Below are positions 1 through 64,000 of a stretch of 64,000 bases of DNA, piece after piece. How positions within the stretch are numbered: position 1 is the stretch's first letter; every line of letters starts with the position of its first letter. Under the pieces are notes generated by a model. The model was not told where the DNA came from. It ran no database searches and saw only the letters and a program-made list of their open reading frames with translations. The position numbers and the translations under genes were made by a program. Origin of the DNA: a virus; the IMG/VR virus record IMGVR_UViG_3300033153_001906, positions 1 to 64,000 of that record. One strand, 5' to 3'.

Positions 1-192
1 CGGCCATTCGTCTTCCCCTTTTAGTCTAAGTTCGAAAAATTCTTTTCTAGTTACGCCCGATATAACTGTATTTGTTATGTCTTTTCGTTTCTTAAAATGA
101 AGTACGACAATTTGAGAGAACGTGCCATCTTCTTGTTCTTCCCAAGATACCGTCCCTCCAATAATTGTTTCCGCCAACCAATCGTCTTCCAT
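1..192 (-). CDS. Small hypothetical protein, truncated at window edge, carrying the shared C-terminal tag
   Basis: Not in ORF track. Manual translation MEDDWLAETIIGG...ISGVTRKEFFELRLKGEDEWP runs off the window end. Confidence 0.65.
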   Translation of the reverse strand, partial: MEDDWLAETIIGGTVSWEEQEDGTFSQIVVLHFKKRKDITNTVISGVTRKEFFELRLKGEDEWP

Positions 193-338
193 GTTAGTGT
201 AACCTGCGATCACTACCGCATTGCTTTTTCTTTATCTTCTCTAATATGCTTTCCATTCTTAGCCACTCAGATGTGCCCTTTTCATAATTCTGTTGTGCTA
301 ATTTAAGGGCAATTCCAAGAATGGTTAATTCGTTATAA

Positions 339-632
339 TCAAACGCCGCCATTGTCAGTCTCTTTTAATGTGCCATCTAGTTTACGCTTAAAGTATTCTT
401 CTTTGGTGAGTTCTTCTTTAAGCACTTGCCGCGTCGATCCATTGGTAGCCACAACTACTTTGTAGCAATTGTAGTTTCCAGTTGGCGTTTGTTGATAAAG
501 ATAGTGATGATAGTCTTCATTGTATACGCCACGGGGTGCAATTTCTCTATTCTTATGTACCAATTTTATTCCCCCATATGTATGCATGTACTCGCGCAGA
601 TACATTGTATCCACGCTTGATTGTTTCTTCAA
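339..632 (-). CDS. Hypothetical protein with shared C-terminal tag (true start probably downstream of 632)
   Basis: Ends LTKEEYFKRKLDGTLKE; follows queE in the operon. Confidence 0.65.
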   Translation of the reverse strand: MKKQSSVDTMYLREYMHTYGGIKLVHKNREIAPRGVYNEDYHHYLYQQTPTGNYNCYKVVVATNGSTRQVLKEELTKEEYFKRKLDGTLKETDNGGV

Positions 633-1464
633 CTACTGCAATGGCATCTTCATCTTGCTGTGATTCAACTGTAGCACCTACTGGCATAATCCATATAGGC
701 CAATGAACACCGCAATTGCGGAAATCTTCAATACGTTCTTCTAGTTCGTCCCATGCCTCTGGTCGATTGCTAACAACAAACTTTAATTGGCCTTTGCCAG
801 TAATGTCTTGATAAGTTTTTACGATAGCTGGTTTGATTGCACGTTCTGGTTTTTCACCAGACGTATAAAGTAATTTTGGTGATACTGACCAGAACCACTC
901 GCCCCCACTTGCCACATATGATGCAACAACTCGCGCCAAATCATCACTTATTGACTGTGTACCATTTGTCTCCACCGTAATGAAGCGCGGAAGATTTTCT
1001 CTGTCTGCCATCGCATGTAACAGTTCGACTTGTCCTTGTTGAGCATTGGGCATCATTGGTTCACCACCCGTCATACAGAAGTGTACGTCTTTGACTTCTC
1101 TGTTAGATGGAAGTGAAAACTTCCCATCAGGATTGTTATTGAATGTAATCAATTGTTTTTCTATTCGTTTAGCAATGTCAATTGCTGTATGTTCAGGGCA
1201 TAAATGCTTGAATTTCTTAGCCCAACTGTAGCTTGAATCACAGCCCAAGTCCCAAACAGGCATGTCTTCTATTCTCTTTACTGTTGATACGTCAAACTTT
1301 TTGTATGGTAGAATGTGTGTGCTGCGTTCTTCTGGTTGATTCTGCCCAAACCCATTACACTGTAAATTGCACAAGAACCAACGTAACCAGACGGTTGGCG
1401 AGCCAGTATAGGCGCCCTCTCCCTGAATTGACGTAAAAATCTCACTGTATTTATATTTATTCAT
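553..1464 (-). CDS. queE: 7-carboxy-7-deazaguanine synthase, radical SAM
   Basis: SEIFTSIQGEG..G.PTVWLRW..CNLQC, CDS, TGGEP, VETNGT, SVSPK and C-terminal R.H..IWGN.IGT motifs. Confidence 0.92.
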   Translation of the reverse strand: MNKYKYSEIFTSIQGEGAYTGSPTVWLRWFLCNLQCNGFGQNQPEERSTHILPYKKFDVSTVKRIEDMPVWDLGCDSSYSWAKKFKHLCPEHTAIDIAKRIEKQLITFNNNPDGKFSLPSNREVKDVHFCMTGGEPMMPNAQQGQVELLHAMADRENLPRFITVETNGTQSISDDLARVVASYVASGGEWFWSVSPKLLYTSGEKPERAIKPAIVKTYQDITGKGQLKFVVSNRPEAWDELEERIEDFRNCGVHWPIWIMPVGATVESQQDEDAIAVVEETIKRGYNVSARVHAYIWGNKIGT

Positions 1465-1489
1465 TTAAATACCTCTTATCACTCTTTAC

Positions 1490-2038
1490 TCATTTGACGT
1501 ACATCCTTGCAGTCCATCCATCTTTCTTCTGATGGGGGTTGTTCTTATTCATACCACACCAATTTCTGATTGTTACCAGATGTACTTTGTAATGTAGTGC
1601 TGCTTCCCCTAGTGTACCAAACTGTAGTCCATCTGGTGTTGTTACTTCAACGCACTTTCTAGGCCGTTCATTCCAAGGCATATCTGGTCTTACTTCATCT
1701 AGTTCTACGAGTACAGGTAGCTTACGTTTAAGAAAATCTATTGCCTTTTGTACGCCTTCTAATGTATCTCCCAATCGACCTATCGCTGTATTGCAATGCC
1801 AGCACAGCAATCCTCTTACTGTTTTTGTGTCGTGACAGTGATCTACTGCAAGTTTTTGCGGCAAACCACATTTGACATTATATTCTTCGTGCCTGCCACA
1901 ACATGCGCACTTATGATCTTGCCCTTCTAATAAGAAGTAATATTGCCTTAACGAAATCCCAAACTCCTTTCTGAGTCTTGAATCTTGCTTTTTTGTATAT
2001 GGGTATACAGCATTTCCTATTTCTATTACCTCACCCAT
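1490..2038 (-). CDS. Endonuclease VII-type HNH endonuclease with C-terminal DNA-binding module (probable homing endonuclease)
   Basis: Q..KCACC, LAVDHCHDT..VRGLLCWHCNTAIG.LGD; C-terminal FGTLGEAA.HY NUMOD/HTH-like segment. Confidence 0.85.
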   Translation of the reverse strand: MGEVIEIGNAVYPYTKKQDSRLRKEFGISLRQYYFLLEGQDHKCACCGRHEEYNVKCGLPQKLAVDHCHDTKTVRGLLCWHCNTAIGRLGDTLEGVQKAIDFLKRKLPVLVELDEVRPDMPWNERPRKCVEVTTPDGLQFGTLGEAALHYKVHLVTIRNWCGMNKNNPHQKKDGWTARMYVK

Positions 2039-2294
2039 TACTTCACCCTCACTCCAAGTACTAATAATATAGTTTCTGCCCAGCGGCCAGTGTAGTACTC
2101 ACTTGCATTGCCACCAAGCATATCAAAATCCTCTTTCTTTCCTTGACACAACTCATTGTCTTCCATGTGCAACCAAGTCAATACGTCTTGATCGTCACCA
2201 ATATTCTTGAACGGTTCCCAAATAATAGGAAGCGGCATTATTGATTCTATCAAGTTGCGCACTTGCTCTGTTGCTTGTTCTTTAGTCAGTACCA

Positions 2295-2609
2295 TTAGTT
2301 GTTACCATCATGCAATCGACTAACAAATCGGTGCTTCTTAAAATAGTTTTCAATCTGTTTCGCAGTAAGCACACCATCATTCTTTTCCGCTTCTTTCAAC
2401 ATATATCTTTCGTGCCAATCAATGCTGCCATTACGAACTAGTTTCAATCGTTCATCAGATATAGGATGAAAGTTAACAGTACAATCTTGGCTTGCTGCGA
2501 CTAACCATGCGCCAGCAACGGCTTCTACGCCATTTTCATACTGAAATTTAAATTCCATTTCCAGCTTGTCCCCTTGCCGCAATTCAAAAAAATCTTTATT
2601 GTCGTCCAT
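2295..2609 (-). CDS. Hypothetical protein, likely leaderless mRNA
   Basis: ATG lies 5 nt downstream of a consensus TATAAT; no SD sequence. Confidence 0.65.
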   Translation of the reverse strand: MDDNKDFFELRQGDKLEMEFKFQYENGVEAVAGAWLVAASQDCTVNFHPISDERLKLVRNGSIDWHERYMLKEAEKNDGVLTAKQIENYFKKHRFVSRLHDGNN

Positions 2610-2614
2610 CGTTC

Positions 2615-2643
2615 ATTATACTCTTTTTTAATCCGTTTGTCAA
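2615..2643 (-). promoter_or_regulatory. Sigma70-type promoter
   Basis: TTGACA-17nt-TATAAT on minus strand in an intergenic gap. Confidence 0.85.
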
Positions 2644-2653
2644 CTCGCGCTTC

Positions 2654-2923
2654 CTATTCTTCGCCCAATATCAGTTTACGTTTGAAATCATATTTGTCGT
2701 ATGCTTCGCGCAATGCTGCATAGTCTTCTAAATCTTTTTGACTCGGAGACTTAGCAAGAGCCATTGTCTCTCCGATTATTTCTAACAACGCACTATGGAT
2801 TTGTACAGCTTTGACCAATTCGTTAGTCACTTCAATGTACGTCTTTTCCATACGTTCGATCTTTGTTTCAAGACAGTCAACCGCTTGTACAACTTCGTCT
2901 ATATCACTCATCGCCAGCCACAC
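2654..2923 (-). CDS. Coiled-coil hypothetical protein, LREAY.KY family
   Basis: Ends LEDYAALREAYDKYDFKRKLILGEE. Confidence 0.7.
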   Translation of the reverse strand: MWLAMSDIDEVVQAVDCLETKIERMEKTYIEVTNELVKAVQIHSALLEIIGETMALAKSPSQKDLEDYAALREAYDKYDFKRKLILGEE

Positions 2924-3387
2924 TCACTGTAATTTCGTGGAAATCTTCTTCTGCTGTCATATACTCTGAGCAAAAAATTGTCTTGTGTTGTGTATGCTTC
3001 AATTTGTCTCTCCTTTCTCGCAGCACATAATCTATCATCATCCCAATACTCGTAACCATCGTACTTACCAGATAAATCTTGTAAGTAGTGTACCATTTCG
3101 TGAACGATAATGCTGTGCTGATATGGTGTCCATTCTCTATTAATTTCCCAGTACTTAGTATTTAGGTAAATTACAGCATCGACATCATCGTTATAGTATG
3201 CTCTGGCTACACATGGTTCTTTCTCTGTGTCGATGCCTTCGCAAAGTTTTTCTACAAAATGACTATGATCGGCGTAACGTATTTGTGGCATTACTTCTGG
3301 ATACTCATAGCCCGCAAGCAATGAAGCCCAACTCATTAACACTACAAGTATATCAGCCGTTATCGTCATCCTCATCCTCTTTTCCAA
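2908..3387 (-). CDS. Putative exported/membrane-anchored zincin-like metalloprotease
   Basis: Hydrophobic N-terminus; IVHEMVHYLQ (HExxH) with downstream E-AY. Confidence 0.6.
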   Translation of the reverse strand: MEKRMRMTITADILVVLMSWASLLAGYEYPEVMPQIRYADHSHFVEKLCEGIDTEKEPCVARAYYNDDVDAVIYLNTKYWEINREWTPYQHSIIVHEMVHYLQDLSGKYDGYEYWDDDRLCAARKERQIEAYTTQDNFLLRVYDSRRRFPRNYSECGWR

Positions 3388-3724
3388 TTAGTTCTTCTAA
3401 AAATTTGTACTTCTTATATGTCTCTCGTAGCATTTTATGCTTCTCTAGCTTGTCAGAATCAGGATCTGGTAGTATAGCTAATCGTTTTTCTATCGCATCA
3501 AGTCGTGCTGCCAAGTCTTTAAGTTTCCAATCATCCCCGTTCTCATCTGTAAAGACTAAATCACCCGTAACTGTCTCAGTCCATATTTGGGTATTATACT
3601 CAGTTCCATCATAAATGAGTATTTCATCATTGGCTGTATTGTAGTATGTGTCACCAATATTAGGAAGTTCAGTAATTTTGGTACTAGCCATTGAACAAAA
3701 CCTCAATGAGATCATTACATGCAA
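3353..3724 (-). CDS. Hypothetical protein, LREAY.KY family
   Basis: Ends LEKHKMLRETYKKYKFLEELIG. Confidence 0.7.
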   Translation of the reverse strand: MHVMISLRFCSMASTKITELPNIGDTYYNTANDEILIYDGTEYNTQIWTETVTGDLVFTDENGDDWKLKDLAARLDAIEKRLAILPDPDSDKLEKHKMLRETYKKYKFLEELIGKEDEDDDNG

Positions 3725-4799
3725 AGAATTTTGGTGCTTGTATATCGTTGTATGAATCTAGTCTCTCACGTATTCTATCGTAGTTGTCCATCATATAGTT
3801 AATTTGAAAGCACATCATTTCTTTAGTTTCTTTGAAACTCTCATAACTTTCTGTCCAGTAACTAGGATATAAAAAGTCTGAATAGCCTTCGAAGATTTCT
3901 GAATAACTAAGACGATCAGGTGCAAGAGGTAGTGCGCCAGTAAGTGGCCCCTCGATACACGTAGAGATACCCAATGTCTCTTGCAAGTTTGCAGAGAATA
4001 CCATCTTAGCTTCGCCAAGCAATGTGTGAAACTCATGTTTGGTTAGTTCTTGATCTTGACAGACAATGAACTCATATTGTGGTAGTTGCTCTGCCAAGTC
4101 TCGGAATATTTCTACTTGCTTCTCTGGCGCAATGCGGTGCGGGAACAGAATAAGATCGCGCTTTGGCAGATTCATATATGGCTTTAGTGTTTCTTCCATA
4201 TATTCCATAGGCCAGCCAGTGCGGCAATACTTTGTGTCGATTTCTTCTGGACTTAGTTCAGAGAAATGCCCATGATAAGGCTCGCGGAAACAGTTGCGTT
4301 TAAACATTTCAATATGAAATTCTGTTGCAAACCAGTTGTAGTCTACAGCATGGAAGATTGATTTTTCAAAGTTATTCGTCCAGCGTTTGTCTTTAATGAG
4401 TCGCCCCAAAAAGTCTTGCGGATCATAACTACCCGCATGCCATAATGCATGAATGACTACTGGAATTTGTAGTAGCTCACTCATGTATTTCAATTGTATA
4501 ATTCCTGAATGCCAAGCATCCGTGAATATAAATTGGTCACCTGGACTGACCTTGCCATTGGAGAATAATTCAGCAACGTAACTCAATTGATTATTTTTAT
4601 ATACGTTTGTCTGTGCAAAGTTTAAGAACGCGCCAGGTGTCGCTTTCAACTCTGCATCTCCTCCAGAGATATTTACAATCTCTACATCGGCCAATTCCCT
4701 GTTAGCTGCGGCAGCATTAAGCAGGGCGGGAATATGTCCTTTCCATTGACACGTATAACGTGTTGGTACGGACTCAAGGTCTACTACAAAAATCTTCAT
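3684..4799 (-). CDS. GT-B fold glycosyltransferase (GT4-like), probably acting on DNA or nucleotides
   Basis: FPHRIAPEKQ, ANLQETLGIS..EG...GA.P.APDRLSYSE motifs; lies within the deazaguanine gene region. Confidence 0.8.
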   Translation of the reverse strand: MKIFVVDLESVPTRYTCQWKGHIPALLNAAAANRELADVEIVNISGGDAELKATPGAFLNFAQTNVYKNNQLSYVAELFSNGKVSPGDQFIFTDAWHSGIIQLKYMSELLQIPVVIHALWHAGSYDPQDFLGRLIKDKRWTNNFEKSIFHAVDYNWFATEFHIEMFKRNCFREPYHGHFSELSPEEIDTKYCRTGWPMEYMEETLKPYMNLPKRDLILFPHRIAPEKQVEIFRDLAEQLPQYEFIVCQDQELTKHEFHTLLGEAKMVFSANLQETLGISTCIEGPLTGALPLAPDRLSYSEIFEGYSDFLYPSYWTESYESFKETKEMMCFQINYMMDNYDRIRERLDSYNDIQAPKFFACNDLIEVLFNG

Positions 4800-5059
4800 T
4801 TATCTTTTCCATTTGAACTTCGTTTGTCGCCAGCCAATTTAGCCTTAAATAACGCCTTCTCTGCTGCCTTTTCGCTGTAATACACGTTTTTATGAATTAC
4901 ATATTCAATTTTAGTTATAGGGTCACCATCCATGCGCACATACATCCACGGCACATCACGATCATCTTCCTCACCAAGCACTTCGCCTTTGTATAGCTTC
5001 ATATCTTCGAAGTGAACACACCAAACTTCTTGACGTTTTACATCTTTAAATACCATCAA
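4796..5059 (-). CDS. Hypothetical SH3-like protein with shared tag
   Basis: Ends AEKALFKAKLAGDK. Confidence 0.65.
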   Translation of the reverse strand: MMVFKDVKRQEVWCVHFEDMKLYKGEVLGEEDDRDVPWMYVRMDGDPITKIEYVIHKNVYYSEKAAEKALFKAKLAGDKRSSNGKDK

Positions 5060-5388
5060 TCATCCCGTCTGCTAATAAAATATGAGTCACCGTCGTAATC
5101 TACTACAGTACAAGATCCTTGATAGAGTTTTACTATCAATAATTCTGCAAGGTCTAATGCTTGATCTAGTAGTTCAACTTCTGTCTTGGGGAAACGTGGG
5201 TAGTTGATTAATGTTATAACCATCCCTGATTCGTTGCCCATTGTATAAACATATTCTTCCTCTGCCATACTAACACAAGCACCACGCATTACGTACTCTT
5301 GTAGAACAGCCCTAGCTAACATCATATCGCCAGCTATATGTATTTTAATTACGTGTGTCTTTGCGGTTTTAGTTGTTATCTTCTTCAT
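5056..5388 (-). CDS. Hypothetical protein
   Basis: Translationally coupled ORF within the operon. Confidence 0.65.
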   Translation of the reverse strand: MKKITTKTAKTHVIKIHIAGDMMLARAVLQEYVMRGACVSMAEEEYVYTMGNESGMVITLINYPRFPKTEVELLDQALDLAELLIVKLYQGSCTVVDYDGDSYFISRRDD

Positions 5389-5726
5389 TAAATAAGTCCA
5401 AAATCTCTTGTGGTGGATTCTCTAGTAAGTAAGAGTTATCCAATCGTGTAAAATAGGAAGTGCGCTCTTGTAGTTTCCATTCGCGTGACGCGCCTCGCCA
5501 ACCGCCTTTCTCGCAACGCTTAATCTTAACTTTGGTGGAGTCTTTTTGGTATTGGTTTTTATTTTCCACAGCTAAAAGTATTTTTGCTACCCGTAGCTCT
5601 GATCTGTGTCCATCTTGTGCTGCATATAGAATAATATCACCCTCAATAAGTGGATTATTCAATACGTCATACGCAATTGGATCATCACGTAACTTTCGCT
5701 CAAATAGTATTCTTTTTTTACTTTTT

Positions 5727-6125
5727 TCAGTCATCTTGTCCTAGTACAAGACGTTCAACCATCTTGTATTTCTTGTATGCCTCTCGCAGCATTTTATATT
5801 TCTTGAATGCTTCTTCATCTGGCAAGTCACTATCAAAGAGTACACCCATCTTCCGCATGCCCTCTTTCAGTTCTTCAAATTCGGCTTTCATTTCACGGCG
5901 CAATTTTTCAACTTCTGAAGTATTTACTTGCTCATTCATGTGTTGATTAAGAATTTTTTCAAATTCTTGCATCTGCTTTTTTTGCAAATCTTTCTTGATC
6001 TGATCCTCTGGTAAGATAATATTTGGTGGCATTATCTTTTTCTTTTGAGTTTCATACTCATTCATCATATCACGAAGTTCATCTGGAAGATCGTCGCGGT
6101 CATAATATGGATTGGCGCCTGGCAT
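5727..6125 (-). CDS. Coiled-coil hypothetical protein, LREAY.KY family
   Basis: Ends FKKYKMLREAYKKYKMVERLVLGQDD. Confidence 0.7.
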   Translation of the reverse strand: MPGANPYYDRDDLPDELRDMMNEYETQKKKIMPPNIILPEDQIKKDLQKKQMQEFEKILNQHMNEQVNTSEVEKLRREMKAEFEELKEGMRKMGVLFDSDLPDEEAFKKYKMLREAYKKYKMVERLVLGQDD

Positions 6126-6508
6126 TAGCTATCACCACACAAGACCATTGGGATGCCTTCTTCAATTGGATAGAATCCAACCGAGCCGTTCTCACCATCT
6201 TCACTAACTTCGATTTTTAAATCACGATCTGGATAGTTCATCATAATGTAAATTGCTAAATCATCTGAAATCATTTCACAACTCTTATAGTCTAGCTCAA
6301 GTATGCCCTGATTATATTGATCTTCAAGTTCACGCTTAAACAGAATAAACTCAATGTCTCTATCATCATGGAACACTTCAATCTCTACGCGGAAGTGAAA
6401 CATATGTCTGTGAGGATTGCGCAGAAACTCTACGCCCTTTGGTGCATCTGGATAGCAATGAATGCCTTCCTTCTGAAATGTTACAAATATAAATTTCTGC
6501 TTTTTCAT
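6125..6508 (-). CDS. QueD/PTPS-like T-fold enzyme
   Basis: EGIHCYP, HRHMFHFRV, DRDIEF, SCEM, VSEDGENG: His-rich PTPS-like pattern near queE. Confidence 0.75.
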   Translation of the reverse strand: MKKQKFIFVTFQKEGIHCYPDAPKGVEFLRNPHRHMFHFRVEIEVFHDDRDIEFILFKRELEDQYNQGILELDYKSCEMISDDLAIYIMMNYPDRDLKIEVSEDGENGSVGFYPIEEGIPMVLCGDS

Positions 6509-6909
6509 TATTGAAGTCCTGAATCTGAGTCTGATGAAAAACTGATTAATGGTTTTGCAGAAGTATCGCGCAATGCTCTGCCAACTGCTTGCGTGTTGCT
6601 CGATGAAACACGTACTTCATCAATTGAGCCTGACAACCCCTTATTGTTTTCAAAGTCACCATTGAGTTTCTTCTTGAAGTATTCTTTTTTAGAGTACTTT
6701 GTAAATCGTAATGGGTTTCTGGAACCTGGTTGTGATGGGCCGTATTCGCCCTTGCGCCAGTAATTCTCAAACAACACTCGACCATGATTGATTTTAGTTT
6801 CGTCAACTGATGTTGGCAACCATGCAAATTTCTTGTGCCATTCTCGTTGAGAATTTATTTTCGCTTGTTTTCTGTAACTCTTTGGTGGTCTGTTTATATT
6901 AAATTTCAT
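6508..6909 (-). CDS. Hypothetical protein, W..F..P family, with shared tag
   Basis: EWHKKFAWLPT...YSKKEYFKKKLNG; start refined to MKFNINR. Confidence 0.65.
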   Translation of the reverse strand: MKFNINRPPKSYRKQAKINSQREWHKKFAWLPTSVDETKINHGRVLFENYWRKGEYGPSQPGSRNPLRFTKYSKKEYFKKKLNGDFENNKGLSGSIDEVRVSSSNTQAVGRALRDTSAKPLISFSSDSDSGLQ

Positions 6910-7273
6910 TTTGCATCTCAAAAAATAGTACAGTTGTTGGCGCATCTTCTTTAAGGTCGTCGCCATAAATATGTTTCATTTCAGCTATGATTCCTTCGAC
7001 TGTTTGGCAGCTTGGATCATGCTCTAGAGATAGTACGCACTCTGGAATTTTGTTTAAGCATACAGTCATTACGCCAAGGATGTGTCCATAGCCATAGTCT
7101 GTCATACCATTTGTGTCTTTAATGTGTATTAGTTCGCCCATTGCATCAGCCCATTTATAACCATTGCGACAGGTAACATTAATTCCATCATGGAATACTG
7201 GATTGCTGAACAGTAATGTTCTTAGTTGTACTTCGTCTTCGATATTCATAAATACTGGTGCTGTGAATGTCAT
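6899..7273 (-). CDS. Hypothetical protein, possibly ASCH/PUA-like
   Basis: VTCRNG...GE.I..., M..IYG, V..F pattern; SD AAGGA upstream. Confidence 0.45.
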   Translation of the reverse strand: MTFTAPVFMNIEDEVQLRTLLFSNPVFHDGINVTCRNGYKWADAMGELIHIKDTNGMTDYGYGHILGVMTVCLNKIPECVLSLEHDPSCQTVEGIIAEMKHIYGDDLKEDAPTTVLFFEMQNEI

Positions 7274-7287
7274 TCTGTTTCCTTTTC

Positions 7288-7874
7288 TTATTGCGTTGTT
7301 GTTTTCAATCCGCTTGAAGTAGGTGCTCTTGCTTCTTGGTCATCATCGCAATCGTTGTCTACTGCGTTAGCTTTAGTGTCAACACTATCATCATCATCGT
7401 CAGTATCTAACCTGCGACCACGATTTGAACGGGTTGAGTTATGATTAGCAGCCCGCGCGCCGCGTCTGTTGCAGCGACTTGAATTGTAATCTTGTGCTTT
7501 TGTGTTGCCTGTGTCAAGATCGTTGCCAAACCCGTCTTCCGTTTCCCTTGCATTTTCTGCCGATTCTTCTGCGTTGTCAATAACTCCTGCTGTTGCGTCA
7601 CCCTCGACGCCTTCTTCAACTTTACTTCAATGCGGCTAGGGATAACGGTAAACTCTGTTGTTGGCCCCGCATCCAAATCCAAACTTGGTGGATCAATCTG
7701 TGCAGCATCTTCTGTGCATGGTGGATTTACTGCATTGCCAGTTGGCTCGCCAGTATTTTCATCAAGCAAATACAGGCACGGCCCATCTGCGGGAGTTAGT
7801 TTTTCAAATTTAACTCTGTCAGCTAGTGCTGCCGTCGATAGTAATACTGCTGTTAAAATAATAAATGTTTTCAT
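7288..7874 (-). CDS. Secreted low-complexity protein, apparently split by a -1 frameshift near 7622
   Basis: Signal peptide MKTFIILTAVLLSTAALA; the -1 frame after GTA-AAG is open to TAA at 7288, just before the next SD. Confidence 0.55.
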
Positions 7875-8392
7875 TTTCGTTTCCTATTAATTTTCTTTAC
7901 GTTCTTCCGAATCTTTTCTTCCATCATTCTCCGTTTCACTGGTTTTAAATGATCGAAGAACACGATACCATCTAAGTGATCGAGTTCGTGTTGCAGACAA
8001 ACCGCATCTACTCCATTAAGTATAACATTTTCTGGCTCGCCTGTCAATGATATTGAGTCAACGATAACACCCTCGTGTCGTACAACCCTTGCAAATATAC
8101 CAGGAAAACTTAGACACCCTTCTTCTGTCATTAGTGTTTTTTCTGTTTTCTCTTTAATAACAGGATTTATGAATGCTCGGTTGAGCGTTCCACCAACTTG
8201 TTCCGTGTCAATCACGAGGACGCGCAATGGAATAGCGCATTGTGTTGCTGCCAATCCCATGCCACGCCATGCTCGCATTGTTTCGAATAATGAATCAATT
8301 AGTTTTTCACACGACGGTAATGATTCGTCGTTGACTTCTACCGCTACTTCTTTTAAGCAGTAGTGCGGCCAAAATTTAACTTCAAGTATCAT
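7871..8392 (-). CDS. def: Peptide deformylase
   Basis: GMGLAATQ, EGCLSFP and QHELDHLDG motifs. Confidence 0.95.
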   Translation of the reverse strand: MILEVKFWPHYCLKEVAVEVNDESLPSCEKLIDSLFETMRAWRGMGLAATQCAIPLRVLVIDTEQVGGTLNRAFINPVIKEKTEKTLMTEEGCLSFPGIFARVVRHEGVIVDSISLTGEPENVILNGVDAVCLQHELDHLDGIVFFDHLKPVKRRMMEEKIRKNVKKINRKRK

Positions 8393-8670
8393 TGCATTTT
8401 ATCCTGTAGTTTGTCTATAAATACTTCTTTCTTGTTTGCATATGCTGTGTCTGTTACTGTGTACACTGGTGTCATGTGTGTTTTTGAATCATACTCGCCT
8501 AGTACTGATCCAAACCGTTCCCGTTTCCATGCCATACCAAATACTAATTTTCCTTTAACATCTGCTTTGGGGATAAAGACGAATGTACGTTCCCATTCTT
8601 CCCAATTAGAGAATTGCGCAGCCCTTATAATCTTGCGCCATTCTTTTGTATTTTTAATCATGTGTTCCAC
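8389..8670 (-). CDS. Hypothetical protein, W..F..PK family, with shared tag
   Basis: WEEWERTFVFIPK...YANKKEVFIDKLQD. Confidence 0.7.
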   Translation of the reverse strand: MEHMIKNTKEWRKIIRAAQFSNWEEWERTFVFIPKADVKGKLVFGMAWKRERFGSVLGEYDSKTHMTPVYTVTDTAYANKKEVFIDKLQDKMQ

Positions 8671-8888
8671 GCAACCTTCTAAGCAACAGTGATTGATTCT
8701 TAATCTTCCATTCTAGCAAATCTGCCGCTTTCTTTTCTTCTGATGCCTCGCCAGTGAATGTATTCCCTGCGTCCACTTCTATTTCGTGTCGAGAATCCCA
8801 TCCAGCCAAAAATGCATCTATGTACGGCTGGTCATGGTCACTATCACATTTCCAACATATATCATCGCAACTGTGTTGCTTATGTTTA

Positions 8889-9164
8889 TCACACCACCAA
8901 GGCATCGTCTTCTCCTTTTAAATTGTTTACAAAAATTTCTTTCTTGTTTCGTGCATACTCTATGCCGTCTTTACCAGGGGACAGGTAGTATCCAATAGCC
9001 TCTTCGTATTCGCGCACACGGCCTTCTAGCATTCTCGTCCACGCCCATCCTATTATCTCTCGACCAGTAATGGTTTCTTTAGGGAGAAATAAAAAGGTAC
9101 GCTTCCACGGAGTCCATGTTAGTTCATCAAAGATGAGTTCATCAGGATCGCAGATGAGCGCCAC
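8889..9164 (-). CDS. Hypothetical protein, W..F..PK family, with shared tag
   Basis: WTPWKRTFLFLPK...YARNKKEIFVNNLKG. Confidence 0.7.
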   Translation of the reverse strand: MALICDPDELIFDELTWTPWKRTFLFLPKETITGREIIGWAWTRMLEGRVREYEEAIGYYLSPGKDGIEYARNKKEIFVNNLKGEDDALVV

Positions 9165-9414
9165 TACTTCGCGCCTACTTTCTCTAAGATTTTATCTGCG
9201 CATTCTTTAGGATCAGTGTCAGTCCAGAAGCAATGGTATACATGGTTATTGACAAGATCATGTACATTTCCATGCCAGATTTGATCTTCAAATCCTCGCG
9301 GAAAATGTTTGCGCACTTCATCCATAAATGCTTCTATTTTAGAAGTATCTATTTGATCTGTGAGCATTGCAGCCAATCCTTGTCCAGCCACTTCTGCTCT
9401 TGGGTCACTGATAG

Positions 9415-9957
9415 TCATTCCACCACCTCGTCACCATCGTAATTGTCCCAATCAGTAAACGTTTCGCGTGTCATTAAGTCATGTAACTGGTGACACCAAA
9501 CGCCTGGATTGGAATGGTCAATGTCTTGATCGTCAAGTTTGATCGTTGTGTTGTAGTTGTAAATTTCTATGTTTGGAAGTTCAACAGAAATCATAGGAAT
9601 GAATCGACTGTTGCGCATGTGGTTCCCCATGCTGCGCATGATGAAGTTGTGAAAGCGCACTGGATAATCTAATGTTACCCAATAGCCCCCTGACAATAGT
9701 TCATCAACGATGTGTTCCCACTCATCAACCATATGAAAGCTTTTGTTAGCACCAAGATAAATGTGTCTTGCACCCATCTTATCTGCCCAACCAATAGTCT
9801 CGCCTGGGTCTTGTGTTCCTACTACAAACAGCGTTGGCTCACCATGTTGTGCAGTCTGCTCTACTTCTATTCCATAGAAGAAACTAGCGTCACCGTTAAT
9901 CATGCTATCGTCGTTCGCATAGTTTCTATGTAATGTTGTTTCTGCTTTTTCACTCAT
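9415..9957 (-). CDS. Hypothetical protein within the DNA-modification region
   Basis: G.EVE.T..HG.PTLFVVG, HIYLGANKSF, SNPGVWCH; function not assignable. Confidence 0.7.
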   Translation of the reverse strand: MSEKAETTLHRNYANDDSMINGDASFFYGIEVEQTAQHGEPTLFVVGTQDPGETIGWADKMGARHIYLGANKSFHMVDEWEHIVDELLSGGYWVTLDYPVRFHNFIMRSMGNHMRNSRFIPMISVELPNIEIYNYNTTIKLDDQDIDHSNPGVWCHQLHDLMTRETFTDWDNYDGDEVVE

Positions 9958-9958
9958 A

Positions 9959-10957
9959 TTACCACCTTATGTACCCTCGCGAGTACCCTTCTTGTCTGTG
10001 CAGTCCATCATTAAATGCCTGCATTAATTCTGTGTCTCGATCATACCCCTGCGTCCATAGTTTCGATGTATCTAGTGTCTCATAGCAAACTAAATCGTGC
10101 GCTTTGCGCATTGCTTGTATAAAATTCTCACTACGCGGACTTGGAAATGCTACTGTTGCAGATTTCCACAATAATTCTTGCATAGGCCAACTTGGGTTTG
10201 GCTTCTTTTCTGATGCCATGACAATCAATCCAGCGTCATTGATGCGTTCGACCGCAAATCGAATGTTACTTGGTTTGGATGTAATATCGAATATTGTTTC
10301 AAACCTCATATCTTCCACTACTTCATCTACGTGCTGTACAAAGTCAACGTTCTGTTTCATCCAAAACTCTTTATTGGCATTTCCGACAACTGTAACGTTA
10401 GACTTTCCAAGCGCCTTTGAATTATTAATGCCAGTATACAATGTTGTGGCTAGAAATCCTGTTCCCAATATTAAAACATCTTGCTGCTCGTCTTTGCCAA
10501 CTTGATTCCATTGCTGGGTTTTAGTAGCTTCAAAACTTAAAAAGAATCCATTCTTGTTTTCTTCTTCTTGCTGCCCCAATAGATTCAGTCCACATGCAAC
10601 TGGCTCTAGTATGTATTTAGGCTCTAACTCTGGAACTACTACGAATTCGTCTTTGTTCACATTGTAAAAGTCTGCAAACGCTGGCTCGCCGCGAGTAGCA
10701 ACATAGTCGCCAACTCGCGCTCCGCCACAACTGTTCTTCAAGTTCTTGCCAGCCTTAGTTACTATCCCAAGTCCCTCATGCCCCTGAATTTCTTTCGGTA
10801 GCATTGGAAAATCGCCAGTAAACATATCAATGTCAGAACGACAGACACCAGTAAGTACAGCTTGAACTTCAAGTTGATCGTCAGTTGGTTCTGGCTTGTC
10901 CCAAGTCGTTTCTATAATATCACGATTGCCAGTTGTATAAAATAATCTGGTTTTCAT
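9959..10957 (-). CDS. Zn-dependent (MDR) alcohol/sugar dehydrogenase
   Basis: GVCRSD, GHEGLG.V, EPVAC and LILGTGF motifs. Confidence 0.85.
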   Translation of the reverse strand: MKTRLFYTTGNRDIIETTWDKPEPTDDQLEVQAVLTGVCRSDIDMFTGDFPMLPKEIQGHEGLGIVTKAGKNLKNSCGGARVGDYVATRGEPAFADFYNVNKDEFVVVPELEPKYILEPVACGLNLLGQQEEENKNGFFLSFEATKTQQWNQVGKDEQQDVLILGTGFLATTLYTGINNSKALGKSNVTVVGNANKEFWMKQNVDFVQHVDEVVEDMRFETIFDITSKPSNIRFAVERINDAGLIVMASEKKPNPSWPMQELLWKSATVAFPSPRSENFIQAMRKAHDLVCYETLDTSKLWTQGYDRDTELMQAFNDGLHRQEGYSRGYIRW

Positions 10958-11871
10958 TTGAATCTTTCCAGTTGCATATGAATCCAATGGTCGAAGTCCT
11001 CTTCGATCCACGTTTGTCGTTCTTCACCCATAAACTTATTATTCATTACATCTTCAATCATTTTACCATACGCCGAATCAGGACAGAGGCCAAATTCAAG
11101 TTTTATCTTTCTACCACCTTTAAAATACAAGTGAATAGCTTGATCGTCATACCCTTCCTTCCATGATGCCTTCAACGTAATTGGTATCGGGGTATCATCA
11201 TGTAAAGGAATCATGTAGTGCGCTTCTGCATAATCGCAAACATTGTAGAATCCATCTTTGTCAATTTTTCCGTAATCTGTATTTTCGCCTAGATTATCTA
11301 AGTTCCAACGTTGCATCGTGAACGTTTTAGGAACCGCGTTCTGCATCGAAGGCCAGCCAACTATAGCAAACATAAAACAATACAAGTGTGGAAACAGATC
11401 ATGTGTTACGCCACCAAATGCCATATTCTTGTTAGTAAACCACCCGCCTGGACTTGGAATACGATCTCTATTCATCCAGTTAATCTCTACCTTTTCAAGA
11501 TCATCATTGTCTGCTATCGTAGTATATGTGTTTATTGATTCACGATATAAATTGTTCTTGACCATTATGATACGATGATTCGGAAAACGATGTACAGTAT
11601 TCTTCCATGCTTGTGCATTAGCCAATCCTGGCTTCTCAACGAGTATCGTTTTGCATACGTCAGATAATTCAAGAACAGCATTAAGATGATTCACGTTTGG
11701 ACAACACACAACTGCTATGTCATACTTGTCGGTCTTGGGAACATCAAGAACTGAGCCATAGTTCGCAGGTTTGAGTGGGTCTACCGTTGTTACGTGGTAT
11801 CCCAATTTCTCAAGTTGTGGCAGATAGACATTCATGCCGATGCCGCCAAGTCCGACTACTATTGCTTTCAT
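10954..11871 (-). CDS. Gfo/Idh/MocA family NAD(P) oxidoreductase
   Basis: VVGLGGIG Rossmann motif, P...H, LVEKP, GG...DLFPH. Confidence 0.85.
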   Translation of the reverse strand: MKAIVVGLGGIGMNVYLPQLEKLGYHVTTVDPLKPANYGSVLDVPKTDKYDIAVVCCPNVNHLNAVLELSDVCKTILVEKPGLANAQAWKNTVHRFPNHRIIMVKNNLYRESINTYTTIADNDDLEKVEINWMNRDRIPSPGGWFTNKNMAFGGVTHDLFPHLYCFMFAIVGWPSMQNAVPKTFTMQRWNLDNLGENTDYGKIDKDGFYNVCDYAEAHYMIPLHDDTPIPITLKASWKEGYDDQAIHLYFKGGRKIKLEFGLCPDSAYGKMIEDVMNNKFMGEERQTWIEEDFDHWIHMQLERFK

Positions 11872-12142
11872 GCTCCTTCCTTCATATGATCTGAATGACA
11901 CCAATCACACATTGAAACAAATTCTCCATCAACTCGAATTAAATTTTCGTTCCCTGGGGCTCCGCCCCTTGTCCCCTCACAAACATCACAATCATCTCTT
12001 GAGTCAGTGAGTAAATCTTTCGTTAGCCGACCAAATGCCTCACCAACGTCAACGCCGCGTTGCGACGGATTGGCTGTGTAACTATCGTTAATATAACCTA
12101 AAACGAAAGTTAGATCATTTTCAATTTCGTTGCGTTTTCTCA

Positions 12143-12493
12143 TTACCAACCCTGCCCGTTGTCTTTTAATGTTTTTACAAATACTTCTTTCTTTGTTGCA
12201 TATTGATAATAGTCATTACCTTTACCAGTCAAAACAAGTTTGTTTGATCGCTTATGAATATGCCCCCAAATTATTTTGCCACTAATAGATGACTTCCTGC
12301 TTTTCCAAGGCCATACCCAAATCTCTTGCCAATCATTCCATGAACCAGTAAATACTGCTCGTTGCATATACTGCATCGCCAATATGGACTTGCCAGTTCG
12401 TCTACCACAACTAATGATATGCAACTCACCTTTCTTTAAGCCACCCAATATATCTGCTTGCCATTGATATAAATTACTGTTGTCCATCAGCAT
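12143..12493 (-). CDS. Chimeric small protein: terminase/helicase Walker-A-like N-terminus, W..PWK domain and shared tag
   Basis: LYQWQ...IISCGRRTGKS then ...YATKKEVFVKTLKD. Confidence 0.65.
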   Translation of the reverse strand: MLMDNSNLYQWQADILGGLKKGELHIISCGRRTGKSILAMQYMQRAVFTGSWNDWQEIWVWPWKSRKSSISGKIIWGHIHKRSNKLVLTGKGNDYYQYATKKEVFVKTLKDNGQGW

Positions 12494-12795
12494 CCGCTTT
12501 ACGTTTTGCTTCGTCTTCTTCCTCTTTCTTTTTCTTTAGTGCAGCTTTAATCTTTGCTAGTTTCTTCTTTTCTTCTTCTGCTTTTGCTTTTGCTTTTGCA
12601 TCAGCTACAATCTTATCTTCTGTACACTGGACACACCAAGCATCGCTTCGCGGCCCCATGTTGTGGCTAATTGATTCTCCACAGTTTGTACAATGAATAA
12701 ATGCGTGAGTTACAAGCGCGCCTGGCATTGCTTCATAGATGGGCTGCTTCTTGTTGGCGCCCTGATAGCCCAAAAGCTTTCTGTACATGCTGATC

Positions 12796-13176
12796 TTATT
12801 CATCTCTTCCTTCCAACTTCGCTTTAAAGAGTTCTTTGTTCGTTGCATACTCAACTATACGCATTTGGTGAGTTTCATAATTCCCACCAGAAATTGATTC
12901 TCTTATGCTTATCCATCTGCCCCGCATGTTGACACGCCCAAAAATAATTCTGTCATATATTGACTTCTTTGGTAGCATAATAAACTTTTTCTTCCAAGGC
13001 TCAACGAGGCTGTTGGGCTTGATGGTCAACATTTCACCCGCTGCCCCTGTCATTGGTTGCACATTAACTAAATCATTCGCAATCATTGACGGCGCAATTT
13101 TCCTAATCAATGGAATCAATTTCTTGCTATCTATTTTATTTGGATTATTCTTCACGAATCTTCTTCTCAAGCGCAT
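12796..13176 (-). CDS. Chimeric small protein: gp23 major-capsid-like N-terminal peptide, W..F..PK domain and shared tag
   Basis: LIPLIRKIAPSMIANDLVNVQPMTG then PWKKKFIMLPKKSI...YATNKELFKAKLEG. Confidence 0.7.
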   Translation of the reverse strand: MRLRRRFVKNNPNKIDSKKLIPLIRKIAPSMIANDLVNVQPMTGAAGEMLTIKPNSLVEPWKKKFIMLPKKSIYDRIIFGRVNMRGRWISIRESISGGNYETHQMRIVEYATNKELFKAKLEGRDE

Positions 13177-14677
13177 CTAGCACATCATCTTCACGACCAT
13201 ATGTTTCAATTTCATTCGCCTCTTCACTAAAGAGTTCTGAGAATAATGCAGTAGTACCATCTTTGTATGCGCCATTGTTGAATGCTGCCAGTAGTGGTCG
13301 AGCATCATCAATCATTTGCATTGGGTGGTCACTTGTGAACAGTTCGTTAATGAACGTGTTCCAATAAATTAGATTGCGCGGAACCCAAAGAGACATTTCT
13401 GCTGCTTTGTTCCGTTTCTTAGTCTTTGTCCATGTACGCCAGTCTGGTTGATTACGAATACATTCAAAGTCATGCAATGCCATTAGTCGCTGTACGCATC
13501 GAATGTGTAGTGCGCAGTTGTGCGCGCCAATCAATACATACGATAGTGCATCCCAACTCGATTTCGCAATGTTGCCTTGCTTGTTTAAATCATTCGGCCC
13601 CATTGGCATAATGTCACTACATAGTAAACGTTTGCCAATCGCGGTATCTTCGAATGGGAATGGAATGTCAGTTCCTTTCACTCGTTTTAATTTATCATCA
13701 AACGTAAGTTCCATTGGGTAGCTCAAGCTTGCTGATGTTAGTCGCGCAGTTGTATACGTGCGACCATTTGCAGCACCAATGAATGGACTTGCAGCATCAA
13801 AGCTTACTGTTATATCAGGGTTAACATATTTCTTCAAGTTACGTTGAATACCAGTAAGCAGCACTGACCAGTTCAAATGTGAAGTGCCAAGAAAGTGAAT
13901 CCATGACTCACCCTCAAGCTTGCCTTCATCGCGCATAATAATAAGACGCCGTAATGTCATTTCTACGTCACGGATGTTATTACCACCCATTGCCCAACCT
14001 TCGAATGGATAATCTTTTACGGCGTCGTACCATCTTTGCGCATCATCCCAATTTGTTCCTTGCAAAATGTTCAAGAACTTTGTTTTGCCCTGTCTGTTGT
14101 CTGCGAAGTACTCAAGATTGTGTCGCGTTGCATTCAAACATTCATCGAACGAGCGTAACCCAGTGCGCTCTTTGGCTTGTGGTTCTAAGTACGCCCATGT
14201 TGGTACGTCAAGAGTCATTGACCAATCTGCTGTGTGTTCTAGCCAGTTCAGAATGTCTTTGCGAGTTTTATTAGCTTTGCCTTTGTAATTCATATCACCT
14301 GGTTTTTCGTAGAAGTGTTCCCAATCGAAATTAATAACGCCTTTACCAATCTGGTATCCACCAGAATCACCAACCATCGTGATTTCATTTCTGTCGCGCT
14401 CTTGAACCATCCACTCAAGTCTATCACTCTTTTCAAGATCAAGATATGCATGGCCCGCAGAGTATAGTCCCTTATCATAGAAGAAATATCCATTCTCTTT
14501 ATCGAGAAAGTTTAATCCATCAAGACCACGCTCAAACCCCGCTGGAATTCTGCTTGCTGGGATATAGTCTTCGAAGTGTCTCGCACGACCAAGTACCTCA
14601 GCATAAAATCCACTGATTGCTGGGAGAAAAAGCGCATAGTCTTTTCTGAATTTTGATAAGTCTTCTGTTTTACTCAT
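13145..14677 (-). CDS. TGT-fold base-exchange enzyme, probable DNA 7-deazaguanine transglycosylase (DpdA-like)
   Basis: GDSGGYQ, MTLDVP, LNILQG, GWAMGG, IHFLGT and SFDAASP motifs; queE and queD-like genes nearby. Confidence 0.82.
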   Translation of the reverse strand: MSKTEDLSKFRKDYALFLPAISGFYAEVLGRARHFEDYIPASRIPAGFERGLDGLNFLDKENGYFFYDKGLYSAGHAYLDLEKSDRLEWMVQERDRNEITMVGDSGGYQIGKGVINFDWEHFYEKPGDMNYKGKANKTRKDILNWLEHTADWSMTLDVPTWAYLEPQAKERTGLRSFDECLNATRHNLEYFADNRQGKTKFLNILQGTNWDDAQRWYDAVKDYPFEGWAMGGNNIRDVEMTLRRLIIMRDEGKLEGESWIHFLGTSHLNWSVLLTGIQRNLKKYVNPDITVSFDAASPFIGAANGRTYTTARLTSASLSYPMELTFDDKLKRVKGTDIPFPFEDTAIGKRLLCSDIMPMGPNDLNKQGNIAKSSWDALSYVLIGAHNCALHIRCVQRLMALHDFECIRNQPDWRTWTKTKKRNKAAEMSLWVPRNLIYWNTFINELFTSDHPMQMIDDARPLLAAFNNGAYKDGTTALFSELFSEEANEIETYGREDDVLDALEKKIREE

Positions 14678-15036
14678 ATCGCTCGCGTCTTGGTGATGTA
14701 ATGAGAGTTGCTGATTGCCCAGCTATCCTTCCAATGCCAATCGTCCTGTACGTAGTTTGCAAACTCCTCAGAAGTCAATTCAATTTCATCATCGACTGAT
14801 AGCTCAAGCATACGAATTACACGATCATAATCCTTTACTTGACTTTGTGGAGGGAATTCAGTCCATTGTACTGTTTCACGCTCACCAGCATTGAATTCTT
14901 CTAATAGTTTCATTAGAGTTTCTCCGCAAGTATCCAAGTAGCCTTTGTAAGCGTCTTCGTAATCTGTTTTATGTGTCTTTCGATTCACTCGTAGAATTTC
15001 TAAGAGTTCGTCTTGTTTAATTGTTACTTTTCTCAT
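14674..15036 (-). CDS. Hypothetical protein
   Basis: Coupled ORF; P......YDR.IRML.LS...I.L...EF..YV.D.W.W pattern. Confidence 0.65.
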   Translation of the reverse strand: MRKVTIKQDELLEILRVNRKTHKTDYEDAYKGYLDTCGETLMKLLEEFNAGERETVQWTEFPPQSQVKDYDRVIRMLELSVDDEIELTSEEFANYVQDDWHWKDSWAISNSHYITKTRAI

Positions 15037-15040
15037 TTTA

Positions 15041-15502
15041 TTAATCCTCTGTGTTTGTATTTAGGTACAAACGAACTGCCATCAGTACCTTCCCTAAATT
15101 GTTTTCGCCCTCTCCATCACTCACTCCCCAAAATGTATCACCCCATGTGTTACCCTCGATAAGTTCCGTATCATCTGTGGCAAGTAACATTTCAAGTAAG
15201 TGTGGATTTTGTGAGAACTTGGCCTCAACGATTTCAGCCATGACTCCAACTTTAACATCGTCCCATGCTGGACGCATTCGTACAGTCTTGCCATACTTCT
15301 TTGCTTCTCCAGGTGTTTCAAGCATTGCAATATTCAACCGTTGGTTTACATCAACCGTCTTAACTGCTTGAAACGCATGTTCGCTAGTTGGGTAATCTAT
15401 GCCCTCGTAGCGAACAGGAGCAGGATAAAAATTAGATAAGAAGCGAAATACTCCGCTAAACGAATCTATCTTATCTGCTTTTTGCTGGGAGCAAGTATTC
15501 AT
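15041..15502 (-). CDS. NADAR family (YbiA-like) N-glycosidase
   Basis: FLSNFY, YPTSEHAFQA.K, AKFSQNP.L, LIEGN.WGD.FWG, G.N.LG..LM. Confidence 0.9.
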   Translation of the reverse strand: MNTCSQQKADKIDSFSGVFRFLSNFYPAPVRYEGIDYPTSEHAFQAVKTVDVNQRLNIAMLETPGEAKKYGKTVRMRPAWDDVKVGVMAEIVEAKFSQNPHLLEMLLATDDTELIEGNTWGDTFWGVSDGEGENNLGKVLMAVRLYLNTNTED

Positions 15503-16220
15503 ACGTACCTACGTCTGTTTCCATCTCGATTTTAAGAATCCCCTTGACACTGAAACTAATTGTGCAATCATCTGCGGTCTTTGCCAGCTTTAGAATTGCA
15601 AGTGTTTCAACGAGGGGCCATGTTAGATTACCAGTAAGTGAGCCATTTACGCTCTTGGCAATAGGTACTGTTGCGCGATCAGTTGGGCCGCTGCCAATGT
15701 AAAAGTTTAGATCATTTGCTGCATCTGTCTTTGCAATAAACGTTGGCTCAAATGCGCCAAGTATGCTATTGAAGTAGCTCAGATCCTTCATAATCTCGTC
15801 TGTAGCTGTAATGACAACATCCCATGTTGCGCCATTAAAACTAGGAACTTTTACTTGTTCTTCAACCACATCTTTGTGCATAAAACGATAGCTCGATTCA
15901 TGCCCTTGTGTGCTTGCAAAACGAATTTCTGCTGGAACATCGTCACCGTCACGCTCTTGTGTCTCAATCCCAATGGTAGCGCCGTCTCCAACAAAATGAG
16001 GATATTTCAGATAGCCTTGCAATACAGCCATGCGCGAGAATCCTACTGTACCATTAAGTTCTTTCAACGGGTGTTTTAGTGTGCCATATACGACTACCGA
16101 TTTTGAATCGTCAATCGCTGCAACCTTTGTTTCTGTTGCATTACTTTCAATTTTCATCATTTCTATGAAGCCCAGGCCATGTGTGTGCGCCAGAACGTCT
16201 GTTAATACTTCTGCTAACAT
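15471..16220 (-). CDS. Probable sliding clamp (gp45-like)
   Basis: About 250 aa with alternating beta pattern, ends YEYLLPA, directly downstream of the DNA polymerase. Confidence 0.65.
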   Translation of the reverse strand: MLAEVLTDVLAHTHGLGFIEMMKIESNATETKVAAIDDSKSVVVYGTLKHPLKELNGTVGFSRMAVLQGYLKYPHFVGDGATIGIETQERDGDDVPAEIRFASTQGHESSYRFMHKDVVEEQVKVPSFNGATWDVVITATDEIMKDLSYFNSILGAFEPTFIAKTDAANDLNFYIGSGPTDRATVPIAKSVNGSLTGNLTWPLVETLAILKLAKTADDCTISFSVKGILKIEMETDVGTYEYLLPAKSR

Positions 16221-16243
16221 CTAAGTGTCTCCTTGTATATGAT

Positions 16244-16272
16244 ATTATAACAGACTGTGAACTGCCTGTCAA
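16244..16272 (-). promoter_or_regulatory. Sigma70-type promoter
   Basis: TTGACA-17-TATAAT followed by AAGGAG SD. Confidence 0.85.
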
Positions 16273-16273
16273 G

Positions 16274-19222
16274 TTAACTAAAATCAAATAGTTCTTCCAT
16301 TAATTCCGCTTCAGGGGAAGTTCGGGACAAGTCCCATTTCAATACATTCAGGAGATTGTCTATTTTCTTATCTACAATTCCTGCCATCATTGCATCTTCA
16401 TCAAATGGAAGTGCCGTAAACCATTCTGGTAGATGTGGCTCGTCTACTGGATATGCCACAGAAGTCATTCGTAAGTCATTGTTTGGTTTGAGTTTACAGA
16501 CAATAATCTTTTGACCATCTAAAATCTTTGTCACATGAAGATCATTGTACCGTTCTCTCAATTTATTCCAATTGATGCTCGCCATAACGTGACCTGGGAC
16601 TGTAAGACTTGGCAGTTTTCCGCCTGTTCCCGCTTTCCCCAACCTGTTTTCAAGTTTTTCAGTATATGCTGTGAGATTGTTTACTGCTTTTGGAGTTCCT
16701 TTTTCCCACGGTCGCATTGCAATAAAAACTTTCTTGAATGTGCGAATCGCTTGAATGACTGCCTCTTCTCCCTCAAGCTGTAGTGTCTGCATGAGAATCT
16801 TTGTCAAGAATTCCTGCATTGTTTTTGGTGTATCTGAGCGACGTAGATCAAGTCCCAGGGCTTTTAGTTTTCCTGGTTTGCCATCAATGTCACGACGCTG
16901 ACCTTCATCATCATATACAAGAATTGCATAGCGTTTCTTTTTACTGAATAATCCTGTTTCACCAACAATTTCTCGTCCAGCCTTAATAACCGCACTACGA
17001 TCAACTGGTGTATTGAATGTGTCATTCATAAATTGCGGAAAAGTATCACTCACTTGGTCTGCAATCACATCATATAATCCAGTAACACTATCTTTTGTCC
17101 ACTCAACTTCGCCACTCTCGATTTCATCACTGAGTATTGGGTATGCACTAAAGTATACAGAGTCGGTGTCACCATAGATGATAGAGCGACCTTGATAGTC
17201 ATATGAGTTATCTAAGTATTCGTTGGTCTTTGCAGCCATGTGTCGTGCGATTGAACGTCCAGTCAACGTCGTGGATTGTCCAAGTCGAAGATCGTAAAAA
17301 CGACAATGTATGTTAAGCAATCCACCATACAAAGAGTTCAAGTTAATTTTCTTTACTAGTTGACGCTTATCCCAAAAGCCAACGATCTTTTTTAGCATCG
17401 TTTGGTTGATGTGTTTGACCATTAGGTCGCCATCAGTGAAGCACAAGTCATGCGAAAGCATGTAGCTGTACAAGTCTTCTGGATTCTTTGTTGCTGCTTT
17501 CTTTCTTAACGCAGTAAGACTGAGTGCCAAGTCAGCATCGTATGGATTAACAGTGCTGTAGTCTTTGGTGTCTCGCTTGCGTTCTAGACGTATGTTGATT
17601 TCTTCTGCAACATCTTTACGAACGTCAAGATACACACCCTCTGTCAACGAGTCATAGTTGCGCTTGAATGCTTGTAACACTTTTCGTTCACTGTACCATC
17701 TACGTAGAAGTCCTGGAATAATACCTTCCATGTCATTACGAAAGATTGTTCCATTCGCTGAGATAGACCAATCACGATCATTGCTGAATATAAGTTCACG
17801 TAGTTCTGCGCCAGTGACTTCTATGGTGCTACCATCTTCAAAATCTAATGAACGTTTAATTACGTTATCACAATCTAAGAAATTTTGCATTTCTAATGTG
17901 TTGAATCTATCATTCCACCATTCTGCGAACGGGCTTGTGCCGCCCTTGGCAATGTGTGCATTAATCTCATAGTCTGTTTCGTCTGTGCGCAATTGACCAA
18001 CAATGGTTTCTGGACTCATATTGAGACAGCGAATAACAGAGGGGTATAGTGAATTCAAGTCACTACTGCCAATCCATCTGTGCAAGCCTTTCTTTGGTTG
18101 TTGTACCCAACCACCCGCTGCTGGCAAGTCATGGTGACTCGTAAACTCTTTGTCTGGAACAACCATGCCACGCTCATGCGCTTCAACGATGATAGCTTGC
18201 TCAGTAACGGCAACTGCACCCAATGCTGCTGGCATCAGGACGCAGTTGCCGTGAGCAATGCTGCTCGCCAACGATATAAATTGAAGCTTCTTGTCTAATT
18301 TGTCGAGTAGTTCTGTGTCTTGTATGTTATATTCAAGAAATGTCTTGAAGTCGTTATTGTATAATTCGTCTAGCGTACCATCATATGCAACTTTGCGTTC
18401 GCCAAGTTCCGCTTCGCCAATTGCATCTAGTGAATAGCTATGTCGTTCTTCATATGTAAATTTCTTATACAGTGCTAGATAATCGAAATGAATACGACCA
18501 CTTAATTCATATGTCTGCGCTTCACGACCACCACGCAAGAAAGTACGTGGTCTTGGAAATTTATTCCAGAGACACATACGTTTTGTTTCGTGTCTGCCAA
18601 GTACTTTTGTAATACGATTGACAGTGTATGGAATATCGTATCCCTCACTGAACCAACCACTAAGAACATCAGCATCTTCGATTAACGTTAAGAACGCATC
18701 TAGTAGATCGCTTTCTTCGTGATAAAGAATTGTGTTACCCACTTCATCAGCGATTTCTGTTGCATCTTCCATATCCATGTGACGCGGCGGTAGTGCAAGA
18801 CAAACGGTTTGATTCAGCCATTGCAGATGCACAGCAATAGATAAGATCCTATTGGCAGCTTCCTCTGGTTGGCTGTATCCAAATTCTTTATCGAAGTCTG
18901 TCTCAATATCAAAAAATGCAATATGAAGATCAGCGGGATTCTGATGCTTGTAGAATTGCTCGATGATCTTATTTACTGGCTTAATGTCAGACTCATATTT
19001 CTGTTTATGAGAATGAATGCCTTTCATTTTCTTAAATTCGCCAATAGATCCGCACTCTACTTTAGAAACTGTATCGCCATGAATGCTTTTGTGCTGGCCT
19101 TTCTGATCTTTTAGATAGAACTCAAAAATTCCAGGGTAGGTTTTGAACACGCGCTTTCCGTTATCGCGTTCAATTACCTTTACCGTGGAATCTTTGGGAT
19201 CAAATGTTGCATCTACATACAT
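16274..19222 (-). CDS. Family B DNA polymerase (gp43-like)
   Basis: Exonuclease FDIET and YNIQD; polymerase DLNSLYPS, K..LNSLYG, YGDTDS, KKRYA. Confidence 0.97.
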   Translation of the reverse strand: MYVDATFDPKDSTVKVIERDNGKRVFKTYPGIFEFYLKDQKGQHKSIHGDTVSKVECGSIGEFKKMKGIHSHKQKYESDIKPVNKIIEQFYKHQNPADLHIAFFDIETDFDKEFGYSQPEEAANRILSIAVHLQWLNQTVCLALPPRHMDMEDATEIADEVGNTILYHEESDLLDAFLTLIEDADVLSGWFSEGYDIPYTVNRITKVLGRHETKRMCLWNKFPRPRTFLRGGREAQTYELSGRIHFDYLALYKKFTYEERHSYSLDAIGEAELGERKVAYDGTLDELYNNDFKTFLEYNIQDTELLDKLDKKLQFISLASSIAHGNCVLMPAALGAVAVTEQAIIVEAHERGMVVPDKEFTSHHDLPAAGGWVQQPKKGLHRWIGSSDLNSLYPSVIRCLNMSPETIVGQLRTDETDYEINAHIAKGGTSPFAEWWNDRFNTLEMQNFLDCDNVIKRSLDFEDGSTIEVTGAELRELIFSNDRDWSISANGTIFRNDMEGIIPGLLRRWYSERKVLQAFKRNYDSLTEGVYLDVRKDVAEEINIRLERKRDTKDYSTVNPYDADLALSLTALRKKAATKNPEDLYSYMLSHDLCFTDGDLMVKHINQTMLKKIVGFWDKRQLVKKINLNSLYGGLLNIHCRFYDLRLGQSTTLTGRSIARHMAAKTNEYLDNSYDYQGRSIIYGDTDSVYFSAYPILSDEIESGEVEWTKDSVTGLYDVIADQVSDTFPQFMNDTFNTPVDRSAVIKAGREIVGETGLFSKKKRYAILVYDDEGQRRDIDGKPGKLKALGLDLRRSDTPKTMQEFLTKILMQTLQLEGEEAVIQAIRTFKKVFIAMRPWEKGTPKAVNNLTAYTEKLENRLGKAGTGGKLPSLTVPGHVMASINWNKLRERYNDLHVTKILDGQKIIVCKLKPNNDLRMTSVAYPVDEPHLPEWFTALPFDEDAMMAGIVDKKIDNLLNVLKWDLSRTSPEAELMEELFDFS

Positions 19223-19225
19223 AGA

Positions 19226-19489
19226 TTACTTAATGCCGATAGAGTCGAGAAGGTCTTCTAGTTCTGCAAACTTTTCAGTCTCATCATCACGACTGTTCTT
19301 AAATGCAACTGTGATTACTTTCTTTAATTGTGAAGCAGGAATTTCCATCTCATCTGCGATTGCTTTTACTGTTTCATTAAGACCATCGCTAAGTGTTTTG
19401 ACTTCCTGTTTTACGATGACGCCTTCTTTTACTAGTTCTTGCAGACGACGGACATCGTCTGACGAATAATGTTTTGCTTGATAGCTCAT
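19226..19489 (-). CDS. Small helical dsDNA-binding protein (T4 DsbA/GapR-like)
   Basis: 87 aa helical; L.E.V.AIA.E.EI....L.K....A.K pattern; own promoter and SD. Confidence 0.55.
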   Translation of the reverse strand: MSYQAKHYSSDDVRRLQELVKEGVIVKQEVKTLSDGLNETVKAIADEMEIPASQLKKVITVAFKNSRDDETEKFAELEDLLDSIGIK

Positions 19490-19515
19490 TTTGGAGTTCT
19501 CCTTGTTGTGTACAC

Positions 19516-19544
19516 ATTGTACTATATTTACAAGGATTTGTCAA
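19516..19544 (-). promoter_or_regulatory. Sigma70-type promoter
   Basis: TTGACA-17-TACAAT. Confidence 0.8.
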
Positions 19545-19550
19545 GCGGTA

Positions 19551-20132
19551 TTACATATTCTGTCTTATTTTATTGAACACTACTTTTTTGGTGGATTTAT
19601 TTATAGAATTAGGAAGTGCTTGGGCGAACAAATCGAAGTTGTTCTCTGCCGCTAGCTGACGAGCCTTTGATGCGCTCATTCCCTCGACGCCTTCTGCGTC
19701 TGGATCACGTTGACCAGCACTCACAACATCGAAATTATCAATGCCATACTCACTGGTGTATTTGCTCATATCGCCTTTGAATTGCTCTACACGATCTGAG
19801 CCAACAACCATGATTACGTTGTCATACTTCTTACCCAAGGCTTCTAAGGCCATGAAGGGTGTTTTCGCACTAGGGTCTGTGCTTACGGTTGCATCGGGAA
19901 ACATCTTTTGGAATAGTGAAATTTTATCTTTCCACGAAAGCGGATCTTTTCCTTTCTTTTGCGTTTGAGATAGAAAGACTACATGCTCTGCGTCTGCGTT
20001 ACGTGCGACTTCTTGAACTCTACGCACAAGCTTTTCATGCCCAACAGTTGGTGGATTAAATCTACCAAATGTGAACACTACTGTATTCGCTTTGTTTTCA
20101 GTGAGCGGCTGTGCTAGTTCAAATAGTCTCAT
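19551..20132 (-). CDS. Cytidylyltransferase-like (HIGH) nucleotidyltransferase with MRLFE N-terminal tag
   Basis: FTFGRFNPPTVGH, VVGSDR, SAG.RDPDAEGV.GMSASK. Confidence 0.88.
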   Translation of the reverse strand: MRLFELAQPLTENKANTVVFTFGRFNPPTVGHEKLVRRVQEVARNADAEHVVFLSQTQKKGKDPLSWKDKISLFQKMFPDATVSTDPSAKTPFMALEALGKKYDNVIMVVGSDRVEQFKGDMSKYTSEYGIDNFDVVSAGQRDPDAEGVEGMSASKARQLAAENNFDLFAQALPNSINKSTKKVVFNKIRQNM

Positions 20133-20135
20133 TAT

Positions 20136-20408
20136 TTATTTTCTAAATCGTCTCTCGATATATGTGTGTGCCTTATCAGCCATACGTTTCGATGCAACAG
20201 CGATATGTTTGTCCACATTAATTGTGATTTCTTCAGGACTTAAACGATCTAGTCCTTGACTCCATGCGTTAGTGTGATCGTCTAGTATATTATCAGCAGC
20301 GATCATGTCGCCAAGTTCTCCAGCGAGATCAAGCATAACTTCATACTGTTCAGAAGATGTTTCGTCAAGCTGTTCTACAGCTTCCATTAATTTTCGCATT
20401 TCGTTCAT
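20136..20408 (-). CDS. Small acidic protein with MNEMRKLMEAV N-terminal tag
   Basis: First 11 aa identical to ORF 32984..33499. Confidence 0.7.
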   Translation of the reverse strand: MNEMRKLMEAVEQLDETSSEQYEVMLDLAGELGDMIAADNILDDHTNAWSQGLDRLSPEEITINVDKHIAVASKRMADKAHTYIERRFRK

Positions 20409-20411
20409 AAT

Positions 20412-20780
20412 TTATCCTACTGTGTTAATCGCTGCAACTTTCTCTTTACCGCGTGTGAATGCTGCAACACCAAGTATGCCACCAAACGCTAGATGAAAAA
20501 ACGCGCCGCCCATTAGTGTTAGCGGTTCCCAACTTCTGTTGCCCAGTTCCATGTTTTCAATCAGTTTCATCTGTACTTCTTTGTCTTCAAACTTTGCAAT
20601 CTGTTCAAATGCTGCTACGTTTACAGTTTGATTTGCATGTTCAAGCCAAATAGGCGCGCCCATGAAATCAAATATGCAAATCGTTAGATAAACATATGCT
20701 GCAAGCGGCCGCCAAAATTTCTTGAATCCATGTTCTAGTTGCTTCTCAGGGCAACGTCCATCGCCTGTGCCTTCTGCCAT
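20412..20780 (-). CDS. Two-TM membrane protein (possibly holin-like), late gene
   Basis: WRP..AY.YL.IC.FDF and W.PLTL.GG..FH.AFG.ILGV.A; SD AGGAGG before ATG 20780; late promoter upstream. Confidence 0.6.
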   Translation of the reverse strand: MAEGTGDGRCPEKQLEHGFKKFWRPLAAYVYLTICIFDFMGAPIWLEHANQTVNVAAFEQIAKFEDKEVQMKLIENMELGNRSWEPLTLMGGAFFHLAFGGILGVAAFTRGKEKVAAINTVG

Positions 20781-20808
20781 CGTGGGCCTCCTTAAATTCT
20801 TCTCATAT

Positions 20809-20817
20809 GTATTTATC
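20809..20817 (-). promoter_or_regulatory. Late-type promoter GATAAATAC
   Basis: Resembles T4 late TATAAATA; the same 9-mer recurs in six intergenic sites. Confidence 0.75.
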
Positions 20818-20840
20818 ATAGATACGTATATAACGCGCAA

Positions 20841-20869
20841 ACAAAAGCCCCGACGAGCGGGGCTTTTGT
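20841..20869. terminator. Bidirectional intrinsic terminator
   Basis: ACAAAAGCCCCG-acgag-CGGGGCTTTTGT. Confidence 0.9.
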
Positions 20870-20899
20870 GAGCCTGCCCGTAAGCAGTCCCAAGGTATT

Positions 20900-21061
20900 T
20901 TATCGCTTGAATAGGTTTAGTATGTCACGTTTGATACGTGCGAACAAGTGTGGTTGTTCGATTCCTGCCTTCTTATCGCGGTAAGGGATATATGCTACGT
21001 AGTAAACAAATCCAAAAAATATTAGACCACTTAGTACGTTCGCTGCCATTGCTTCGCTCAT
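20900..21061 (-). CDS. 53-aa single-TM protein, below ORF-track cutoff
   Basis: SD GGAG; MSEAMAANVLSGLIFFGFVYYVAYIPYRDKK...LFKR. Confidence 0.65.
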   Translation of the reverse strand: MSEAMAANVLSGLIFFGFVYYVAYIPYRDKKAGIEQPHLFARIKRDILNLFKR

Positions 21062-21312
21062 TTTCTTCTCCAATTAATAGTTAATTATTATGCGTGTCTG
21101 AATGTGATGATCAGATGCTCCTGGTGTTGCGACTGTTGCTTGTGCTTGACGAGCAGTGCCGCCGTTAAGTAGACGGCCATCTGCAATATAAATATCTGCT
21201 ACTTCTGGATCATTCTCTGTTGCTGCCATGTAGCTTGCTGCGCCATTTGTTGCGTCACCGACCGTGACTGTTGTTGCTGAAGGTGATAGGGTTGTAACAT
21301 CTAGCGTTACAC

Positions 21313-24096
21313 TTAGAATCGTTGCTGCAATAGGAATGCCTGTTGCTGCACCAATGTTTTGTGCTGTAGCAGATGTTCTGCAATAGGAATGCCTGTTGCT
21401 GCACCAATGTTTTGTGCTGTAGCAGATGTTAGATCAACTGTGCCTGTAACACTATCTAGTGTACCAGATCCGCCTGTTAGAGCAATCGCATCGTCAACAT
21501 ATTTCTTGTTAGGAATGTCATCGTCTGCTGTAACATTGTCTTCATAGTTACCTGAGCCAGCAACAACACTAACTGCGCCAGTGCCATTAGTCAAGAAACC
21601 AATGTCGATATTAGCTTCTGAACCAGTGCCAGTTGTAATCTGCGCAGGGTTGCCAGTTGCGCCTGCTGAAATAGCAAGACCGTTAACTGCTGAAACAGTG
21701 TTATTTAATTCTAGTATTGGATCACCGCCGCCATCATTAAAGATGATTGAGCCAGTGCCATTTGGATTCAAGATCAATGGTTGGTCAGTAGTATTGTTAC
21801 TGATCGTGTCGCCATCAATAGTAATTTCGTCAATGATTAGAACGCCAGCAACAGTAAGTGTCGTGCCGTTAAACGTTAAGTTTGCACTACTATCAAGTGA
21901 ACTTGCACCAGTACCAATAGCAACTTGATTGTCAGCTACCGTGCCTGTTATTGTACCAACTGTTGTTGAGTAACCGAAACTTTCGATTCGATCATTAACT
22001 GCTGCTGCTGTCATTAATGTTACATCATCGTCTGTAAATTGCCCAGCCGTGTCAACAGTAACGAAAGCTGAACCATCTATTGTCAAGTCACCACTAAAGA
22101 CGTTTGCAGTTACTACGCCTGTTGTTGCATTATATGTAAGTTGTGAGTCAGTCTTAGGACCTAAGTCACCAGTTGGACTCTCAAAGAAAGCTATAGATGC
22201 TGTTGCATTTGATGAATCTGCAACAGTAATTAATGTTGGTACTGCTGAAACTCCTTGTGACTGCCATTCAACACCAATACGTATTGGATCACCGTTAGTA
22301 AATATTAGTCCTGTGTTGATTAGTGTTAATCCAATTGTCCACCAACCTGTGCTATCAGTTACCGAAGATACACTTGCTAGGATATAATCTGTATCGTCGC
22401 TTGCACTACGGAATGTTAGTACATCACCAACGGATAGGGCATCAAACAAGAAATCGTTAATTCTACCAGTATTATCTGTGTCATCAATATATAGTGTCGT
22501 GATTGAGCCAATCGTAATACTGTTGAAGTTAAGTATACCTGGGCCTGGATCGGTTGTTGTTGTTGCACTACTATACTCATATTCTATTTCAAGAACGTTA
22601 TTTGCAGTAAAGTCGTTACCAACATCGTCCGTGAACATAAGCGTATTAGGAGCATCATCGCGTACCCAAATCTGACCATCTTGTGCTGTGTCACCACCTG
22701 CCGCTGCTTGCTGTGTTACGTAAACAGATTCGCCAACAGTAAGGTCAGTAGAAACTGTAGCAGCACCAGTAACAGCAAATGTTGTGCCGTTAAACGTTAG
22801 ATTGCCACCACTGTCTTCAACTATACCAGATGCACCAGCAATAAGTACATCATTGTCTGTTAGCAGAGATGATTTAAGCGAGCCTGTAACAGCAAGTTCT
22901 GAACCACTAAATGTTAAGTTGCCACCACTGTCTTCGATAAGACCAGCCGTGCCAACGATCATTACATCGTTGTTTGTTAAGTCTGCTACTGTAATCGTGC
23001 TGCCTGTTGCCATTGTAATATCTAGGCCGTCTACTATTGCAAACGTTGTATCGTCAACTGTAAATTGAATTACGTTATCAGCCGTCCATGTTAACGTACC
23101 ATCTGTGCCAGAGTCACTAACTGCTAATATTGAGTCAAGCTCTGAAATACTAGTAGCTGATGTGCCAGCATTCATGTACGTCTTTAGCTTGGATGCTGTA
23201 ACAGCATAGTTACCAAGACCTTCTGAGCCGCCAGCTATTGAGTGATAAAGTATCAGTTCATCAGCATCATCAACGGAGTCAGTTACTAGATTTGTTTGCC
23301 CAAGAATATCAAGGCCAATAGTTGGGTTGCCTGATACACCGTTACCGTTAACAATGCTAATACCTTCATCGCCTGCTACTGCTGATGCTGTTAATGTACG
23401 TGAAGCATATGTATCGTTCGCTGTACGTGCAAGCATGCCGTTCGCTGTAGCTGTAACAATGTCTCTGTCAGCTAGGAAGTTTGTAACCGTAATGCGAGAC
23501 TCAACGCCTGCATCTTGGAAAATAAGTTCGTCTGCCACCGCAATAACTGAAGCTGATGTTAGTTGAGAAAAGTCTAAATCAATTACATTACCTGTTTTGA
23601 GTAAACCTGTGCCAGCAATAATATCGCTTGAAGTACTGAATAGCACCCAGTTCATATCAGTACCACCACTACCAGTTGTTAGTGGATCAGGGCCTTGTAG
23701 TACAAAGCCTGCGTCAGCGTTGACAGCGCCTTCTTCAATAAACGTAAAGTTACCTGCTGAAACTTCTGCATCACTATCGGAATCTGTAGCACGATCAAGT
23801 GTTTGGCCTTCGCCTGCTGCACCACCAGTTGCGCTATATGAGCCTGTAGTGACTGTAGTTGCGCAACGACATGATTCTTTGAAGTCAAGTCCTGCTGCTG
23901 TACTGTCTACGTATAGCTTTGTAGCTGCGTCTGTATCACCAACAGGAGTTAAAACTTGTAAGTGGGAGAGCGTTGAGCCGTCAGTAGTAGCTCGGAAATC
24001 TGCCGCGCCTGTATTGAATACGAAGCGTCCGCCTGCTTTACCAAATTGAACGTCATCGCCGACGCCTTTCAGTCCATAATTTTTTGTATCAGCCAT
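21313..24096 (-). CDS. Long fibre/virion structural protein; C-terminus disrupted by a 53-bp duplication (native frame continues to about 21075-21090)
   Basis: G/T/D/A-rich; DAATKLYVD..AAGLD.KESCR.ATT and DDDIPNKKYVD fibre motifs; internal repeats; late promoter upstream. Confidence 0.8.
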   Translation of the reverse strand: MADTKNYGLKGVGDDVQFGKAGGRFVFNTGAADFRATTDGSTLSHLQVLTPVGDTDAATKLYVDSTAAGLDFKESCRCATTVTTGSYSATGGAAGEGQTLDRATDSDSDAEVSAGNFTFIEEGAVNADAGFVLQGPDPLTTGSGGTDMNWVLFSTSSDIIAGTGLLKTGNVIDLDFSQLTSASVIAVADELIFQDAGVESRITVTNFLADRDIVTATANGMLARTANDTYASRTLTASAVAGDEGISIVNGNGVSGNPTIGLDILGQTNLVTDSVDDADELILYHSIAGGSEGLGNYAVTASKLKTYMNAGTSATSISELDSILAVSDSGTDGTLTWTADNVIQFTVDDTTFAIVDGLDITMATGSTITVADLTNNDVMIVGTAGLIEDSGGNLTFSGSELAVTGSLKSSLLTDNDVLIAGASGIVEDSGGNLTFNGTTFAVTGAATVSTDLTVGESVYVTQQAAAGGDTAQDGQIWVRDDAPNTLMFTDDVGNDFTANNVLEIEYEYSSATTTTDPGPGILNFNSITIGSITTLYIDDTDNTGRINDFLFDALSVGDVLTFRSASDDTDYILASVSSVTDSTGWWTIGLTLINTGLIFTNGDPIRIGVEWQSQGVSAVPTLITVADSSNATASIAFFESPTGDLGPKTDSQLTYNATTGVVTANVFSGDLTIDGSAFVTVDTAGQFTDDDVTLMTAAAVNDRIESFGYSTTVGTITGTVADNQVAIGTGASSLDSSANLTFNGTTLTVAGVLIIDEITIDGDTISNNTTDQPLILNPNGTGSIIFNDGGGDPILELNNTVSAVNGLAISAGATGNPAQITTGTGSEANIDIGFLTNGTGAVSVVAGSGNYEDNVTADDDIPNKKYVDDAIALTGGSGTLDSVTGTVDLTSATAQNIGAATGIPIAEHLLQHKTLVQQQAFLLQQRF
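21325..21430. repeat. Exact 53-bp tandem duplication
   Basis: ctgcaataggaatgcctgttgctgcaccaatgttttgtgctgtagcagatgtt at 21325-21377 and 21378-21430. Confidence 0.95.
22765..22980 (-). repeat. Protein-level fibre repeat
   Basis: LTNNDVMIVGTAGLIEDSGGNLTFSGSELAVTG and LTDNDVLIAGASGIVEDSGGNLTFNGTTFAVTG; a third copy near 21850-21940. Confidence 0.75.
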
Positions 24097-24122
24097 CTAG
24101 TGGGTCCTCTAATTATATAATT

Positions 24123-24131
24123 GTATTTATC
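24123..24131 (-). promoter_or_regulatory. Late-type promoter GATAAATAC
   Basis: Intergenic, upstream of the fibre gene. Confidence 0.75.
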
Positions 24132-24145
24132 ATAAAAAGCGGAAA

Positions 24146-24994
24146 TTATACGTGTGTTACAACTACACGCACTTGTCCTTGTGTTGATCCTGTAAAATCA
24201 AAATATGCATTAATATCTGTATCAGTCGTGCCTGCTGTTTCTGTACCATCATATACGTAATCCACATTGAGTGTATACGTTCCAGCAACCTTAAGATCAA
24301 AGTCAGGCTCTAGCAAGTAATCTAGTAATGGATCAGTACCAATTATTCGTCCGTTATCACCATCATCACCTATAGATAATTTTGGAGCAGGATCTGTGCC
24401 ATCAAAAATCGTAATAATTTCTAGACTGATAGTTGTGATGCGTGATCCATTACTGACGTTGCCCAATAGCTGTGGTGTGCTATCATTCCAGTCAACAAGT
24501 GTTTCAATTGTGTTCGCATCTGTACGTGCGCTGTCTGCTGTAGCAGTAAGAATCCACGGACCACCAGGAAAGCCACTATCATAGAAGTACATTTCCCACT
24601 CGCCACTGATGCCTGAGCGCACAAAACAACTGTCAGCTTCGTTAACAACCAGCGCATCACGGCCTGCGATGTTTACTGCAATATATGTATTACTACTAGC
24701 AGAAAGCCCTGGGATAGTAATTGGTTCCCATGCTGTTCCAGTTGCGTTGTATTGCAATACTTGGTTGGGGAGTGCGCCACCCACGTTAACATCGTCTAAC
24801 TGATTGAGTGTTCTAGGTGTACCATCTGCGGGGGTAAAGAGCAGATTGCCAAAGGAATCCACAGTAAGTACATCACCTGCGTTACCACTATCAACTAATC
24901 GAAACTTTTCAAACGTGATTGCGCTGTCAGCTAAGTCCTGCTCGCGAACTTCTCTATCCAGGATGCTCTGTGTTTTGATCCTAGTTAGGGCCAT
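24146..24994 (-). CDS. Virion structural/fibre-associated protein
   Basis: LNQLDDV...QVLQYN....W fibre repeat; beta-rich C-terminal domain. Confidence 0.7.
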   Translation of the reverse strand: MALTRIKTQSILDREVREQDLADSAITFEKFRLVDSGNAGDVLTVDSFGNLLFTPADGTPRTLNQLDDVNVGGALPNQVLQYNATGTAWEPITIPGLSASSNTYIAVNIAGRDALVVNEADSCFVRSGISGEWEMYFYDSGFPGGPWILTATADSARTDANTIETLVDWNDSTPQLLGNVSNGSRITTISLEIITIFDGTDPAPKLSIGDDGDNGRIIGTDPLLDYLLEPDFDLKVAGTYTLNVDYVYDGTETAGTTDTDINAYFDFTGSTQGQVRVVVTHV

Positions 24995-24997
24995 TGG

Positions 24998-27103
24998 TTA
25001 CCCCTGCCCGATTATATGCCAATCAGAGTTGTCGCTGTATAATGTAATATATGCTCTGTTCGTGATAAGTGTTACCGCAGCATTTACACCATCAATATCA
25101 TCTGTACCATCTGGTGTAACTGCGATGTTGTTTGCTGCTGCTGACCCGTTTGCATCTTTGATAGTAATACTGTCGCCTGCTGTAACAGTTGATGCTGCTG
25201 GTAAGTTTACTGTCGTTGCGCCCGCTGCCAAAACATTAACAAGTCGCTCTGTTGTGAGCGTAATGGTTGCATCTGCGCTAGACAAGTAGTTGAAGTTTTG
25301 CGCAATTACGATTGGGTTGTCTGCGCCAGCAACAGATAGTGCAATATTGTCACCAGCGAACAGCTTGCGGAATGTTGGTGCATCTTGGTCGATGGTTCCT
25401 GTATCAAACAGAGAAGTACCACCACCTGATGTTGTCTCCGCAAATGCTGGATTGTCTGCATCAATTGTTATAGATGTAGTAGCATCAGTCAGCGTAACAT
25501 TAGTTCCCGCTGAGATAGACTTGAAACCAAGTATTTGCGTATCGCCCGTGACTGTCTTGCTATCATACAATCCAAATGTAGTAACTGAATCAGGCTCAAC
25601 GAGGTTTGTTGCGTCAACAGGACTAGCAGGCGTTTCACCTGATGTTGTGATGCCAACTACTTCAAGCTGTGGAGAAACTCGCGTAATGTTAAACGTCGCT
25701 GCTGCGCCACTTCCTGGTGGGACATCAATATATTCTGTTGTATTTGCTGTTGGGAACACAATATATTCGCCCACATGCGTTAGCGTAAATTGCGTAATGG
25801 CACCTAGCGTCTGTGCTGGCAGATCGTCAACGTCAACGTCAACGTTAGTAAGATTTATCGTATAGCCGTCGCCTGCTGTATTGCTTACAACAGTTATCAC
25901 ACCATTTGCATCAGTGTTGTATGTTACAACTGCTGCTGTGCCTGGCGTAAAGCCTGTGTCAGAGTTTGCAGTAATGCTGAAGTTGGCTCCTGTCAAGTTC
26001 GCAGGATAACCACTACCACCACTAACTGCTGCAACACTGTCTACTGCAATGTTGCCTGATCCATCTGTGGAAAACTGTATCTGTGCATCTACATCTGTTT
26101 CGACAACAGTAATCTGCGCTTGTACAACTGGCGTTCCTGTATCAAACGTTATTACTTCACCAGCAACATAGCCTGTGCCACCAGCATTGATAGTCATTGT
26201 CTGATCGTTAACATATAAGTATGGATCAGAAATAAGTGTCATCGCATGTGTTTCGTTTTCTACTGGAACAGTTAGTGTTACTGGGGTTGCGCCAGTTAGC
26301 GAGTCAGACCTTAGTACATGCAACGACAGTACAAACGCAGATACTTCATGGACGTAGTAGAGATCGCCGTCAGTTAAGCCGAAACTAGCAACACCACCAT
26401 CTGCACTGTAATATACGCCATCACCTGGTACAAAGCCATGTGCAGTATCAGTTGTGATTCGATCATTGCCTGCATTAATGCCAGATGCATCAGTGAGGAA
26501 CGTAATAGTTCTGTCTGGGAATGTCAGTGTTGTGTTCGTATAACTGCTGCCTGCTGCTGGTGCGATGGAGTAATTGTTTGTGGCTTGCTTCAATCCGTCG
26601 ATAGTAACAATCAGCGATTCTGCGGAAGGAGCGAACCAATTGATCGTGTAGTTCGCATCAACTGTTCCTGGAATGTTGCTATCAATATTTTGTGGGCCGA
26701 ACAGTCCTATGGTTGCACCACCCGTGGTCTGCAATCCTAGAATTTCTACTGTCTCATTGGATACTGTATCTGCTAGTGTTACAATTGTTGTGTTGCTTTC
26801 TGTATCAGCATCAATACCATAAGCAGTTTGGTGTTGCTTGACACCATCAATGGTGATAATAAGTGATTCTTGGCTATCCGCTGCCCACGGCGCAACGAAC
26901 ACTTGCTGTGTTACGTTCTGAAACAATACTGCGTTAATCTCATCGAAGCCCGCTTCAATAAGATTTGCGTCAGGGTCGTATGCTTCAAACGCTAGTATAC
27001 TAGCGTTCCACTGTAGTTCCCAGCCCGTTGCAACGTTATCCGCTACAACAAATGGCGGAGCATATTGATTTGCTAATGTCGATCCTGCGTTAATTCGTGC
27101 CAT
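24998..27103 (-). CDS. Virion structural/tail-fibre-like protein
   Basis: Repeated L.VTIDG.KQ...Y motifs, GGTGY..G repeats, C-terminal V.LPAA....GD.I.IKD domain. Confidence 0.75.
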   Translation of the reverse strand: MARINAGSTLANQYAPPFVVADNVATGWELQWNASILAFEAYDPDANLIEAGFDEINAVLFQNVTQQVFVAPWAADSQESLIITIDGVKQHQTAYGIDADTESNTTIVTLADTVSNETVEILGLQTTGGATIGLFGPQNIDSNIPGTVDANYTINWFAPSAESLIVTIDGLKQATNNYSIAPAAGSSYTNTTLTFPDRTITFLTDASGINAGNDRITTDTAHGFVPGDGVYYSADGGVASFGLTDGDLYYVHEVSAFVLSLHVLRSDSLTGATPVTLTVPVENETHAMTLISDPYLYVNDQTMTINAGGTGYVAGEVITFDTGTPVVQAQITVVETDVDAQIQFSTDGSGNIAVDSVAAVSGGSGYPANLTGANFSITANSDTGFTPGTAAVVTYNTDANGVITVVSNTAGDGYTINLTNVDVDVDDLPAQTLGAITQFTLTHVGEYIVFPTANTTEYIDVPPGSGAAATFNITRVSPQLEVVGITTSGETPASPVDATNLVEPDSVTTFGLYDSKTVTGDTQILGFKSISAGTNVTLTDATTSITIDADNPAFAETTSGGGTSLFDTGTIDQDAPTFRKLFAGDNIALSVAGADNPIVIAQNFNYLSSADATITLTTERLVNVLAAGATTVNLPAASTVTAGDSITIKDANGSAAANNIAVTPDGTDDIDGVNAAVTLITNRAYITLYSDNSDWHIIGQG

Positions 27104-27148
27104 TGTTTAGCCCTTCATTTGCGTTAATGTTATTCATTGTCATTTTAT

Positions 27149-27421
27149 TTACTCTTTCGGGCAGTTGTCACCTGGCTTACCATTGCTAATGCAAGTTTCG
27201 TCCTCACACCCACGACATATATCCCATCCACGTTTCCAATCATTGATCTTCTTTTCCATAGCGCGGCGTTGTGTTTCGGTTAGTTCTGCACCAGGCGAAC
27301 TTGGGTGATGATCTGCTGAATGCTTGCTCTGCAATAGTTCTTTCAGTGCATGGTCGCCCATAGGTTTGCGCTCTCTACCAGCCAAAAATGCTTGTCTGCC
27401 TAGTTCGTATGCCTCAGTCAT
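27149..27421 (-). CDS. Small protein with Rmf-like motif
   Basis: AYELGRQAF..G....P...W.RGWD. Confidence 0.5.
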   Translation of the reverse strand: MTEAYELGRQAFLAGRERKPMGDHALKELLQSKHSADHHPSSPGAELTETQRRAMEKKINDWKRGWDICRGCEDETCISNGKPGDNCPKE

Positions 27422-27699
27422 TATTTCTTAGCCCTTTTTCTGATGATTTTCTTTTTAGTTTTTTTACCATCAACTTTCTTTTTAGCAGGCTTTGCTGGAG
27501 CCTCTGTCTCAGTTTTAGCTTCATCCCATCCACTTTTCCATTCAGAAATATATGCTGCTTTTGCTGCACGAGGGGTTTCTTCTATATCTTCAATTGCAAT
27601 ATACATTAGCTCTACAAATCTAGAATCATTCATAGGTTGCTTAGGCTTGTCACGGAAGAACGTTGCGCGTCCCCTGTCTTTTGCATTAATATCTATCAT
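27421..27699 (-). CDS. Paralog of the adjacent Rmf-like protein with Lys-rich tail
   Basis: GRATF...K.PM.D...EWKSGWDEA. Confidence 0.5.
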   Translation of the reverse strand: MIDINAKDRGRATFFRDKPKQPMNDSRFVELMYIAIEDIEETPRAAKAAYISEWKSGWDEAKTETEAPAKPAKKKVDGKKTKKKIIRKRAKK

Positions 27700-27713
27700 T
27701 GTATTCTTCTCGT

Positions 27714-28160
27714 TTATATGCTTAATAGCACTCTGTTAATTGCGCCATGTGGATACACATTAAAATTGCTTGGCTCTACAATGGTGCTGCGATCTAAGAT
27801 TGCTCGTAACCAAACAAAGTTTCCAACGAATGTGAATGCTTGCGTAGCGTCATCACCAGTACCGCTAACATTGGTTGGTGCTAGCGGGTTAACAGGAAAA
27901 GTAATATATGGACTCGCGCTACTTACGTTTTGGTTTGCATTCAAGTTGATGTCGAACCAATCATCTTCTGTTGGTTCTGTTGCTAGTGTGCCTTGGATTC
28001 CAAAGCTTCCAGTGAAGTTATTAACTGTAACTTGTACAGTATGAATGCCATCTGTATGACCATAATATCCATCTGCGCGCTTTGCGTCGCCTGTTAGATT
28101 ATGATTATTACCAGTGTTGGTCATCATTACGGTACTTTTACGTGCTGGTGTTACTGACAT
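27714..28160 (-). CDS. Probable virion structural protein (beta-sandwich), late gene
   Basis: GDA.RADGYYG..DG.HTV, IQGTLA..P...DWF, F.GNFVW.RA; SD GGAG; late promoter. Confidence 0.6.
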   Translation of the reverse strand: MSVTPARKSTVMMTNTGNNHNLTGDAKRADGYYGHTDGIHTVQVTVNNFTGSFGIQGTLATEPTEDDWFDINLNANQNVSSASPYITFPVNPLAPTNVSGTGDDATQAFTFVGNFVWLRAILDRSTIVEPSNFNVYPHGAINRVLLSI

Positions 28161-28186
28161 TATATAGAACTCCAATATATTTCTAT

Positions 28187-28195
28187 GTATTTATC
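28187..28195 (-). promoter_or_regulatory. Late-type promoter GATAAATAC
   Basis: Just downstream of the clpA terminator, heading the structural operon. Confidence 0.75.
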
Positions 28196-28205
28196 AGAAA
28201 GGCAC

Positions 28206-28231
28206 AAAAAAAGCGGCCCCGAAAGGCCGCT
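28206..28231 (-). terminator. Intrinsic terminator after clpA
   Basis: AGCGGCC-loop-GGCCGCT hairpin followed by a T-run on the minus strand. Confidence 0.85.
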
Positions 28232-28256
28232 ACCGTAGAATGGATCAAGGGAGGAA

Positions 28257-30548
28257 TTACTCTACGGATTTTTCATCCAGCACTTCACCAATTGTTGGCG
28301 TAGGCGTTGCTATCTTTGCAGGTGTGATTGTGATACTAAGCTGTCCGTTAAGTGCAGTAATCTTAACTCGGCCACCGTCTCTCAAGTCACCATGCAAAAT
28401 TTCTTTCGCAAGTGGTTTCTTAACTTTTTCAGCAATCAATCTTGCTAGTGGTCGCGCACCCATCTTTGGATCATACCCTTCTCTAGCCAACCATTCACGC
28501 GCTTTTGCGAGACACGTAACTGTAATCTTCTTATCTGCAAGCTGTTCGTTGAGTTCGTCAATTTGGCGACTAACGATAAGCTTCATTTCTTCCATTCCAA
28601 GCTTGTTGAATTTGATAATTCCATCAAGTCTGTTACGGAATTCAGGCAAGAAGAATGATTTGATTGCAGCATCAGTGTCGCCAGTACGCTCAGGATCGCC
28701 AAACCCAATGTTCCTCTTCTCTGAATCAGCAGCACCAAGATTAGAAGTCATCAATATGATAACGTTGCTGAAATCAATGGTTTTGCCAGTTGCAGAAGTC
28801 AAACGTCCATCGTCCATAACTTGCAACAGTACAGTCACAACTTCTGGCGCGGCCTTTTCAATCTCATCAAGCAGCAACACACAGTTTGGATTGTTCTCTA
28901 CTTTAGAGATTAACTGGCCGCTGCCAGCTTCGCCCTCACCATGACCAACATAGCCAGGTGGCGCACCAATCAAACGTGCAACTGTGTGTTTCTCTTGATA
29001 TTCTGACATATCAAATCGTACAAGTTCAACTCCAAGTGCAATAGAAAGCTGTTTTGCGAAGTATGTCTTACCAACGCCAGTCGGCCCAGGCAATAAATAT
29101 GAACCAATTGGCTTTTCTGGTTCGCGCATTCCGCTTTTCGAAATCTCGATTGCGTTTGTTATTTCTGTAATTGCTTGATCTTGACCATAGACAACATTCT
29201 TAATCTTTGACTCAAGCGTTTTGATCGCATCGTTTTCTTTAACGTCAATCATTTCAACTGGAATCTTAGCAAGTTTAGATACTGTCTTAAGGGTCATATC
29301 CAACGTGACGTTCTTTTCTTTTGCGAGTTTTGCTTTCGCACCAGACAAGTCCATTACGTCGATTGCTTTATCTGGACGATATTTATTCTTCATATAACGC
29401 TCAGACAAATCAACAGCTTGGTCAATTACGCCTTTGTCATACTTGACTTTGTGGAATGCTTCGTAATACTTAGCAAGTCCTTTGAGAATACGTCGCGTAT
29501 CATTGACGCTAGGCTCAGTAACTTCGTACTTATAGAAACGACGCTTGAGTGCCTTGTCTTTCTCAAAATGTGTTTCATATTCATCAAATGTGGTAGCACC
29601 AATACAACGTAGCGTTCCCTTAGCAAGCATTGGCTTGAGAATGTTTGCGGCATCCATCGCGCCTTGCGAAGCTGAACCAGCACCCATAATCATGTGAATT
29701 TCATCAATAAACAGAATCACGTTGCCCTTTCGCTCGATGCTCTTGAGTACTTTCTTGAGTCGGTCTTCAAATTCTCCACGATACTTTGTGCCAGCGATAA
29801 GTGCGCTAATGTCTAAGCTGTACACTTCTTTAGCTTGCAGCGCCTCTGGAACTTCTTTGTCTACGATCTTTTTAGCAAGACCTTCTGCAAGTGCTGTCTT
29901 ACCAACGCCAGGATGTCCAACGTAAATGATGTTATTCTTTTTCTTACGTGCAAGAACTTCGATTGTGTCTTCGATTTCGTCTTCACGCCCAATGACGGGA
30001 TCAATGATCCCACCCTTCGAATCTTCATTAAGATTGCGGCAATATTCTTCGAGGACATCGTCAAGTTCTTGTTGGCTTTCTTGTGCGTCATGTTGTTTAA
30101 GATATTCAATGAGTTTGGTACGCTGAACTCCACCCTTTTGAATAAAGTAATATGCATAACTGTGTTCTTCATTCATAATGCTGAGTAGCAACCCATGTGT
30201 CGTGATGTCTGGGCGACCAGCGAAAATGTAATTGCTCAGTGCGCGCTGGAATACGCGCTGCAATGCTGTCGTGTGACTTGGCCCTTGATAATCATAGTCC
30301 TCATCGTCGGGAACAGAAAGTTGTGAGTTGCTTAGGTAGTTCTCGACTTCATTGCGGATGATATTTGGTCGCCCGCCAACTTCAGTCAAGATAGTTGACA
30401 GGTTTTTGTCATGTAACAAAGACCATAGCAAGTGTTCTACTGTTATATATTCGTGCCTGTTTTCAGCGGCAAATATTGTTGCGCGCTCCATGACTTGATT
30501 TATTGCGTTATTATCACCTGGCGAACGTCCGCCTGTTAAATCACTCAT
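28257..30548 (-). CDS. clpA: ATP-dependent Clp protease ATP-binding subunit ClpA
   Basis: Clp N-domain ([10 protein letters not shown]), AAA1 [17 protein letters not shown]2 [19 protein letters not shown] loop, GARPL. Confidence 0.95.
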
Positions 30549-30568
30549 TGTGTCTCCCTTTAATATAT

Positions 30569-31375
30569 TTATGCATCAAAACTTTTACGGTGTTGAATAT
30601 TCATTATACTAGCTTTTTCATCATCTGTCAAGTCGCTTGGTGTGGTGATTGAGACTTGCACTAGTAAATCGCCGCGCATGTTAATTTCAGGATTTGGCAT
30701 ACCCATGCCTTCTGCGCGAACAAGCTTTCCGTGCTGTATGCCAGCAGGAATCTTAACTTTAATCGTTTTTCCATCAATATTTGTTAAACAACACTCTATA
30801 CCAACCATAGCTTCAATTGCGTTAATTTGTACAGCCGTTGCTATATCATCGTGCGATCTTTGGAATTTACGGTGTCTCGCAACATTTATAATAATGATAA
30901 TACCATCTACAAATAATTGATTTCCGCTTCTAACACCTGCTGGAATGTCGATTGTATGTGATTTACCATTGCTTGTGAGTATACGAGTAGTTCCTGTAAA
31001 TGCTTCTTCTAGTGTGATAGAAACATTTGCCATTGGATATTGGCGACCACGGTTGAAACCCCCACCACTATTGCGGTTCAGCATTTCTTCTGCCATTCGT
31101 CGTAGCGCATCTTCCATCTGTGCGTTACTGCCGCCTTTGCCAGTTTGAAATGTATATCCCTCTGGTGCTGGATTGTCATACTCTGCGCGCTTATCTGGAT
31201 CACTTAACGTTTGATATGCAGCATTAATTTCTTGAAATTTAGTTGTAGCATCAGTACCCTCATAGCGATCAGGGTGATACTTTTGGGCAAGCTTTTTGTA
31301 TGCCGTTTTGATAGCGGCAGGGTCTGCGTTTTTCGCAACACCAAGCACTTTATATAAGTTACTCATTTGATCCAA
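30569..31375 (-). CDS. dnaJ: DnaJ/CbpA-type co-chaperone (class B)
   Basis: J domain with HPD; C-terminal substrate domain; no zinc finger. Confidence 0.9.
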   Translation of the reverse strand: MDQMSNLYKVLGVAKNADPAAIKTAYKKLAQKYHPDRYEGTDATTKFQEINAAYQTLSDPDKRAEYDNPAPEGYTFQTGKGGSNAQMEDALRRMAEEMLNRNSGGGFNRGRQYPMANVSITLEEAFTGTTRILTSNGKSHTIDIPAGVRSGNQLFVDGIIIIINVARHRKFQRSHDDIATAVQINAIEAMVGIECCLTNIDGKTIKVKIPAGIQHGKLVRAEGMGMPNPEINMRGDLLVQVSITTPSDLTDDEKASIMNIQHRKSFDA

Positions 31376-31396
31376 CTTTATTAATCCCTCAAATGA

Positions 31397-31425
31397 ATTA
31401 TACTATGCTTGGAGCTGAATGTCAA
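31397..31425 (-). promoter_or_regulatory. Sigma70-type promoter for dnaJ-clpA
   Basis: TTGACA-17-TATAAT. Confidence 0.85.
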
Positions 31426-31448
31426 GCACTTTGTAGAAAAACAGGAAA

Positions 31449-31808
31449 TTATTCCTCTATTTCTGCGCCAGTTGCATCAGGACTAGGGAATTCTTCGCGG
31501 TAATAGATAATTACACCTTTCTGCTCTTTCACGTAGCGAATTACTTCTGCCATGTTCAATGACAAATTTTCGTAACCCTTAGCAGACAATGCGAATAAAA
31601 CGATTTCTTGATCGGGATAATCAGCGAGCAGTTTCTCAATCTTTTCACGATTGAAAACTGTCCACTCAACGTTACGCATTTGTAGTTGATCTGGAATAGG
31701 TGGGTGAATAACCACTGGTTGAACTGGTGTAGCTTTGATATTCACATCTTTTACGCCACCACAGCCCGCAATGAATAGCATTGTTAATATTACTAGAAAA
31801 TATTTCAT
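31449..31808 (-). CDS. Outer-membrane lipoprotein, probable o-spanin
   Basis: Lipobox IAGC, Pro-rich segment, YENLSLNMAE..RY. Confidence 0.75.
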   Translation of the reverse strand: MKYFLVILTMLFIAGCGGVKDVNIKATPVQPVVIHPPIPDQLQMRNVEWTVFNREKIEKLLADYPDQEIVLFALSAKGYENLSLNMAEVIRYVKEQKGVIIYYREEFPSPDATGAEIEE

Positions 31809-32254
31809 TTGATTGGTGGCCCTTTGAGAAAGTCTTCACTCTCTTTGCTGTGATATGTAGTGGGATCAGTGATTTCTTCTAGTTCATCAAACACTCGCTG
31901 TGTGCCACGATTAACGCGGAGTTCGATCATTCCTGGTCGTGCTTCAGCTAGTTTTTGAATATCATGTTCAGAGAAAATATTGATGGTTTCTTGTTGTTCT
32001 TTGCGAATCAGTACAGATTCATCAGCCAGCTTACCCAAATTACGCTGTTGTCGAGCTAGACTCTGTTGCATGAATTCTAAATTTGCTTCTGCTGATTCTG
32101 CGCGAGCAGTTTGTGCAGCAACTTTTTGGTTTGCTTCCATAAGTTGGTTCTGGGAATATTTGAAATATAGACCGAATAGTCCCGCCATTACAACCATAGC
32201 AATTACCATGTACATTGTTATGCCACCAAAGCCGCGTTGGTATTTGTTAAGCAT
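31805..32254 (-). CDS. Probable i-spanin
   Basis: N-terminal TM plus periplasmic coiled coil, adjacent to the lipoprotein. Confidence 0.72.
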   Translation of the reverse strand: MLNKYQRGFGGITMYMVIAMVVMAGLFGLYFKYSQNQLMEANQKVAAQTARAESAEANLEFMQQSLARQQRNLGKLADESVLIRKEQQETINIFSEHDIQKLAEARPGMIELRVNRGTQRVFDELEEITDPTTYHSKESEDFLKGPPIK

Positions 32255-32979
32255 TATGTCGCCTTTACAACAACCGACCTATCGCTACCAATCTTATTAA
32301 TGAAATAATAATCTGAGATTGTTTGAATCTCCCAGTTGCCGCCAAGCATTCCACGTAAGGAACCAAGTGGCATTGATGTGTGCATTAAGTCAATGTGTTG
32401 TTCATCTAATCGCAGACGTTTAATTAGTCTGTCTGTTGTACCAAAACCAATAAATTCAAATATAGATTGTCCGCCTGAACCGCCCATTTTGATATGTGTT
32501 TCATCTTGGTCAAATAGTAGTAGATCACTGTCTTGAAAGTAGCCTTCTACTGTTTGGTCAAATTCTTGACGAGGAACATATTTGTCCTTGTCTGTAATTA
32601 CAACGTCGTGTAGCTCAGTATCAGTCAACTTGTATAGCTGGTCAACTAGGTATGGCTGTACGCGCCACTTCGCTTTGCCAGCAACGTTTTCAATATCTTT
32701 TACAAGATCATAAAGCTTTATCCAGAAATTTGGTTGGCGTTTAAATTCTACAAATACAAGATAGTAACTATCTTCATTCGGGTTTGGACTAACTTCACTA
32801 TCAAGAAATTCGATTACACTCTTGTCAATGAATTCGTCAAGATCAATCGCAGGCAACTCGTCCTTGCAGAAAAACGTAACTACAATAACTTCTTCATTTG
32901 TGCCAGATTTTGGTTCGAACTCATCAATACTGATAAGTGGCAAAACCATATCTTTTAGTTCTAGATGTCTTAGTCCCAT
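32254..32979 (-). CDS. Hypothetical phage protein
   Basis: ISIDEFEPKSG...IVV.F pattern; part of a late operon. Confidence 0.7.
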   Translation of the reverse strand: MGLRHLELKDMVLPLISIDEFEPKSGTNEEVIVVTFFCKDELPAIDLDEFIDKSVIEFLDSEVSPNPNEDSYYLVFVEFKRQPNFWIKLYDLVKDIENVAGKAKWRVQPYLVDQLYKLTDTELHDVVITDKDKYVPRQEFDQTVEGYFQDSDLLLFDQDETHIKMGGSGGQSIFEFIGFGTTDRLIKRLRLDEQHIDLMHTSMPLGSLRGMLGGNWEIQTISDYYFINKIGSDRSVVVKAT

Positions 32980-32983
32980 TATT

Positions 32984-33499
32984 TTATCCTGGAAAGTTCT
33001 GGTAAGATGGTTTGTGGTCGTTACCAAGCACATTCTCATGTCCAAGTCCGCCTGGGCCGTCTTTAATGTCTGTGACTAGTGGCTTTGCGCGGGCAAGAAC
33101 AACTTGTGTTAGTTCTTTCTTTTTAACTGGATTATTACTGATCCCCAATTGCTCGCATGTTAGCGCAAACTGGTCAATCAAATCATCAAGCGCATCACCA
33201 TCGAAGTCACTGACTTCGTTGATTTGCTCAATAGCTTCACCAAGACCAGCATTCAGTCTTGTCTGTATTGCATTGTCCACAGCGAATCTTACATCATCCA
33301 GTTCATCTCTAAGATAAGCGTCAGTGATCGCTGAAAGATCGTCAAGATCATCAGTATTGATTGCATCACCATACTCTGCAATAATCTCATCAGCATAAGC
33401 AAACCCCAATGCTTCGATGTAGTCTTTTTTATCAAAGTTATACAAGTCGTTTTCATTAACTACTTGTACTGCTTCCATTAGTTTACGCATCTCGTTCAT
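32984..33499 (-). CDS. Acidic protein with MNEMRKLMEAV N-terminal tag
   Basis: Tag shared with 20136..20408; internal 'INE' junction. Confidence 0.7.
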   Translation of the reverse strand: MNEMRKLMEAVQVVNENDLYNFDKKDYIEALGFAYADEIIAEYGDAINTDDLDDLSAITDAYLRDELDDVRFAVDNAIQTRLNAGLGEAIEQINEVSDFDGDALDDLIDQFALTCEQLGISNNPVKKKELTQVVLARAKPLVTDIKDGPGGLGHENVLGNDHKPSYQNFPG

Positions 33500-34086
33500 T
33501 ATACTTCTTCCGTTGGTTGTTCGAATTCATCAAAGCCTTCTTCACGCGCATCTTCTTCTGCGCTTACTTCAGCTTCTTTGTTTGCATCTTCACTATCAAG
33601 ATTATCGTCCCATGCTGCATTAATGTCATCAACATTAATCTCATCATCTTCAAGCTGTAGCATAGCTTCTTGTGCTTCATCTACAAACTTGCGTGGCATT
33701 TCGATTGTTACTAGCCAAACTGGATGCTCAAGAATCTTAGCTTGTTTGCGCTCGTTACTCAATCCACCCTTAAGATCCTCACCACCCAGAACCCTTGCTG
33801 GTTCTAAGAATGTATCTTTTCTGTAATAGACTTTGCAACCATATTTTATTAAGCGCAGGCTACCATCTGGATTAGGCATCAATGTCTGTGGATACATCCA
33901 TGTAGTCGTGAACCAATAGCGATCAATGACTGGCCCTTCTACTAGCTCACCATCCATCCAATTCTTATACGCATACAGGTTAGAATTGTCAAGGGTCTTT
34001 TCAAACTCCATTAACAATTGAAGTGACGTTTCTTGTCCACTGACTCGCTTCAAGAGCGACATTATTTCATTTACTTTCTTTGGCAT
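33499..34086 (-). CDS. Hypothetical late protein, leaderless
   Basis: ATG 7 nt after GATAAATAC; Y.NW..GELV.GP...RYW motif. Confidence 0.75.
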   Translation of the reverse strand: MPKKVNEIMSLLKRVSGQETSLQLLMEFEKTLDNSNLYAYKNWMDGELVEGPVIDRYWFTTTWMYPQTLMPNPDGSLRLIKYGCKVYYRKDTFLEPARVLGGEDLKGGLSNERKQAKILEHPVWLVTIEMPRKFVDEAQEAMLQLEDDEINVDDINAAWDDNLDSEDANKEAEVSAEEDAREEGFDEFEQPTEEV

Positions 34087-34093
34087 AGTGTAT

Positions 34094-34102
34094 GTATTTA
34101 TC
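34094..34102 (-). promoter_or_regulatory. Late-type promoter GATAAATAC
   Basis: Intergenic exact match. Confidence 0.75.
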
Positions 34103-34113
34103 AGGTTTCTCTA

Positions 34114-35136
34114 TTAACCGTAGATCAATTCGTTTATCATTTTGTACTTAATATTGAAAGCATTCATCAATAATGCTACTTCCTTGAGACATTCGTTGCG
34201 ACCACCACCGATCAAATAGCAGTTATTATAGCGTTTTAGCTGATCTATCGCAGCCCAACCAACAATTAATGGATCGTCTACTAGATATTGTGGCTCAGTA
34301 TTGATTGACTGCGCAACAGGCGTCAAGAATTTTTCTATTTTATCCTCATCACCACCAAATAGTTCGCGGGAATCGTTTATCTTTTGCTTGTACATCTCAC
34401 GTATAATGCTGATAATGTGCCCTTCCTTGATACCAATATCCATCCATGCGCGTAGATAACCATATCCCTTGTCGAATATTTCAACTCTGTTCCAGTTTTT
34501 AGATTCAAATCCGCTGTCTTCCCAATACATCTGTACATCAGCTATAGTATCAGATGTTAGCCCTTCTTGTTCAGCGTTTACAAACATGAGACACGGTGCG
34601 CGAGAGTCATTTACAAATCGTATTGCGTTTTCAAATGTTCCATCTTCATCGCCGTCATTCATACCAGAGTATTCAGGCTGTATATCGACGCAAACGATTG
34701 GTCTGCCGCGAGATGCTTTTTCGTTTAATTTCTTTGGGTTATAAGTTTCGACCTTGACAATATTCTGTGGCGGAACTGGCTCATATGTTTTAAGCCAATC
34801 GCCTTGCTGTCCTGCTTGGCTCATTGGATCGCCTTCGTCTTTCTCAAATTTGTGATCTGCTAGGCCACCGAATGTAATAATTGAAATCTCACCAGACCCA
34901 AGTGTTTGGTTAAAGTCCCAATCCATGCGCCCAGCCCATCTATTCGCATCTTCTTTGTTAGTGAACATATAGATTTCGCCTGCCCCATAACGCTCACCGC
35001 TACCCTGCTGCACCCAGTTGGAGTCCGCACCCATTTGGTGCAGCCCATTCTTTTGAATGCTCGGAACGTGTTTAGTATGAGTTACGTGATAAAGCTCATT
35101 CTTCGATGTTTCGTTTAGTAGCTCATGCGCCCTCAT
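34114..35136 (-). CDS. Two-domain protein: ART-like domain plus cysteine-hydrolase (isochorismatase/nicotinamidase-like) domain
   Basis: MRAHELLNE tag; LYHVT....SI..NGL; linker LNEKA; IVCVDIQPEY...GGGRNECL. Confidence 0.65.
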   Translation of the reverse strand: MRAHELLNETSKNELYHVTHTKHVPSIQKNGLHQMGADSNWVQQGSGERYGAGEIYMFTNKEDANRWAGRMDWDFNQTLGSGEISIITFGGLADHKFEKDEGDPMSQAGQQGDWLKTYEPVPPQNIVKVETYNPKKLNEKASRGRPIVCVDIQPEYSGMNDGDEDGTFENAIRFVNDSRAPCLMFVNAEQEGLTSDTIADVQMYWEDSGFESKNWNRVEIFDKGYGYLRAWMDIGIKEGHIISIIREMYKQKINDSRELFGGDEDKIEKFLTPVAQSINTEPQYLVDDPLIVGWAAIDQLKRYNNCYLIGGGRNECLKEVALLMNAFNIKYKMINELIYG

Positions 35137-35474
35137 ACAATAGCCTCGCTCGGAATCGTTCCGCGATGAATAGCATATCCTTCAGCTTGCCAGGTGTATC
35201 GCATATTACGCTCAGTATCTAGTTTGGTAATGTCAATTTTTAGTGCATCATCAGATAATGGTGTCTGTGAAAGATATACTACCATATCTCCTTCTTCCCA
35301 ATCACGAAATTCGTGAGCAAGTACTGTTTCATGTGGTGGGAATGGGTAACTATCAATGCCCCCTTCAGCATTTAACTCTCTGCTACGCAAGCTATGATAC
35401 CAGTATCGCGGAGCTTCGTAGTACTTGCTCATCTGTACTGTTTCTTCCTCGTTTAATATCTCGTTAGCTCTCAC
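35133..35474 (-). CDS. Small ART/Tpt1-like protein
   Basis: GTG start (V)RANEILNE coupled to the upstream stop; YH..., VYLS..P, H.G.IP.EAI. Confidence 0.5.
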   Translation of the reverse strand: MRANEILNEEETVQMSKYYEAPRYWYHSLRSRELNAEGGIDSYPFPPHETVLAHEFRDWEEGDMVVYLSQTPLSDDALKIDITKLDTERNMRYTWQAEGYAIHRGTIPSEAIV

Positions 35475-35929
35475 TAGAATGGCTCCGATGCTACTATTCT
35501 TGCTTTGGGTGCTAAGTATTCCCAAACATTTTCGTTGGGATGAGGAACACCATTCCAATAATTTAGTGCTAACTGTTTTACTTCGTCTGACTCTATATCA
35601 CCACCATTCTCAAGTACGCCACCAATTTCAGACATCCAATTCATATCATGTCGTTCCACTTCGCCAATAGGCTCGACTGTAAATATATAATCAGTGCCGC
35701 CACCTGCATTATCAACATCATCTTCATTATCGACCATAAATACTGACCAGCTATGCTGCCTATATTCCATTGGTCTATATTTTTCTAATGCAATAAACCA
35801 TAGATTGTTACCCCAATTTTCTTCATAGTCATCTTCGCCTGGAGTTAAGATGGTTCCCACGGGCAAATCATCCATGCTTCCATGATATAGAAGCTTTTTA
35901 GATTCATGCAATATCTCGTTAGCTCGCAT
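35474..35929 (-). CDS. Arr-like ADP-ribosyltransferase-fold protein
   Basis: MRANEILHE tag; LYHGS..DL.VG..L.PG, Y...VEP.G, WEYL. Confidence 0.6.
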   Translation of the reverse strand: MRANEILHESKKLLYHGSMDDLPVGTILTPGEDDYEENWGNNLWFIALEKYRPMEYRQHSWSVFMVDNEDDVDNAGGGTDYIFTVEPIGEVERHDMNWMSEIGGVLENGGDIESDEVKQLALNYWNGVPHPNENVWEYLAPKARIVASEPF

Positions 35930-36857
35930 TATGCTGCTTCCATGCTGTAGCATACAATACTGATTCCCAATCTTCGCCGTAACGTTTCTTAAATTCTGGC
36001 TTGCGCTTCTTAATCCAGCTTTCCATTCCTGGTGGTGCTTCTTCATCTAAGTTTTTTTGTGGCGTATAAGTCATACCATCTGCGCCGCTAGATGGATCAG
36101 GAGCAAATCCCCTGCGCTTGTACCAAGCTATGAGTTGACGTTTTGTTAGCTTACCTTCACTATTTCCAAATGGACTAGCAGATAAACGCAATGGAACGCC
36201 TGTTTCGTCAGCAAGTGCTACAAGCGTCATTACTACGCCGTTTGCAGACCCTGATCGTTCGCCAGGCGCAAGTGTTTGAATTGCTGAAAGGTTGATGTAA
36301 TCTTTAAACGGCTGTATTGTTACTGTTGATTTACCATCCCATGCAATGCGCGAAGAAGAATCAAATGGATGCACTTGTGTTACTTTTAAGTACTTCTCCA
36401 TAAATTCATCAACTGCAGGATTTCTCTTGCCTGCTGATGAAAGTTTTATTGCTGCTTCTTCCATTTCCACTGGCGCATCTTTCATTATGAACACAGGAAG
36501 TTTCTTAACACCAATTTCTTCTGCTGCCATTGCACGATGCAATCCCTCTTGTCCAAAGTAATCATTTCTGTAATCTAGTTCAAGCATAGGAAACTTGTCG
36601 CCACGCTTCATATCAAATGCGTATTTTTTGATTAGCTCTGGTGTGCGCCCGCCACGAACCAATCCTTCTGAACCATTGTTCCTGAAACCGATTTCACATG
36701 CTTGAATATATTGAGTAGGAGTCATCCATTGTACACTACCAACGACACCCTTCTTCTCACGCCAGTAATCAGGATTAGCCATAATTTCCATTTGATTCGG
36801 CGTGTTGTATTCGTCAGTTTTAAATGGCTGCAAATTATTTAATTCATATAATCTCAT
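35919..36857 (-). CDS. Multidomain protein: ParB/Srx-like, GNAT-like and short C-terminal helix
   Basis: QEGLHRAMAA...G...LPV; linker MEEAA; LADE.G..L.L.A.P...L..WYKR.GF; linker LDEEA; FKKRYG.DW.SV.YATAWK. Confidence 0.65.
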   Translation of the reverse strand: MRLYELNNLQPFKTDEYNTPNQMEIMANPDYWREKKGVVGSVQWMTPTQYIQACEIGFRNNGSEGLVRGGRTPELIKKYAFDMKRGDKFPMLELDYRNDYFGQEGLHRAMAAEEIGVKKLPVFIMKDAPVEMEEAAIKLSSAGKRNPAVDEFMEKYLKVTQVHPFDSSSRIAWDGKSTVTIQPFKDYINLSAIQTLAPGERSGSANGVVMTLVALADETGVPLRLSASPFGNSEGKLTKRQLIAWYKRRGFAPDPSSGADGMTYTPQKNLDEEAPPGMESWIKKRKPEFKKRYGEDWESVLYATAWKQHNAS

Positions 36858-37381
36858 AGTATCTTTACCTGTTCCCGTGAGAATACAACAACTTCATCAC
36901 CATTGAGTCTGTCAATAATTCCCGTTGCTGCATCAAATCCTGCAGCCTTAAGCTTGTGTACCATCATTGGCGTAAGGTGTGAGACGGTTTGCTTATGCTT
37001 ATATCCAACTGCTTTCAAATCATCTACTGTTGCTACGTTTTTAGCACTAATCTTAACTTCTCTCACTTCACCATCTGTGAATTGGTCAGAGAAAAATGTC
37101 GCATCGCTTTTGTTTACCGCAGCATAAAATGTAAATGGAATTTCTCCGATTTCATCAAAGTCTTTTAGTTCTTGTTCCATATTTTCTATACTAAATGCTG
37201 TTTGATAAGCGTAAGCAGTTTCTTTATCTGGCAGATTGTCGTACATTTTTTTCCAAGCGGCAATATGTCCTTTAAGTTCTTCAGTTCGAAGTTCCCATGC
37301 ATCGTCAGGAACTATCTCAGGGTTCTGTGATTGTCCTTTGTAATGTGGTGCATCGACCATTGCTATTTCATGTAATCTCAT
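36854..37381 (-). CDS. Protein with polyvalent-protein ART-like C-terminal motif
   Basis: MRLHEIA tag; L.AAGFD.......E.VVF...Q.K. Confidence 0.5.
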   Translation of the reverse strand: MRLHEIAMVDAPHYKGQSQNPEIVPDDAWELRTEELKGHIAAWKKMYDNLPDKETAYAYQTAFSIENMEQELKDFDEIGEIPFTFYAAVNKSDATFFSDQFTDGEVREVKISAKNVATVDDLKAVGYKHKQTVSHLTPMMVHKLKAAGFDAATGIIDRLNGDEVVVFSREQVKIL

Positions 37382-37384
37382 CGT

Positions 37385-38038
37385 TTACCTACTATTTATG
37401 AATCGTCGTATATCATCATTGGTGTAGCCTAATAAGATTCCAAGCTTAGAATGCCATAATTCCATTTTTTCAAACGGCCATTGTTCTCTGTTTACGTATA
37501 GGCTTTGTATTTTCTTGGCTCGCCATTCTTGTCCAGGAATCGTCAATACAAAAATTTCCCAAGTCATTTCAGGACTGTCTGGTACTAGTAATGGGAATTT
37601 GATAAGCTCACCACTCTCAACATATTTTTCAAATGGTTCCATTTGCCAATCATCAATTATTATTGCTGGCTTCTTTCCTGCAAGAAATAATTGCAAATAA
37701 CGACCTTCATGTGGTCCGCGCCAAAGTTCTTTTTTTGTATTCCGCCCATCTAGCTCATTCTTGTAAGCACCTTCTTCGTGATCGTCATATGGCAACGAAT
37801 GATCTACTGGTTGGCGCTTAAATGCTGCTTCATCCACTTCTTTTGGTTCTAGCTTAGACACCCTTGGCTTGTATAGCTTTTGGTCGCCCTTGGTTGTTTT
37901 GAGAACTGGCTGTCCGTGATCGTCTTTAGTAAAGCCCTTAACTTCTGCTTTACGATTCTTCCACTTGCCAACCTTAACCTCGTCACCCACGCTTATGCTA
38001 GGTGGATTAAGTGTTTTTACTACTTCAAATAATCTCAT
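37385..38038 (-). CDS. Two-domain protein: KOW/SH3-like plus unknown domain
   Basis: MRLFEV tag; VGDEV.VGK.KN; linker VDEAA; G.LLGY...DI..F. Confidence 0.6.
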   Translation of the reverse strand: MRLFEVVKTLNPPSISVGDEVKVGKWKNRKAEVKGFTKDDHGQPVLKTTKGDQKLYKPRVSKLEPKEVDEAAFKRQPVDHSLPYDDHEEGAYKNELDGRNTKKELWRGPHEGRYLQLFLAGKKPAIIIDDWQMEPFEKYVESGELIKFPLLVPDSPEMTWEIFVLTIPGQEWRAKKIQSLYVNREQWPFEKMELWHSKLGILLGYTNDDIRRFINSR

Positions 38039-38418
38039 CGTGGGTATCTTACCATTTTGCCACCGCCAATTGCAAAATCCATTTTACGTCCTTTGTTCTC
38101 AATAAATCCAAATCGCTTATAAAATTTAATAAGCCTCGATCTTGATGTTGTGCCCTGCCCTGTATCTTTCACACCTGGTGTTAATACGATAGTAAATCCA
38201 TGTTCATCAGCATATTGTGCCAAGTCAGTCATAGCGCCAGTCCCAGCGCCCTGTTTTTGGTTGGCTTTCTCAACGTGGATTGCACTAAGTTCAACCATGT
38301 TATTGCCATTATCATACAACCAAAGCTGTTTCAGGCCATGTTTTTCTTTCATAGCACTAGCAAAGGCATCCAAACTATCTTGGTTATTCTTAGGGGCAGC
38401 AACTTCAAATAATCTCAT
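38035..38418 (-). CDS. GNAT family acetyltransferase, leaderless late gene
   Basis: LS.I.V....Q.QG.GT..M..L..YAD, L.KFYKRFGF. Confidence 0.8.
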   Translation of the reverse strand: MRLFEVAAPKNNQDSLDAFASAMKEKHGLKQLWLYDNGNNMVELSAIHVEKANQKQGAGTGAMTDLAQYADEHGFTIVLTPGVKDTGQGTTSRSRLIKFYKRFGFIENKGRKMDFAIGGGKMVRYPR

Positions 38419-38422
38419 ACAC

Positions 38423-38431
38423 GTATTTATC
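38423..38431 (-). promoter_or_regulatory. Late-type promoter GATAAATAC
   Basis: 4 nt upstream of ATG 38418. Confidence 0.78.
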
Positions 38432-38472
38432 GACTTTTATTATATACACTGACATTAGGAACGCCAAGTCTA

Positions 38473-38479
38473 CTAAATA
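38473..38479 (+). promoter_or_regulatory. Late-type promoter variant CTAAATA for phoH
   Basis: Divergent from the 38431 promoter; TAAATA core. Confidence 0.5.
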
Positions 38480-38598
38480 TTAGTGTATATGAGAAAAGAC
38501 TTCACTATACAATTCGACACACGCTCATCTGCGTTCCAGCAGATGCAAGCTACCTTGAATCAAATCACAGCAACTCACAACCCCTTAATGGAGGACAG

Positions 38599-39330
38599 AT
38601 GGCACGAAGCAATAAGAAGCGCCGATCAAACCACGGACGCGTTATTCACATCCAAGAAGAAAGAAAACAGGAGATACACTTAGATCGAAAGAACCACGTA
38701 AGACTAGTCCCGCGCAACATAGCGCAAGAAGAATATATCTCAAATCTTCATAATCAATCCCAACGCATAGTCTTTGCGACGGGGCCAGCAGGTACTGGCA
38801 AGACGTATCTCGCAGTCTTGAAAGCAATCCAAGAACTCAAGAACAGCGACTCATCCCATATTATTATTACCCGTCCAGCAGTAACCGTTGACGAGAATCA
38901 TGGGTTCTTGCCTGGAGATATTAATAAGAAAATGGATCCTTGGACTCGACCAATCTTTGATGTGTTTGAAGAATATTACACACCAAAAGATGTCAGAACA
39001 ATGGTAGAAGATGGTGTAGTTGAAATTTGCCCACTCGCATATATGCGTGGCCGAACATTCAAAAACGCAACTATTATCTTTGATGAATCTCAGAACACGA
39101 CCATTTCGCAAATGAAAATGGCACTAACTCGCATAGGTGAAGGAACACGTATGTTTGTAACTGGCGACATTAATCAATCAGACTTGAAATGCCAGAATGG
39201 TTTGCATGATTTCTTCACTAAGCTGAGAGAAATAAACTCTGATACTATCGCAATCACCAACTTTGGACACCAACATATTGAACGTGATCCCATCGTTGAA
39301 GAGGTTCTGCGGTGTTATGGAGAGGTCTAG
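38599..39330 (+). CDS. phoH: PhoH-like ATPase
   Basis: GPAGTGKT, GFLPG, PLAYMRGRTF, DESQN, GD..QSD; SD GGAGG. Confidence 0.95.
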   Translation: MARSNKKRRSNHGRVIHIQEERKQEIHLDRKNHVRLVPRNIAQEEYISNLHNQSQRIVFATGPAGTGKTYLAVLKAIQELKNSDSSHIIITRPAVTVDENHGFLPGDINKKMDPWTRPIFDVFEEYYTPKDVRTMVEDGVVEICPLAYMRGRTFKNATIIFDESQNTTISQMKMALTRIGEGTRMFVTGDINQSDLKCQNGLHDFFTKLREINSDTIAITNFGHQHIERDPIVEEVLRCYGEV

Positions 39331-39380
39331 AATTAGTACATTTTAGGGGGTTTCTATTTAACGGTACTAAATAAAAGTAT

Positions 39381-39464
39381 AGACGAGCGTTTCGTTTGAA
39401 GCACGGCAACATAGATCGTATTTACGTAGTACAATCTTGACCAATAGCTTCTCCACGTTCGTCT
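39381..39464 (+). ncRNA. Candidate small structured RNA
   Basis: CTAAATA at 39367-39373; nested stems AGACGAGCGT/ACGTTCGTCT, GAAGC/GCTTC, AGAT/ATCT; terminator follows. Confidence 0.4.
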
Positions 39465-39479
39465 TTCTATGCCCCAAAC

Positions 39480-39507
39480 AAAAAAGCCCCTCAATTTGAG
39501 GGGCTTT
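39480..39507. terminator. Bidirectional terminator between convergent units
   Basis: AAAAAAGCCCCTCAA-t-TTGAGGGGCTTT. Confidence 0.9.
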
Positions 39508-39534
39508 CTACTAGAAGACGCCTATGAAACGTCT

Positions 39535-39834
39535 TTACTTCTTAATCTTTTGATTTAGTACAACTCTTCCTTTACCTTTGAACCATTCGATCAGAGTGAT
39601 CTTACGACTCTCAGCCTGAGACTTATTCAGTCCTTCAAACTCTGTAGTCAACATATAAAGTTCACCAGCCGCGATCTTAGTAAATGCGTCTGATTTAATG
39701 TGACAGTAAGGTTTTCGGGCGAAGTTAGTGAGACTTTCGACAGTGTTTTCACGACAGTTTTCGATTGATCGTGCGTCGAAGTAAAGTGAACCATCAAGAA
39801 AATGATGGCATCGTACCAGATAATTGCTTTTCAT
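39535..39834 (-). CDS. Hypothetical protein, possibly degenerate GIY-YIG-like
   Basis: YLV...Y; A...K..LI..F.......N; own sigma70 promoter. Confidence 0.5.
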   Translation of the reverse strand: MKSNYLVRCHHFLDGSLYFDARSIENCRENTVESLTNFARKPYCHIKSDAFTKIAAGELYMLTTEFEGLNKSQAESRKITLIEWFKGKGRVVLNQKIKK

Positions 39835-39906
39835 AATATTAACCCTTTAAGTTATTCAGGAGCAAAAGACCCCTGTTTGTACGTTGATTTCTCAGCGTAT
39901 ATACAT

Positions 39907-39934
39907 ATTATACACTATTCTACACAAATGTCAA
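39907..39934 (-). promoter_or_regulatory. Sigma70-type promoter
   Basis: TTGACA-16-TATAAT. Confidence 0.8.
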
Positions 39935-39950
39935 GGACTTTATTTCCTGT

Positions 39951-41012
39951 TTATCCTTCGCTTGTTGTTCCGTAAACGTTATTCAGTTGGTTATTGACAC
40001 GAACGAATGTCGTGCGCTTTGATAATTCTTTGAGTGATACGCTTCCTGTGTACGTACATGCTGATCGAACACCACCAAGTATGTCTTTAACTGTGTTCTC
40101 AACTTTACCTTTGTATGGGATAAGAACTCGTTTGCCCTCGCTTGCGCGATAACCAGTAAGTCCATCACCATGTTTACTCTGTGCTGTCTCTGAACTCATA
40201 CCATAAAATTCGATCATTGGCGCTCTGGCTTTTCCAGGAATAAGTTTTCCACCACCTTCTTCGTGACCAGCCAACATTCCACCAAGCATAACAAAATCTG
40301 CGCCTGCCGCGAATGCTTTAGCAACATCACCTGGGCCCGTACAGCCACCGTCTGCAACAATAAGACCTTTCAATCCATGTGCTGCGTCAGCACATTCGAT
40401 AACTGCTGATAGTTGTGGATAGCCAACACCAGTTTTCTTGCGTGTTGTGCAAACGCTGCCTGGGCCTATGCCCACTTTCACCATATCAGCACCAGCCAGA
40501 ATAAGTGCTTCTGTCATATCTGCTGTGACTACGTTACCAGCAATGATTACCTTGGTTGGAAATGTCTGCCGAACCAGTTGCACAAAACTAACGAAATTTT
40601 CTGTGTATCCATTCGCTACGTCAATGCAGATGTAATTAATTTCTGGAAATTCCTCAAGAATATTTCTGGTCTTGAGAAAATCAGCATCAGCAATGCCCGT
40701 CGAAATGGCTACATTCTTATGTTCTGCTGTTGCGCCTGCATCAGTTATCATAAACTCGCACCAATCATCTATTGTGTAGTGTTTGTGCAAGCAAGTGAAC
40801 ATATTGAATTTCCATAATGCGTGTGCCATTGCAAATGTGCCAGTTGTGTCCATGTTTGCACCCATGATTGGAATGCCAGTGTATGTAATTGGTGAATGGC
40901 GGAATTTAAATTCACGCTCCAAGCTTACATCTTTACGAGATACCAATGTGCTGCGCTTTGGCCGTATCAATACGTCACTGTAATCTAGTTTTACTGAATC
41001 TTCAATCCTCAC
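39951..41012 (-). CDS. guaC: GMP reductase
   Basis: MRIE...[47 protein letters not shown]. Confidence 0.95.
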
Positions 41013-42140
41013 GACTTACTGCTCCTAGTGCTTCGCCCTTGCCCCAAATATCTTCTTTCCCATCTATCTTCAATGCGTATAGTTGATTAAGTGCATAGTG
41101 ATATGTGCAAACTTTTCTGTTTCTACCTACCCACATTCCATCTTTTACTTCGCTGTCCCATTCACAAAGCGGACATGCTCTTGATGAAATTATTGGGTGT
41201 TCAGTTTTTGCGTATACTCTTATATACTCTAACATTGCTTTATCTTGAAGCAATGGTTCTGTTAATGTTCGGTGATGTTGTTGATGCGCGCCACAAAATG
41301 CAATGACTTCATCATCATCCCAAAGACATTTGCAATCTAGTTTATGTTTTCCATTCGTCATAGTCTGTGATATCCTCTTCTGAGCCGCAAGTACATCGTA
41401 TTTTGATTACGAGGCCGAGTTGTGTTGGTGTGAATATATAAGATGTTTGCGGAAGGTTGCTAGGATCAATGTTCTGCCAAACAGAACATTCTAATACGTG
41501 CGTCTGCAACCACGCATTGAGTTTATCGTCGTTCTTACTTCCCGTTTGAAATTTCATCTAATTCTTTCCAATCTTTAGGCAGGCTATAGTATTGCAACAC
41601 GACTGCTGCTGCACGTATAAATGCTTTAGAATATACGAGGTCTTCATGGCTGGAAGGTACGTCATGTTTCTCAAGTGTGTTTATTTCTTTCTTGTGGCAA
41701 ATCATTGCACTACGCAGTTCTTTGCGAAGTAGTTCCTCTAGATCCTCGTGCGATACGCGAACCATAAATTCAGTCATATCAGTCATTTTTTCTTGTTTCG
41801 TAAATCAAGTTCTACAAACTTATCCATCTGGATTACTACTGATTCAATTGGTTCATCAACATCAAATTTTTCGATACCCACTTCAGCGCGATTACGAATT
41901 CTGGCTAGAATGTCTTGTGCAGTCACATCTACATCTTCAAATTCTGAATCATCACCAGATGCTACTTCCAATGTTTCAAGATGGCGATTCATATGAACCC
42001 ACGTTCTATTGGGTCCGCCAGCAGTAACTTCTATGTACTCACCAGAAGGCGAAATATCAGTGATTCGGACTTCTGTAATTGAGTTATCATCTTTGCTGTC
42101 AATTAAAACTATGTCACCCTCTTTGACAAATGTATCTTCA

Positions 42141-42755
42141 TCATTCATTTTCTGCACCCTTAATTATTTGGTAAATATCAGACCACGGCTCATCTTGACT
42201 TGTGCGAGCATAAAGTAAATGATCTTCCAAGTCGTATCGTGTATTGTATACGTGATCTATAACAATTGATCGCAAACCAAGTTTCGCACCAGCTATTGCA
42301 TTTGATACATGATCTTCGATCCAAAACATATTCGTTCCTTGCCACTGCCTTAGTTTATCAGCCTTGTGTACGCCAATGCGCAAGCAATGTAAACCAATAA
42401 TGGCATCACCGAAATGTTCACGAAGATTGTGCGTTCTGTAGTCATGCGCGCTAGTTTTTTGACTTAGACTTGTAACTACGATAAATTTGTACCCTTCACT
42501 ATTTAATTTGGCTACATATTTTTTAGCATCTGCGTGTGGTGGTAAATCACGAATGCGATCTGAATGATTGAACTCTTTAATGAAGTCCATTTTATGATTA
42601 TAGTCATCTAAGCCAAATCGTTCTTCAACAGAATAGTTTTCCTCTTCACCTGGAATAATATGATACCCTTTATCAACCATAAACTGGTTGAAGGTACAGT
42701 TCCAGTTGAATAAACATCCATCTGCGTCAGTTAAAATTATTTTTTCGTTGTCCAA
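42141..42755 (-). CDS. HAD-family 5'(3')-nucleotidase-like protein (T4 30.2-like)
   Basis: LTDADGCL.NW, VTS, WIED...N. Confidence 0.75.
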   Translation of the reverse strand: MDNEKIILTDADGCLFNWNCTFNQFMVDKGYHIIPGEEENYSVEERFGLDDYNHKMDFIKEFNHSDRIRDLPPHADAKKYVAKLNSEGYKFIVVTSLSQKTSAHDYRTHNLREHFGDAIIGLHCLRIGVHKADKLRQWQGTNMFWIEDHVSNAIAGAKLGLRSIVIDHVYNTRYDLEDHLLYARTSQDEPWSDIYQIIKGAENE

Positions 42756-42795
42756 GTTGGTTTACCGTTATGAAATAGTTCCCGATATTTTCTTC

Positions 42796-43893
42796 TTATC
42801 TGGTTCCATTTCTTAGTTCTTTTAGCGCCCGCGCGATTGCTTCCCGCACTGGTGGGGCTATTCTGGCCCTCGACTTTTTTCGATTGCCACCAGTGAAACC
42901 AATTGTAGCTTTCTCCTCGTCGTCCTCTGAATCTGGTGTTGTCTCCATCATTACACGTAGTCGTGCGATGGTTTCGTCAAAGTCTGCGTCAAGTGCCTCT
43001 ACTGATACGATAAGTTCTTTAAGGTGGGCAATTGAGAAACCATCTGTTTGCTCAACCCATTTTTCAAACTCTTCCTCGTTTTCAACTAGTCGTCCGTTTC
43101 GTGCTGCAAGATAGACTGCGCGAGCTTCCGCTGTTGGCATTCCAATTTTGCGCACAATGTCAAAACGACTTGGGCGATTAACTAGGCGTTTGTCTAGCTT
43201 CTCTGGATAGTTTGTTGTTGCAATGAATACAACGTTGTCGATTTGTAGATCACCGTCAAGCATTGCTAGTAGATCAGCTTCACCATATGCCTGTTGAATT
43301 GCGTCAATGTCTTCAACAAGAACAACGATTGGACGATCTGGCTCAATGCGTCGTAGCATTCCAAGTCCTTCCGCTGTCAGCTTTGGCTGTTTAACATAAA
43401 CAGCAATGCCGCCACGATCAACAATCTCTTTGATGATTAGTTGTAGGGTAGATGTTTTGCCTGATCCAGCAGGGCCATATAGAAGCACACCGCGCTTCCA
43501 AAGAAACCCTAGAGTACGAAACATTTGTTCTTTGTCCCAAAAATGTTTGATGTTCTCGATGATTTCTTCTGATGCACTGTCTGGAAGTATTAGCAGTTCA
43601 TCAAGGTTAATAGGCTTGTCCACAAAGTAAAGTCCGCGATTGTGTGAGAACTCAATGCTGTACTGTCCTGCGCCAAGCTTGTCTATTGTTTGGTCAGCGG
43701 GGAAATATGCATCACCAACTTTTGCCCAAAGACGCGCATTCTCTTTAAGAACACCCTCTTCATCGTCGTAATCATATGGATCAACGATGGGATCAGGAGT
43801 AGCGAAATCACTTTCATCCGACTCTGGTGCCTCGTCTGATTCGTTGTTTTTGGTTAGTTCACGCAGTTCTTTCAGATCGTCCGTGTCACTCAT
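42796..43893 (-). CDS. AAA+ ATPase
   Basis: RGVLLYGPAGSGKT, VEDID, ATTNYPEKLD....RPSRFD. Confidence 0.9.
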   Translation of the reverse strand: MSDTDDLKELRELTKNNESDEAPESDESDFATPDPIVDPYDYDDEEGVLKENARLWAKVGDAYFPADQTIDKLGAGQYSIEFSHNRGLYFVDKPINLDELLILPDSASEEIIENIKHFWDKEQMFRTLGFLWKRGVLLYGPAGSGKTSTLQLIIKEIVDRGGIAVYVKQPKLTAEGLGMLRRIEPDRPIVVLVEDIDAIQQAYGEADLLAMLDGDLQIDNVVFIATTNYPEKLDKRLVNRPSRFDIVRKIGMPTAEARAVYLAARNGRLVENEEEFEKWVEQTDGFSIAHLKELIVSVEALDADFDETIARLRVMMETTPDSEDDEEKATIGFTGGNRKKSRARIAPPVREAIARALKELRNGTR

Positions 43894-44340
43894 TCATCTT
43901 CCTCGTTGTTTTTTATTAAGTCTTGCTGTATTTTCTTTCGTTTACGTTGGGGTGCATTTCCTTCATCATCCTCAACTTCAATTAGTTGTTCTAATTCTGC
44001 TTCTACTTCCTCTTTTTCGAGTAGTAGTGCTTCTGGAATATCAGCGCCAACCAGTTCCAAAAACTTTTTGTATTTGTCAGCGTAACCTTTGATTACGTGT
44101 TCTTCAACTTGATCGTAAGTCAATCCATCTTGCCGATACGTGTTCTTCACGAACTCACGCGTGAGCGCATCCATTATGATTGTAGCTGATTGTAAGTGTC
44201 GTTTCTTGTATGTTTCTTGAAATTCACAAGTTTCAGTTGTTTGAATTTTTCCTGCATTTTCACCACGGGTAATTGGGTGGTGTGAATGTGATAGAATTAG
44301 ATACGCGCCTTTCTTCATTAAAGATCCTTATTGAATACAT

Positions 44341-44369
44341 ATTATAACTAATTTTGCGGGGTTTGTCAA
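44341..44369 (-). promoter_or_regulatory. Sigma70-type promoter
   Basis: TTGACA-17-TATAAT. Confidence 0.85.
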
Positions 44370-44370
44370 G

Positions 44371-45012
44371 CTATTTCCAAACGATTTCCGCTTGTCCTGT
44401 TTTCCGCAAATAGTCATTTATACTACTGAATGGTTTGCTCCCAAAGAATCCTCTATACGCAGAAAGAGGAGATGGGTGCGGCGCTTGTATTATAAGATGT
44501 CTCATGTGGTCAATTTGCGAAACTCGTTCTTGTGCTTTCTTGCCCCACAAGACAAACACCAAATTATTCCTCTTTATACTGAGCATCTTGATTGCTTCAT
44601 CAGTCAGTGCTTCCCAACCCCAGCCCTGATGCGATCCAGCTTTACCTTCTTGGACTGTTAGTGTGTTATTTATAAGCAAGACACCCTGGTCTGCCCAATC
44701 ACGTAAACTGCCGCAAGTTCGTTTTATGCCAAGATCGCTTTCCAATTCAGTATAAATGTTCTTGAGCGATTTTGGCAATGGTTCCACACATGCGTTAACT
44801 GAAAATGCTAAACCATTAGCATGACCAGCAGTAGGATAAGGATCTTGTCCAAGTATGACAACTTTCACATCATCAAATGGCAGCAAGTCAAATGCTCGCA
44901 TAATTTGATGTATTGGTGGAAAGATTGGTATGCCAGCATTGATAGACTCTGCAAGCTTATCCGCCACGATCTTGTCCCCACCTTTAAAAAATTCTAAATC
45001 AGTCCAGTTCAA
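44371..45012 (-). CDS. ung: Uracil-DNA glycosylase, family 1
   Basis: GQDPY, GLAFS, PKSL.NI, GVLL.N, LWG, HPSPLS. Confidence 0.95.
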   Translation of the reverse strand: MNWTDLEFFKGGDKIVADKLAESINAGIPIFPPIHQIMRAFDLLPFDDVKVVILGQDPYPTAGHANGLAFSVNACVEPLPKSLKNIYTELESDLGIKRTCGSLRDWADQGVLLINNTLTVQEGKAGSHQGWGWEALTDEAIKMLSIKRNNLVFVLWGKKAQERVSQIDHMRHLIIQAPHPSPLSAYRGFFGSKPFSSINDYLRKTGQAEIVWK

Positions 45013-45293
45013 TTTTTTAATCTCGCTGTAAATATTCTTTTGTTTGTCAATCTCATTACACCCAACAATGTTATGTTGGGGTTTTTGAAAACAGTTGCTT
45101 CAGTTTCGTGATATAAACTCAGTGCTTCCTCAGCAGTATTGTAAAGTAATGCATCACCCAAACGCGGACTATATGTAAATTGTAAATAAGAGCCAGCATC
45201 ATCGCTATAAAACGGATGAATTTTACATGGATAAGCAAAGGCATGACTTGTATTATCGCTACCCCTTGTTATGAATTTTAATGTATACTTCAT
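45009..45293 (-). CDS. Hypothetical protein with shared tag
   Basis: Ends LTNKRIFTARLKN. Confidence 0.6.
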   Translation of the reverse strand: MKYTLKFITRGSDNTSHAFAYPCKIHPFYSDDAGSYLQFTYSPRLGDALLYNTAEEALSLYHETEATVFKNPNITLLGVMRLTNKRIFTARLKN

Positions 45294-45541
45294 ACGCCCG
45301 CCAGTTTTGCTTTAAATATATCTACGTCAGCGATTGGTACTGCTGAGTAGTCTGACACTTGCCACATTGAATCCAGTACGTGTTGCATTACTTTTGGCTC
45401 ATGCTCAAATACGTGTGCTTCTGACAGTAAATATGTACCCTCTGGTGCATCATTGTGTCCAATGCTTTTGAAAAATGATATATCGAACCCATTTTTCTTT
45501 GCTTCGTTATCTCTGCTTGGTGTTATGAGTACATACTTCAT
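45290..45541 (-). CDS. Hypothetical protein with shared tag
   Basis: Ends IADVDIFKAKLAGV. Confidence 0.6.
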   Translation of the reverse strand: MKYVLITPSRDNEAKKNGFDISFFKSIGHNDAPEGTYLLSEAHVFEHEPKVMQHVLDSMWQVSDYSAVPIADVDIFKAKLAGV

Positions 45542-45891
45542 CCGAAGTAGTATCTCAACAATCCGATTATCACTATAAACCCAACGACACCATTTACTAC
45601 CATTAATGCACGATCACGCCAAACGAATGATACCCACCACCATAAAGCTGCGCCTACCAAACTGCCCCATAGATCAATAAGATGTAATGATTCAATTCCT
45701 GTTGCTCTAGCTGATACCGAAAACACGATAACACCTGTAGCAAGCCATTTTACGTACCAATCTAGTGTGTACTTTGGTGTTGCACTCTTAACAATACGAT
45801 CACTTTGGCAAATCTCTGGTTCATCATCTGGATGCTCAGGACTAACACTTGCGTCATATGGTTTTGGTAATTTCCATTTAAAGATTTTCAT
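45538..45891 (-). CDS. Small multi-TM membrane protein
   Basis: WYVKW.AT, W.DRAL..VN; three hydrophobic segments. Confidence 0.7.
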   Translation of the reverse strand: MKIFKWKLPKPYDASVSPEHPDDEPEICQSDRIVKSATPKYTLDWYVKWLATGVIVFSVSARATGIESLHLIDLWGSLVGAALWWWVSFVWRDRALMVVNGVVGFIVIIGLLRYYFG

Positions 45892-46036
45892 TATACGTTT
45901 TCTTTGCTTTTTCTACAATTATTTTGTGAAGTAATTTATTAGCTTTTTTGCTATCGCCATCGACAAGATACTCTAAGACTTGCGCCAAATCATCTTTGTA
46001 TTTCTTCTTATTTTTTTCTTGATCTAAGTATCTCAT
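45878..46036 (-). CDS. 52-aa helical protein, below ORF-track cutoff
   Basis: MRYLDQEKNKKKYKDDLAQVLEYLVDGDSKKANKLLHKIIVEKAKKTYNENL; start overlaps the upstream stop. Confidence 0.6.
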   Translation of the reverse strand: MRYLDQEKNKKKYKDDLAQVLEYLVDGDSKKANKLLHKIIVEKAKKTYNENL

Positions 46037-46254
46037 ATGTCCTTTAATCTAGCCTCAAATAATTCTTTCTTTGTAACTGAAACGATTTCATAACCATCAA
46101 CCTCACTTACAAAATATCGCATATCATGTATCGTCGCTTCACTCAATCTACTGGTCATGTGTGGTATATTGTCACGATGGTATCTATACTCACCATTTCC
46201 TGGATGCACAAAACGATGAACCCACTTAACAATCATGTTAGCCCCATATTGCAA
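46033..46254 (-). CDS. Hypothetical protein with shared tag
   Basis: Ends VTKKELFEARLKDI. Confidence 0.6.
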   Translation of the reverse strand: MQYGANMIVKWVHRFVHPGNGEYRYHRDNIPHMTSRLSEATIHDMRYFVSEVDGYEIVSVTKKELFEARLKDI

Positions 46255-46366
46255 TCATGCCGATCACTATGCCGAATACGATTGCCCAAAAAATTGTCCC
46301 TAAAAGATTTAATGTAAAATCTTCTGGTACAGTTTTGTTATACCAATCATTAAGTCGCTTCCACAT

Positions 46367-47290
46367 TTACATACTCAATAATTCTAATTCAATGCAACAA
46401 GCAGATAGATTAATTTCTGCATCTGCAATCGCAACGTGATTAACTAGTGCATTGCGAATGATAATGACTGCTTGTTTTTGTATCTCTGATTCTTCGCCCC
46501 AATATTGTAAGTTCTCATACATATGGCGATAAATTTCTTCGTATTCATCAAGTGATGCTTTGTTGCAAATAAGCTTACGTGCTTCTGCAATTTTGCCAGC
46601 ACGAAACAGTGCGATCATTTCTACTTTGTAGTCTGATGCGCCCAAATCTTCAACGTGTGGTCGAAGCAATGTGCCAGTCTGTGCATTTTGTTGACACAGA
46701 TTGATACACTTGCGCATATCTGGATATTCTGCTGCAACGAATAGATCAAGTACTTCTAGCTCGAACTCTACATTTTCTGCTATCAGTATTTCCGCCACTC
46801 GCGCCGTGTATTCTACTTTATCAAGTTTCTCAATATGAAATCCTTGACTTCTGCTATGTATAGCTTCGATGATCTTGTGCGGATAATTGCATGTTATGAT
46901 GAAACGGCAGAAATTATCGTATCGTTCCATAACGCCACGCAATGCTGCTTGTGCGTTATGCGATAGATAATCGCCTTCATCAAGAAACACATACTTGAAA
47001 TCACCAAATGGCATTGTCGTTGCAAAGTTTGTAATGTTGTCACGAATCCAATCAACACCATTGTTTACAGATGCATTGATGAATAAAATATCACCCTCAT
47101 CTACACCCAATTCATTGAGTAAAACTTTTGCAAGCGTGGTCTTGCCTGTTCCAGCAGAGCCACTGAATAGTAGATGCGGAATTGTGCCACCCTCTAACCA
47201 ACTTGTGACTTGCGATTTTTGCGCTTCATCACGAAACACATACTCATTGATTTTCGTTGGTCGATATTTTGTTACCCAAAGTTCTCTCAT
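46367..47290 (-). CDS. Clamp loader ATPase subunit (gp44/RFC-small-like)
   Basis: LWV.KYRP, PHLLFSGSAGTGKT, INAS, DE.D, AQAALR..ME, SR. Confidence 0.92.
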   Translation of the reverse strand: MRELWVTKYRPTKINEYVFRDEAQKSQVTSWLEGGTIPHLLFSGSAGTGKTTLAKVLLNELGVDEGDILFINASVNNGVDWIRDNITNFATTMPFGDFKYVFLDEGDYLSHNAQAALRGVMERYDNFCRFIITCNYPHKIIEAIHSRSQGFHIEKLDKVEYTARVAEILIAENVEFELEVLDLFVAAEYPDMRKCINLCQQNAQTGTLLRPHVEDLGASDYKVEMIALFRAGKIAEARKLICNKASLDEYEEIYRHMYENLQYWGEESEIQKQAVIIIRNALVNHVAIADAEINLSACCIELELLSM

Positions 47291-47630
47291 GCTTCGTAAT
47301 TCCTTTCTTCATTTAAAATCATGCCTGGAACTGGATCGCCCTGCTGTAATAGATGTCCGTGCTTGAATTGTGCATATTGATAGTTCCTGGTACGAACAGA
47401 TATATCATCTTCATTCCATAACAATGTCATTGTGAAGTTTTCTTGTGATTGTGGTATGGTAATCGTGCAGCCACTATGAAAAGCATATGTGTTAGCACGT
47501 TCAATGTAGTCTTTATCGTGCGCAATTGACACAACAAACAGAAGCTTGTCCAGTGCCTGTTTTACCGTTTCATCATCGGAGATTTTTGCTGCTTGCAATA
47601 GTTCGTCTATTTTAGTTTTATCCATATCGC

Positions 47631-47659
47631 ATTATAGCACATTGCGTACCATGCGTCAA
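47631..47659 (-). promoter_or_regulatory. Sigma70-type promoter, leaderless
   Basis: TTGACG-17-TATAAT with ATG 47625 five nt downstream. Confidence 0.75.
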
Positions 47660-47661
47660 GC

Positions 47662-47985
47662 TTATCGTAGTAGCCGTTCAGAATCAGGTTTTTCGTCAGA
47701 AACCAAAAGAACGGAATCTATGTCAATGCCCCACAACGTAAGTGTTGCATCGCCATCACGAATTTCCATGCCGCGTGTCCAGCGACCATGCTCAACATAA
47801 ATCCAATTGCCTTCCTGAATTTCCCCCGTTACATCGTCGCCCTTGGAATAAACCTGCATCCAACGTGGACGAACGCCTTCTTCTCTAGCATTGTCATCTA
47901 GTAACACAATGCCGCCACGCGATGTTTCTTCGCCGCGTTCAATTTCTGATGCAAGCAACTTGTCATTTAGTGCTTTAACTTTCAT
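47662..47985 (-). CDS. GroES-like co-chaperonin
   Basis: K.L.D.L......E..S.GGI.L mobile loop, V.S.G..V. Confidence 0.75.
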   Translation of the reverse strand: MKVKALNDKLLASEIERGEETSRGGIVLLDDNAREEGVRPRWMQVYSKGDDVTGEIQEGNWIYVEHGRWTRGMEIRDGDATLTLWGIDIDSVLLVSDEKPDSERLLR

Positions 47986-48705
47986 TACTCTTCCTCTTTA
48001 AAGTACTTTAATGGAATTTCTTTGAGTCCAGCTAGTACTTTCTTGATTGTCCCTTTTGGGAGTTTTGTGTGATCGTGTAATAGTATAACTATTGTGTTGT
48101 GTCTCAATCCAGAGCTTTCCATACGTTCGACCATTTCCTGCATCTTGTACAGATCGTCACGCATGAGTACGATAGATTCGAATTTCTCAAACGTTCCGTC
48201 AAGTCGCTTGACAAACGCTTCTTTACTTTCTAATTCATCTTGGGTCATACTGTTGGCTTTTTCTTCTTAGATGCTGTTTTCTTTGATTTCTTCTTAGGTG
48301 CTGTTTCTGGCTTTGGCTTTGCTGTTGGCGCCGAGAGTTCTTTAATCTCAATGTCGCCATCAGGCGTCATTATTTCCGCATATTTGCTACCATCATCTCT
48401 TTTGCGAATAGTCTCAGTAGTTATTTCCGCATCTGGAATTGGTGTTGGCTCTGACTTGTCTTCGGGGGCAGTTTTTCCATCTGCTTGTGTCATTGCTTTC
48501 TTCAAGCTTGCTTTACCTACTTGTTTTGTGCCCTGGTATCGCGATTGTGCGCGTTCTTTGGCAGTCTTTACAACTTTTCCACCTTGCACAATATCGCCAT
48601 TGGCATTGACGCTCATGTTACCTGCTGCAATAGTCTTACTATTAGCAGTACGCATAGCCTCCATATCAATTGGCTTTCCTTTATTTGTTCTGTATTGTTT
48701 AGCCA

Positions 48706-49239
48706 TTACTTCAAAAATTCCTCAATAGGTAAGTCGTATTTGATGCTGTCTACTTTGTGTACGCCAAGTAGATACAAACAATACGATGCTACGCTTGATC
48801 CACGCCCGACTCCCCATACTATTTTATGTTCTCGCATATAGTCCACAATGTACATCAAAAATTGTAAAAGCGGAATCAAATTGCGTTCTTCAAACATTGT
48901 ATATTCTAGTTCTACGCGTAATGTTTCTTTTTCATTTTTACAGAGACTCAATATATACGATTCCATATCTAGTGTTCTGTATTTATCGGGAATATCCCAT
49001 ACCTCTGTACAAAGTCTGTGATATTCTTCTACTTCCAAATCATCGCTGATTGGATATGATAGCTTTGTAGCAATTCCTAATATTTGCTCACTATGCTTAT
49101 TGAACAAATCTACTTCCCTACCATCAACAATGATGCTATCATCAATGTCGTGACCATACAACAATGCTGCCCTACCTTCCTCTTTTGTTAGTAGCACATT
49201 ATTGAACTTGTCTAATTTTACTTGTCTTGATTCTTCCAT
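48706..49239 (-). CDS. Stand-alone fragment homologous to DNA polymerase III alpha (DnaE)
   Basis: R...E...........L.....VD........GVGRGSS.AS...YLLG....D.IKY.L..E.FL. Confidence 0.75.
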   Translation of the reverse strand: MEESRQVKLDKFNNVLLTKEEGRAALLYGHDIDDSIIVDGREVDLFNKHSEQILGIATKLSYPISDDLEVEEYHRLCTEVWDIPDKYRTLDMESYILSLCKNEKETLRVELEYTMFEERNLIPLLQFLMYIVDYMREHKIVWGVGRGSSVASYCLYLLGVHKVDSIKYDLPIEEFLK

Positions 49240-52200
49240 AGGTCAAATACTATTATATCGGCTTCTTGGCCGTTTGTCAAGTATTCTTTTCCAATCTCCG
49301 CCAATGGATCGTCTTCGAACCATAATGTTAATTCTTCTCCATCCATGCCTTCCCTGCTGAATTCACTTACATCTATGGTTGGTCGTTCCCACCAGGGCTT
49401 ATCATGCACGGGAGACTCATATATGCCAATGTATTCAATTCCAGGAAGTGGGTATTTTTGTGCTGGATGAAGGTTTCTATAATTCCGTACTATATTTTCG
49501 GTATCTGTTGCTGATAGTGATATTGAATAAATATCGAGCAAATCTTTTGTGATAGCAGATAGCTTTGCGTGTAACACAACAGACAGCATTGAATCATCTG
49601 GCTGTCCTGGGATGAACATTACAGTGTTTGATGTATCGTCCACAACTGTTTCTAGTAGCTGTGAACCCACATCAATTAGAATAACATCACTTAGGACTGC
49701 TTCCATCCAAAGCTTGGCTCGTTGAAACCCAATTGCTGCGCGTTTTCCGCGTTCTTCAAGCGGCATAGCGTCCTTATCAACAGGCCCACATGCAACGTTT
49801 AGCGTGACAGTCGATGCTGATATTTTAGAACTGTCATCTTCTAGATAAATTCTATTTGCAGAGAATACGTGTGGTATGGTAATAAATGATTCGTGATCGT
49901 CTGTAGGAAATTCCATTATAAATCCCTGTGTTGCTTTACAATTACTTCTGCGCTCTTATTCTCCACTTCATCATAGTCCTTAACCTCACCTTCAATTTTT
50001 CCGATTTCAATTATTCCATCTGGATTCTTGGCAACTTCCATATCGTGCATACGTCTGAACATGCGTTCTTCTAGTTCGGCTTGATATACTATTAGCGCAG
50101 CGCGGGCACTATCAACCATGTGAGTATGCCCCCAATGCGTTTCTTGATACACGATAGTCGTGCATTTTTTAATCTTCTCTTGCAACTCATCGTCAGTGAG
50201 TTCAGTAGCGTCTATGAACGGATGATCCATCTTATGTTAGCAAGACTTCTAGCTTGTCCTTAATAGCCTCTTTGATTTCTGTGCCTTTTGGTGCAGAATC
50301 GTCAGCATTGATTAGTGTTGTAGTGGTCGTGCCTGTTGTAAAACCAGTACAGCTACCACCTAGCGTTGTGCTAGAACCACCTGTTAGCGTAATGCTAGTT
50401 CCTGACGATGTAGTTGTATTAGGTACTGTGTATGTTCCACCAGTAGTATACGTAGGTTGATGAATCCACTGAGGTGAACTTGTGGTTTGAGTCCAATCGC
50501 TATCAGTTTGCGTGAAGTGGTTTGGCTGTTCTAGCTGTGAAACTCTGCGTTGTAGCGAGTCGATGGTTTCCATCATTTTTGTAAATGGGCCTTCTTCCAT
50601 TTCATCGTCTGAAATGTTAAGGCGGACAAGAAACATGAATTTCTTGAGTGCTTTTGTGATTTTTGGATCATCGCTTGCACATGCAGCGTCTAAAAGTGTG
50701 ATAAATTGATTAAATTCGTCGTCAGTCATATCGTAAACTCCATTAAAGTATACGTTTATTTAGCAACGAAATTATGTGCGTGGTTTATTTCTCTGGATAT
50801 GCGTGTCGCATTTTCCCGACTTCCGCTTTTAGCGACGATGCATACAGGTGTGCAACTTCTCTATCATAGAATGTTGCGCTGAACGTGGACATTTCGTTGG
50901 GACACACGCCACAAGAGAATACGTCCCACGGCTCTAGTCCCTTTTTCCACTCAGTATGCCCCTGTAAATAGAAAAATGGCCGTTCATTGGCATCAATTTT
51001 TGGTACACTTTCACTGTCAACTGGTCGGAATTCAAGTTGAGTGTTGAGTCCACGCCAAGCTGTCACTATCGTTGGGCAATCGAGATGCTTGAGTCTAACA
51101 TTATATATTTTTCCATGTGCGCCTGCTTCAACATTTAGGTTTACTACCCAAACGTCGCGCAATCGCTCTCTTAGATCAGTGATTTGTTCAGGATATATGA
51201 CGCGGCGAGGCCAATCTGATTCGCCTTGATGAATTAGTTTGATTTTTGCTGCGTCAGATGGGTGTATGTCGGGGCCAGTCTGGACACGTAGGGGTTCTTC
51301 TGTTTCAAAGAGGGCAGCATTTTTAACAGCAGCAATGCTACCAATTGCTTCTTCTCGTTTCTTGTATAAGCGATTTATTTCTGGATCAGTTGTTAGCTTC
51401 CGCTTAAACGCATATCGTTTAGTAAACGTCTTACCCAATTTCCTCAAAATCTTCGTCCTCTGGTGCTACTTCCTGGATGTCATAGCGATCCATGATGTCT
51501 TTTATGCGACTCACAAGTGCAACATCACCCTCATATGAGCCAGTTGCGTAAAACATTTTCGCAAGGTCAGGAACCACATCATTCGGATCTGATGCAGGTG
51601 CAAGTTTTAGTAAGAACTTTATATCGTCCTTTACGTCTTCGAGGATATCTTTTGCCACGTTACTTCCTTAATTGTTTGTTGTTGCTAACCAATTTTCAAA
51701 TTCTGTTCTACCAGATTGCGTAAGAGACATTGTTACTATCTCCCCACCCTTTAACTTTCGTACTTCGTTATCTACGAATACTGAAAAACTATTAAAAGGT
51801 CGCAAGCAAAGCATATCACGTTGATGTCCGATGTATTCCAAATAACCTTCTTCGATTAATTCTTGTATCGTGTAAAAGTCACTATAGAACACAGTTTGTA
51901 GTACTTCACTTTTTCGTGAATCAGTAATAACTATTGCTGAATTTGTCCTCATTAAAAACTGTAATTCTGTTATACGGTCATTATCCATTATTATTTTCCG
52001 TTACATTCATAATTTATTTAGTATCTTCAAGCAAAAGTTGTATCAAAACAGATACACTACGCTGTGTTTTTCTCCTTGCATTGCCATAACCAATGCGAAA
52101 TTCTCTATTAACATCTTCTTTTATATACTCAACAGGGTCAGGATTCATGCTAACCTCGCCACCAAATACCGCAGCACCAGCTACAGTGCCAATTGCATCA

Positions 52201-55200
52201 GGGATGCTGTTTGCTACATTCTGAGTGCTTGCGCAACCAGTAAGTGCAATCAATGTTAAAATTATAACATAATTCTTCATTCTATGCAACCTTCATTATG
52301 TCTGCAATCACGATTACTTCACATTTTCTACGAAGTATTTTCCTGATTTTGCAAATATGTTCCATGCCATCATCAATTACTATAAACTCTAAGCCAACAC
52401 CCAAGATGAATAAGCTTTTGCATGTTTCGCTATTATCATCAAAGTCTTTGTGATAGCCGCGTGTTCGTTGCTTGTATGCGTTTGGTGTGCTACGCTTGCC
52501 CCACCATTTAATAGTCGAACAACGGTTAAGCCAATGTAAGCTAATGTGAAATTCAGTTGGCTCAACACCCTTCTTCACGTTTCGTGGCGGAGTCGGCCAA
52601 ACGTATCCTAGCATTCCTGATTTATATTCAACTGTTATCATCTTTAATTTCTACTATTTTCACGTTAGGTCTTGCTGTTCGTATTGCTTCAATCAATTCT
52701 TCTGGTGTTTCTCGCGCCAATGGACTTGCTGTACCAATCTTCTCTGCTCTACCATTGCATATCACAACACCGATGCCCGTTGTCAATAGCGTTCCATCGT
52801 TCTTGACAAAGCGCCAGCCGTCTGTGAATTTTCTGGCAGTATAAACGCCATTGTATCCATCGCCACTTGCGCTAACTCTCATCGACTACTTCCCAGCGGC
52901 CCAATCGTTTATCATGCCAATCATCTTTTCATTCAATTTGTGTGTATCATCAACTGCGTCGATGTTGAAGAAAATATTTGCGCCGAAGTGCCCGTTGTAA
53001 TCAACACGCGATACACCATCTAATACTTCCAATCGCGCACAGAGAGTTTCTTCCCACGTATCACATTCATCGTCACGCTTCTCTATTGCTAGATAATCTT
53101 TATCTTCAATTTCGTAGCAGTACGAGCGCATTGTTACGTTCAAGTCACCGATAGCCATTATCGTACCTTCGCATCAAAACGAATATCGTCAGAGCGAATC
53201 CACTCGTCCATTTCTGCAAAACCAGACTGGTAGACACCACCAATGCCGTGTCCTACCATGTGTTCAGTTCCCATGACTACATGCGGACGTATAATCGCAT
53301 CTGCTAATACCATCGTATGTGTTGCTTGTCCATCGTGCGCCCTGAACAGTTCTTTACCATTCGGATGCTTGAATTGAAAGACACCAGCAAACGTATCGTC
53401 GCCTTTGACGCATTGTGCAATTAAATTCAATGGAATCTTAACTGCATCTTTTCCCATCAGCATTTTCGTGTACATTTCTTCGTCCATTAATCCGTTCATT
53501 GTTAGCTCCCAAAACCCAAGTGAAGTTTATTTCCCTTCTTGTCTGCGCATTCAAGAAAGATGTGATGATCGTCACCACTGACATGAATGGCGGTATTCGC
53601 AAAGACTGCCAACTCTAGCCACGTTGGGTCAGTGATTGGATCGCTTTCGTATCTATTGTCTCCCCAACCACCATCGTATGCTATAGTGAATGTGCCCTTG
53701 TATGGAACTTCATCAAGGTTGTTAATTGGCATACCAACATCATCTGTTTCGTATGCAGAATAAGTGACTATGTGCGTATAAGATTCTTTTAACGCATTGA
53801 CGAATCGCTCTTTCTGTGTTCGACCAGGCTTAGTGATTGCTTTTTCGATTTGCGCTTCCATCTGATCGCAAATTTCGAAGTACACTTCATCATCATATTC
53901 TTCATGTATCATTTTCTACTTCCTTTTTCTTGCGTTTGTACATAGGCCCATTCGGGGTAAGTTCATAGTTCGGACACTCAATTTCAACGTGTTCGATTAT
54001 TTGTGGCAAGTCAAAATTGACTGTCATTGAACGCCAAACCTTCATGCCAAGTGTTGCACCTCGCCGAAACTTCCGCGAAGTTCTAATATCGTGTCTTGGT
54101 ACTTCTGTAAATGCAACTGTCTTCACTCTGTTTCATCTCCGTCTTTAAGTCTGCGAACAAACTTATCTTTTATGTTTTCTTTTACTGCCAAACTGTACTG
54201 TGCGAGTCTATACGCTCTCCAATTAGCCCTCCAGAAAAGGTTGTGTTCACTGTTACCAACCCATTTATCGGTAACAGGATCGAATATCTCGACTAGCCAG
54301 TTATGCAAGCATTCTTCGCGTAATGGTCTGACTCTCGTCCTCATTTGCATTCCTCTACTGTGAAGTGGAACGGGCAATCTTCCTCTTCATCGAAATTATT
54401 CGCTTGAATTTTACGATACAATATTATTTGTATATCGCCACACTTGATCTTATCAGTAAATGATCGCTTCGGCGTTATTTCCATCGTTTCAAGACGGTCT
54501 AACAGATCCTGCCATCCCATCATAACGCAGAGCGTTAGTAAATCTTTGCGTTTCCAAATTTCTTGTACTACCCCAAATTCTTCTTCTGGTCGCACACCAT
54601 ATTTTGAGTTTTTATCCTTCACAATATACTTCCAAAATCGAAGCGCGAACAGTAATCACCGTCGAGCCACCAAGCATACGCACAGCGGCCATATCATTCT
54701 TCATGCGTAGAACAATGCCAGTGCGAAGCGGCAAATACTCGGAAATGTAATCGAGATTGAAATGAACTATGTCGCCAACTTTCATTCTACGCCCATCGCC
54801 CTTAACTGATCTAAGTACGCTTTGTCAAATGTTAATGTCTTTGGAATGTCTGTCTTGCCACACTTGCAAGTACACCAGCAATTCCAAGTTTCCGTATTCT
54901 TGTCCTCTGAAACCTTCTTAACGCGCTCATCCGCAGTACACTTGTCTGCAAGATGTACACACGTAAATATGCTCTTTATCAGCATCTTGAGTGCGCGCAA
55001 TGTTTTCATATACGCATACCCAATGTACGTGCAAATCGTTTCTTTACACTAGTGCGCGCTGCATCTGCAATTGGATATATTCTTTCTGCAAGAAAATTGG
55101 TGAAAGTTCTTGCGTCGTGACCATACTGTTCTTTGTCAATAGACTTGCCAAGAAAAAACACTACGTCTGCAATGTATGTATCCTCTGAATACATATCAAG

Positions 55201-55465
55201 AGATTCATTGTCGTATTTCGCAAGAACCTCATTGAGTCTGCCAAGTGCAGCGCGTGTATCGAATTCTTCACTCATTATCCGCTGCTCTTGTTTGCATCGC
55301 CCAGCGTCTTGTCTGCAAGGTTCTTGTTCACGTAGTCACGATATGCCACAAAGAAGTATACCCAAATTGCAACTTCTGTATAACTGTAGAGGCCCCAACC
55401 AATAACTCCAAAGTAGCCAAGTGCCATCAACCAATCAAACGCAGTCATTGGATTAGAATAAAATC

Positions 55466-55975
55466 TCATTCGCTTCCCTCCACTACGGCGGCCAGTGGAT
55501 GATCTGGCAGGAGCCAGAGGGTTCCATTGATTCCATTCGGGTTGTCTGAATCTTCACCAACTGAAAACTCTTGATCGAAAATGGTCATGAGGGTGTGTTC
55601 ATCGCCACCAGCTAAGCCTGCGCCAATGAACGGGAAATGAACTTCTCTGCTTTCGATCATACCAGATGATGCCAAGTGTTTAGCACCACGACAGGCCTGC
55701 TCAACTGCATTGTAATCAACTTGAACAACGTCAGTTCCAAAAAATTCTTGTGTGATTGCATTTACGACTACGATATTGCGCTCGACAATGACGGGGATCA
55801 CTTCGCCAAGAATATAATTCGGCGCTTGGTCATGGTACTGTTCATAAGCAATCGGATATTTATCACGAATGATCTTCGCAACACCTGATCCCATTACGCC
55901 TTGAGCATTGCATCCATGCATGATGTAACCATCTGTGACTTCTGCAAACAAATCGCCAACTTTGACGTTATACAT
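55466..55975 (-). CDS. Macro domain (ADP-ribose hydrolase-like) protein
   Basis: GDLF, HGCNAQG.MGSGVA..I...YP, P.IGAGLAGG. Confidence 0.88.
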   Translation of the reverse strand: MYNVKVGDLFAEVTDGYIMHGCNAQGVMGSGVAKIIRDKYPIAYEQYHDQAPNYILGEVIPVIVERNIVVVNAITQEFFGTDVVQVDYNAVEQACRGAKHLASSGMIESREVHFPFIGAGLAGGDEHTLMTIFDQEFSVGEDSDNPNGINGTLWLLPDHPLAAVVEGSE

Positions 55976-56331
55976 TATAATTTCTCCAATGCAATTTCGT
56001 TCAACTGCTTGGCATACTTCGCCAAACGCGGGTAACCATTTTTGGCTGGCTTAGTCCACTTGGCAATCTGCCAATCAAGCAAGCGATTGTCACGCGCAAA
56101 CGTCTTTGCAGTAAGAGTTCCACTTCGCGCATCTGCGCCACTGAAACCCACGCCATTATTTTCGCGTGTGTCATTTGCACGTACTTCATCGTCTGTCTGA
56201 CGTTGCAGCAATGCGACTAGCGCACGACCAACAACAACTTCGACGTAACGAGCATTAGGATTACGCAACATCGTGCGAATCGTATCTCGCGTAACGAGTT
56301 TGCGTTGTCTCTTTGAATTGATAACTGTCAT
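55975..56331 (-). CDS. Hypothetical basic protein
   Basis: RAL..L..RQT.DE.....T...NGVGF...DA, KY..QL. Confidence 0.65.
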   Translation of the reverse strand: MTVINSKRQRKLVTRDTIRTMLRNPNARYVEVVVGRALVALLQRQTDDEVRANDTRENNGVGFSGADARSGTLTAKTFARDNRLLDWQIAKWTKPAKNGYPRLAKYAKQLNEIALEKL

Positions 56332-56684
56332 TAGATTACTCCACTTTCAGAGAATGAATAAACGCCACCCTTGCCACCAAGAATCAAATGATCGTGAATC
56401 TTGACGTTAACTTTCTTGAGTCGATCTTGAAGGCCGAACGTCAATTCCAAATCGTCTTTGCTCGGACGAACAGGGCCATCAGGATGATTATGCACAAGCG
56501 TAATCATTGACGTTTTGTTGTCAACAATGCCTTGTGCAATATCACGAAATTGAAAACCAACGCGAGTAGCAGTACCTTCGCCAATAATGCGAAAGTCTCT
56601 AACGCCAGTAGTGGAATGAAAGATAACGCCCATCAGTTCGACGGGCGAGTTCTTAATCTTGTCCAGAAATTCTTTGAGGGTCAT
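56331..56684 (-). CDS. RadC-like JAB domain protein
   Basis: LVHNHPDG...PS..D...T, DHLI.G....SF.E.G. Confidence 0.88.
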   Translation of the reverse strand: MTLKEFLDKIKNSPVELMGVIFHSTTGVRDFRIIGEGTATRVGFQFRDIAQGIVDNKTSMITLVHNHPDGPVRPSKDDLELTFGLQDRLKKVNVKIHDHLILGGKGGVYSFSESGVI

Positions 56685-56715
56685 GTATGAGTCACTTTTC
56701 TCAGTCTATAGTAAT

Positions 56716-56744
56716 ATTATACGGTAGAATGAGGAGAAAGTCAA
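56716..56744 (-). promoter_or_regulatory. Sigma70-type promoter
   Basis: TTGACT-17-TATAAT. Confidence 0.78.
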
Positions 56745-56761
56745 ATCTAAATCTCTTTACA

Positions 56762-56824
56762 TATCAATGACTTACAAGTTTTTTCCTTGTTTTATGGGAA
56801 TCAATAACTTATAAGTCTTTGATT
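56762..56824. promoter_or_regulatory. Three IHF-consensus sites (WATCAANNNNTTR)
   Basis: TATCAATGACTTA 56762-74 (+), AATCAATAACTTA 56799-811 (+), AATCAAAGACTTA 56812-24 (-). Confidence 0.6.
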
Positions 56825-58277
56825 TTATTTAGGTTTTACCACCCTTCGTCGCTGAATGTACGCCTATGCCCAATTGTCGCGCTACCATCGTCGGAGAATG
56901 CGTCCCCGTCAGCGACACGAACATAAAATACTGTATTTGAATCCCACACCTTTCTGGTTTCTGTTTCGGGAAACTTCAACTTTAGTTTGAATATATCTTT
57001 TTGACTACGTGTGCCAATAATCCATTTTGGACTGCTACGCTCCATGCATGTGCCATATGCAAATGTTGCGGACATGCTTGCGCACAAGTACATACGCAAT
57101 GCATTATCTGGTTCCATTGGGACTTCTACATTATTGATGATTCTTGGTTTATGACCAGGTATACACAACTTAACGAATTCTATTTCTTCCACAGATTGTT
57201 TCTGTGGTTGCCGAAAATCCCAACTATGCATCGGCTTGTCAAGCAATAAGAAACTAAAGCCATCGCCCCCGCTTATGTGTACATCAGAATGTAATGCAGT
57301 CCAGTCAGTCATACTTTTAGTTTCACTTTAAATAGATGCTTTTCAATATTCGCATCGGGTTCGTTTACTGTAATCATCACTTCGACACCATTTGGATACT
57401 TCTTTCTGTAGAAGCTGGGTGCATTACCCAAGGTCACTGTCCTGCCGTCGTCATATGATTCGTAGTTTTTTAATACTTTCTGTAAATTCTTTACACCCTC
57501 ACCCTTGATTTTCCAATTACCATATCCAAATTTTGTGTTAAACACAGAAGTAAGTGTACGAAATTGAGTAAAGCCAGTTAGAGTAAACTTACATGATGAT
57601 GTTTCACCATCATATTTTGGCACAGTCGGTAGCTTCGGCACCAGGATTATGTCGATCTCATTTAACTTGTCGTATATGTCGATTTTAGCTTTATCCAATA
57701 TGTGTTTGTTGCCACGCACCACACCAATATATTGTTTATCTCCCGACCTACTCTTGGGAATATTTGTGTTAAATTTACCATTTGATTCTATGTGTTTGGA
57801 TGTTAAACTCATCGCGTCACTGGAATCCCAACGGCGAAGAACCCGCGTATCAACATTAATTTCTCTAACCAAGTCGCTAACTCGTTTATATTCGTTTTGG
57901 GTTCTGTAATGAAATGAAATCTTCATAGTAGCTTTCCGCAACACATGCATTCACGAGGATCATCGCGGTTTGGATTTTTATCGCCATAATGGTACAAATA
58001 AACATGCTTTGAAACTGGTGATTCCTCACATGGCTTATCATTGTGTGAAATATAATCTTCTACTTCTAGTGTAGTCCAACAATGCATCTTGTCTGATAGT
58101 TTGGGTTTAAGTATTTTAATTAACAATTCGTTGGTTTGGTCTAGTCCTTCCCGATATTGTTTATAGTGTTCCCTGTATGTGTCATACATTTCTTGCGGGT
58201 CTTCACCATATTTTAGCCGCGCCTTGAACGCCACAAGTTGGGCCTTGCTTGCTTTTGGCTCTTTATCAGTCCAGCGT

Positions 58278-58850
58278 TTAAATAAACCCATTTGTATCAT
58301 TGTCCTTTATCTTGTCTACGAATACTTGTTTCTTGCGCCTTTTGAATGCGATTGTTCTGATGGTGAAGAATGGTAGTCCCAAAAATAATACAGCAGGCCA
58401 TAGTATAGACCCAACTGCTCCAATAAACCAAACTGCGGCCAGTACAATTAGCACAGGCCACCATGCCAAGAAAGTCAAATCTGTATCTTGTTTTCCAGCC
58501 TCTTTTACCTGCCCGATCTTCAAAGCTACATCAAGTCTGTTTTTAAATAGTTTTGTGTCTTTCTCAACTGTCCAGAATGCAAACTGTCCGTGTGTGACGT
58601 ATAGATGATAGTTAAATTTTAGTGAAGCTTGAATTCCGCCCACAGTGAGAATCAATGCCACTATTCCACACGCAGCAAGACAGCCTATCGCTCCCCATGC
58701 CCAAATCTGAAACAAGATTCCTTCTGCTACTGGTTCAGGCACTGGCGGGCCAGAGTATTGTACACCATCAACTTCATACCCGAATGCCAATACTGGAATC
58801 CATAGCATGACTATGATTAAGAAAACCCATTGCGCATTGATGCGTTTCAT
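58278..58850 (-). CDS. Membrane protein with tag-like C-terminus
   Basis: Several TM segments; ends KKQVFVDKIKD. Confidence 0.65.
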   Translation of the reverse strand: MKRINAQWVFLIIVMLWIPVLAFGYEVDGVQYSGPPVPEPVAEGILFQIWAWGAIGCLAACGIVALILTVGGIQASLKFNYHLYVTHGQFAFWTVEKDTKLFKNRLDVALKIGQVKEAGKQDTDLTFLAWWPVLIVLAAVWFIGAVGSILWPAVLFLGLPFFTIRTIAFKRRKKQVFVDKIKDNDTNGFI

Positions 58851-59293
58851 TTAGTATCCATATTTTAATTTGAGTTTGAATGCGCTTTTATCGTCCACGC
58901 GATAGACTGTTGGGCTATCTACGCTGGCTGCGATGCCAAATCCTTTCAATGCTACACAGACTTTTCCAGTGCTGCATTCGTGAGATTGGCTCCATGAAAT
59001 TAATTCAGCATTGCCATCGTAAATCAGGAAGCAGAATTGTCCAAACGGCACTGGCAGTCCATCAATGACAAGCAAATCATCGCGCACACTATAGAATCCT
59101 TCATCGTCCAGTTGTGAACGATCTACAATAAATGTGTTGGATTTGTGGTCTGCGTATAACAGAGGACATTGTTCATCAATATGAATTGACAAGGTGCGAT
59201 CATCGTCCATAACGTCGATTGTCGTATAAGCAGACGTATTAAGACATAAATTAGGAAAAGAGGCCATGATTACTCTAGTGTTAATGAGTTATC

Positions 59294-59322
59294 ATTATAC
59301 TACATGGTCAGGCGCGTGTCAA
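59294..59322 (-). promoter_or_regulatory. Sigma70-type promoter
   Basis: TTGACA-17-TATAAT. Confidence 0.85.
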
Positions 59323-60743
59323 GTCCTTACTTGCTTGTCCTCGACACGTAAACCATTGATTTCTAGATATGGCGCAACATATTTGAAGAAATAAAACTCA
59401 GGGATGTAATAATATCCTTCAGAACAGGAAATCATCAGTTCGCGCACACCACTTAATCCCTGTCTTAGTCGTTGGTCTACCACCATAGATTCCGCTATTT
59501 CGCGGAATGCATCTACGCCAGAAATGGTGTCGTCCTTGTACCTGAACTTTTCACCATCAACATAGCCGCCCTCATCTGCTTTTTTGAAATGTTCCTGATA
59601 AGCGTCTAATATTTTATATGCATTTTTTAGTGGTTCTTGTTCGCCAAGGAGTTGTGCAATCCCATCCCAATCAATGGTGTTTCGTGCTGAAACTGAATCA
59701 TACGTATTGTACCAATCATCAATGAGTTCATGCCAAGTGTAATTGAAGTCGCCCATTGGAAAGAGAACATATACTTCGCCATATATACTTGCAGTACGTG
59801 CGCTACCTGATACAAAAATAGAATTATTTCTATTAGCAGTTCCACCTTTTGAGTTAATGGCAAGATTGAACACTGTGGTTATTGCTTTACTAGAATCTTT
59901 AGGTGATCGGTTGTCGCGGTAGGCTCGGTGAAATGGATAGTTTTCAGCCCGTTCATATCCACGATATGCCAGCTTTAATGGTTGACCAGATTCGCCAATA
60001 AAATCTTTCGCATCACGCAGAATCTTCATTGCAACACGCTTATAGTATTCAGCATCGTCGCCACCATGTAAACCGTCAACAACTTCTTTCCAACTATCTA
60101 CATCGCCTGGTAAACTATCTTGAGTATTGACTTCTTCTTCTACGGGCCATGATGTAGGCCGAGCATTGGGCGCATTCAAAAATTTGGTGACTACTTTTTG
60201 CGCATCTACAAAGTCATTTCCATCTTCACTGTTATCAACGATGAGCATGTTATGAAAGATTGACTGTAATGATCCAAGTTTGCCTTTTAGTTCCGCATGA
60301 ACGTTACGTACCCAATTACTATCTGCTTTGCGCCGACGTTCTTCGTTACGATCAAGTGCTTTGTTCAGTTCTGTGTTTACGAACACGGCCATTGTATCAT
60401 AGCCCATTTTCTCTAGATCATTTTTGATTTCGGTTAGTCGTTCAATCTTACGTCCAGTGCCATCAATAATCAATCCTATCCTGCCGCCCAGCAGTAAATC
60501 TAGTTTCTTCTGTGTGAGATTACCACTGTACTTGTACAGGTCATCATCGAAACCTTGTCCTTGGATACCTTGTCTGTCGCGTAGTAACTCATAGAATTCG
60601 TCCACATTCACTGTGCGCAAACCAGTGCCACCCGCAAGTTTTTTGGCTACATGGGTTTTGCCACTACCTGGCCCGCCAAGCATAAAGATAGCTTTGTGAG
60701 TGTGCGGATCGTTGCGGCCTTCGACTAGTTCGTACAGTTTCAT
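59319..60743 (-). CDS. Two-domain late protein: P-loop (zeta-toxin/AAA_33-like) kinase plus ART-like domain
   Basis: MKLYELVE tag; F..GGPGSGKT, IIDGTG, A..RN..R.R; linker VEEE; YRG...R.P.DS...R..S.F.S.....A..YG..Y..FP. Confidence 0.72.
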   Translation of the reverse strand: MKLYELVEGRNDPHTHKAIFMLGGPGSGKTHVAKKLAGGTGLRTVNVDEFYELLRDRQGIQGQGFDDDLYKYSGNLTQKKLDLLLGGRIGLIIDGTGRKIERLTEIKNDLEKMGYDTMAVFVNTELNKALDRNEERRRKADSNWVRNVHAELKGKLGSLQSIFHNMLIVDNSEDGNDFVDAQKVVTKFLNAPNARPTSWPVEEEVNTQDSLPGDVDSWKEVVDGLHGGDDAEYYKRVAMKILRDAKDFIGESGQPLKLAYRGYERAENYPFHRAYRDNRSPKDSSKAITTVFNLAINSKGGTANRNNSIFVSGSARTASIYGEVYVLFPMGDFNYTWHELIDDWYNTYDSVSARNTIDWDGIAQLLGEQEPLKNAYKILDAYQEHFKKADEGGYVDGEKFRYKDDTISGVDAFREIAESMVVDQRLRQGLSGVRELMISCSEGYYYIPEFYFFKYVAPYLEINGLRVEDKQVRT

Positions 60744-60747
60744 AAAC

Positions 60748-60756
60748 GTATTTATC
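60748..60756 (-). promoter_or_regulatory. Late-type promoter GATAAATAC
   Basis: 4 nt upstream of ATG 60743, immediately after a terminator. Confidence 0.78.
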
Positions 60757-60766
60757 TTGAAAACAC

Positions 60767-60793
60767 AAAAAAGCCCCGCGCATTGGCGGGGCT
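60767..60793 (-). terminator. Intrinsic terminator
   Basis: AGCCCCGC-loop-GCGGGGCT hairpin plus T-run on the minus strand. Confidence 0.88.
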
Positions 60794-60817
60794 AGTTTAT
60801 TGTGCTACTATTTCTAG

Positions 60818-61345
60818 TTATTGTGCGAAACGTGCGCGCTTCAAACGCTCCATCAGTTCACGTTCCCACTTGTTGTACGTGAGGGTCAGCGGAGCAGTCT
60901 TGTTGTCGAACGTAATGCGAGTCTCCTCCAATAGATGATCGTAGACAACAACGTACTCATCATTCCACTTAGCTTCCCTCAGTGCTTGCACACCGTTGAA
61001 GATGCGCTCTGGCAGTATAGCTGCAACAGAAGTCAAGTTTCCGCCTTGCGACTCTTCCTCAGTGAAACCAACGAACGGAAAGTCGTTCTGGTGGCTCAGT
61101 ACTAGGCCATCTTCAAAGAATTGCAGCCAGCCAGTTACGTCTGCGAAAGCACCACCATTCAGACAAATGATCGTCTTGTGGTTCTGAACCCAATCAGACA
61201 CTTGTTCTGCGTATCCGTTCTGCCAGCCCGTTACGAGCAGGTACTTGCTGACAAGTTCCATAGAAGCATGACCAGACTGAATTCCCTGCTGTATTGAAGA
61301 CAGCATAAAGTCTGTAAATGTGTAACAACGTAGTTCTTCGTTCAT
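60818..61345 (-). CDS. Pth2-like (peptidyl-tRNA hydrolase II fold) phage protein
   Basis: LSSIQQGIQSGHA, W...KT.I.L.GG, F.E....G..T.VA..P. Confidence 0.55.
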   Translation of the reverse strand: MNEELRCYTFTDFMLSSIQQGIQSGHASMELVSKYLLVTGWQNGYAEQVSDWVQNHKTIICLNGGAFADVTGWLQFFEDGLVLSHQNDFPFVGFTEEESQGGNLTSVAAILPERIFNGVQALREAKWNDEYVVVYDHLLEETRITFDNKTAPLTLTYNKWERELMERLKRARFAQ

Positions 61346-61780
61346 GTTTTTTCCTCTGGTCGTTCTTGGTCAGCGCACACATCTAAATCTACAATATGTG
61401 CATAATATTTTTCCATACAAGTATTGATATACTGTATGATTTCCATTTGTTGCTCAATGCCTGGACGCTTAATACCCTGCATCTTGCTACTTTGAAAGCG
61501 CAGCTTAACTCTTAATGAATCGAGTTTCACCGTACTTTACTCCAAGCATCTTTGCTAAATGTACCAGTTTGACGAGGATCAAAGTCTTCCTCATCATTTT
61601 CAAGTGCGAGGGTGCGCAGCGTGTGCGTACCAATTTCAAGTTCACGTACTGCGAACTGTGCTACCCGCAGTTCTTTTTCAAGAGTGCGAATGCGCTCGTC
61701 TTTGATGTTAATGTCAACTTTTGCATCAATCAACTTGCGCTGCAATACGTCAATCTGATTGTTTAGTATTTCAGTTTTAG

Positions 61781-62068
61781 TCATAATATTACCTCTTTGG
61801 CTAAAGTCCCATTTAGCCGCCTCTTAAATAACTCGTTATCAGTTATGTCTTCGCCCCACACATCGTAGTGTCTCAATGGGCAAGTCTTTCCCTGCTTCCA
61901 AAATGCTAGTGGTAGTTGCTCTAGCGCATCATCTGAGTAGCCATTATGCTCTCCCCAAATCATGTACAATTCTTTCGCTTTACCCTTCTCCACTTCGCAC
62001 GTTAAATTAAAAATCACTTCTTGAATGTCTGGTCGCATACCCCTTGCTCTGCCAATAAAATATTTCAT
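61781..62068 (-). CDS. Hypothetical protein with shared tag
   Basis: Ends ITDNELFKRRLNGTL. Confidence 0.65.
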   Translation of the reverse strand: MKYFIGRARGMRPDIQEVIFNLTCEVEKGKAKELYMIWGEHNGYSDDALEQLPLAFWKQGKTCPLRHYDVWGEDITDNELFKRRLNGTLAKEVIL

Positions 62069-62352
62069 AGATTATTCCAAGATCGTATCATCTGTCTTGG
62101 ATCACCACTAAGATCAACGTATCCATCTTCTGCTTTTCCTTGCAGAATCAGCTTGAACCAAACAGACTCAGTAATTTCTTTGCCATGCATTACAAAACTT
62201 GGCTCGCCTGGCATGGACACAGTGTTTCCAGTGTCGAACAGTTCTTGTCCGCGATCATTACCACACCACATTTGATAGAAGTCTAACGCATAATTTTCCT
62301 TAATGCGCTTTGGCTTGCTCTGTCTGTGTTCCATAAAGTAAATCATTTCCAA
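62065..62352 (-). CDS. Hypothetical protein with shared tag
   Basis: GKEITESVWFKLILQGK. Confidence 0.6.
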   Translation of the reverse strand: MEMIYFMEHRQSKPKRIKENYALDFYQMWCGNDRGQELFDTGNTVSMPGEPSFVMHGKEITESVWFKLILQGKAEDGYVDLSGDPRQMIRSWNNL

Positions 62353-62663
62353 ACCTTTTGCTCAATGTTTCCTTCCAATCTCTGTTTAAACAATTCGCTA
62401 TCGTTCCACTCTCTGCCTTCAATGAGAAGTCCCATGTGATGAACGTTGGTAAATTGACCACGTTCAAATAATCTTATCACACGCTCCTCAGATTCTTCAT
62501 TCTCTTTACCACTCAATTCGTACAAATATTTTGCTCTCTCATACGAAACTTCAAACCATTTGTTTTTCCCAAATCGAAATCCATCAATTCGTACTGCTCT
62601 AACTTGTCTCGCAAAATATCTCATACTACGATTGGGGCCTTTCCTTGAAATACACGGATCCAA
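62343..62663 (-). CDS. Hypothetical protein with shared tag
   Basis: GREWNDSELFKQRLEGNI. Confidence 0.65.
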   Translation of the reverse strand: MDPCISRKGPNRSMRYFARQVRAVRIDGFRFGKNKWFEVSYERAKYLYELSGKENEESEERVIRLFERGQFTNVHHMGLLIEGREWNDSELFKQRLEGNIEQKVWK

Positions 62664-62745
62664 TTCCAGATTCTAAGATCGCTGCCAGAATTCAAAATCT
62701 CATCGGGGCAACCATTTTCTTTTGCGTATGTTTTAAAGTAAACTA

Positions 62746-63018
62746 TCATTCGCTAGGGTTCCATATCCAAAGTCTGTGTTTCTTACTAGCTTTAAATTCT
62801 GCTGTCCATCCTGCTGGAACTGGCCCTTCTCGGCCTGCTCTACGTGCTGCACTTGCAGACGGGAAAATTCCCATTTCGCGCATCAGCGCACCCATTTCAT
62901 CTGATTCAGCGAAAAAGACTTGCTCTACGTTTCCATCAAGATCGCCAAACAGCGTAGCAACATCTTCTTTGCTCCACGCTGAATTCTTGATAATTACGTT
63001 TTCAACTGTCATTTCCAA
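62746..63018 (-). CDS. Small protein with S4-like (TyrRS C-terminal-like) motif
   Basis: LM.E.G.FPS.S.ARR. Confidence 0.5.
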   Translation of the reverse strand: MEMTVENVIIKNSAWSKEDVATLFGDLDGNVEQVFFAESDEMGALMREMGIFPSASAARRAGREGPVPAGWTAEFKASKKHRLWIWNPSE

Positions 63019-63575
63019 AAGTATCCTCTAAAGCTTAATTTGAATTCATTCGTTCTTGATCCATGTGAACACTCGATAACTCGACACTCACGACCAAAAG
63101 AACCATACGTTAAATCAAATTCAAATCTCTTAATTTCTACTGTAACACCAGCACCAAAATAATCTGACGTTGGCTCGTTCTCGTCGTTGAATGGTCGGCC
63201 TCTCGTAATATCGCTAACGTGAGTCCAAACAAGCAACGGCCTAATTGTCTCTGTGGTGAATGGGTAAATACGTATTGCTGCTACTGTTCCACTCTGCCAT
63301 TCATCCATTTTCCATTCTGGTTCTGCTGATACGCGCCACTGTGTCTTTTGTACGCCATGTGACAAATCAAATTCTACGTGTTTCCATTCAACTGTCAAAC
63401 CAACTTGTACTGTTTGTAACGCATCACCAGTTTGATCTGCGCCAACATACGCACCAAATTCTGCTGCATCTGCAGGCTTCATTATCAGGAAAAGGATTAC
63501 AACAAATGCGCACCCCATCGCGTATCCTACTGCTAGTCCTGATCCAAAAATTCTTTGTTCGCGTTTAGTCGTCAT
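63009..63575 (-). CDS. Putative outer-membrane beta-barrel protein
   Basis: Hydrophobic leader ending ADA|AE, amphipathic strands, aromatic C-terminus (FRGYFWK). Confidence 0.55.
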   Translation of the reverse strand: MTTKREQRIFGSGLAVGYAMGCAFVVILFLIMKPADAAEFGAYVGADQTGDALQTVQVGLTVEWKHVEFDLSHGVQKTQWRVSAEPEWKMDEWQSGTVAAIRIYPFTTETIRPLLVWTHVSDITRGRPFNDENEPTSDYFGAGVTVEIKRFEFDLTYGSFGRECRVIECSHGSRTNEFKLSFRGYFWK

Positions 63576-64000
63576 TGCTGTAGATGCCAGCTTGCAATGA
63601 AGCTACGACTTCCTCAAGCGAATTGAATCTCTGCTTGCGCTCAAAAAGAAGTGTTGCAGTTTCATCTAACTGCGTATCAAGATCACCATTCCCTGATCCA
63701 TCTTCGAATGTAAGAATTTTCAAAATTGTAGAATCTTCGTTGCTCATTTCAAGCTCCTTTCAATGTTGGGTATTTGCCAGTCGGCTCGATTTTCAACTCA
63801 CGACATTTGATGATTGCATTCTCAACTTCCAAAATATCCACGTTTGGATTTTTGAGTGCGTATTCATACGCGAGGGTTGAAATAAGATTCAACGATTCGT
63901 CTGTCGTGACGGCATCAGTAGCGCGCCTGCGATTTCCTGTATCTTCGATGTTTTCAGCCATTTTTGGGTCCTTTTGCTGCTCAGTGAGGGCGTAGTACTG

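Follow-up and report, generated by a model that had tools for sequence, protein, structure and literature searches.

Carrier genes and motif copies along the record

The window analysed here, a 64,000-nt stretch of a 119,174-bp record from an uncultured giant phage (a genome fragment), carries on its '-' strand a series of genes whose products share a helix of 13 residues with the consensus h-[TSND]-x-x-[EQD]-h-F-x-x-[KR]-L-x-G, which opens with an N-cap or capping box, closes at a glycine stop and is usually followed by a short polar tail (Table 1; genes are named by their first position). Variants are additionally present in genes 3353 and 5727, five more copies lie past the window (65198, 82616, 85210, 87037 and 87458), and a position weight matrix (PWM) adds a copy in 84821. 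The helix is found on roughly 20% of the small early genes of this phage, and the copies assigned a position (n = 24, whole record) comprise 16 C-terminal, 4 N-terminal and 4 internal ones.

Table 1. Motif copies and promoter-like sites in the window
Feature	Gene	Position	Strand	Remarks
T-R-K-E-F-F-E-L-R-L-K-G	1-213	16..51	-	from translation; ORF runs off window start
Copy	339-632 (97 aa)	369..416	-	21.5 bits; F 17 aa from end
Weak variant F-V-S-R-L-H-D-G, C-terminal	2295-2609	2304..2351	-	score 10.4
Variant K-Y-D-F-K-R-K-L-I-L-G, C-terminal	2654-2923	2663..2710	-	paralogue of 3353, 5727
Copy	4796-5059 (87 aa)	4826..4873	-	profile match
N-terminal copy	5369-5734	5681..5728	-	F at residue 11; profile match
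Internal copy	6508-6966	6655..6702	-	56 aa before end
Copy	8389-8670	8398..8445	-	paralogue group A
Copy	8889-9164	8910..8957	-	group A; AlphaFold2 helix 74-87
Copy	12143-12493	12158..12205	-	group A body, N-terminus different
Copy	12796-13176	12805..12852	-	group A body plus N-terminal fragment of major capsid protein Gp23
N-K-R-I-F-T-A-R-L-K-N, then stop	45009-45293	45012..45056	-
Copy	45290-45541	45293..45340	-	top-conserved window; 11 orthologues
Copy	46033-46254 (73 aa)	46036..46083	-
Promoter-like site		47631..47659	-	11/12; head of gene block with carriers 46033, 45290, 45009
N-terminal copy	47985-48248	48192..48239	-	F at residue 12; top-conserved window, 52 aligned rows
N-terminal copy	50785-51447 (220 aa)	51385..51432	-	F at residue 14
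K-D-K-F-V-R-R-L-K-D-G	54123-54377	54138..54185	-	non-seed; score 22.6
Internal copy	56836-57312	56974..57009	-	51 aa before end; 12.3 bits
E-K-H-L-F-K-V-K-L-K-V, last 16 codons	57309-57950	57312..57359	-	without glycine
N-proximal copy	57923-58300	58205..58252	-	F at residue 25 of 125
Copy	58278-58850	58299..58346	-	directly after last hydrophobic (membrane) segment
F-K-L-K-L-K-Y-G	58851-59267	58857..58904	-
Promoter-like TTGACA-17-TATAAT		59294..59322	-	12/12 matches; upstream of five consecutive carriers, 58851 down to 56836
Copy	61781-62068	61805..61852	-	paralogue group B
Weak copy W-F-K-L-I-L-Q-G	62065-62352	62137..62172	-	score 11.5; 30 aa before end
Copy	62343-62663	62367..62414	-	group B

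A first-pass annotation, made from the letters alone, had reported a shared and mostly C-terminal peptide tag on these genes. All 21 peptides that it listed are present in the ORFs to which it had assigned them, on the '-' strand; its list missed the N-terminal copies in 5369 and 50785 and the variants in 2295, 2654, 3353 and 5727, and the copy that it gave for 62065 is a weak match only. Terminal placement does not extend to 6508 and 56836, where the motif lies internally, or to 57923, where it is N-proximal.

None of the 41 called genes in the replication and virion block (13.1-44.4 kb) is a carrier, in agreement with the absence from core genes noted in that annotation, and the two blocks flanking it hold carriers at 9 of 30 and 10 of 49 genes. 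The two promoter-like sites of Table 1 are of sigma-70 type and stand at the head of carrier blocks, and the carrier operons are early-type.

Motif enrichment and peptide-level selection

Among the 196 called proteins of the whole record, the strict core F..[KR]L.G matches 13 times, against 0.9 in shuffles, and the looser F..[KRNT]L.[GDN] matches 26 times, against 5.3 (shuffle maximum 13); within the last 30 aa the looser core is found 15 times, against 0.63 (maximum 4). The pattern of the first-pass annotation itself has 4 matches, 3 of them within the last 30 aa, and 0.0 in 500 composition-preserving shuffles. The enrichment that it anticipated, both overall and near the C-terminus, is thus genuine, and the motif is selected as a peptide. 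The conserved Leu at +4 is written with six codons (TTA, TTG, CTA, CTG, CTT and CTC), which places selection at the peptide level, as had been proposed from the letters, and K/R at +3 likewise uses six different codons among the copies.

We give almost no credence to the idea that the motif is the by-product of a nucleotide element in gene 3' ends, such as a Shine-Dalgarno sequence, a promoter or a recombination site. Its K and F codons are A/T-rich and its Gly codons can resemble a Shine-Dalgarno sequence, but the codon data contradict this explanation, the next called start lies anywhere between 4 and 63 nt from the +6 codon (-44 in one case), N-terminal and internal copies occur, and all 22 matches of a six-frame profile search of the record fall in frame, in '-' strand coding frames.

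Gly at +6 is strongly conserved and followed by a variable polar tail, as might be expected if L-x-G were a protease processing site from which the tail is removed, for example by the RadC-like JAB protein encoded at 56331-56684, among the carrier genes. A homologue of that protein occurs in the 347-kb relative G001 and none in GAP32 or Vibrio phage 2.275.O, but this co-occurrence is based on four genomes only; mobile elements often encode RadC-like proteins, which have no known peptide substrate. Several copies, moreover, have D, N, K or a Y-G pair in place of the +6 Gly, and cleavage at N-terminal or internal copies would fall inside the protein, so that we consider processing very improbable. 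More improbable still is that the motif binds membranes as an amphipathic helix like those of MinD and FtsA: the F/L pair is flanked by basic residues and in some carriers the motif comes after transmembrane segments, but the mean helical hydrophobic moment over positions -4 to +5 (0.25) is below that of the same residues shuffled (0.36), and only three positions of the helix are hydrophobic. The N-terminal half of the helix in G001 is acidic or basic according to family; the version in a 90-member family of that phage is acidic, which also counts against membrane binding.

Conservation was compared in three orthologue sets, in two of which the motif is the top-conserved window. In the 45290 set (11 rows) the motif window scores 0.88, against 0.57 for the rest, and F-K-A-K-L-A-G is identical in 10 of the 11 rows, the remaining one having a single A-to-K change. 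The best window of the 47985 set (the window protein and 51 orthologues) is the N-terminal motif (0.97), with F12, K14, R15, D17 and G18 present in 52 of 52 rows, and the N-terminal position is also kept in the orthologue pair 5369 and G002_40021. The 8889 set differs, with the motif at 0.87 and a hairpin at 0.98. Within the sets, conservation extends past the hydrophobic h, F and L.

Carrier bodies and the distribution of the motif among related phages

The motif is restricted to a clade of uncultured T4-like giant phages: it is at chance level in GAP32 and Vibrio phage 2.275.O and barely enriched in Atu_ph07, and is thus absent or nearly so from three cultured relatives. Some of its carriers are beta-rich, others all-alpha or membrane proteins. 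Of 27 carriers searched, almost none has a Pfam or PHROG family, and with the motif masked 46 carriers from three genomes separate into 39 BLAST components. Their description as unrelated proteins is only partly correct and fails for three paralogue groups (8389/8889/12143/12796, group A; 61781/62343, possibly with 339, group B; and 2654/3353/5727), as well as for G001, where 90 of the 545 called genes are paralogues over their full length and belong to a single family of small SH3-like barrels. Outside these groups the motif alone aligns. At least 90 genes of G001 carry the helix.

Most motif carriers of G001 fall in this family, in which the motif is the C-terminal helix, so that part of the pattern does consist of full-length paralogues of one fold; the first-pass annotation had named such paralogy, if it held for all carriers, as speaking against its own proposal. 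The main rival to the interpretation we prefer builds on this and holds that the motif is structural only, the capping helix of one ancient, diverged superfamily of small barrels with a few shuffled exceptions and no common partner; we rate it as possible though unlikely. In its favor, 77 of the 91 jackhmmer matches of the G001 family have the loose core in their last 45 aa, and the AlphaFold2 model of the family (pLDDT 83, pTM 0.73) consists of five strands and a helix at 92-101 that directly follows the last strand (pLDDT about 90). The body of this family is SH3/Tudor-like (Foldseek best E 0.08, VIA Z 6.3), and that of 4796 (Atlas model) likewise resembles a Tudor-knot or chromo-like barrel (TM 0.57). 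The paralogue groups within the window point the same way, as does the direct junction of helix and body, with no linker, in the window carriers.

Against a purely structural cap, 4796, 339 and 46033 align by hhalign with the 87-row profile of the G001 family over only 14-22 motif columns, and the group A profile has no significant alignment with that family, with 19 aligned columns outside the group A motif. Structural neighbours of 45290 (Atlas models) lack the helix, since they are 65-71 aa long and cover residues 1-70 only. The motif also follows the last membrane segment in 58278, 87458 and a related membrane family of G001, and in the 47985 protein, which by eye looks all-alpha in sequence, it is N-terminal and conserved more strongly than any other window. 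The conservation beyond h, F and L described above is a further argument against a cap.

In the sequences compared, the motif takes a genome-specific dialect that dissimilar bodies share, which likewise speaks against a mere cap. The counts are small: K at +1 occurs in 8 of 12 copies in this record and in none of the 21 non-family and 25 family carriers of G001 or the 8 of G002, while S at +5 is absent from all 12 copies in this record and present in 8 of 21 non-family and 13 of 25 family carriers in G001. Some of the G001 carriers counted as 'non-family' may belong to the family without being recognised as such. Because codons differ among copies, the dialects are not explained by recent gene conversion.

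A candidate interaction helix and its possible partners

We tentatively favor, at somewhat less than even confidence, the reading that a single common partner recognises the motif as a portable interaction helix. The helix would be what stays constant, in this clade, while a large set of small early proteins diversifies fast around it. It would form a common contact surface for one partner per phage, which may be encoded by the phage or by the host, or may be the carriers themselves, and the variable bodies would all be handled alike, whether recruited, localised or turned over. If such a partner exists, the helix serves as a shared handle on otherwise dissimilar early proteins. The modular helix on a library of small proteins that was proposed at first pass is thus partly borne out, by the dissimilar masked bodies, the motif-only hhalign alignments, the placement at either terminus and after membrane segments, the top conservation in two orthologue sets and the dialects; the single hub that went with it was not found. 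Counting against the portable helix are also the membership of most G001 carriers in one paralogous family with the helix modelled as integral, the family-specific charge of its N-terminal half within G001, the 8889 set with its better-conserved hairpin, the small dialect counts, and, unlike most docking tails, the lack of a linker and the presence of 1-10 residues after +6, which keep the helix away from the extreme terminus.

No reader of the helix emerged among ClpA, ClpP and DnaJ, which do not co-vary with the motif in the compared phages. The phage encodes a ClpA-like ATPase (763 aa) and ClpP, the DnaJ gene adjoins ClpA in all three motif-bearing records, and the carriers lie in early-type operons, all of which would suit a degradation or tethering signal that limits the lifetime of early proteins or marks adaptors. 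GAP32 and Vibrio phage 2.275.O nevertheless have homologues of both ClpA and ClpP while lacking the motif, the tails after the motif vary, the motif is not extreme-terminal, and the helix is packed beside the barrel in the one confident model; we therefore regard a ClpA/ClpP signal as improbable. ClpA, suggested earlier as one possible hub, is disfavored by this distribution, and DnaJ, suggested as a candidate partner, by its homologue in Atu_ph07. The C-terminal ClpX-binding peptide of SspB offers a parallel, as a short terminal peptide that tethers a variable protein to the ATPase of a protease, but such peptides sit on a long flexible tail and belong to one or few AAA+ protease adaptors.

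Other known systems share some of these features. The T4 capsid-targeting sequence is also a short peptide that acts as an address on unrelated small proteins of a T4-type phage; it is N-terminal, on late packaged internal proteins, from which the prohead protease cleaves it, whereas the motif here is mostly C-terminal, in early-type operons and absent from the virion block. The clamp-binding tails of T4 gp43, gp33 and gp55, like bacterial clamp-binding peptides, place one peptide on several proteins for one hub, but those tails form the very C-terminal end of a few replication or transcription proteins, whereas the motif here is on dozens of small proteins without assigned function and the DNA polymerase of this phage ends in a different peptide (...E-E-L-F-D-F-S). 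Poxvirus ankyrin-repeat families, in which a C-terminal PRANC/F-box-like helix docks on host Skp1, are likewise large, fast-diversifying viral families with a variable body and a conserved C-terminal helical handle. Kingdom, fold and sequence are all different and the PRANC partner is known, whereas the handle here is about 13 residues long and is also found N-terminally and on membrane proteins.

A short helical motif on small proteins of the phage record

The window comprises the first 64 kb of a linear record of 119,174 bp that is estimated to be 44% complete; its GC content is ~41%, and nearly every gene lies on the minus strand (our own simple codon-bias caller kept 196 genes on the record, 192 of them on that strand). 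The family B DNA polymerase, a match to PHROG 262, has its best named relatives in the giant myoviruses Sinorhizobium phage Phosso, Agrobacterium phage Atu_ph07, Vibrio phage 2.275.O, XbC2 and GAP32 (~39-43% identity), and megablast with 20 kb of sequence returned no close relative among GenBank phages. A scan of viral contigs with this polymerase recovered 15 loci at 28-80% identity, some of which carry the motif described below, and two of these records were fetched whole: G001 (347,232 bp, 94% complete, polymerase 53% identical) and G002 (93,364 bp, polymerase 65% identical). The scan of related loci gave no relatives of the 474-aa protein at 59319-60743. Two adjacent genes (31449-31808 and 31805-32254) match Rz-like spanin PHROGs.

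Many small proteins of the record (carriers, named here by gene start) share a 13-residue motif with the consensus h-[TSND]-x-x-[EQD]-h-F-[KV]-x-[KR]-L-x-G, in which the phenylalanine is position 0, the leucine +4 and the glycine +6. The first-pass annotation had described it as a mostly C-terminal tag, and every peptide that it listed was found in the sequence. Its own pattern occurs 4 times in the 196 proteins versus 0.0 in 500 shuffles, and comparison with shuffled proteins bore out both the enrichment and its position: F..[KRNT]L.[GDN] is found 26 times versus 5.3, and 15 times versus 0.63 within the last 30 residues, while F..[KR]L.G is found 13 times versus 0.9 (196 proteins throughout). 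A six-frame profile search of the record gave 22 matches, all 22 in coding frames of the minus strand. Six codons are used for the leucine at +4 and six for the K/R at +3, so that conservation acts at the peptide level, as had been suggested, and selection is not on the DNA; readings of the motif as a Shine-Dalgarno sequence or a promoter were rejected on the same codon diversity.

In predicted models the motif is a helix, with an N-cap residue and an acidic capping-box residue at its start and a glycine at its stop. Hydrophobic residues occupy three positions only, and a membrane amphipathic helix of the MinD/FtsA type was rejected, as the mean helical hydrophobic moment is 0.25 and rises to 0.36 when the same residues are shuffled. 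The 24 copies on the record are C-terminal in 16 cases, N-terminal in four and internal in four, and in the 16 C-terminal carriers the glycine at +6 is followed by 1-10 variable residues, which are rich in D+E (25% vs 14.5% in the proteome). Because of these trailing residues and of the N-terminal and internal copies, an ssrA-like terminal degron for ClpXP or ClpAP was rejected as well.

The first-pass list of copies needed some revision. In 6508 and 56836 the motif lies 56 and 51 residues from the end, in 57923 it lies at residue 25, and the copy in 62065 is weak; the list had left out the N-terminal copies of 5369 and 50785 and the variants in 2295, 2654, 3353 and 5727. Three of the latter are paralogues (2654-2923, 3353-3724, 5727-6125) with a longer C-terminal stretch in common, R-E-A/T-Y-K/D-K-Y-K/D-F/M...L-x-L/I-G, which by its sequence looks like a variant of the motif.

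Relatedness of the carriers

The carriers had been taken as unrelated, which holds only in part, as BLAST links three groups: 8389/8889/12143/12796 (group A, joined by 6508 in the alignment), 61781/62343(/339) and 2654/3353/5727. Carriers outside these groups are singletons, also by jackhmmer against the 842 proteins of three genomes, and the 46 carriers of three genomes fall into 39 BLAST components once the motif is masked. Judged by eye, they include beta-rich, all-alpha and multi-pass membrane proteins, and a separate membrane-protein family (87458 on the record; 226671-228261 in G001) likewise ends in the motif. Searches of Pfam and PHROG with 27 window carriers gave stray matches only, apart from an N-terminal fragment of the major capsid protein Gp23 in 12796-13176 (Pfam E 9e-8, residues 18-60). 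The ORF 12143-12493 begins with a weak P-loop-like stretch (E about 0.03), and these two chimeric ORFs pass from different N-termini into the same hairpin-plus-helix body. Two weak structural matches serve as leads only: for 4796 the Atlas model is similar to a Tudor-knot/chromo-like barrel (TM 0.57), and the Atlas neighbours of 45290, 65-71 aa in length, align to its residues 1-70 only, without the helix. The AlphaFold2 model of 8889 is moderate (pLDDT 62), with no PDB neighbour found by Foldseek (best E-value 2.1).

The largest set of carriers is found in G001, where F..[KR]L.G occurs 36 times versus 1.9 in shuffles, and F...L.G within the last 40 residues 68 times versus 4.3. A jackhmmer search from a single G001 carrier collected 91 proteins in near full-length alignments, 90 of them in G001, and the loose core lies in the last 45 residues of 77 of the 91. 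The family thus accounts for 90 of 545 called genes, roughly 100 aa each, in tandem arrays at ~16-38, 51-83 and 201-225 kb; its alignment holds 87 members, as three others straddled 20-kb pieces. The AlphaFold2 model from these 87 rows (pLDDT 83, pTM 0.73) consists of five strands followed by a helix at residues 92-101, which is the motif and adjoins the barrel with pLDDT about 90. The barrel is weakly similar to SH3, Tudor, FeoA and Hfq folds (best Foldseek E 0.08, probability about 0.9), its best VIA Z of 6.3 is within the background range of the tool, and most fold alignments stop at residues 87-95, short of the helix. None of the 87 members matched Pfam, and the family profile matches 194 of 1.84 billion representative proteins at E <= 0.001, with the loose core near the end in 101 of the best 150 of those 194. 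Should the helix be structural only, a tandem family of 90 small barrels would still stand out among bacterial viruses as a lineage-specific expansion of unusual size.

Such a purely structural role, in which the helix would cap the fold that carries it, is suggested by two observations: this largest set belongs to a single paralogous family, in whose model the helix adjoins the barrel, and no linker precedes the helix in the carriers. The likeness to the other carriers is confined to the motif: when 4796, 339 and 46033 were compared with the G001 family by hhalign, 14-22 motif columns alone aligned, with low probability, and the group A profile gave no significant hhalign alignment to the family, the aligned columns lying outside the motif of group A.

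Range, conservation and genome dialects

The range of the motif was judged from regular expressions against shuffles in the fetched genomes and not from a 16-column profile search, which gave 0-1 weak matches per cultured relative and only 4 in G001, where local scans found 20-36. In G002, F..[KR]L.G occurs 7 times versus 0.4 in shuffles. In Vibrio phage 2.275.O (2 vs 1.9) and GAP32 (1 vs 2.1) the motif is no more frequent than expected by chance, and in Atu_ph07 it is only slightly raised (9 vs 3.4); it is therefore a trait of an uncultured clade. Three Atu_ph07 proteins of ~100 aa that end in F-x-x-R-L-[DN]-G-[LI] (93253-93594, 115227-115553 and 316664-316969) may be a small outpost of it in a cultured phage.

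Conservation was compared within three orthologue sets. The motif is the best-conserved window among 11 orthologues of 45290 that reach down to 45% identity (0.88 vs 0.57), with F-K-A-K-L-A-G identical in 10 of the 11 rows and one A-to-K change, and also among the 52 aligned rows of 47985, where it is N-terminal (0.97; F, K, R, D and G in 52/52). In the 8889 set the motif scores 0.87 vs 0.73 and is surpassed by the hairpin W-K-R-T-F-L-F-L-P-K (0.98).

Comparison of copies between genomes shows, on small counts, that each genome has its own dialect of the motif, which is common to dissimilar carriers. Lysine at +1 is present in 8 of the 12 strict copies on this record versus 0/21 non-family and 0/25 family copies in G001 and 0/8 in G002; serine at +5 is present in 0/12 on this record versus 8/21 non-family and 13/25 family copies in G001 and 0/8 in G002. 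These counts exclude three rows, from ClpA, one 263-aa late protein and the G001 RadC; the ClpA stretch P-E-F-R-N-R-L-D-G and the RadC stretch are presumably ordinary parts of those families, judging by family consensus. Because codons differ between copies, the dialects do not stem from recent gene conversion. The acidic or basic character of the first half of the helix tracks the family and not the genome.

A portable helix that is kept for a shared contact is thus the reading that we tentatively put forward, as a real possibility a little short of an even call. It fits better than a structural cap for three reasons: the helix is carried by proteins of different folds, at either end and also behind membrane segments; no other window is better conserved in two of the three orthologue sets; and each genome has a dialect which, given the codon diversity, does not go back to recent gene conversion.

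Genomic placement and candidate partners

With the HMM cut-off used for counting, 19 of the 123 called window genes are carriers, and their reported absence from core genes was upheld: none of the 41 genes at 13.1-44.4 kb, including polymerase, ClpA and virion genes, is a carrier, versus 9/30 genes at 1-13.2 kb and 10/49 at 44.3-63.1 kb. Carrier blocks sit behind promoter-like sites of the sigma-70 type, and this evidence is suggestive only, since the overall number of such sites does not exceed that of shuffles. A T4-type capsid-targeting sequence was rejected, as 16 of the 24 copies are C-terminal, the carriers lie behind these sites, and replication and virion genes are free of the motif.

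Promoter-like sites, the DNA polymerase gene and genes considered as candidate readers of the motif
Feature	Coordinates	Strand	Remark
TTGACA-17-TATAAT site, perfect (12/12)	59322-59294	-	intergenic, consensus scan
TTGACA-17-TATAAT site, perfect (12/12)	49280-49252	-	intergenic, consensus scan
TTGACA-17-TATAAT site, perfect (12/12)	44369-44341	-	intergenic, consensus scan
Promoter-like site, 11/12 matches	56744-56716	-	at head of carrier-containing block
Promoter-like site, 11/12 matches	47659-47631	-	at head of carrier-containing block
Family B DNA polymerase	16274-19222		
ClpA-like ATPase	28257-30548		
DnaJ (J domain + DnaJ C-terminal domain)	30569-31375		directly upstream of ClpA gene
RadC-like JAB domain protein	56331-56684		among carrier genes
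ClpP	67252-68037 of record		

If the helix serves a shared contact, one phage- or host-encoded receptor per phage might grip it and so handle a whole set of early proteins together, about 25 carriers on this fragment and more than 90 in G001, with tag and receptor co-evolving into dialects (K at +1 on this record, S at +5 in G001); we consider this further step doubtful. The first-pass annotation had named ClpA among the possible hubs. In six genomes, of which three are fragments, the presence of ClpA, ClpP or DnaJ does not cleanly follow that of the motif. The motif-free phages GAP32 and 2.275.O likewise encode homologues of ClpA and ClpP, and DnaJ, which adjoins ClpA in all three motif-bearing records (this record, G001 and G002), is absent from 2.275.O, XbC2 and GAP32 and present in Atu_ph07 and Phosso. 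Phylogenetic profiling gave 20 proteins common to this record and G001 and absent from GAP32 and 2.275.O; those that could be named (the RadC-like JAB protein, with a homologue in G001 and none in GAP32 or 2.275.O, MazG, a metallophosphatase and DnaJ) were not convincing as readers, in a comparison that had little power. With no reader found among these candidates, one paralogous family as the largest set and no linker ahead of the helix, the structural reading is still a strong rival, which we rate as less likely than the shared contact.

Precedents exist for a short peptide that many proteins share and one partner reads, among them the T4 capsid-targeting sequence, clamp-binding tails, adaptor tethers and the poxvirus PRANC families. 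The motif itself is different from these examples in its sequence, its position and the number and kind of its carriers, and in that no partner for it emerged among the candidates compared. Full-text searches of the literature yielded no description of it, nor did passages from a jumbo-phage review, in which ClpA, ClpP, DnaJ and the expansion of zinc ribbons in phage G are mentioned (PMC7824862).

Early genes of giant phages are mostly orphans that offer no handle for study. Should one short helix mark a fifth of them here, and a sixth of all genes in G001, a single reader would organize much of the host-takeover repertoire, and finding that reader would be a way into dozens of uncharacterized proteins at once. 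Since so short a helix can be transplanted, the idea is directly testable.

A separate N-terminal similarity was also observed on the record by BLAST: four unrelated proteins, at 20136-20408 and 32984-33499 and at record positions 71209-71718 and 105843-106223, have near-identical first 16-25 residues, which may be a tag of the capsid-targeting type.
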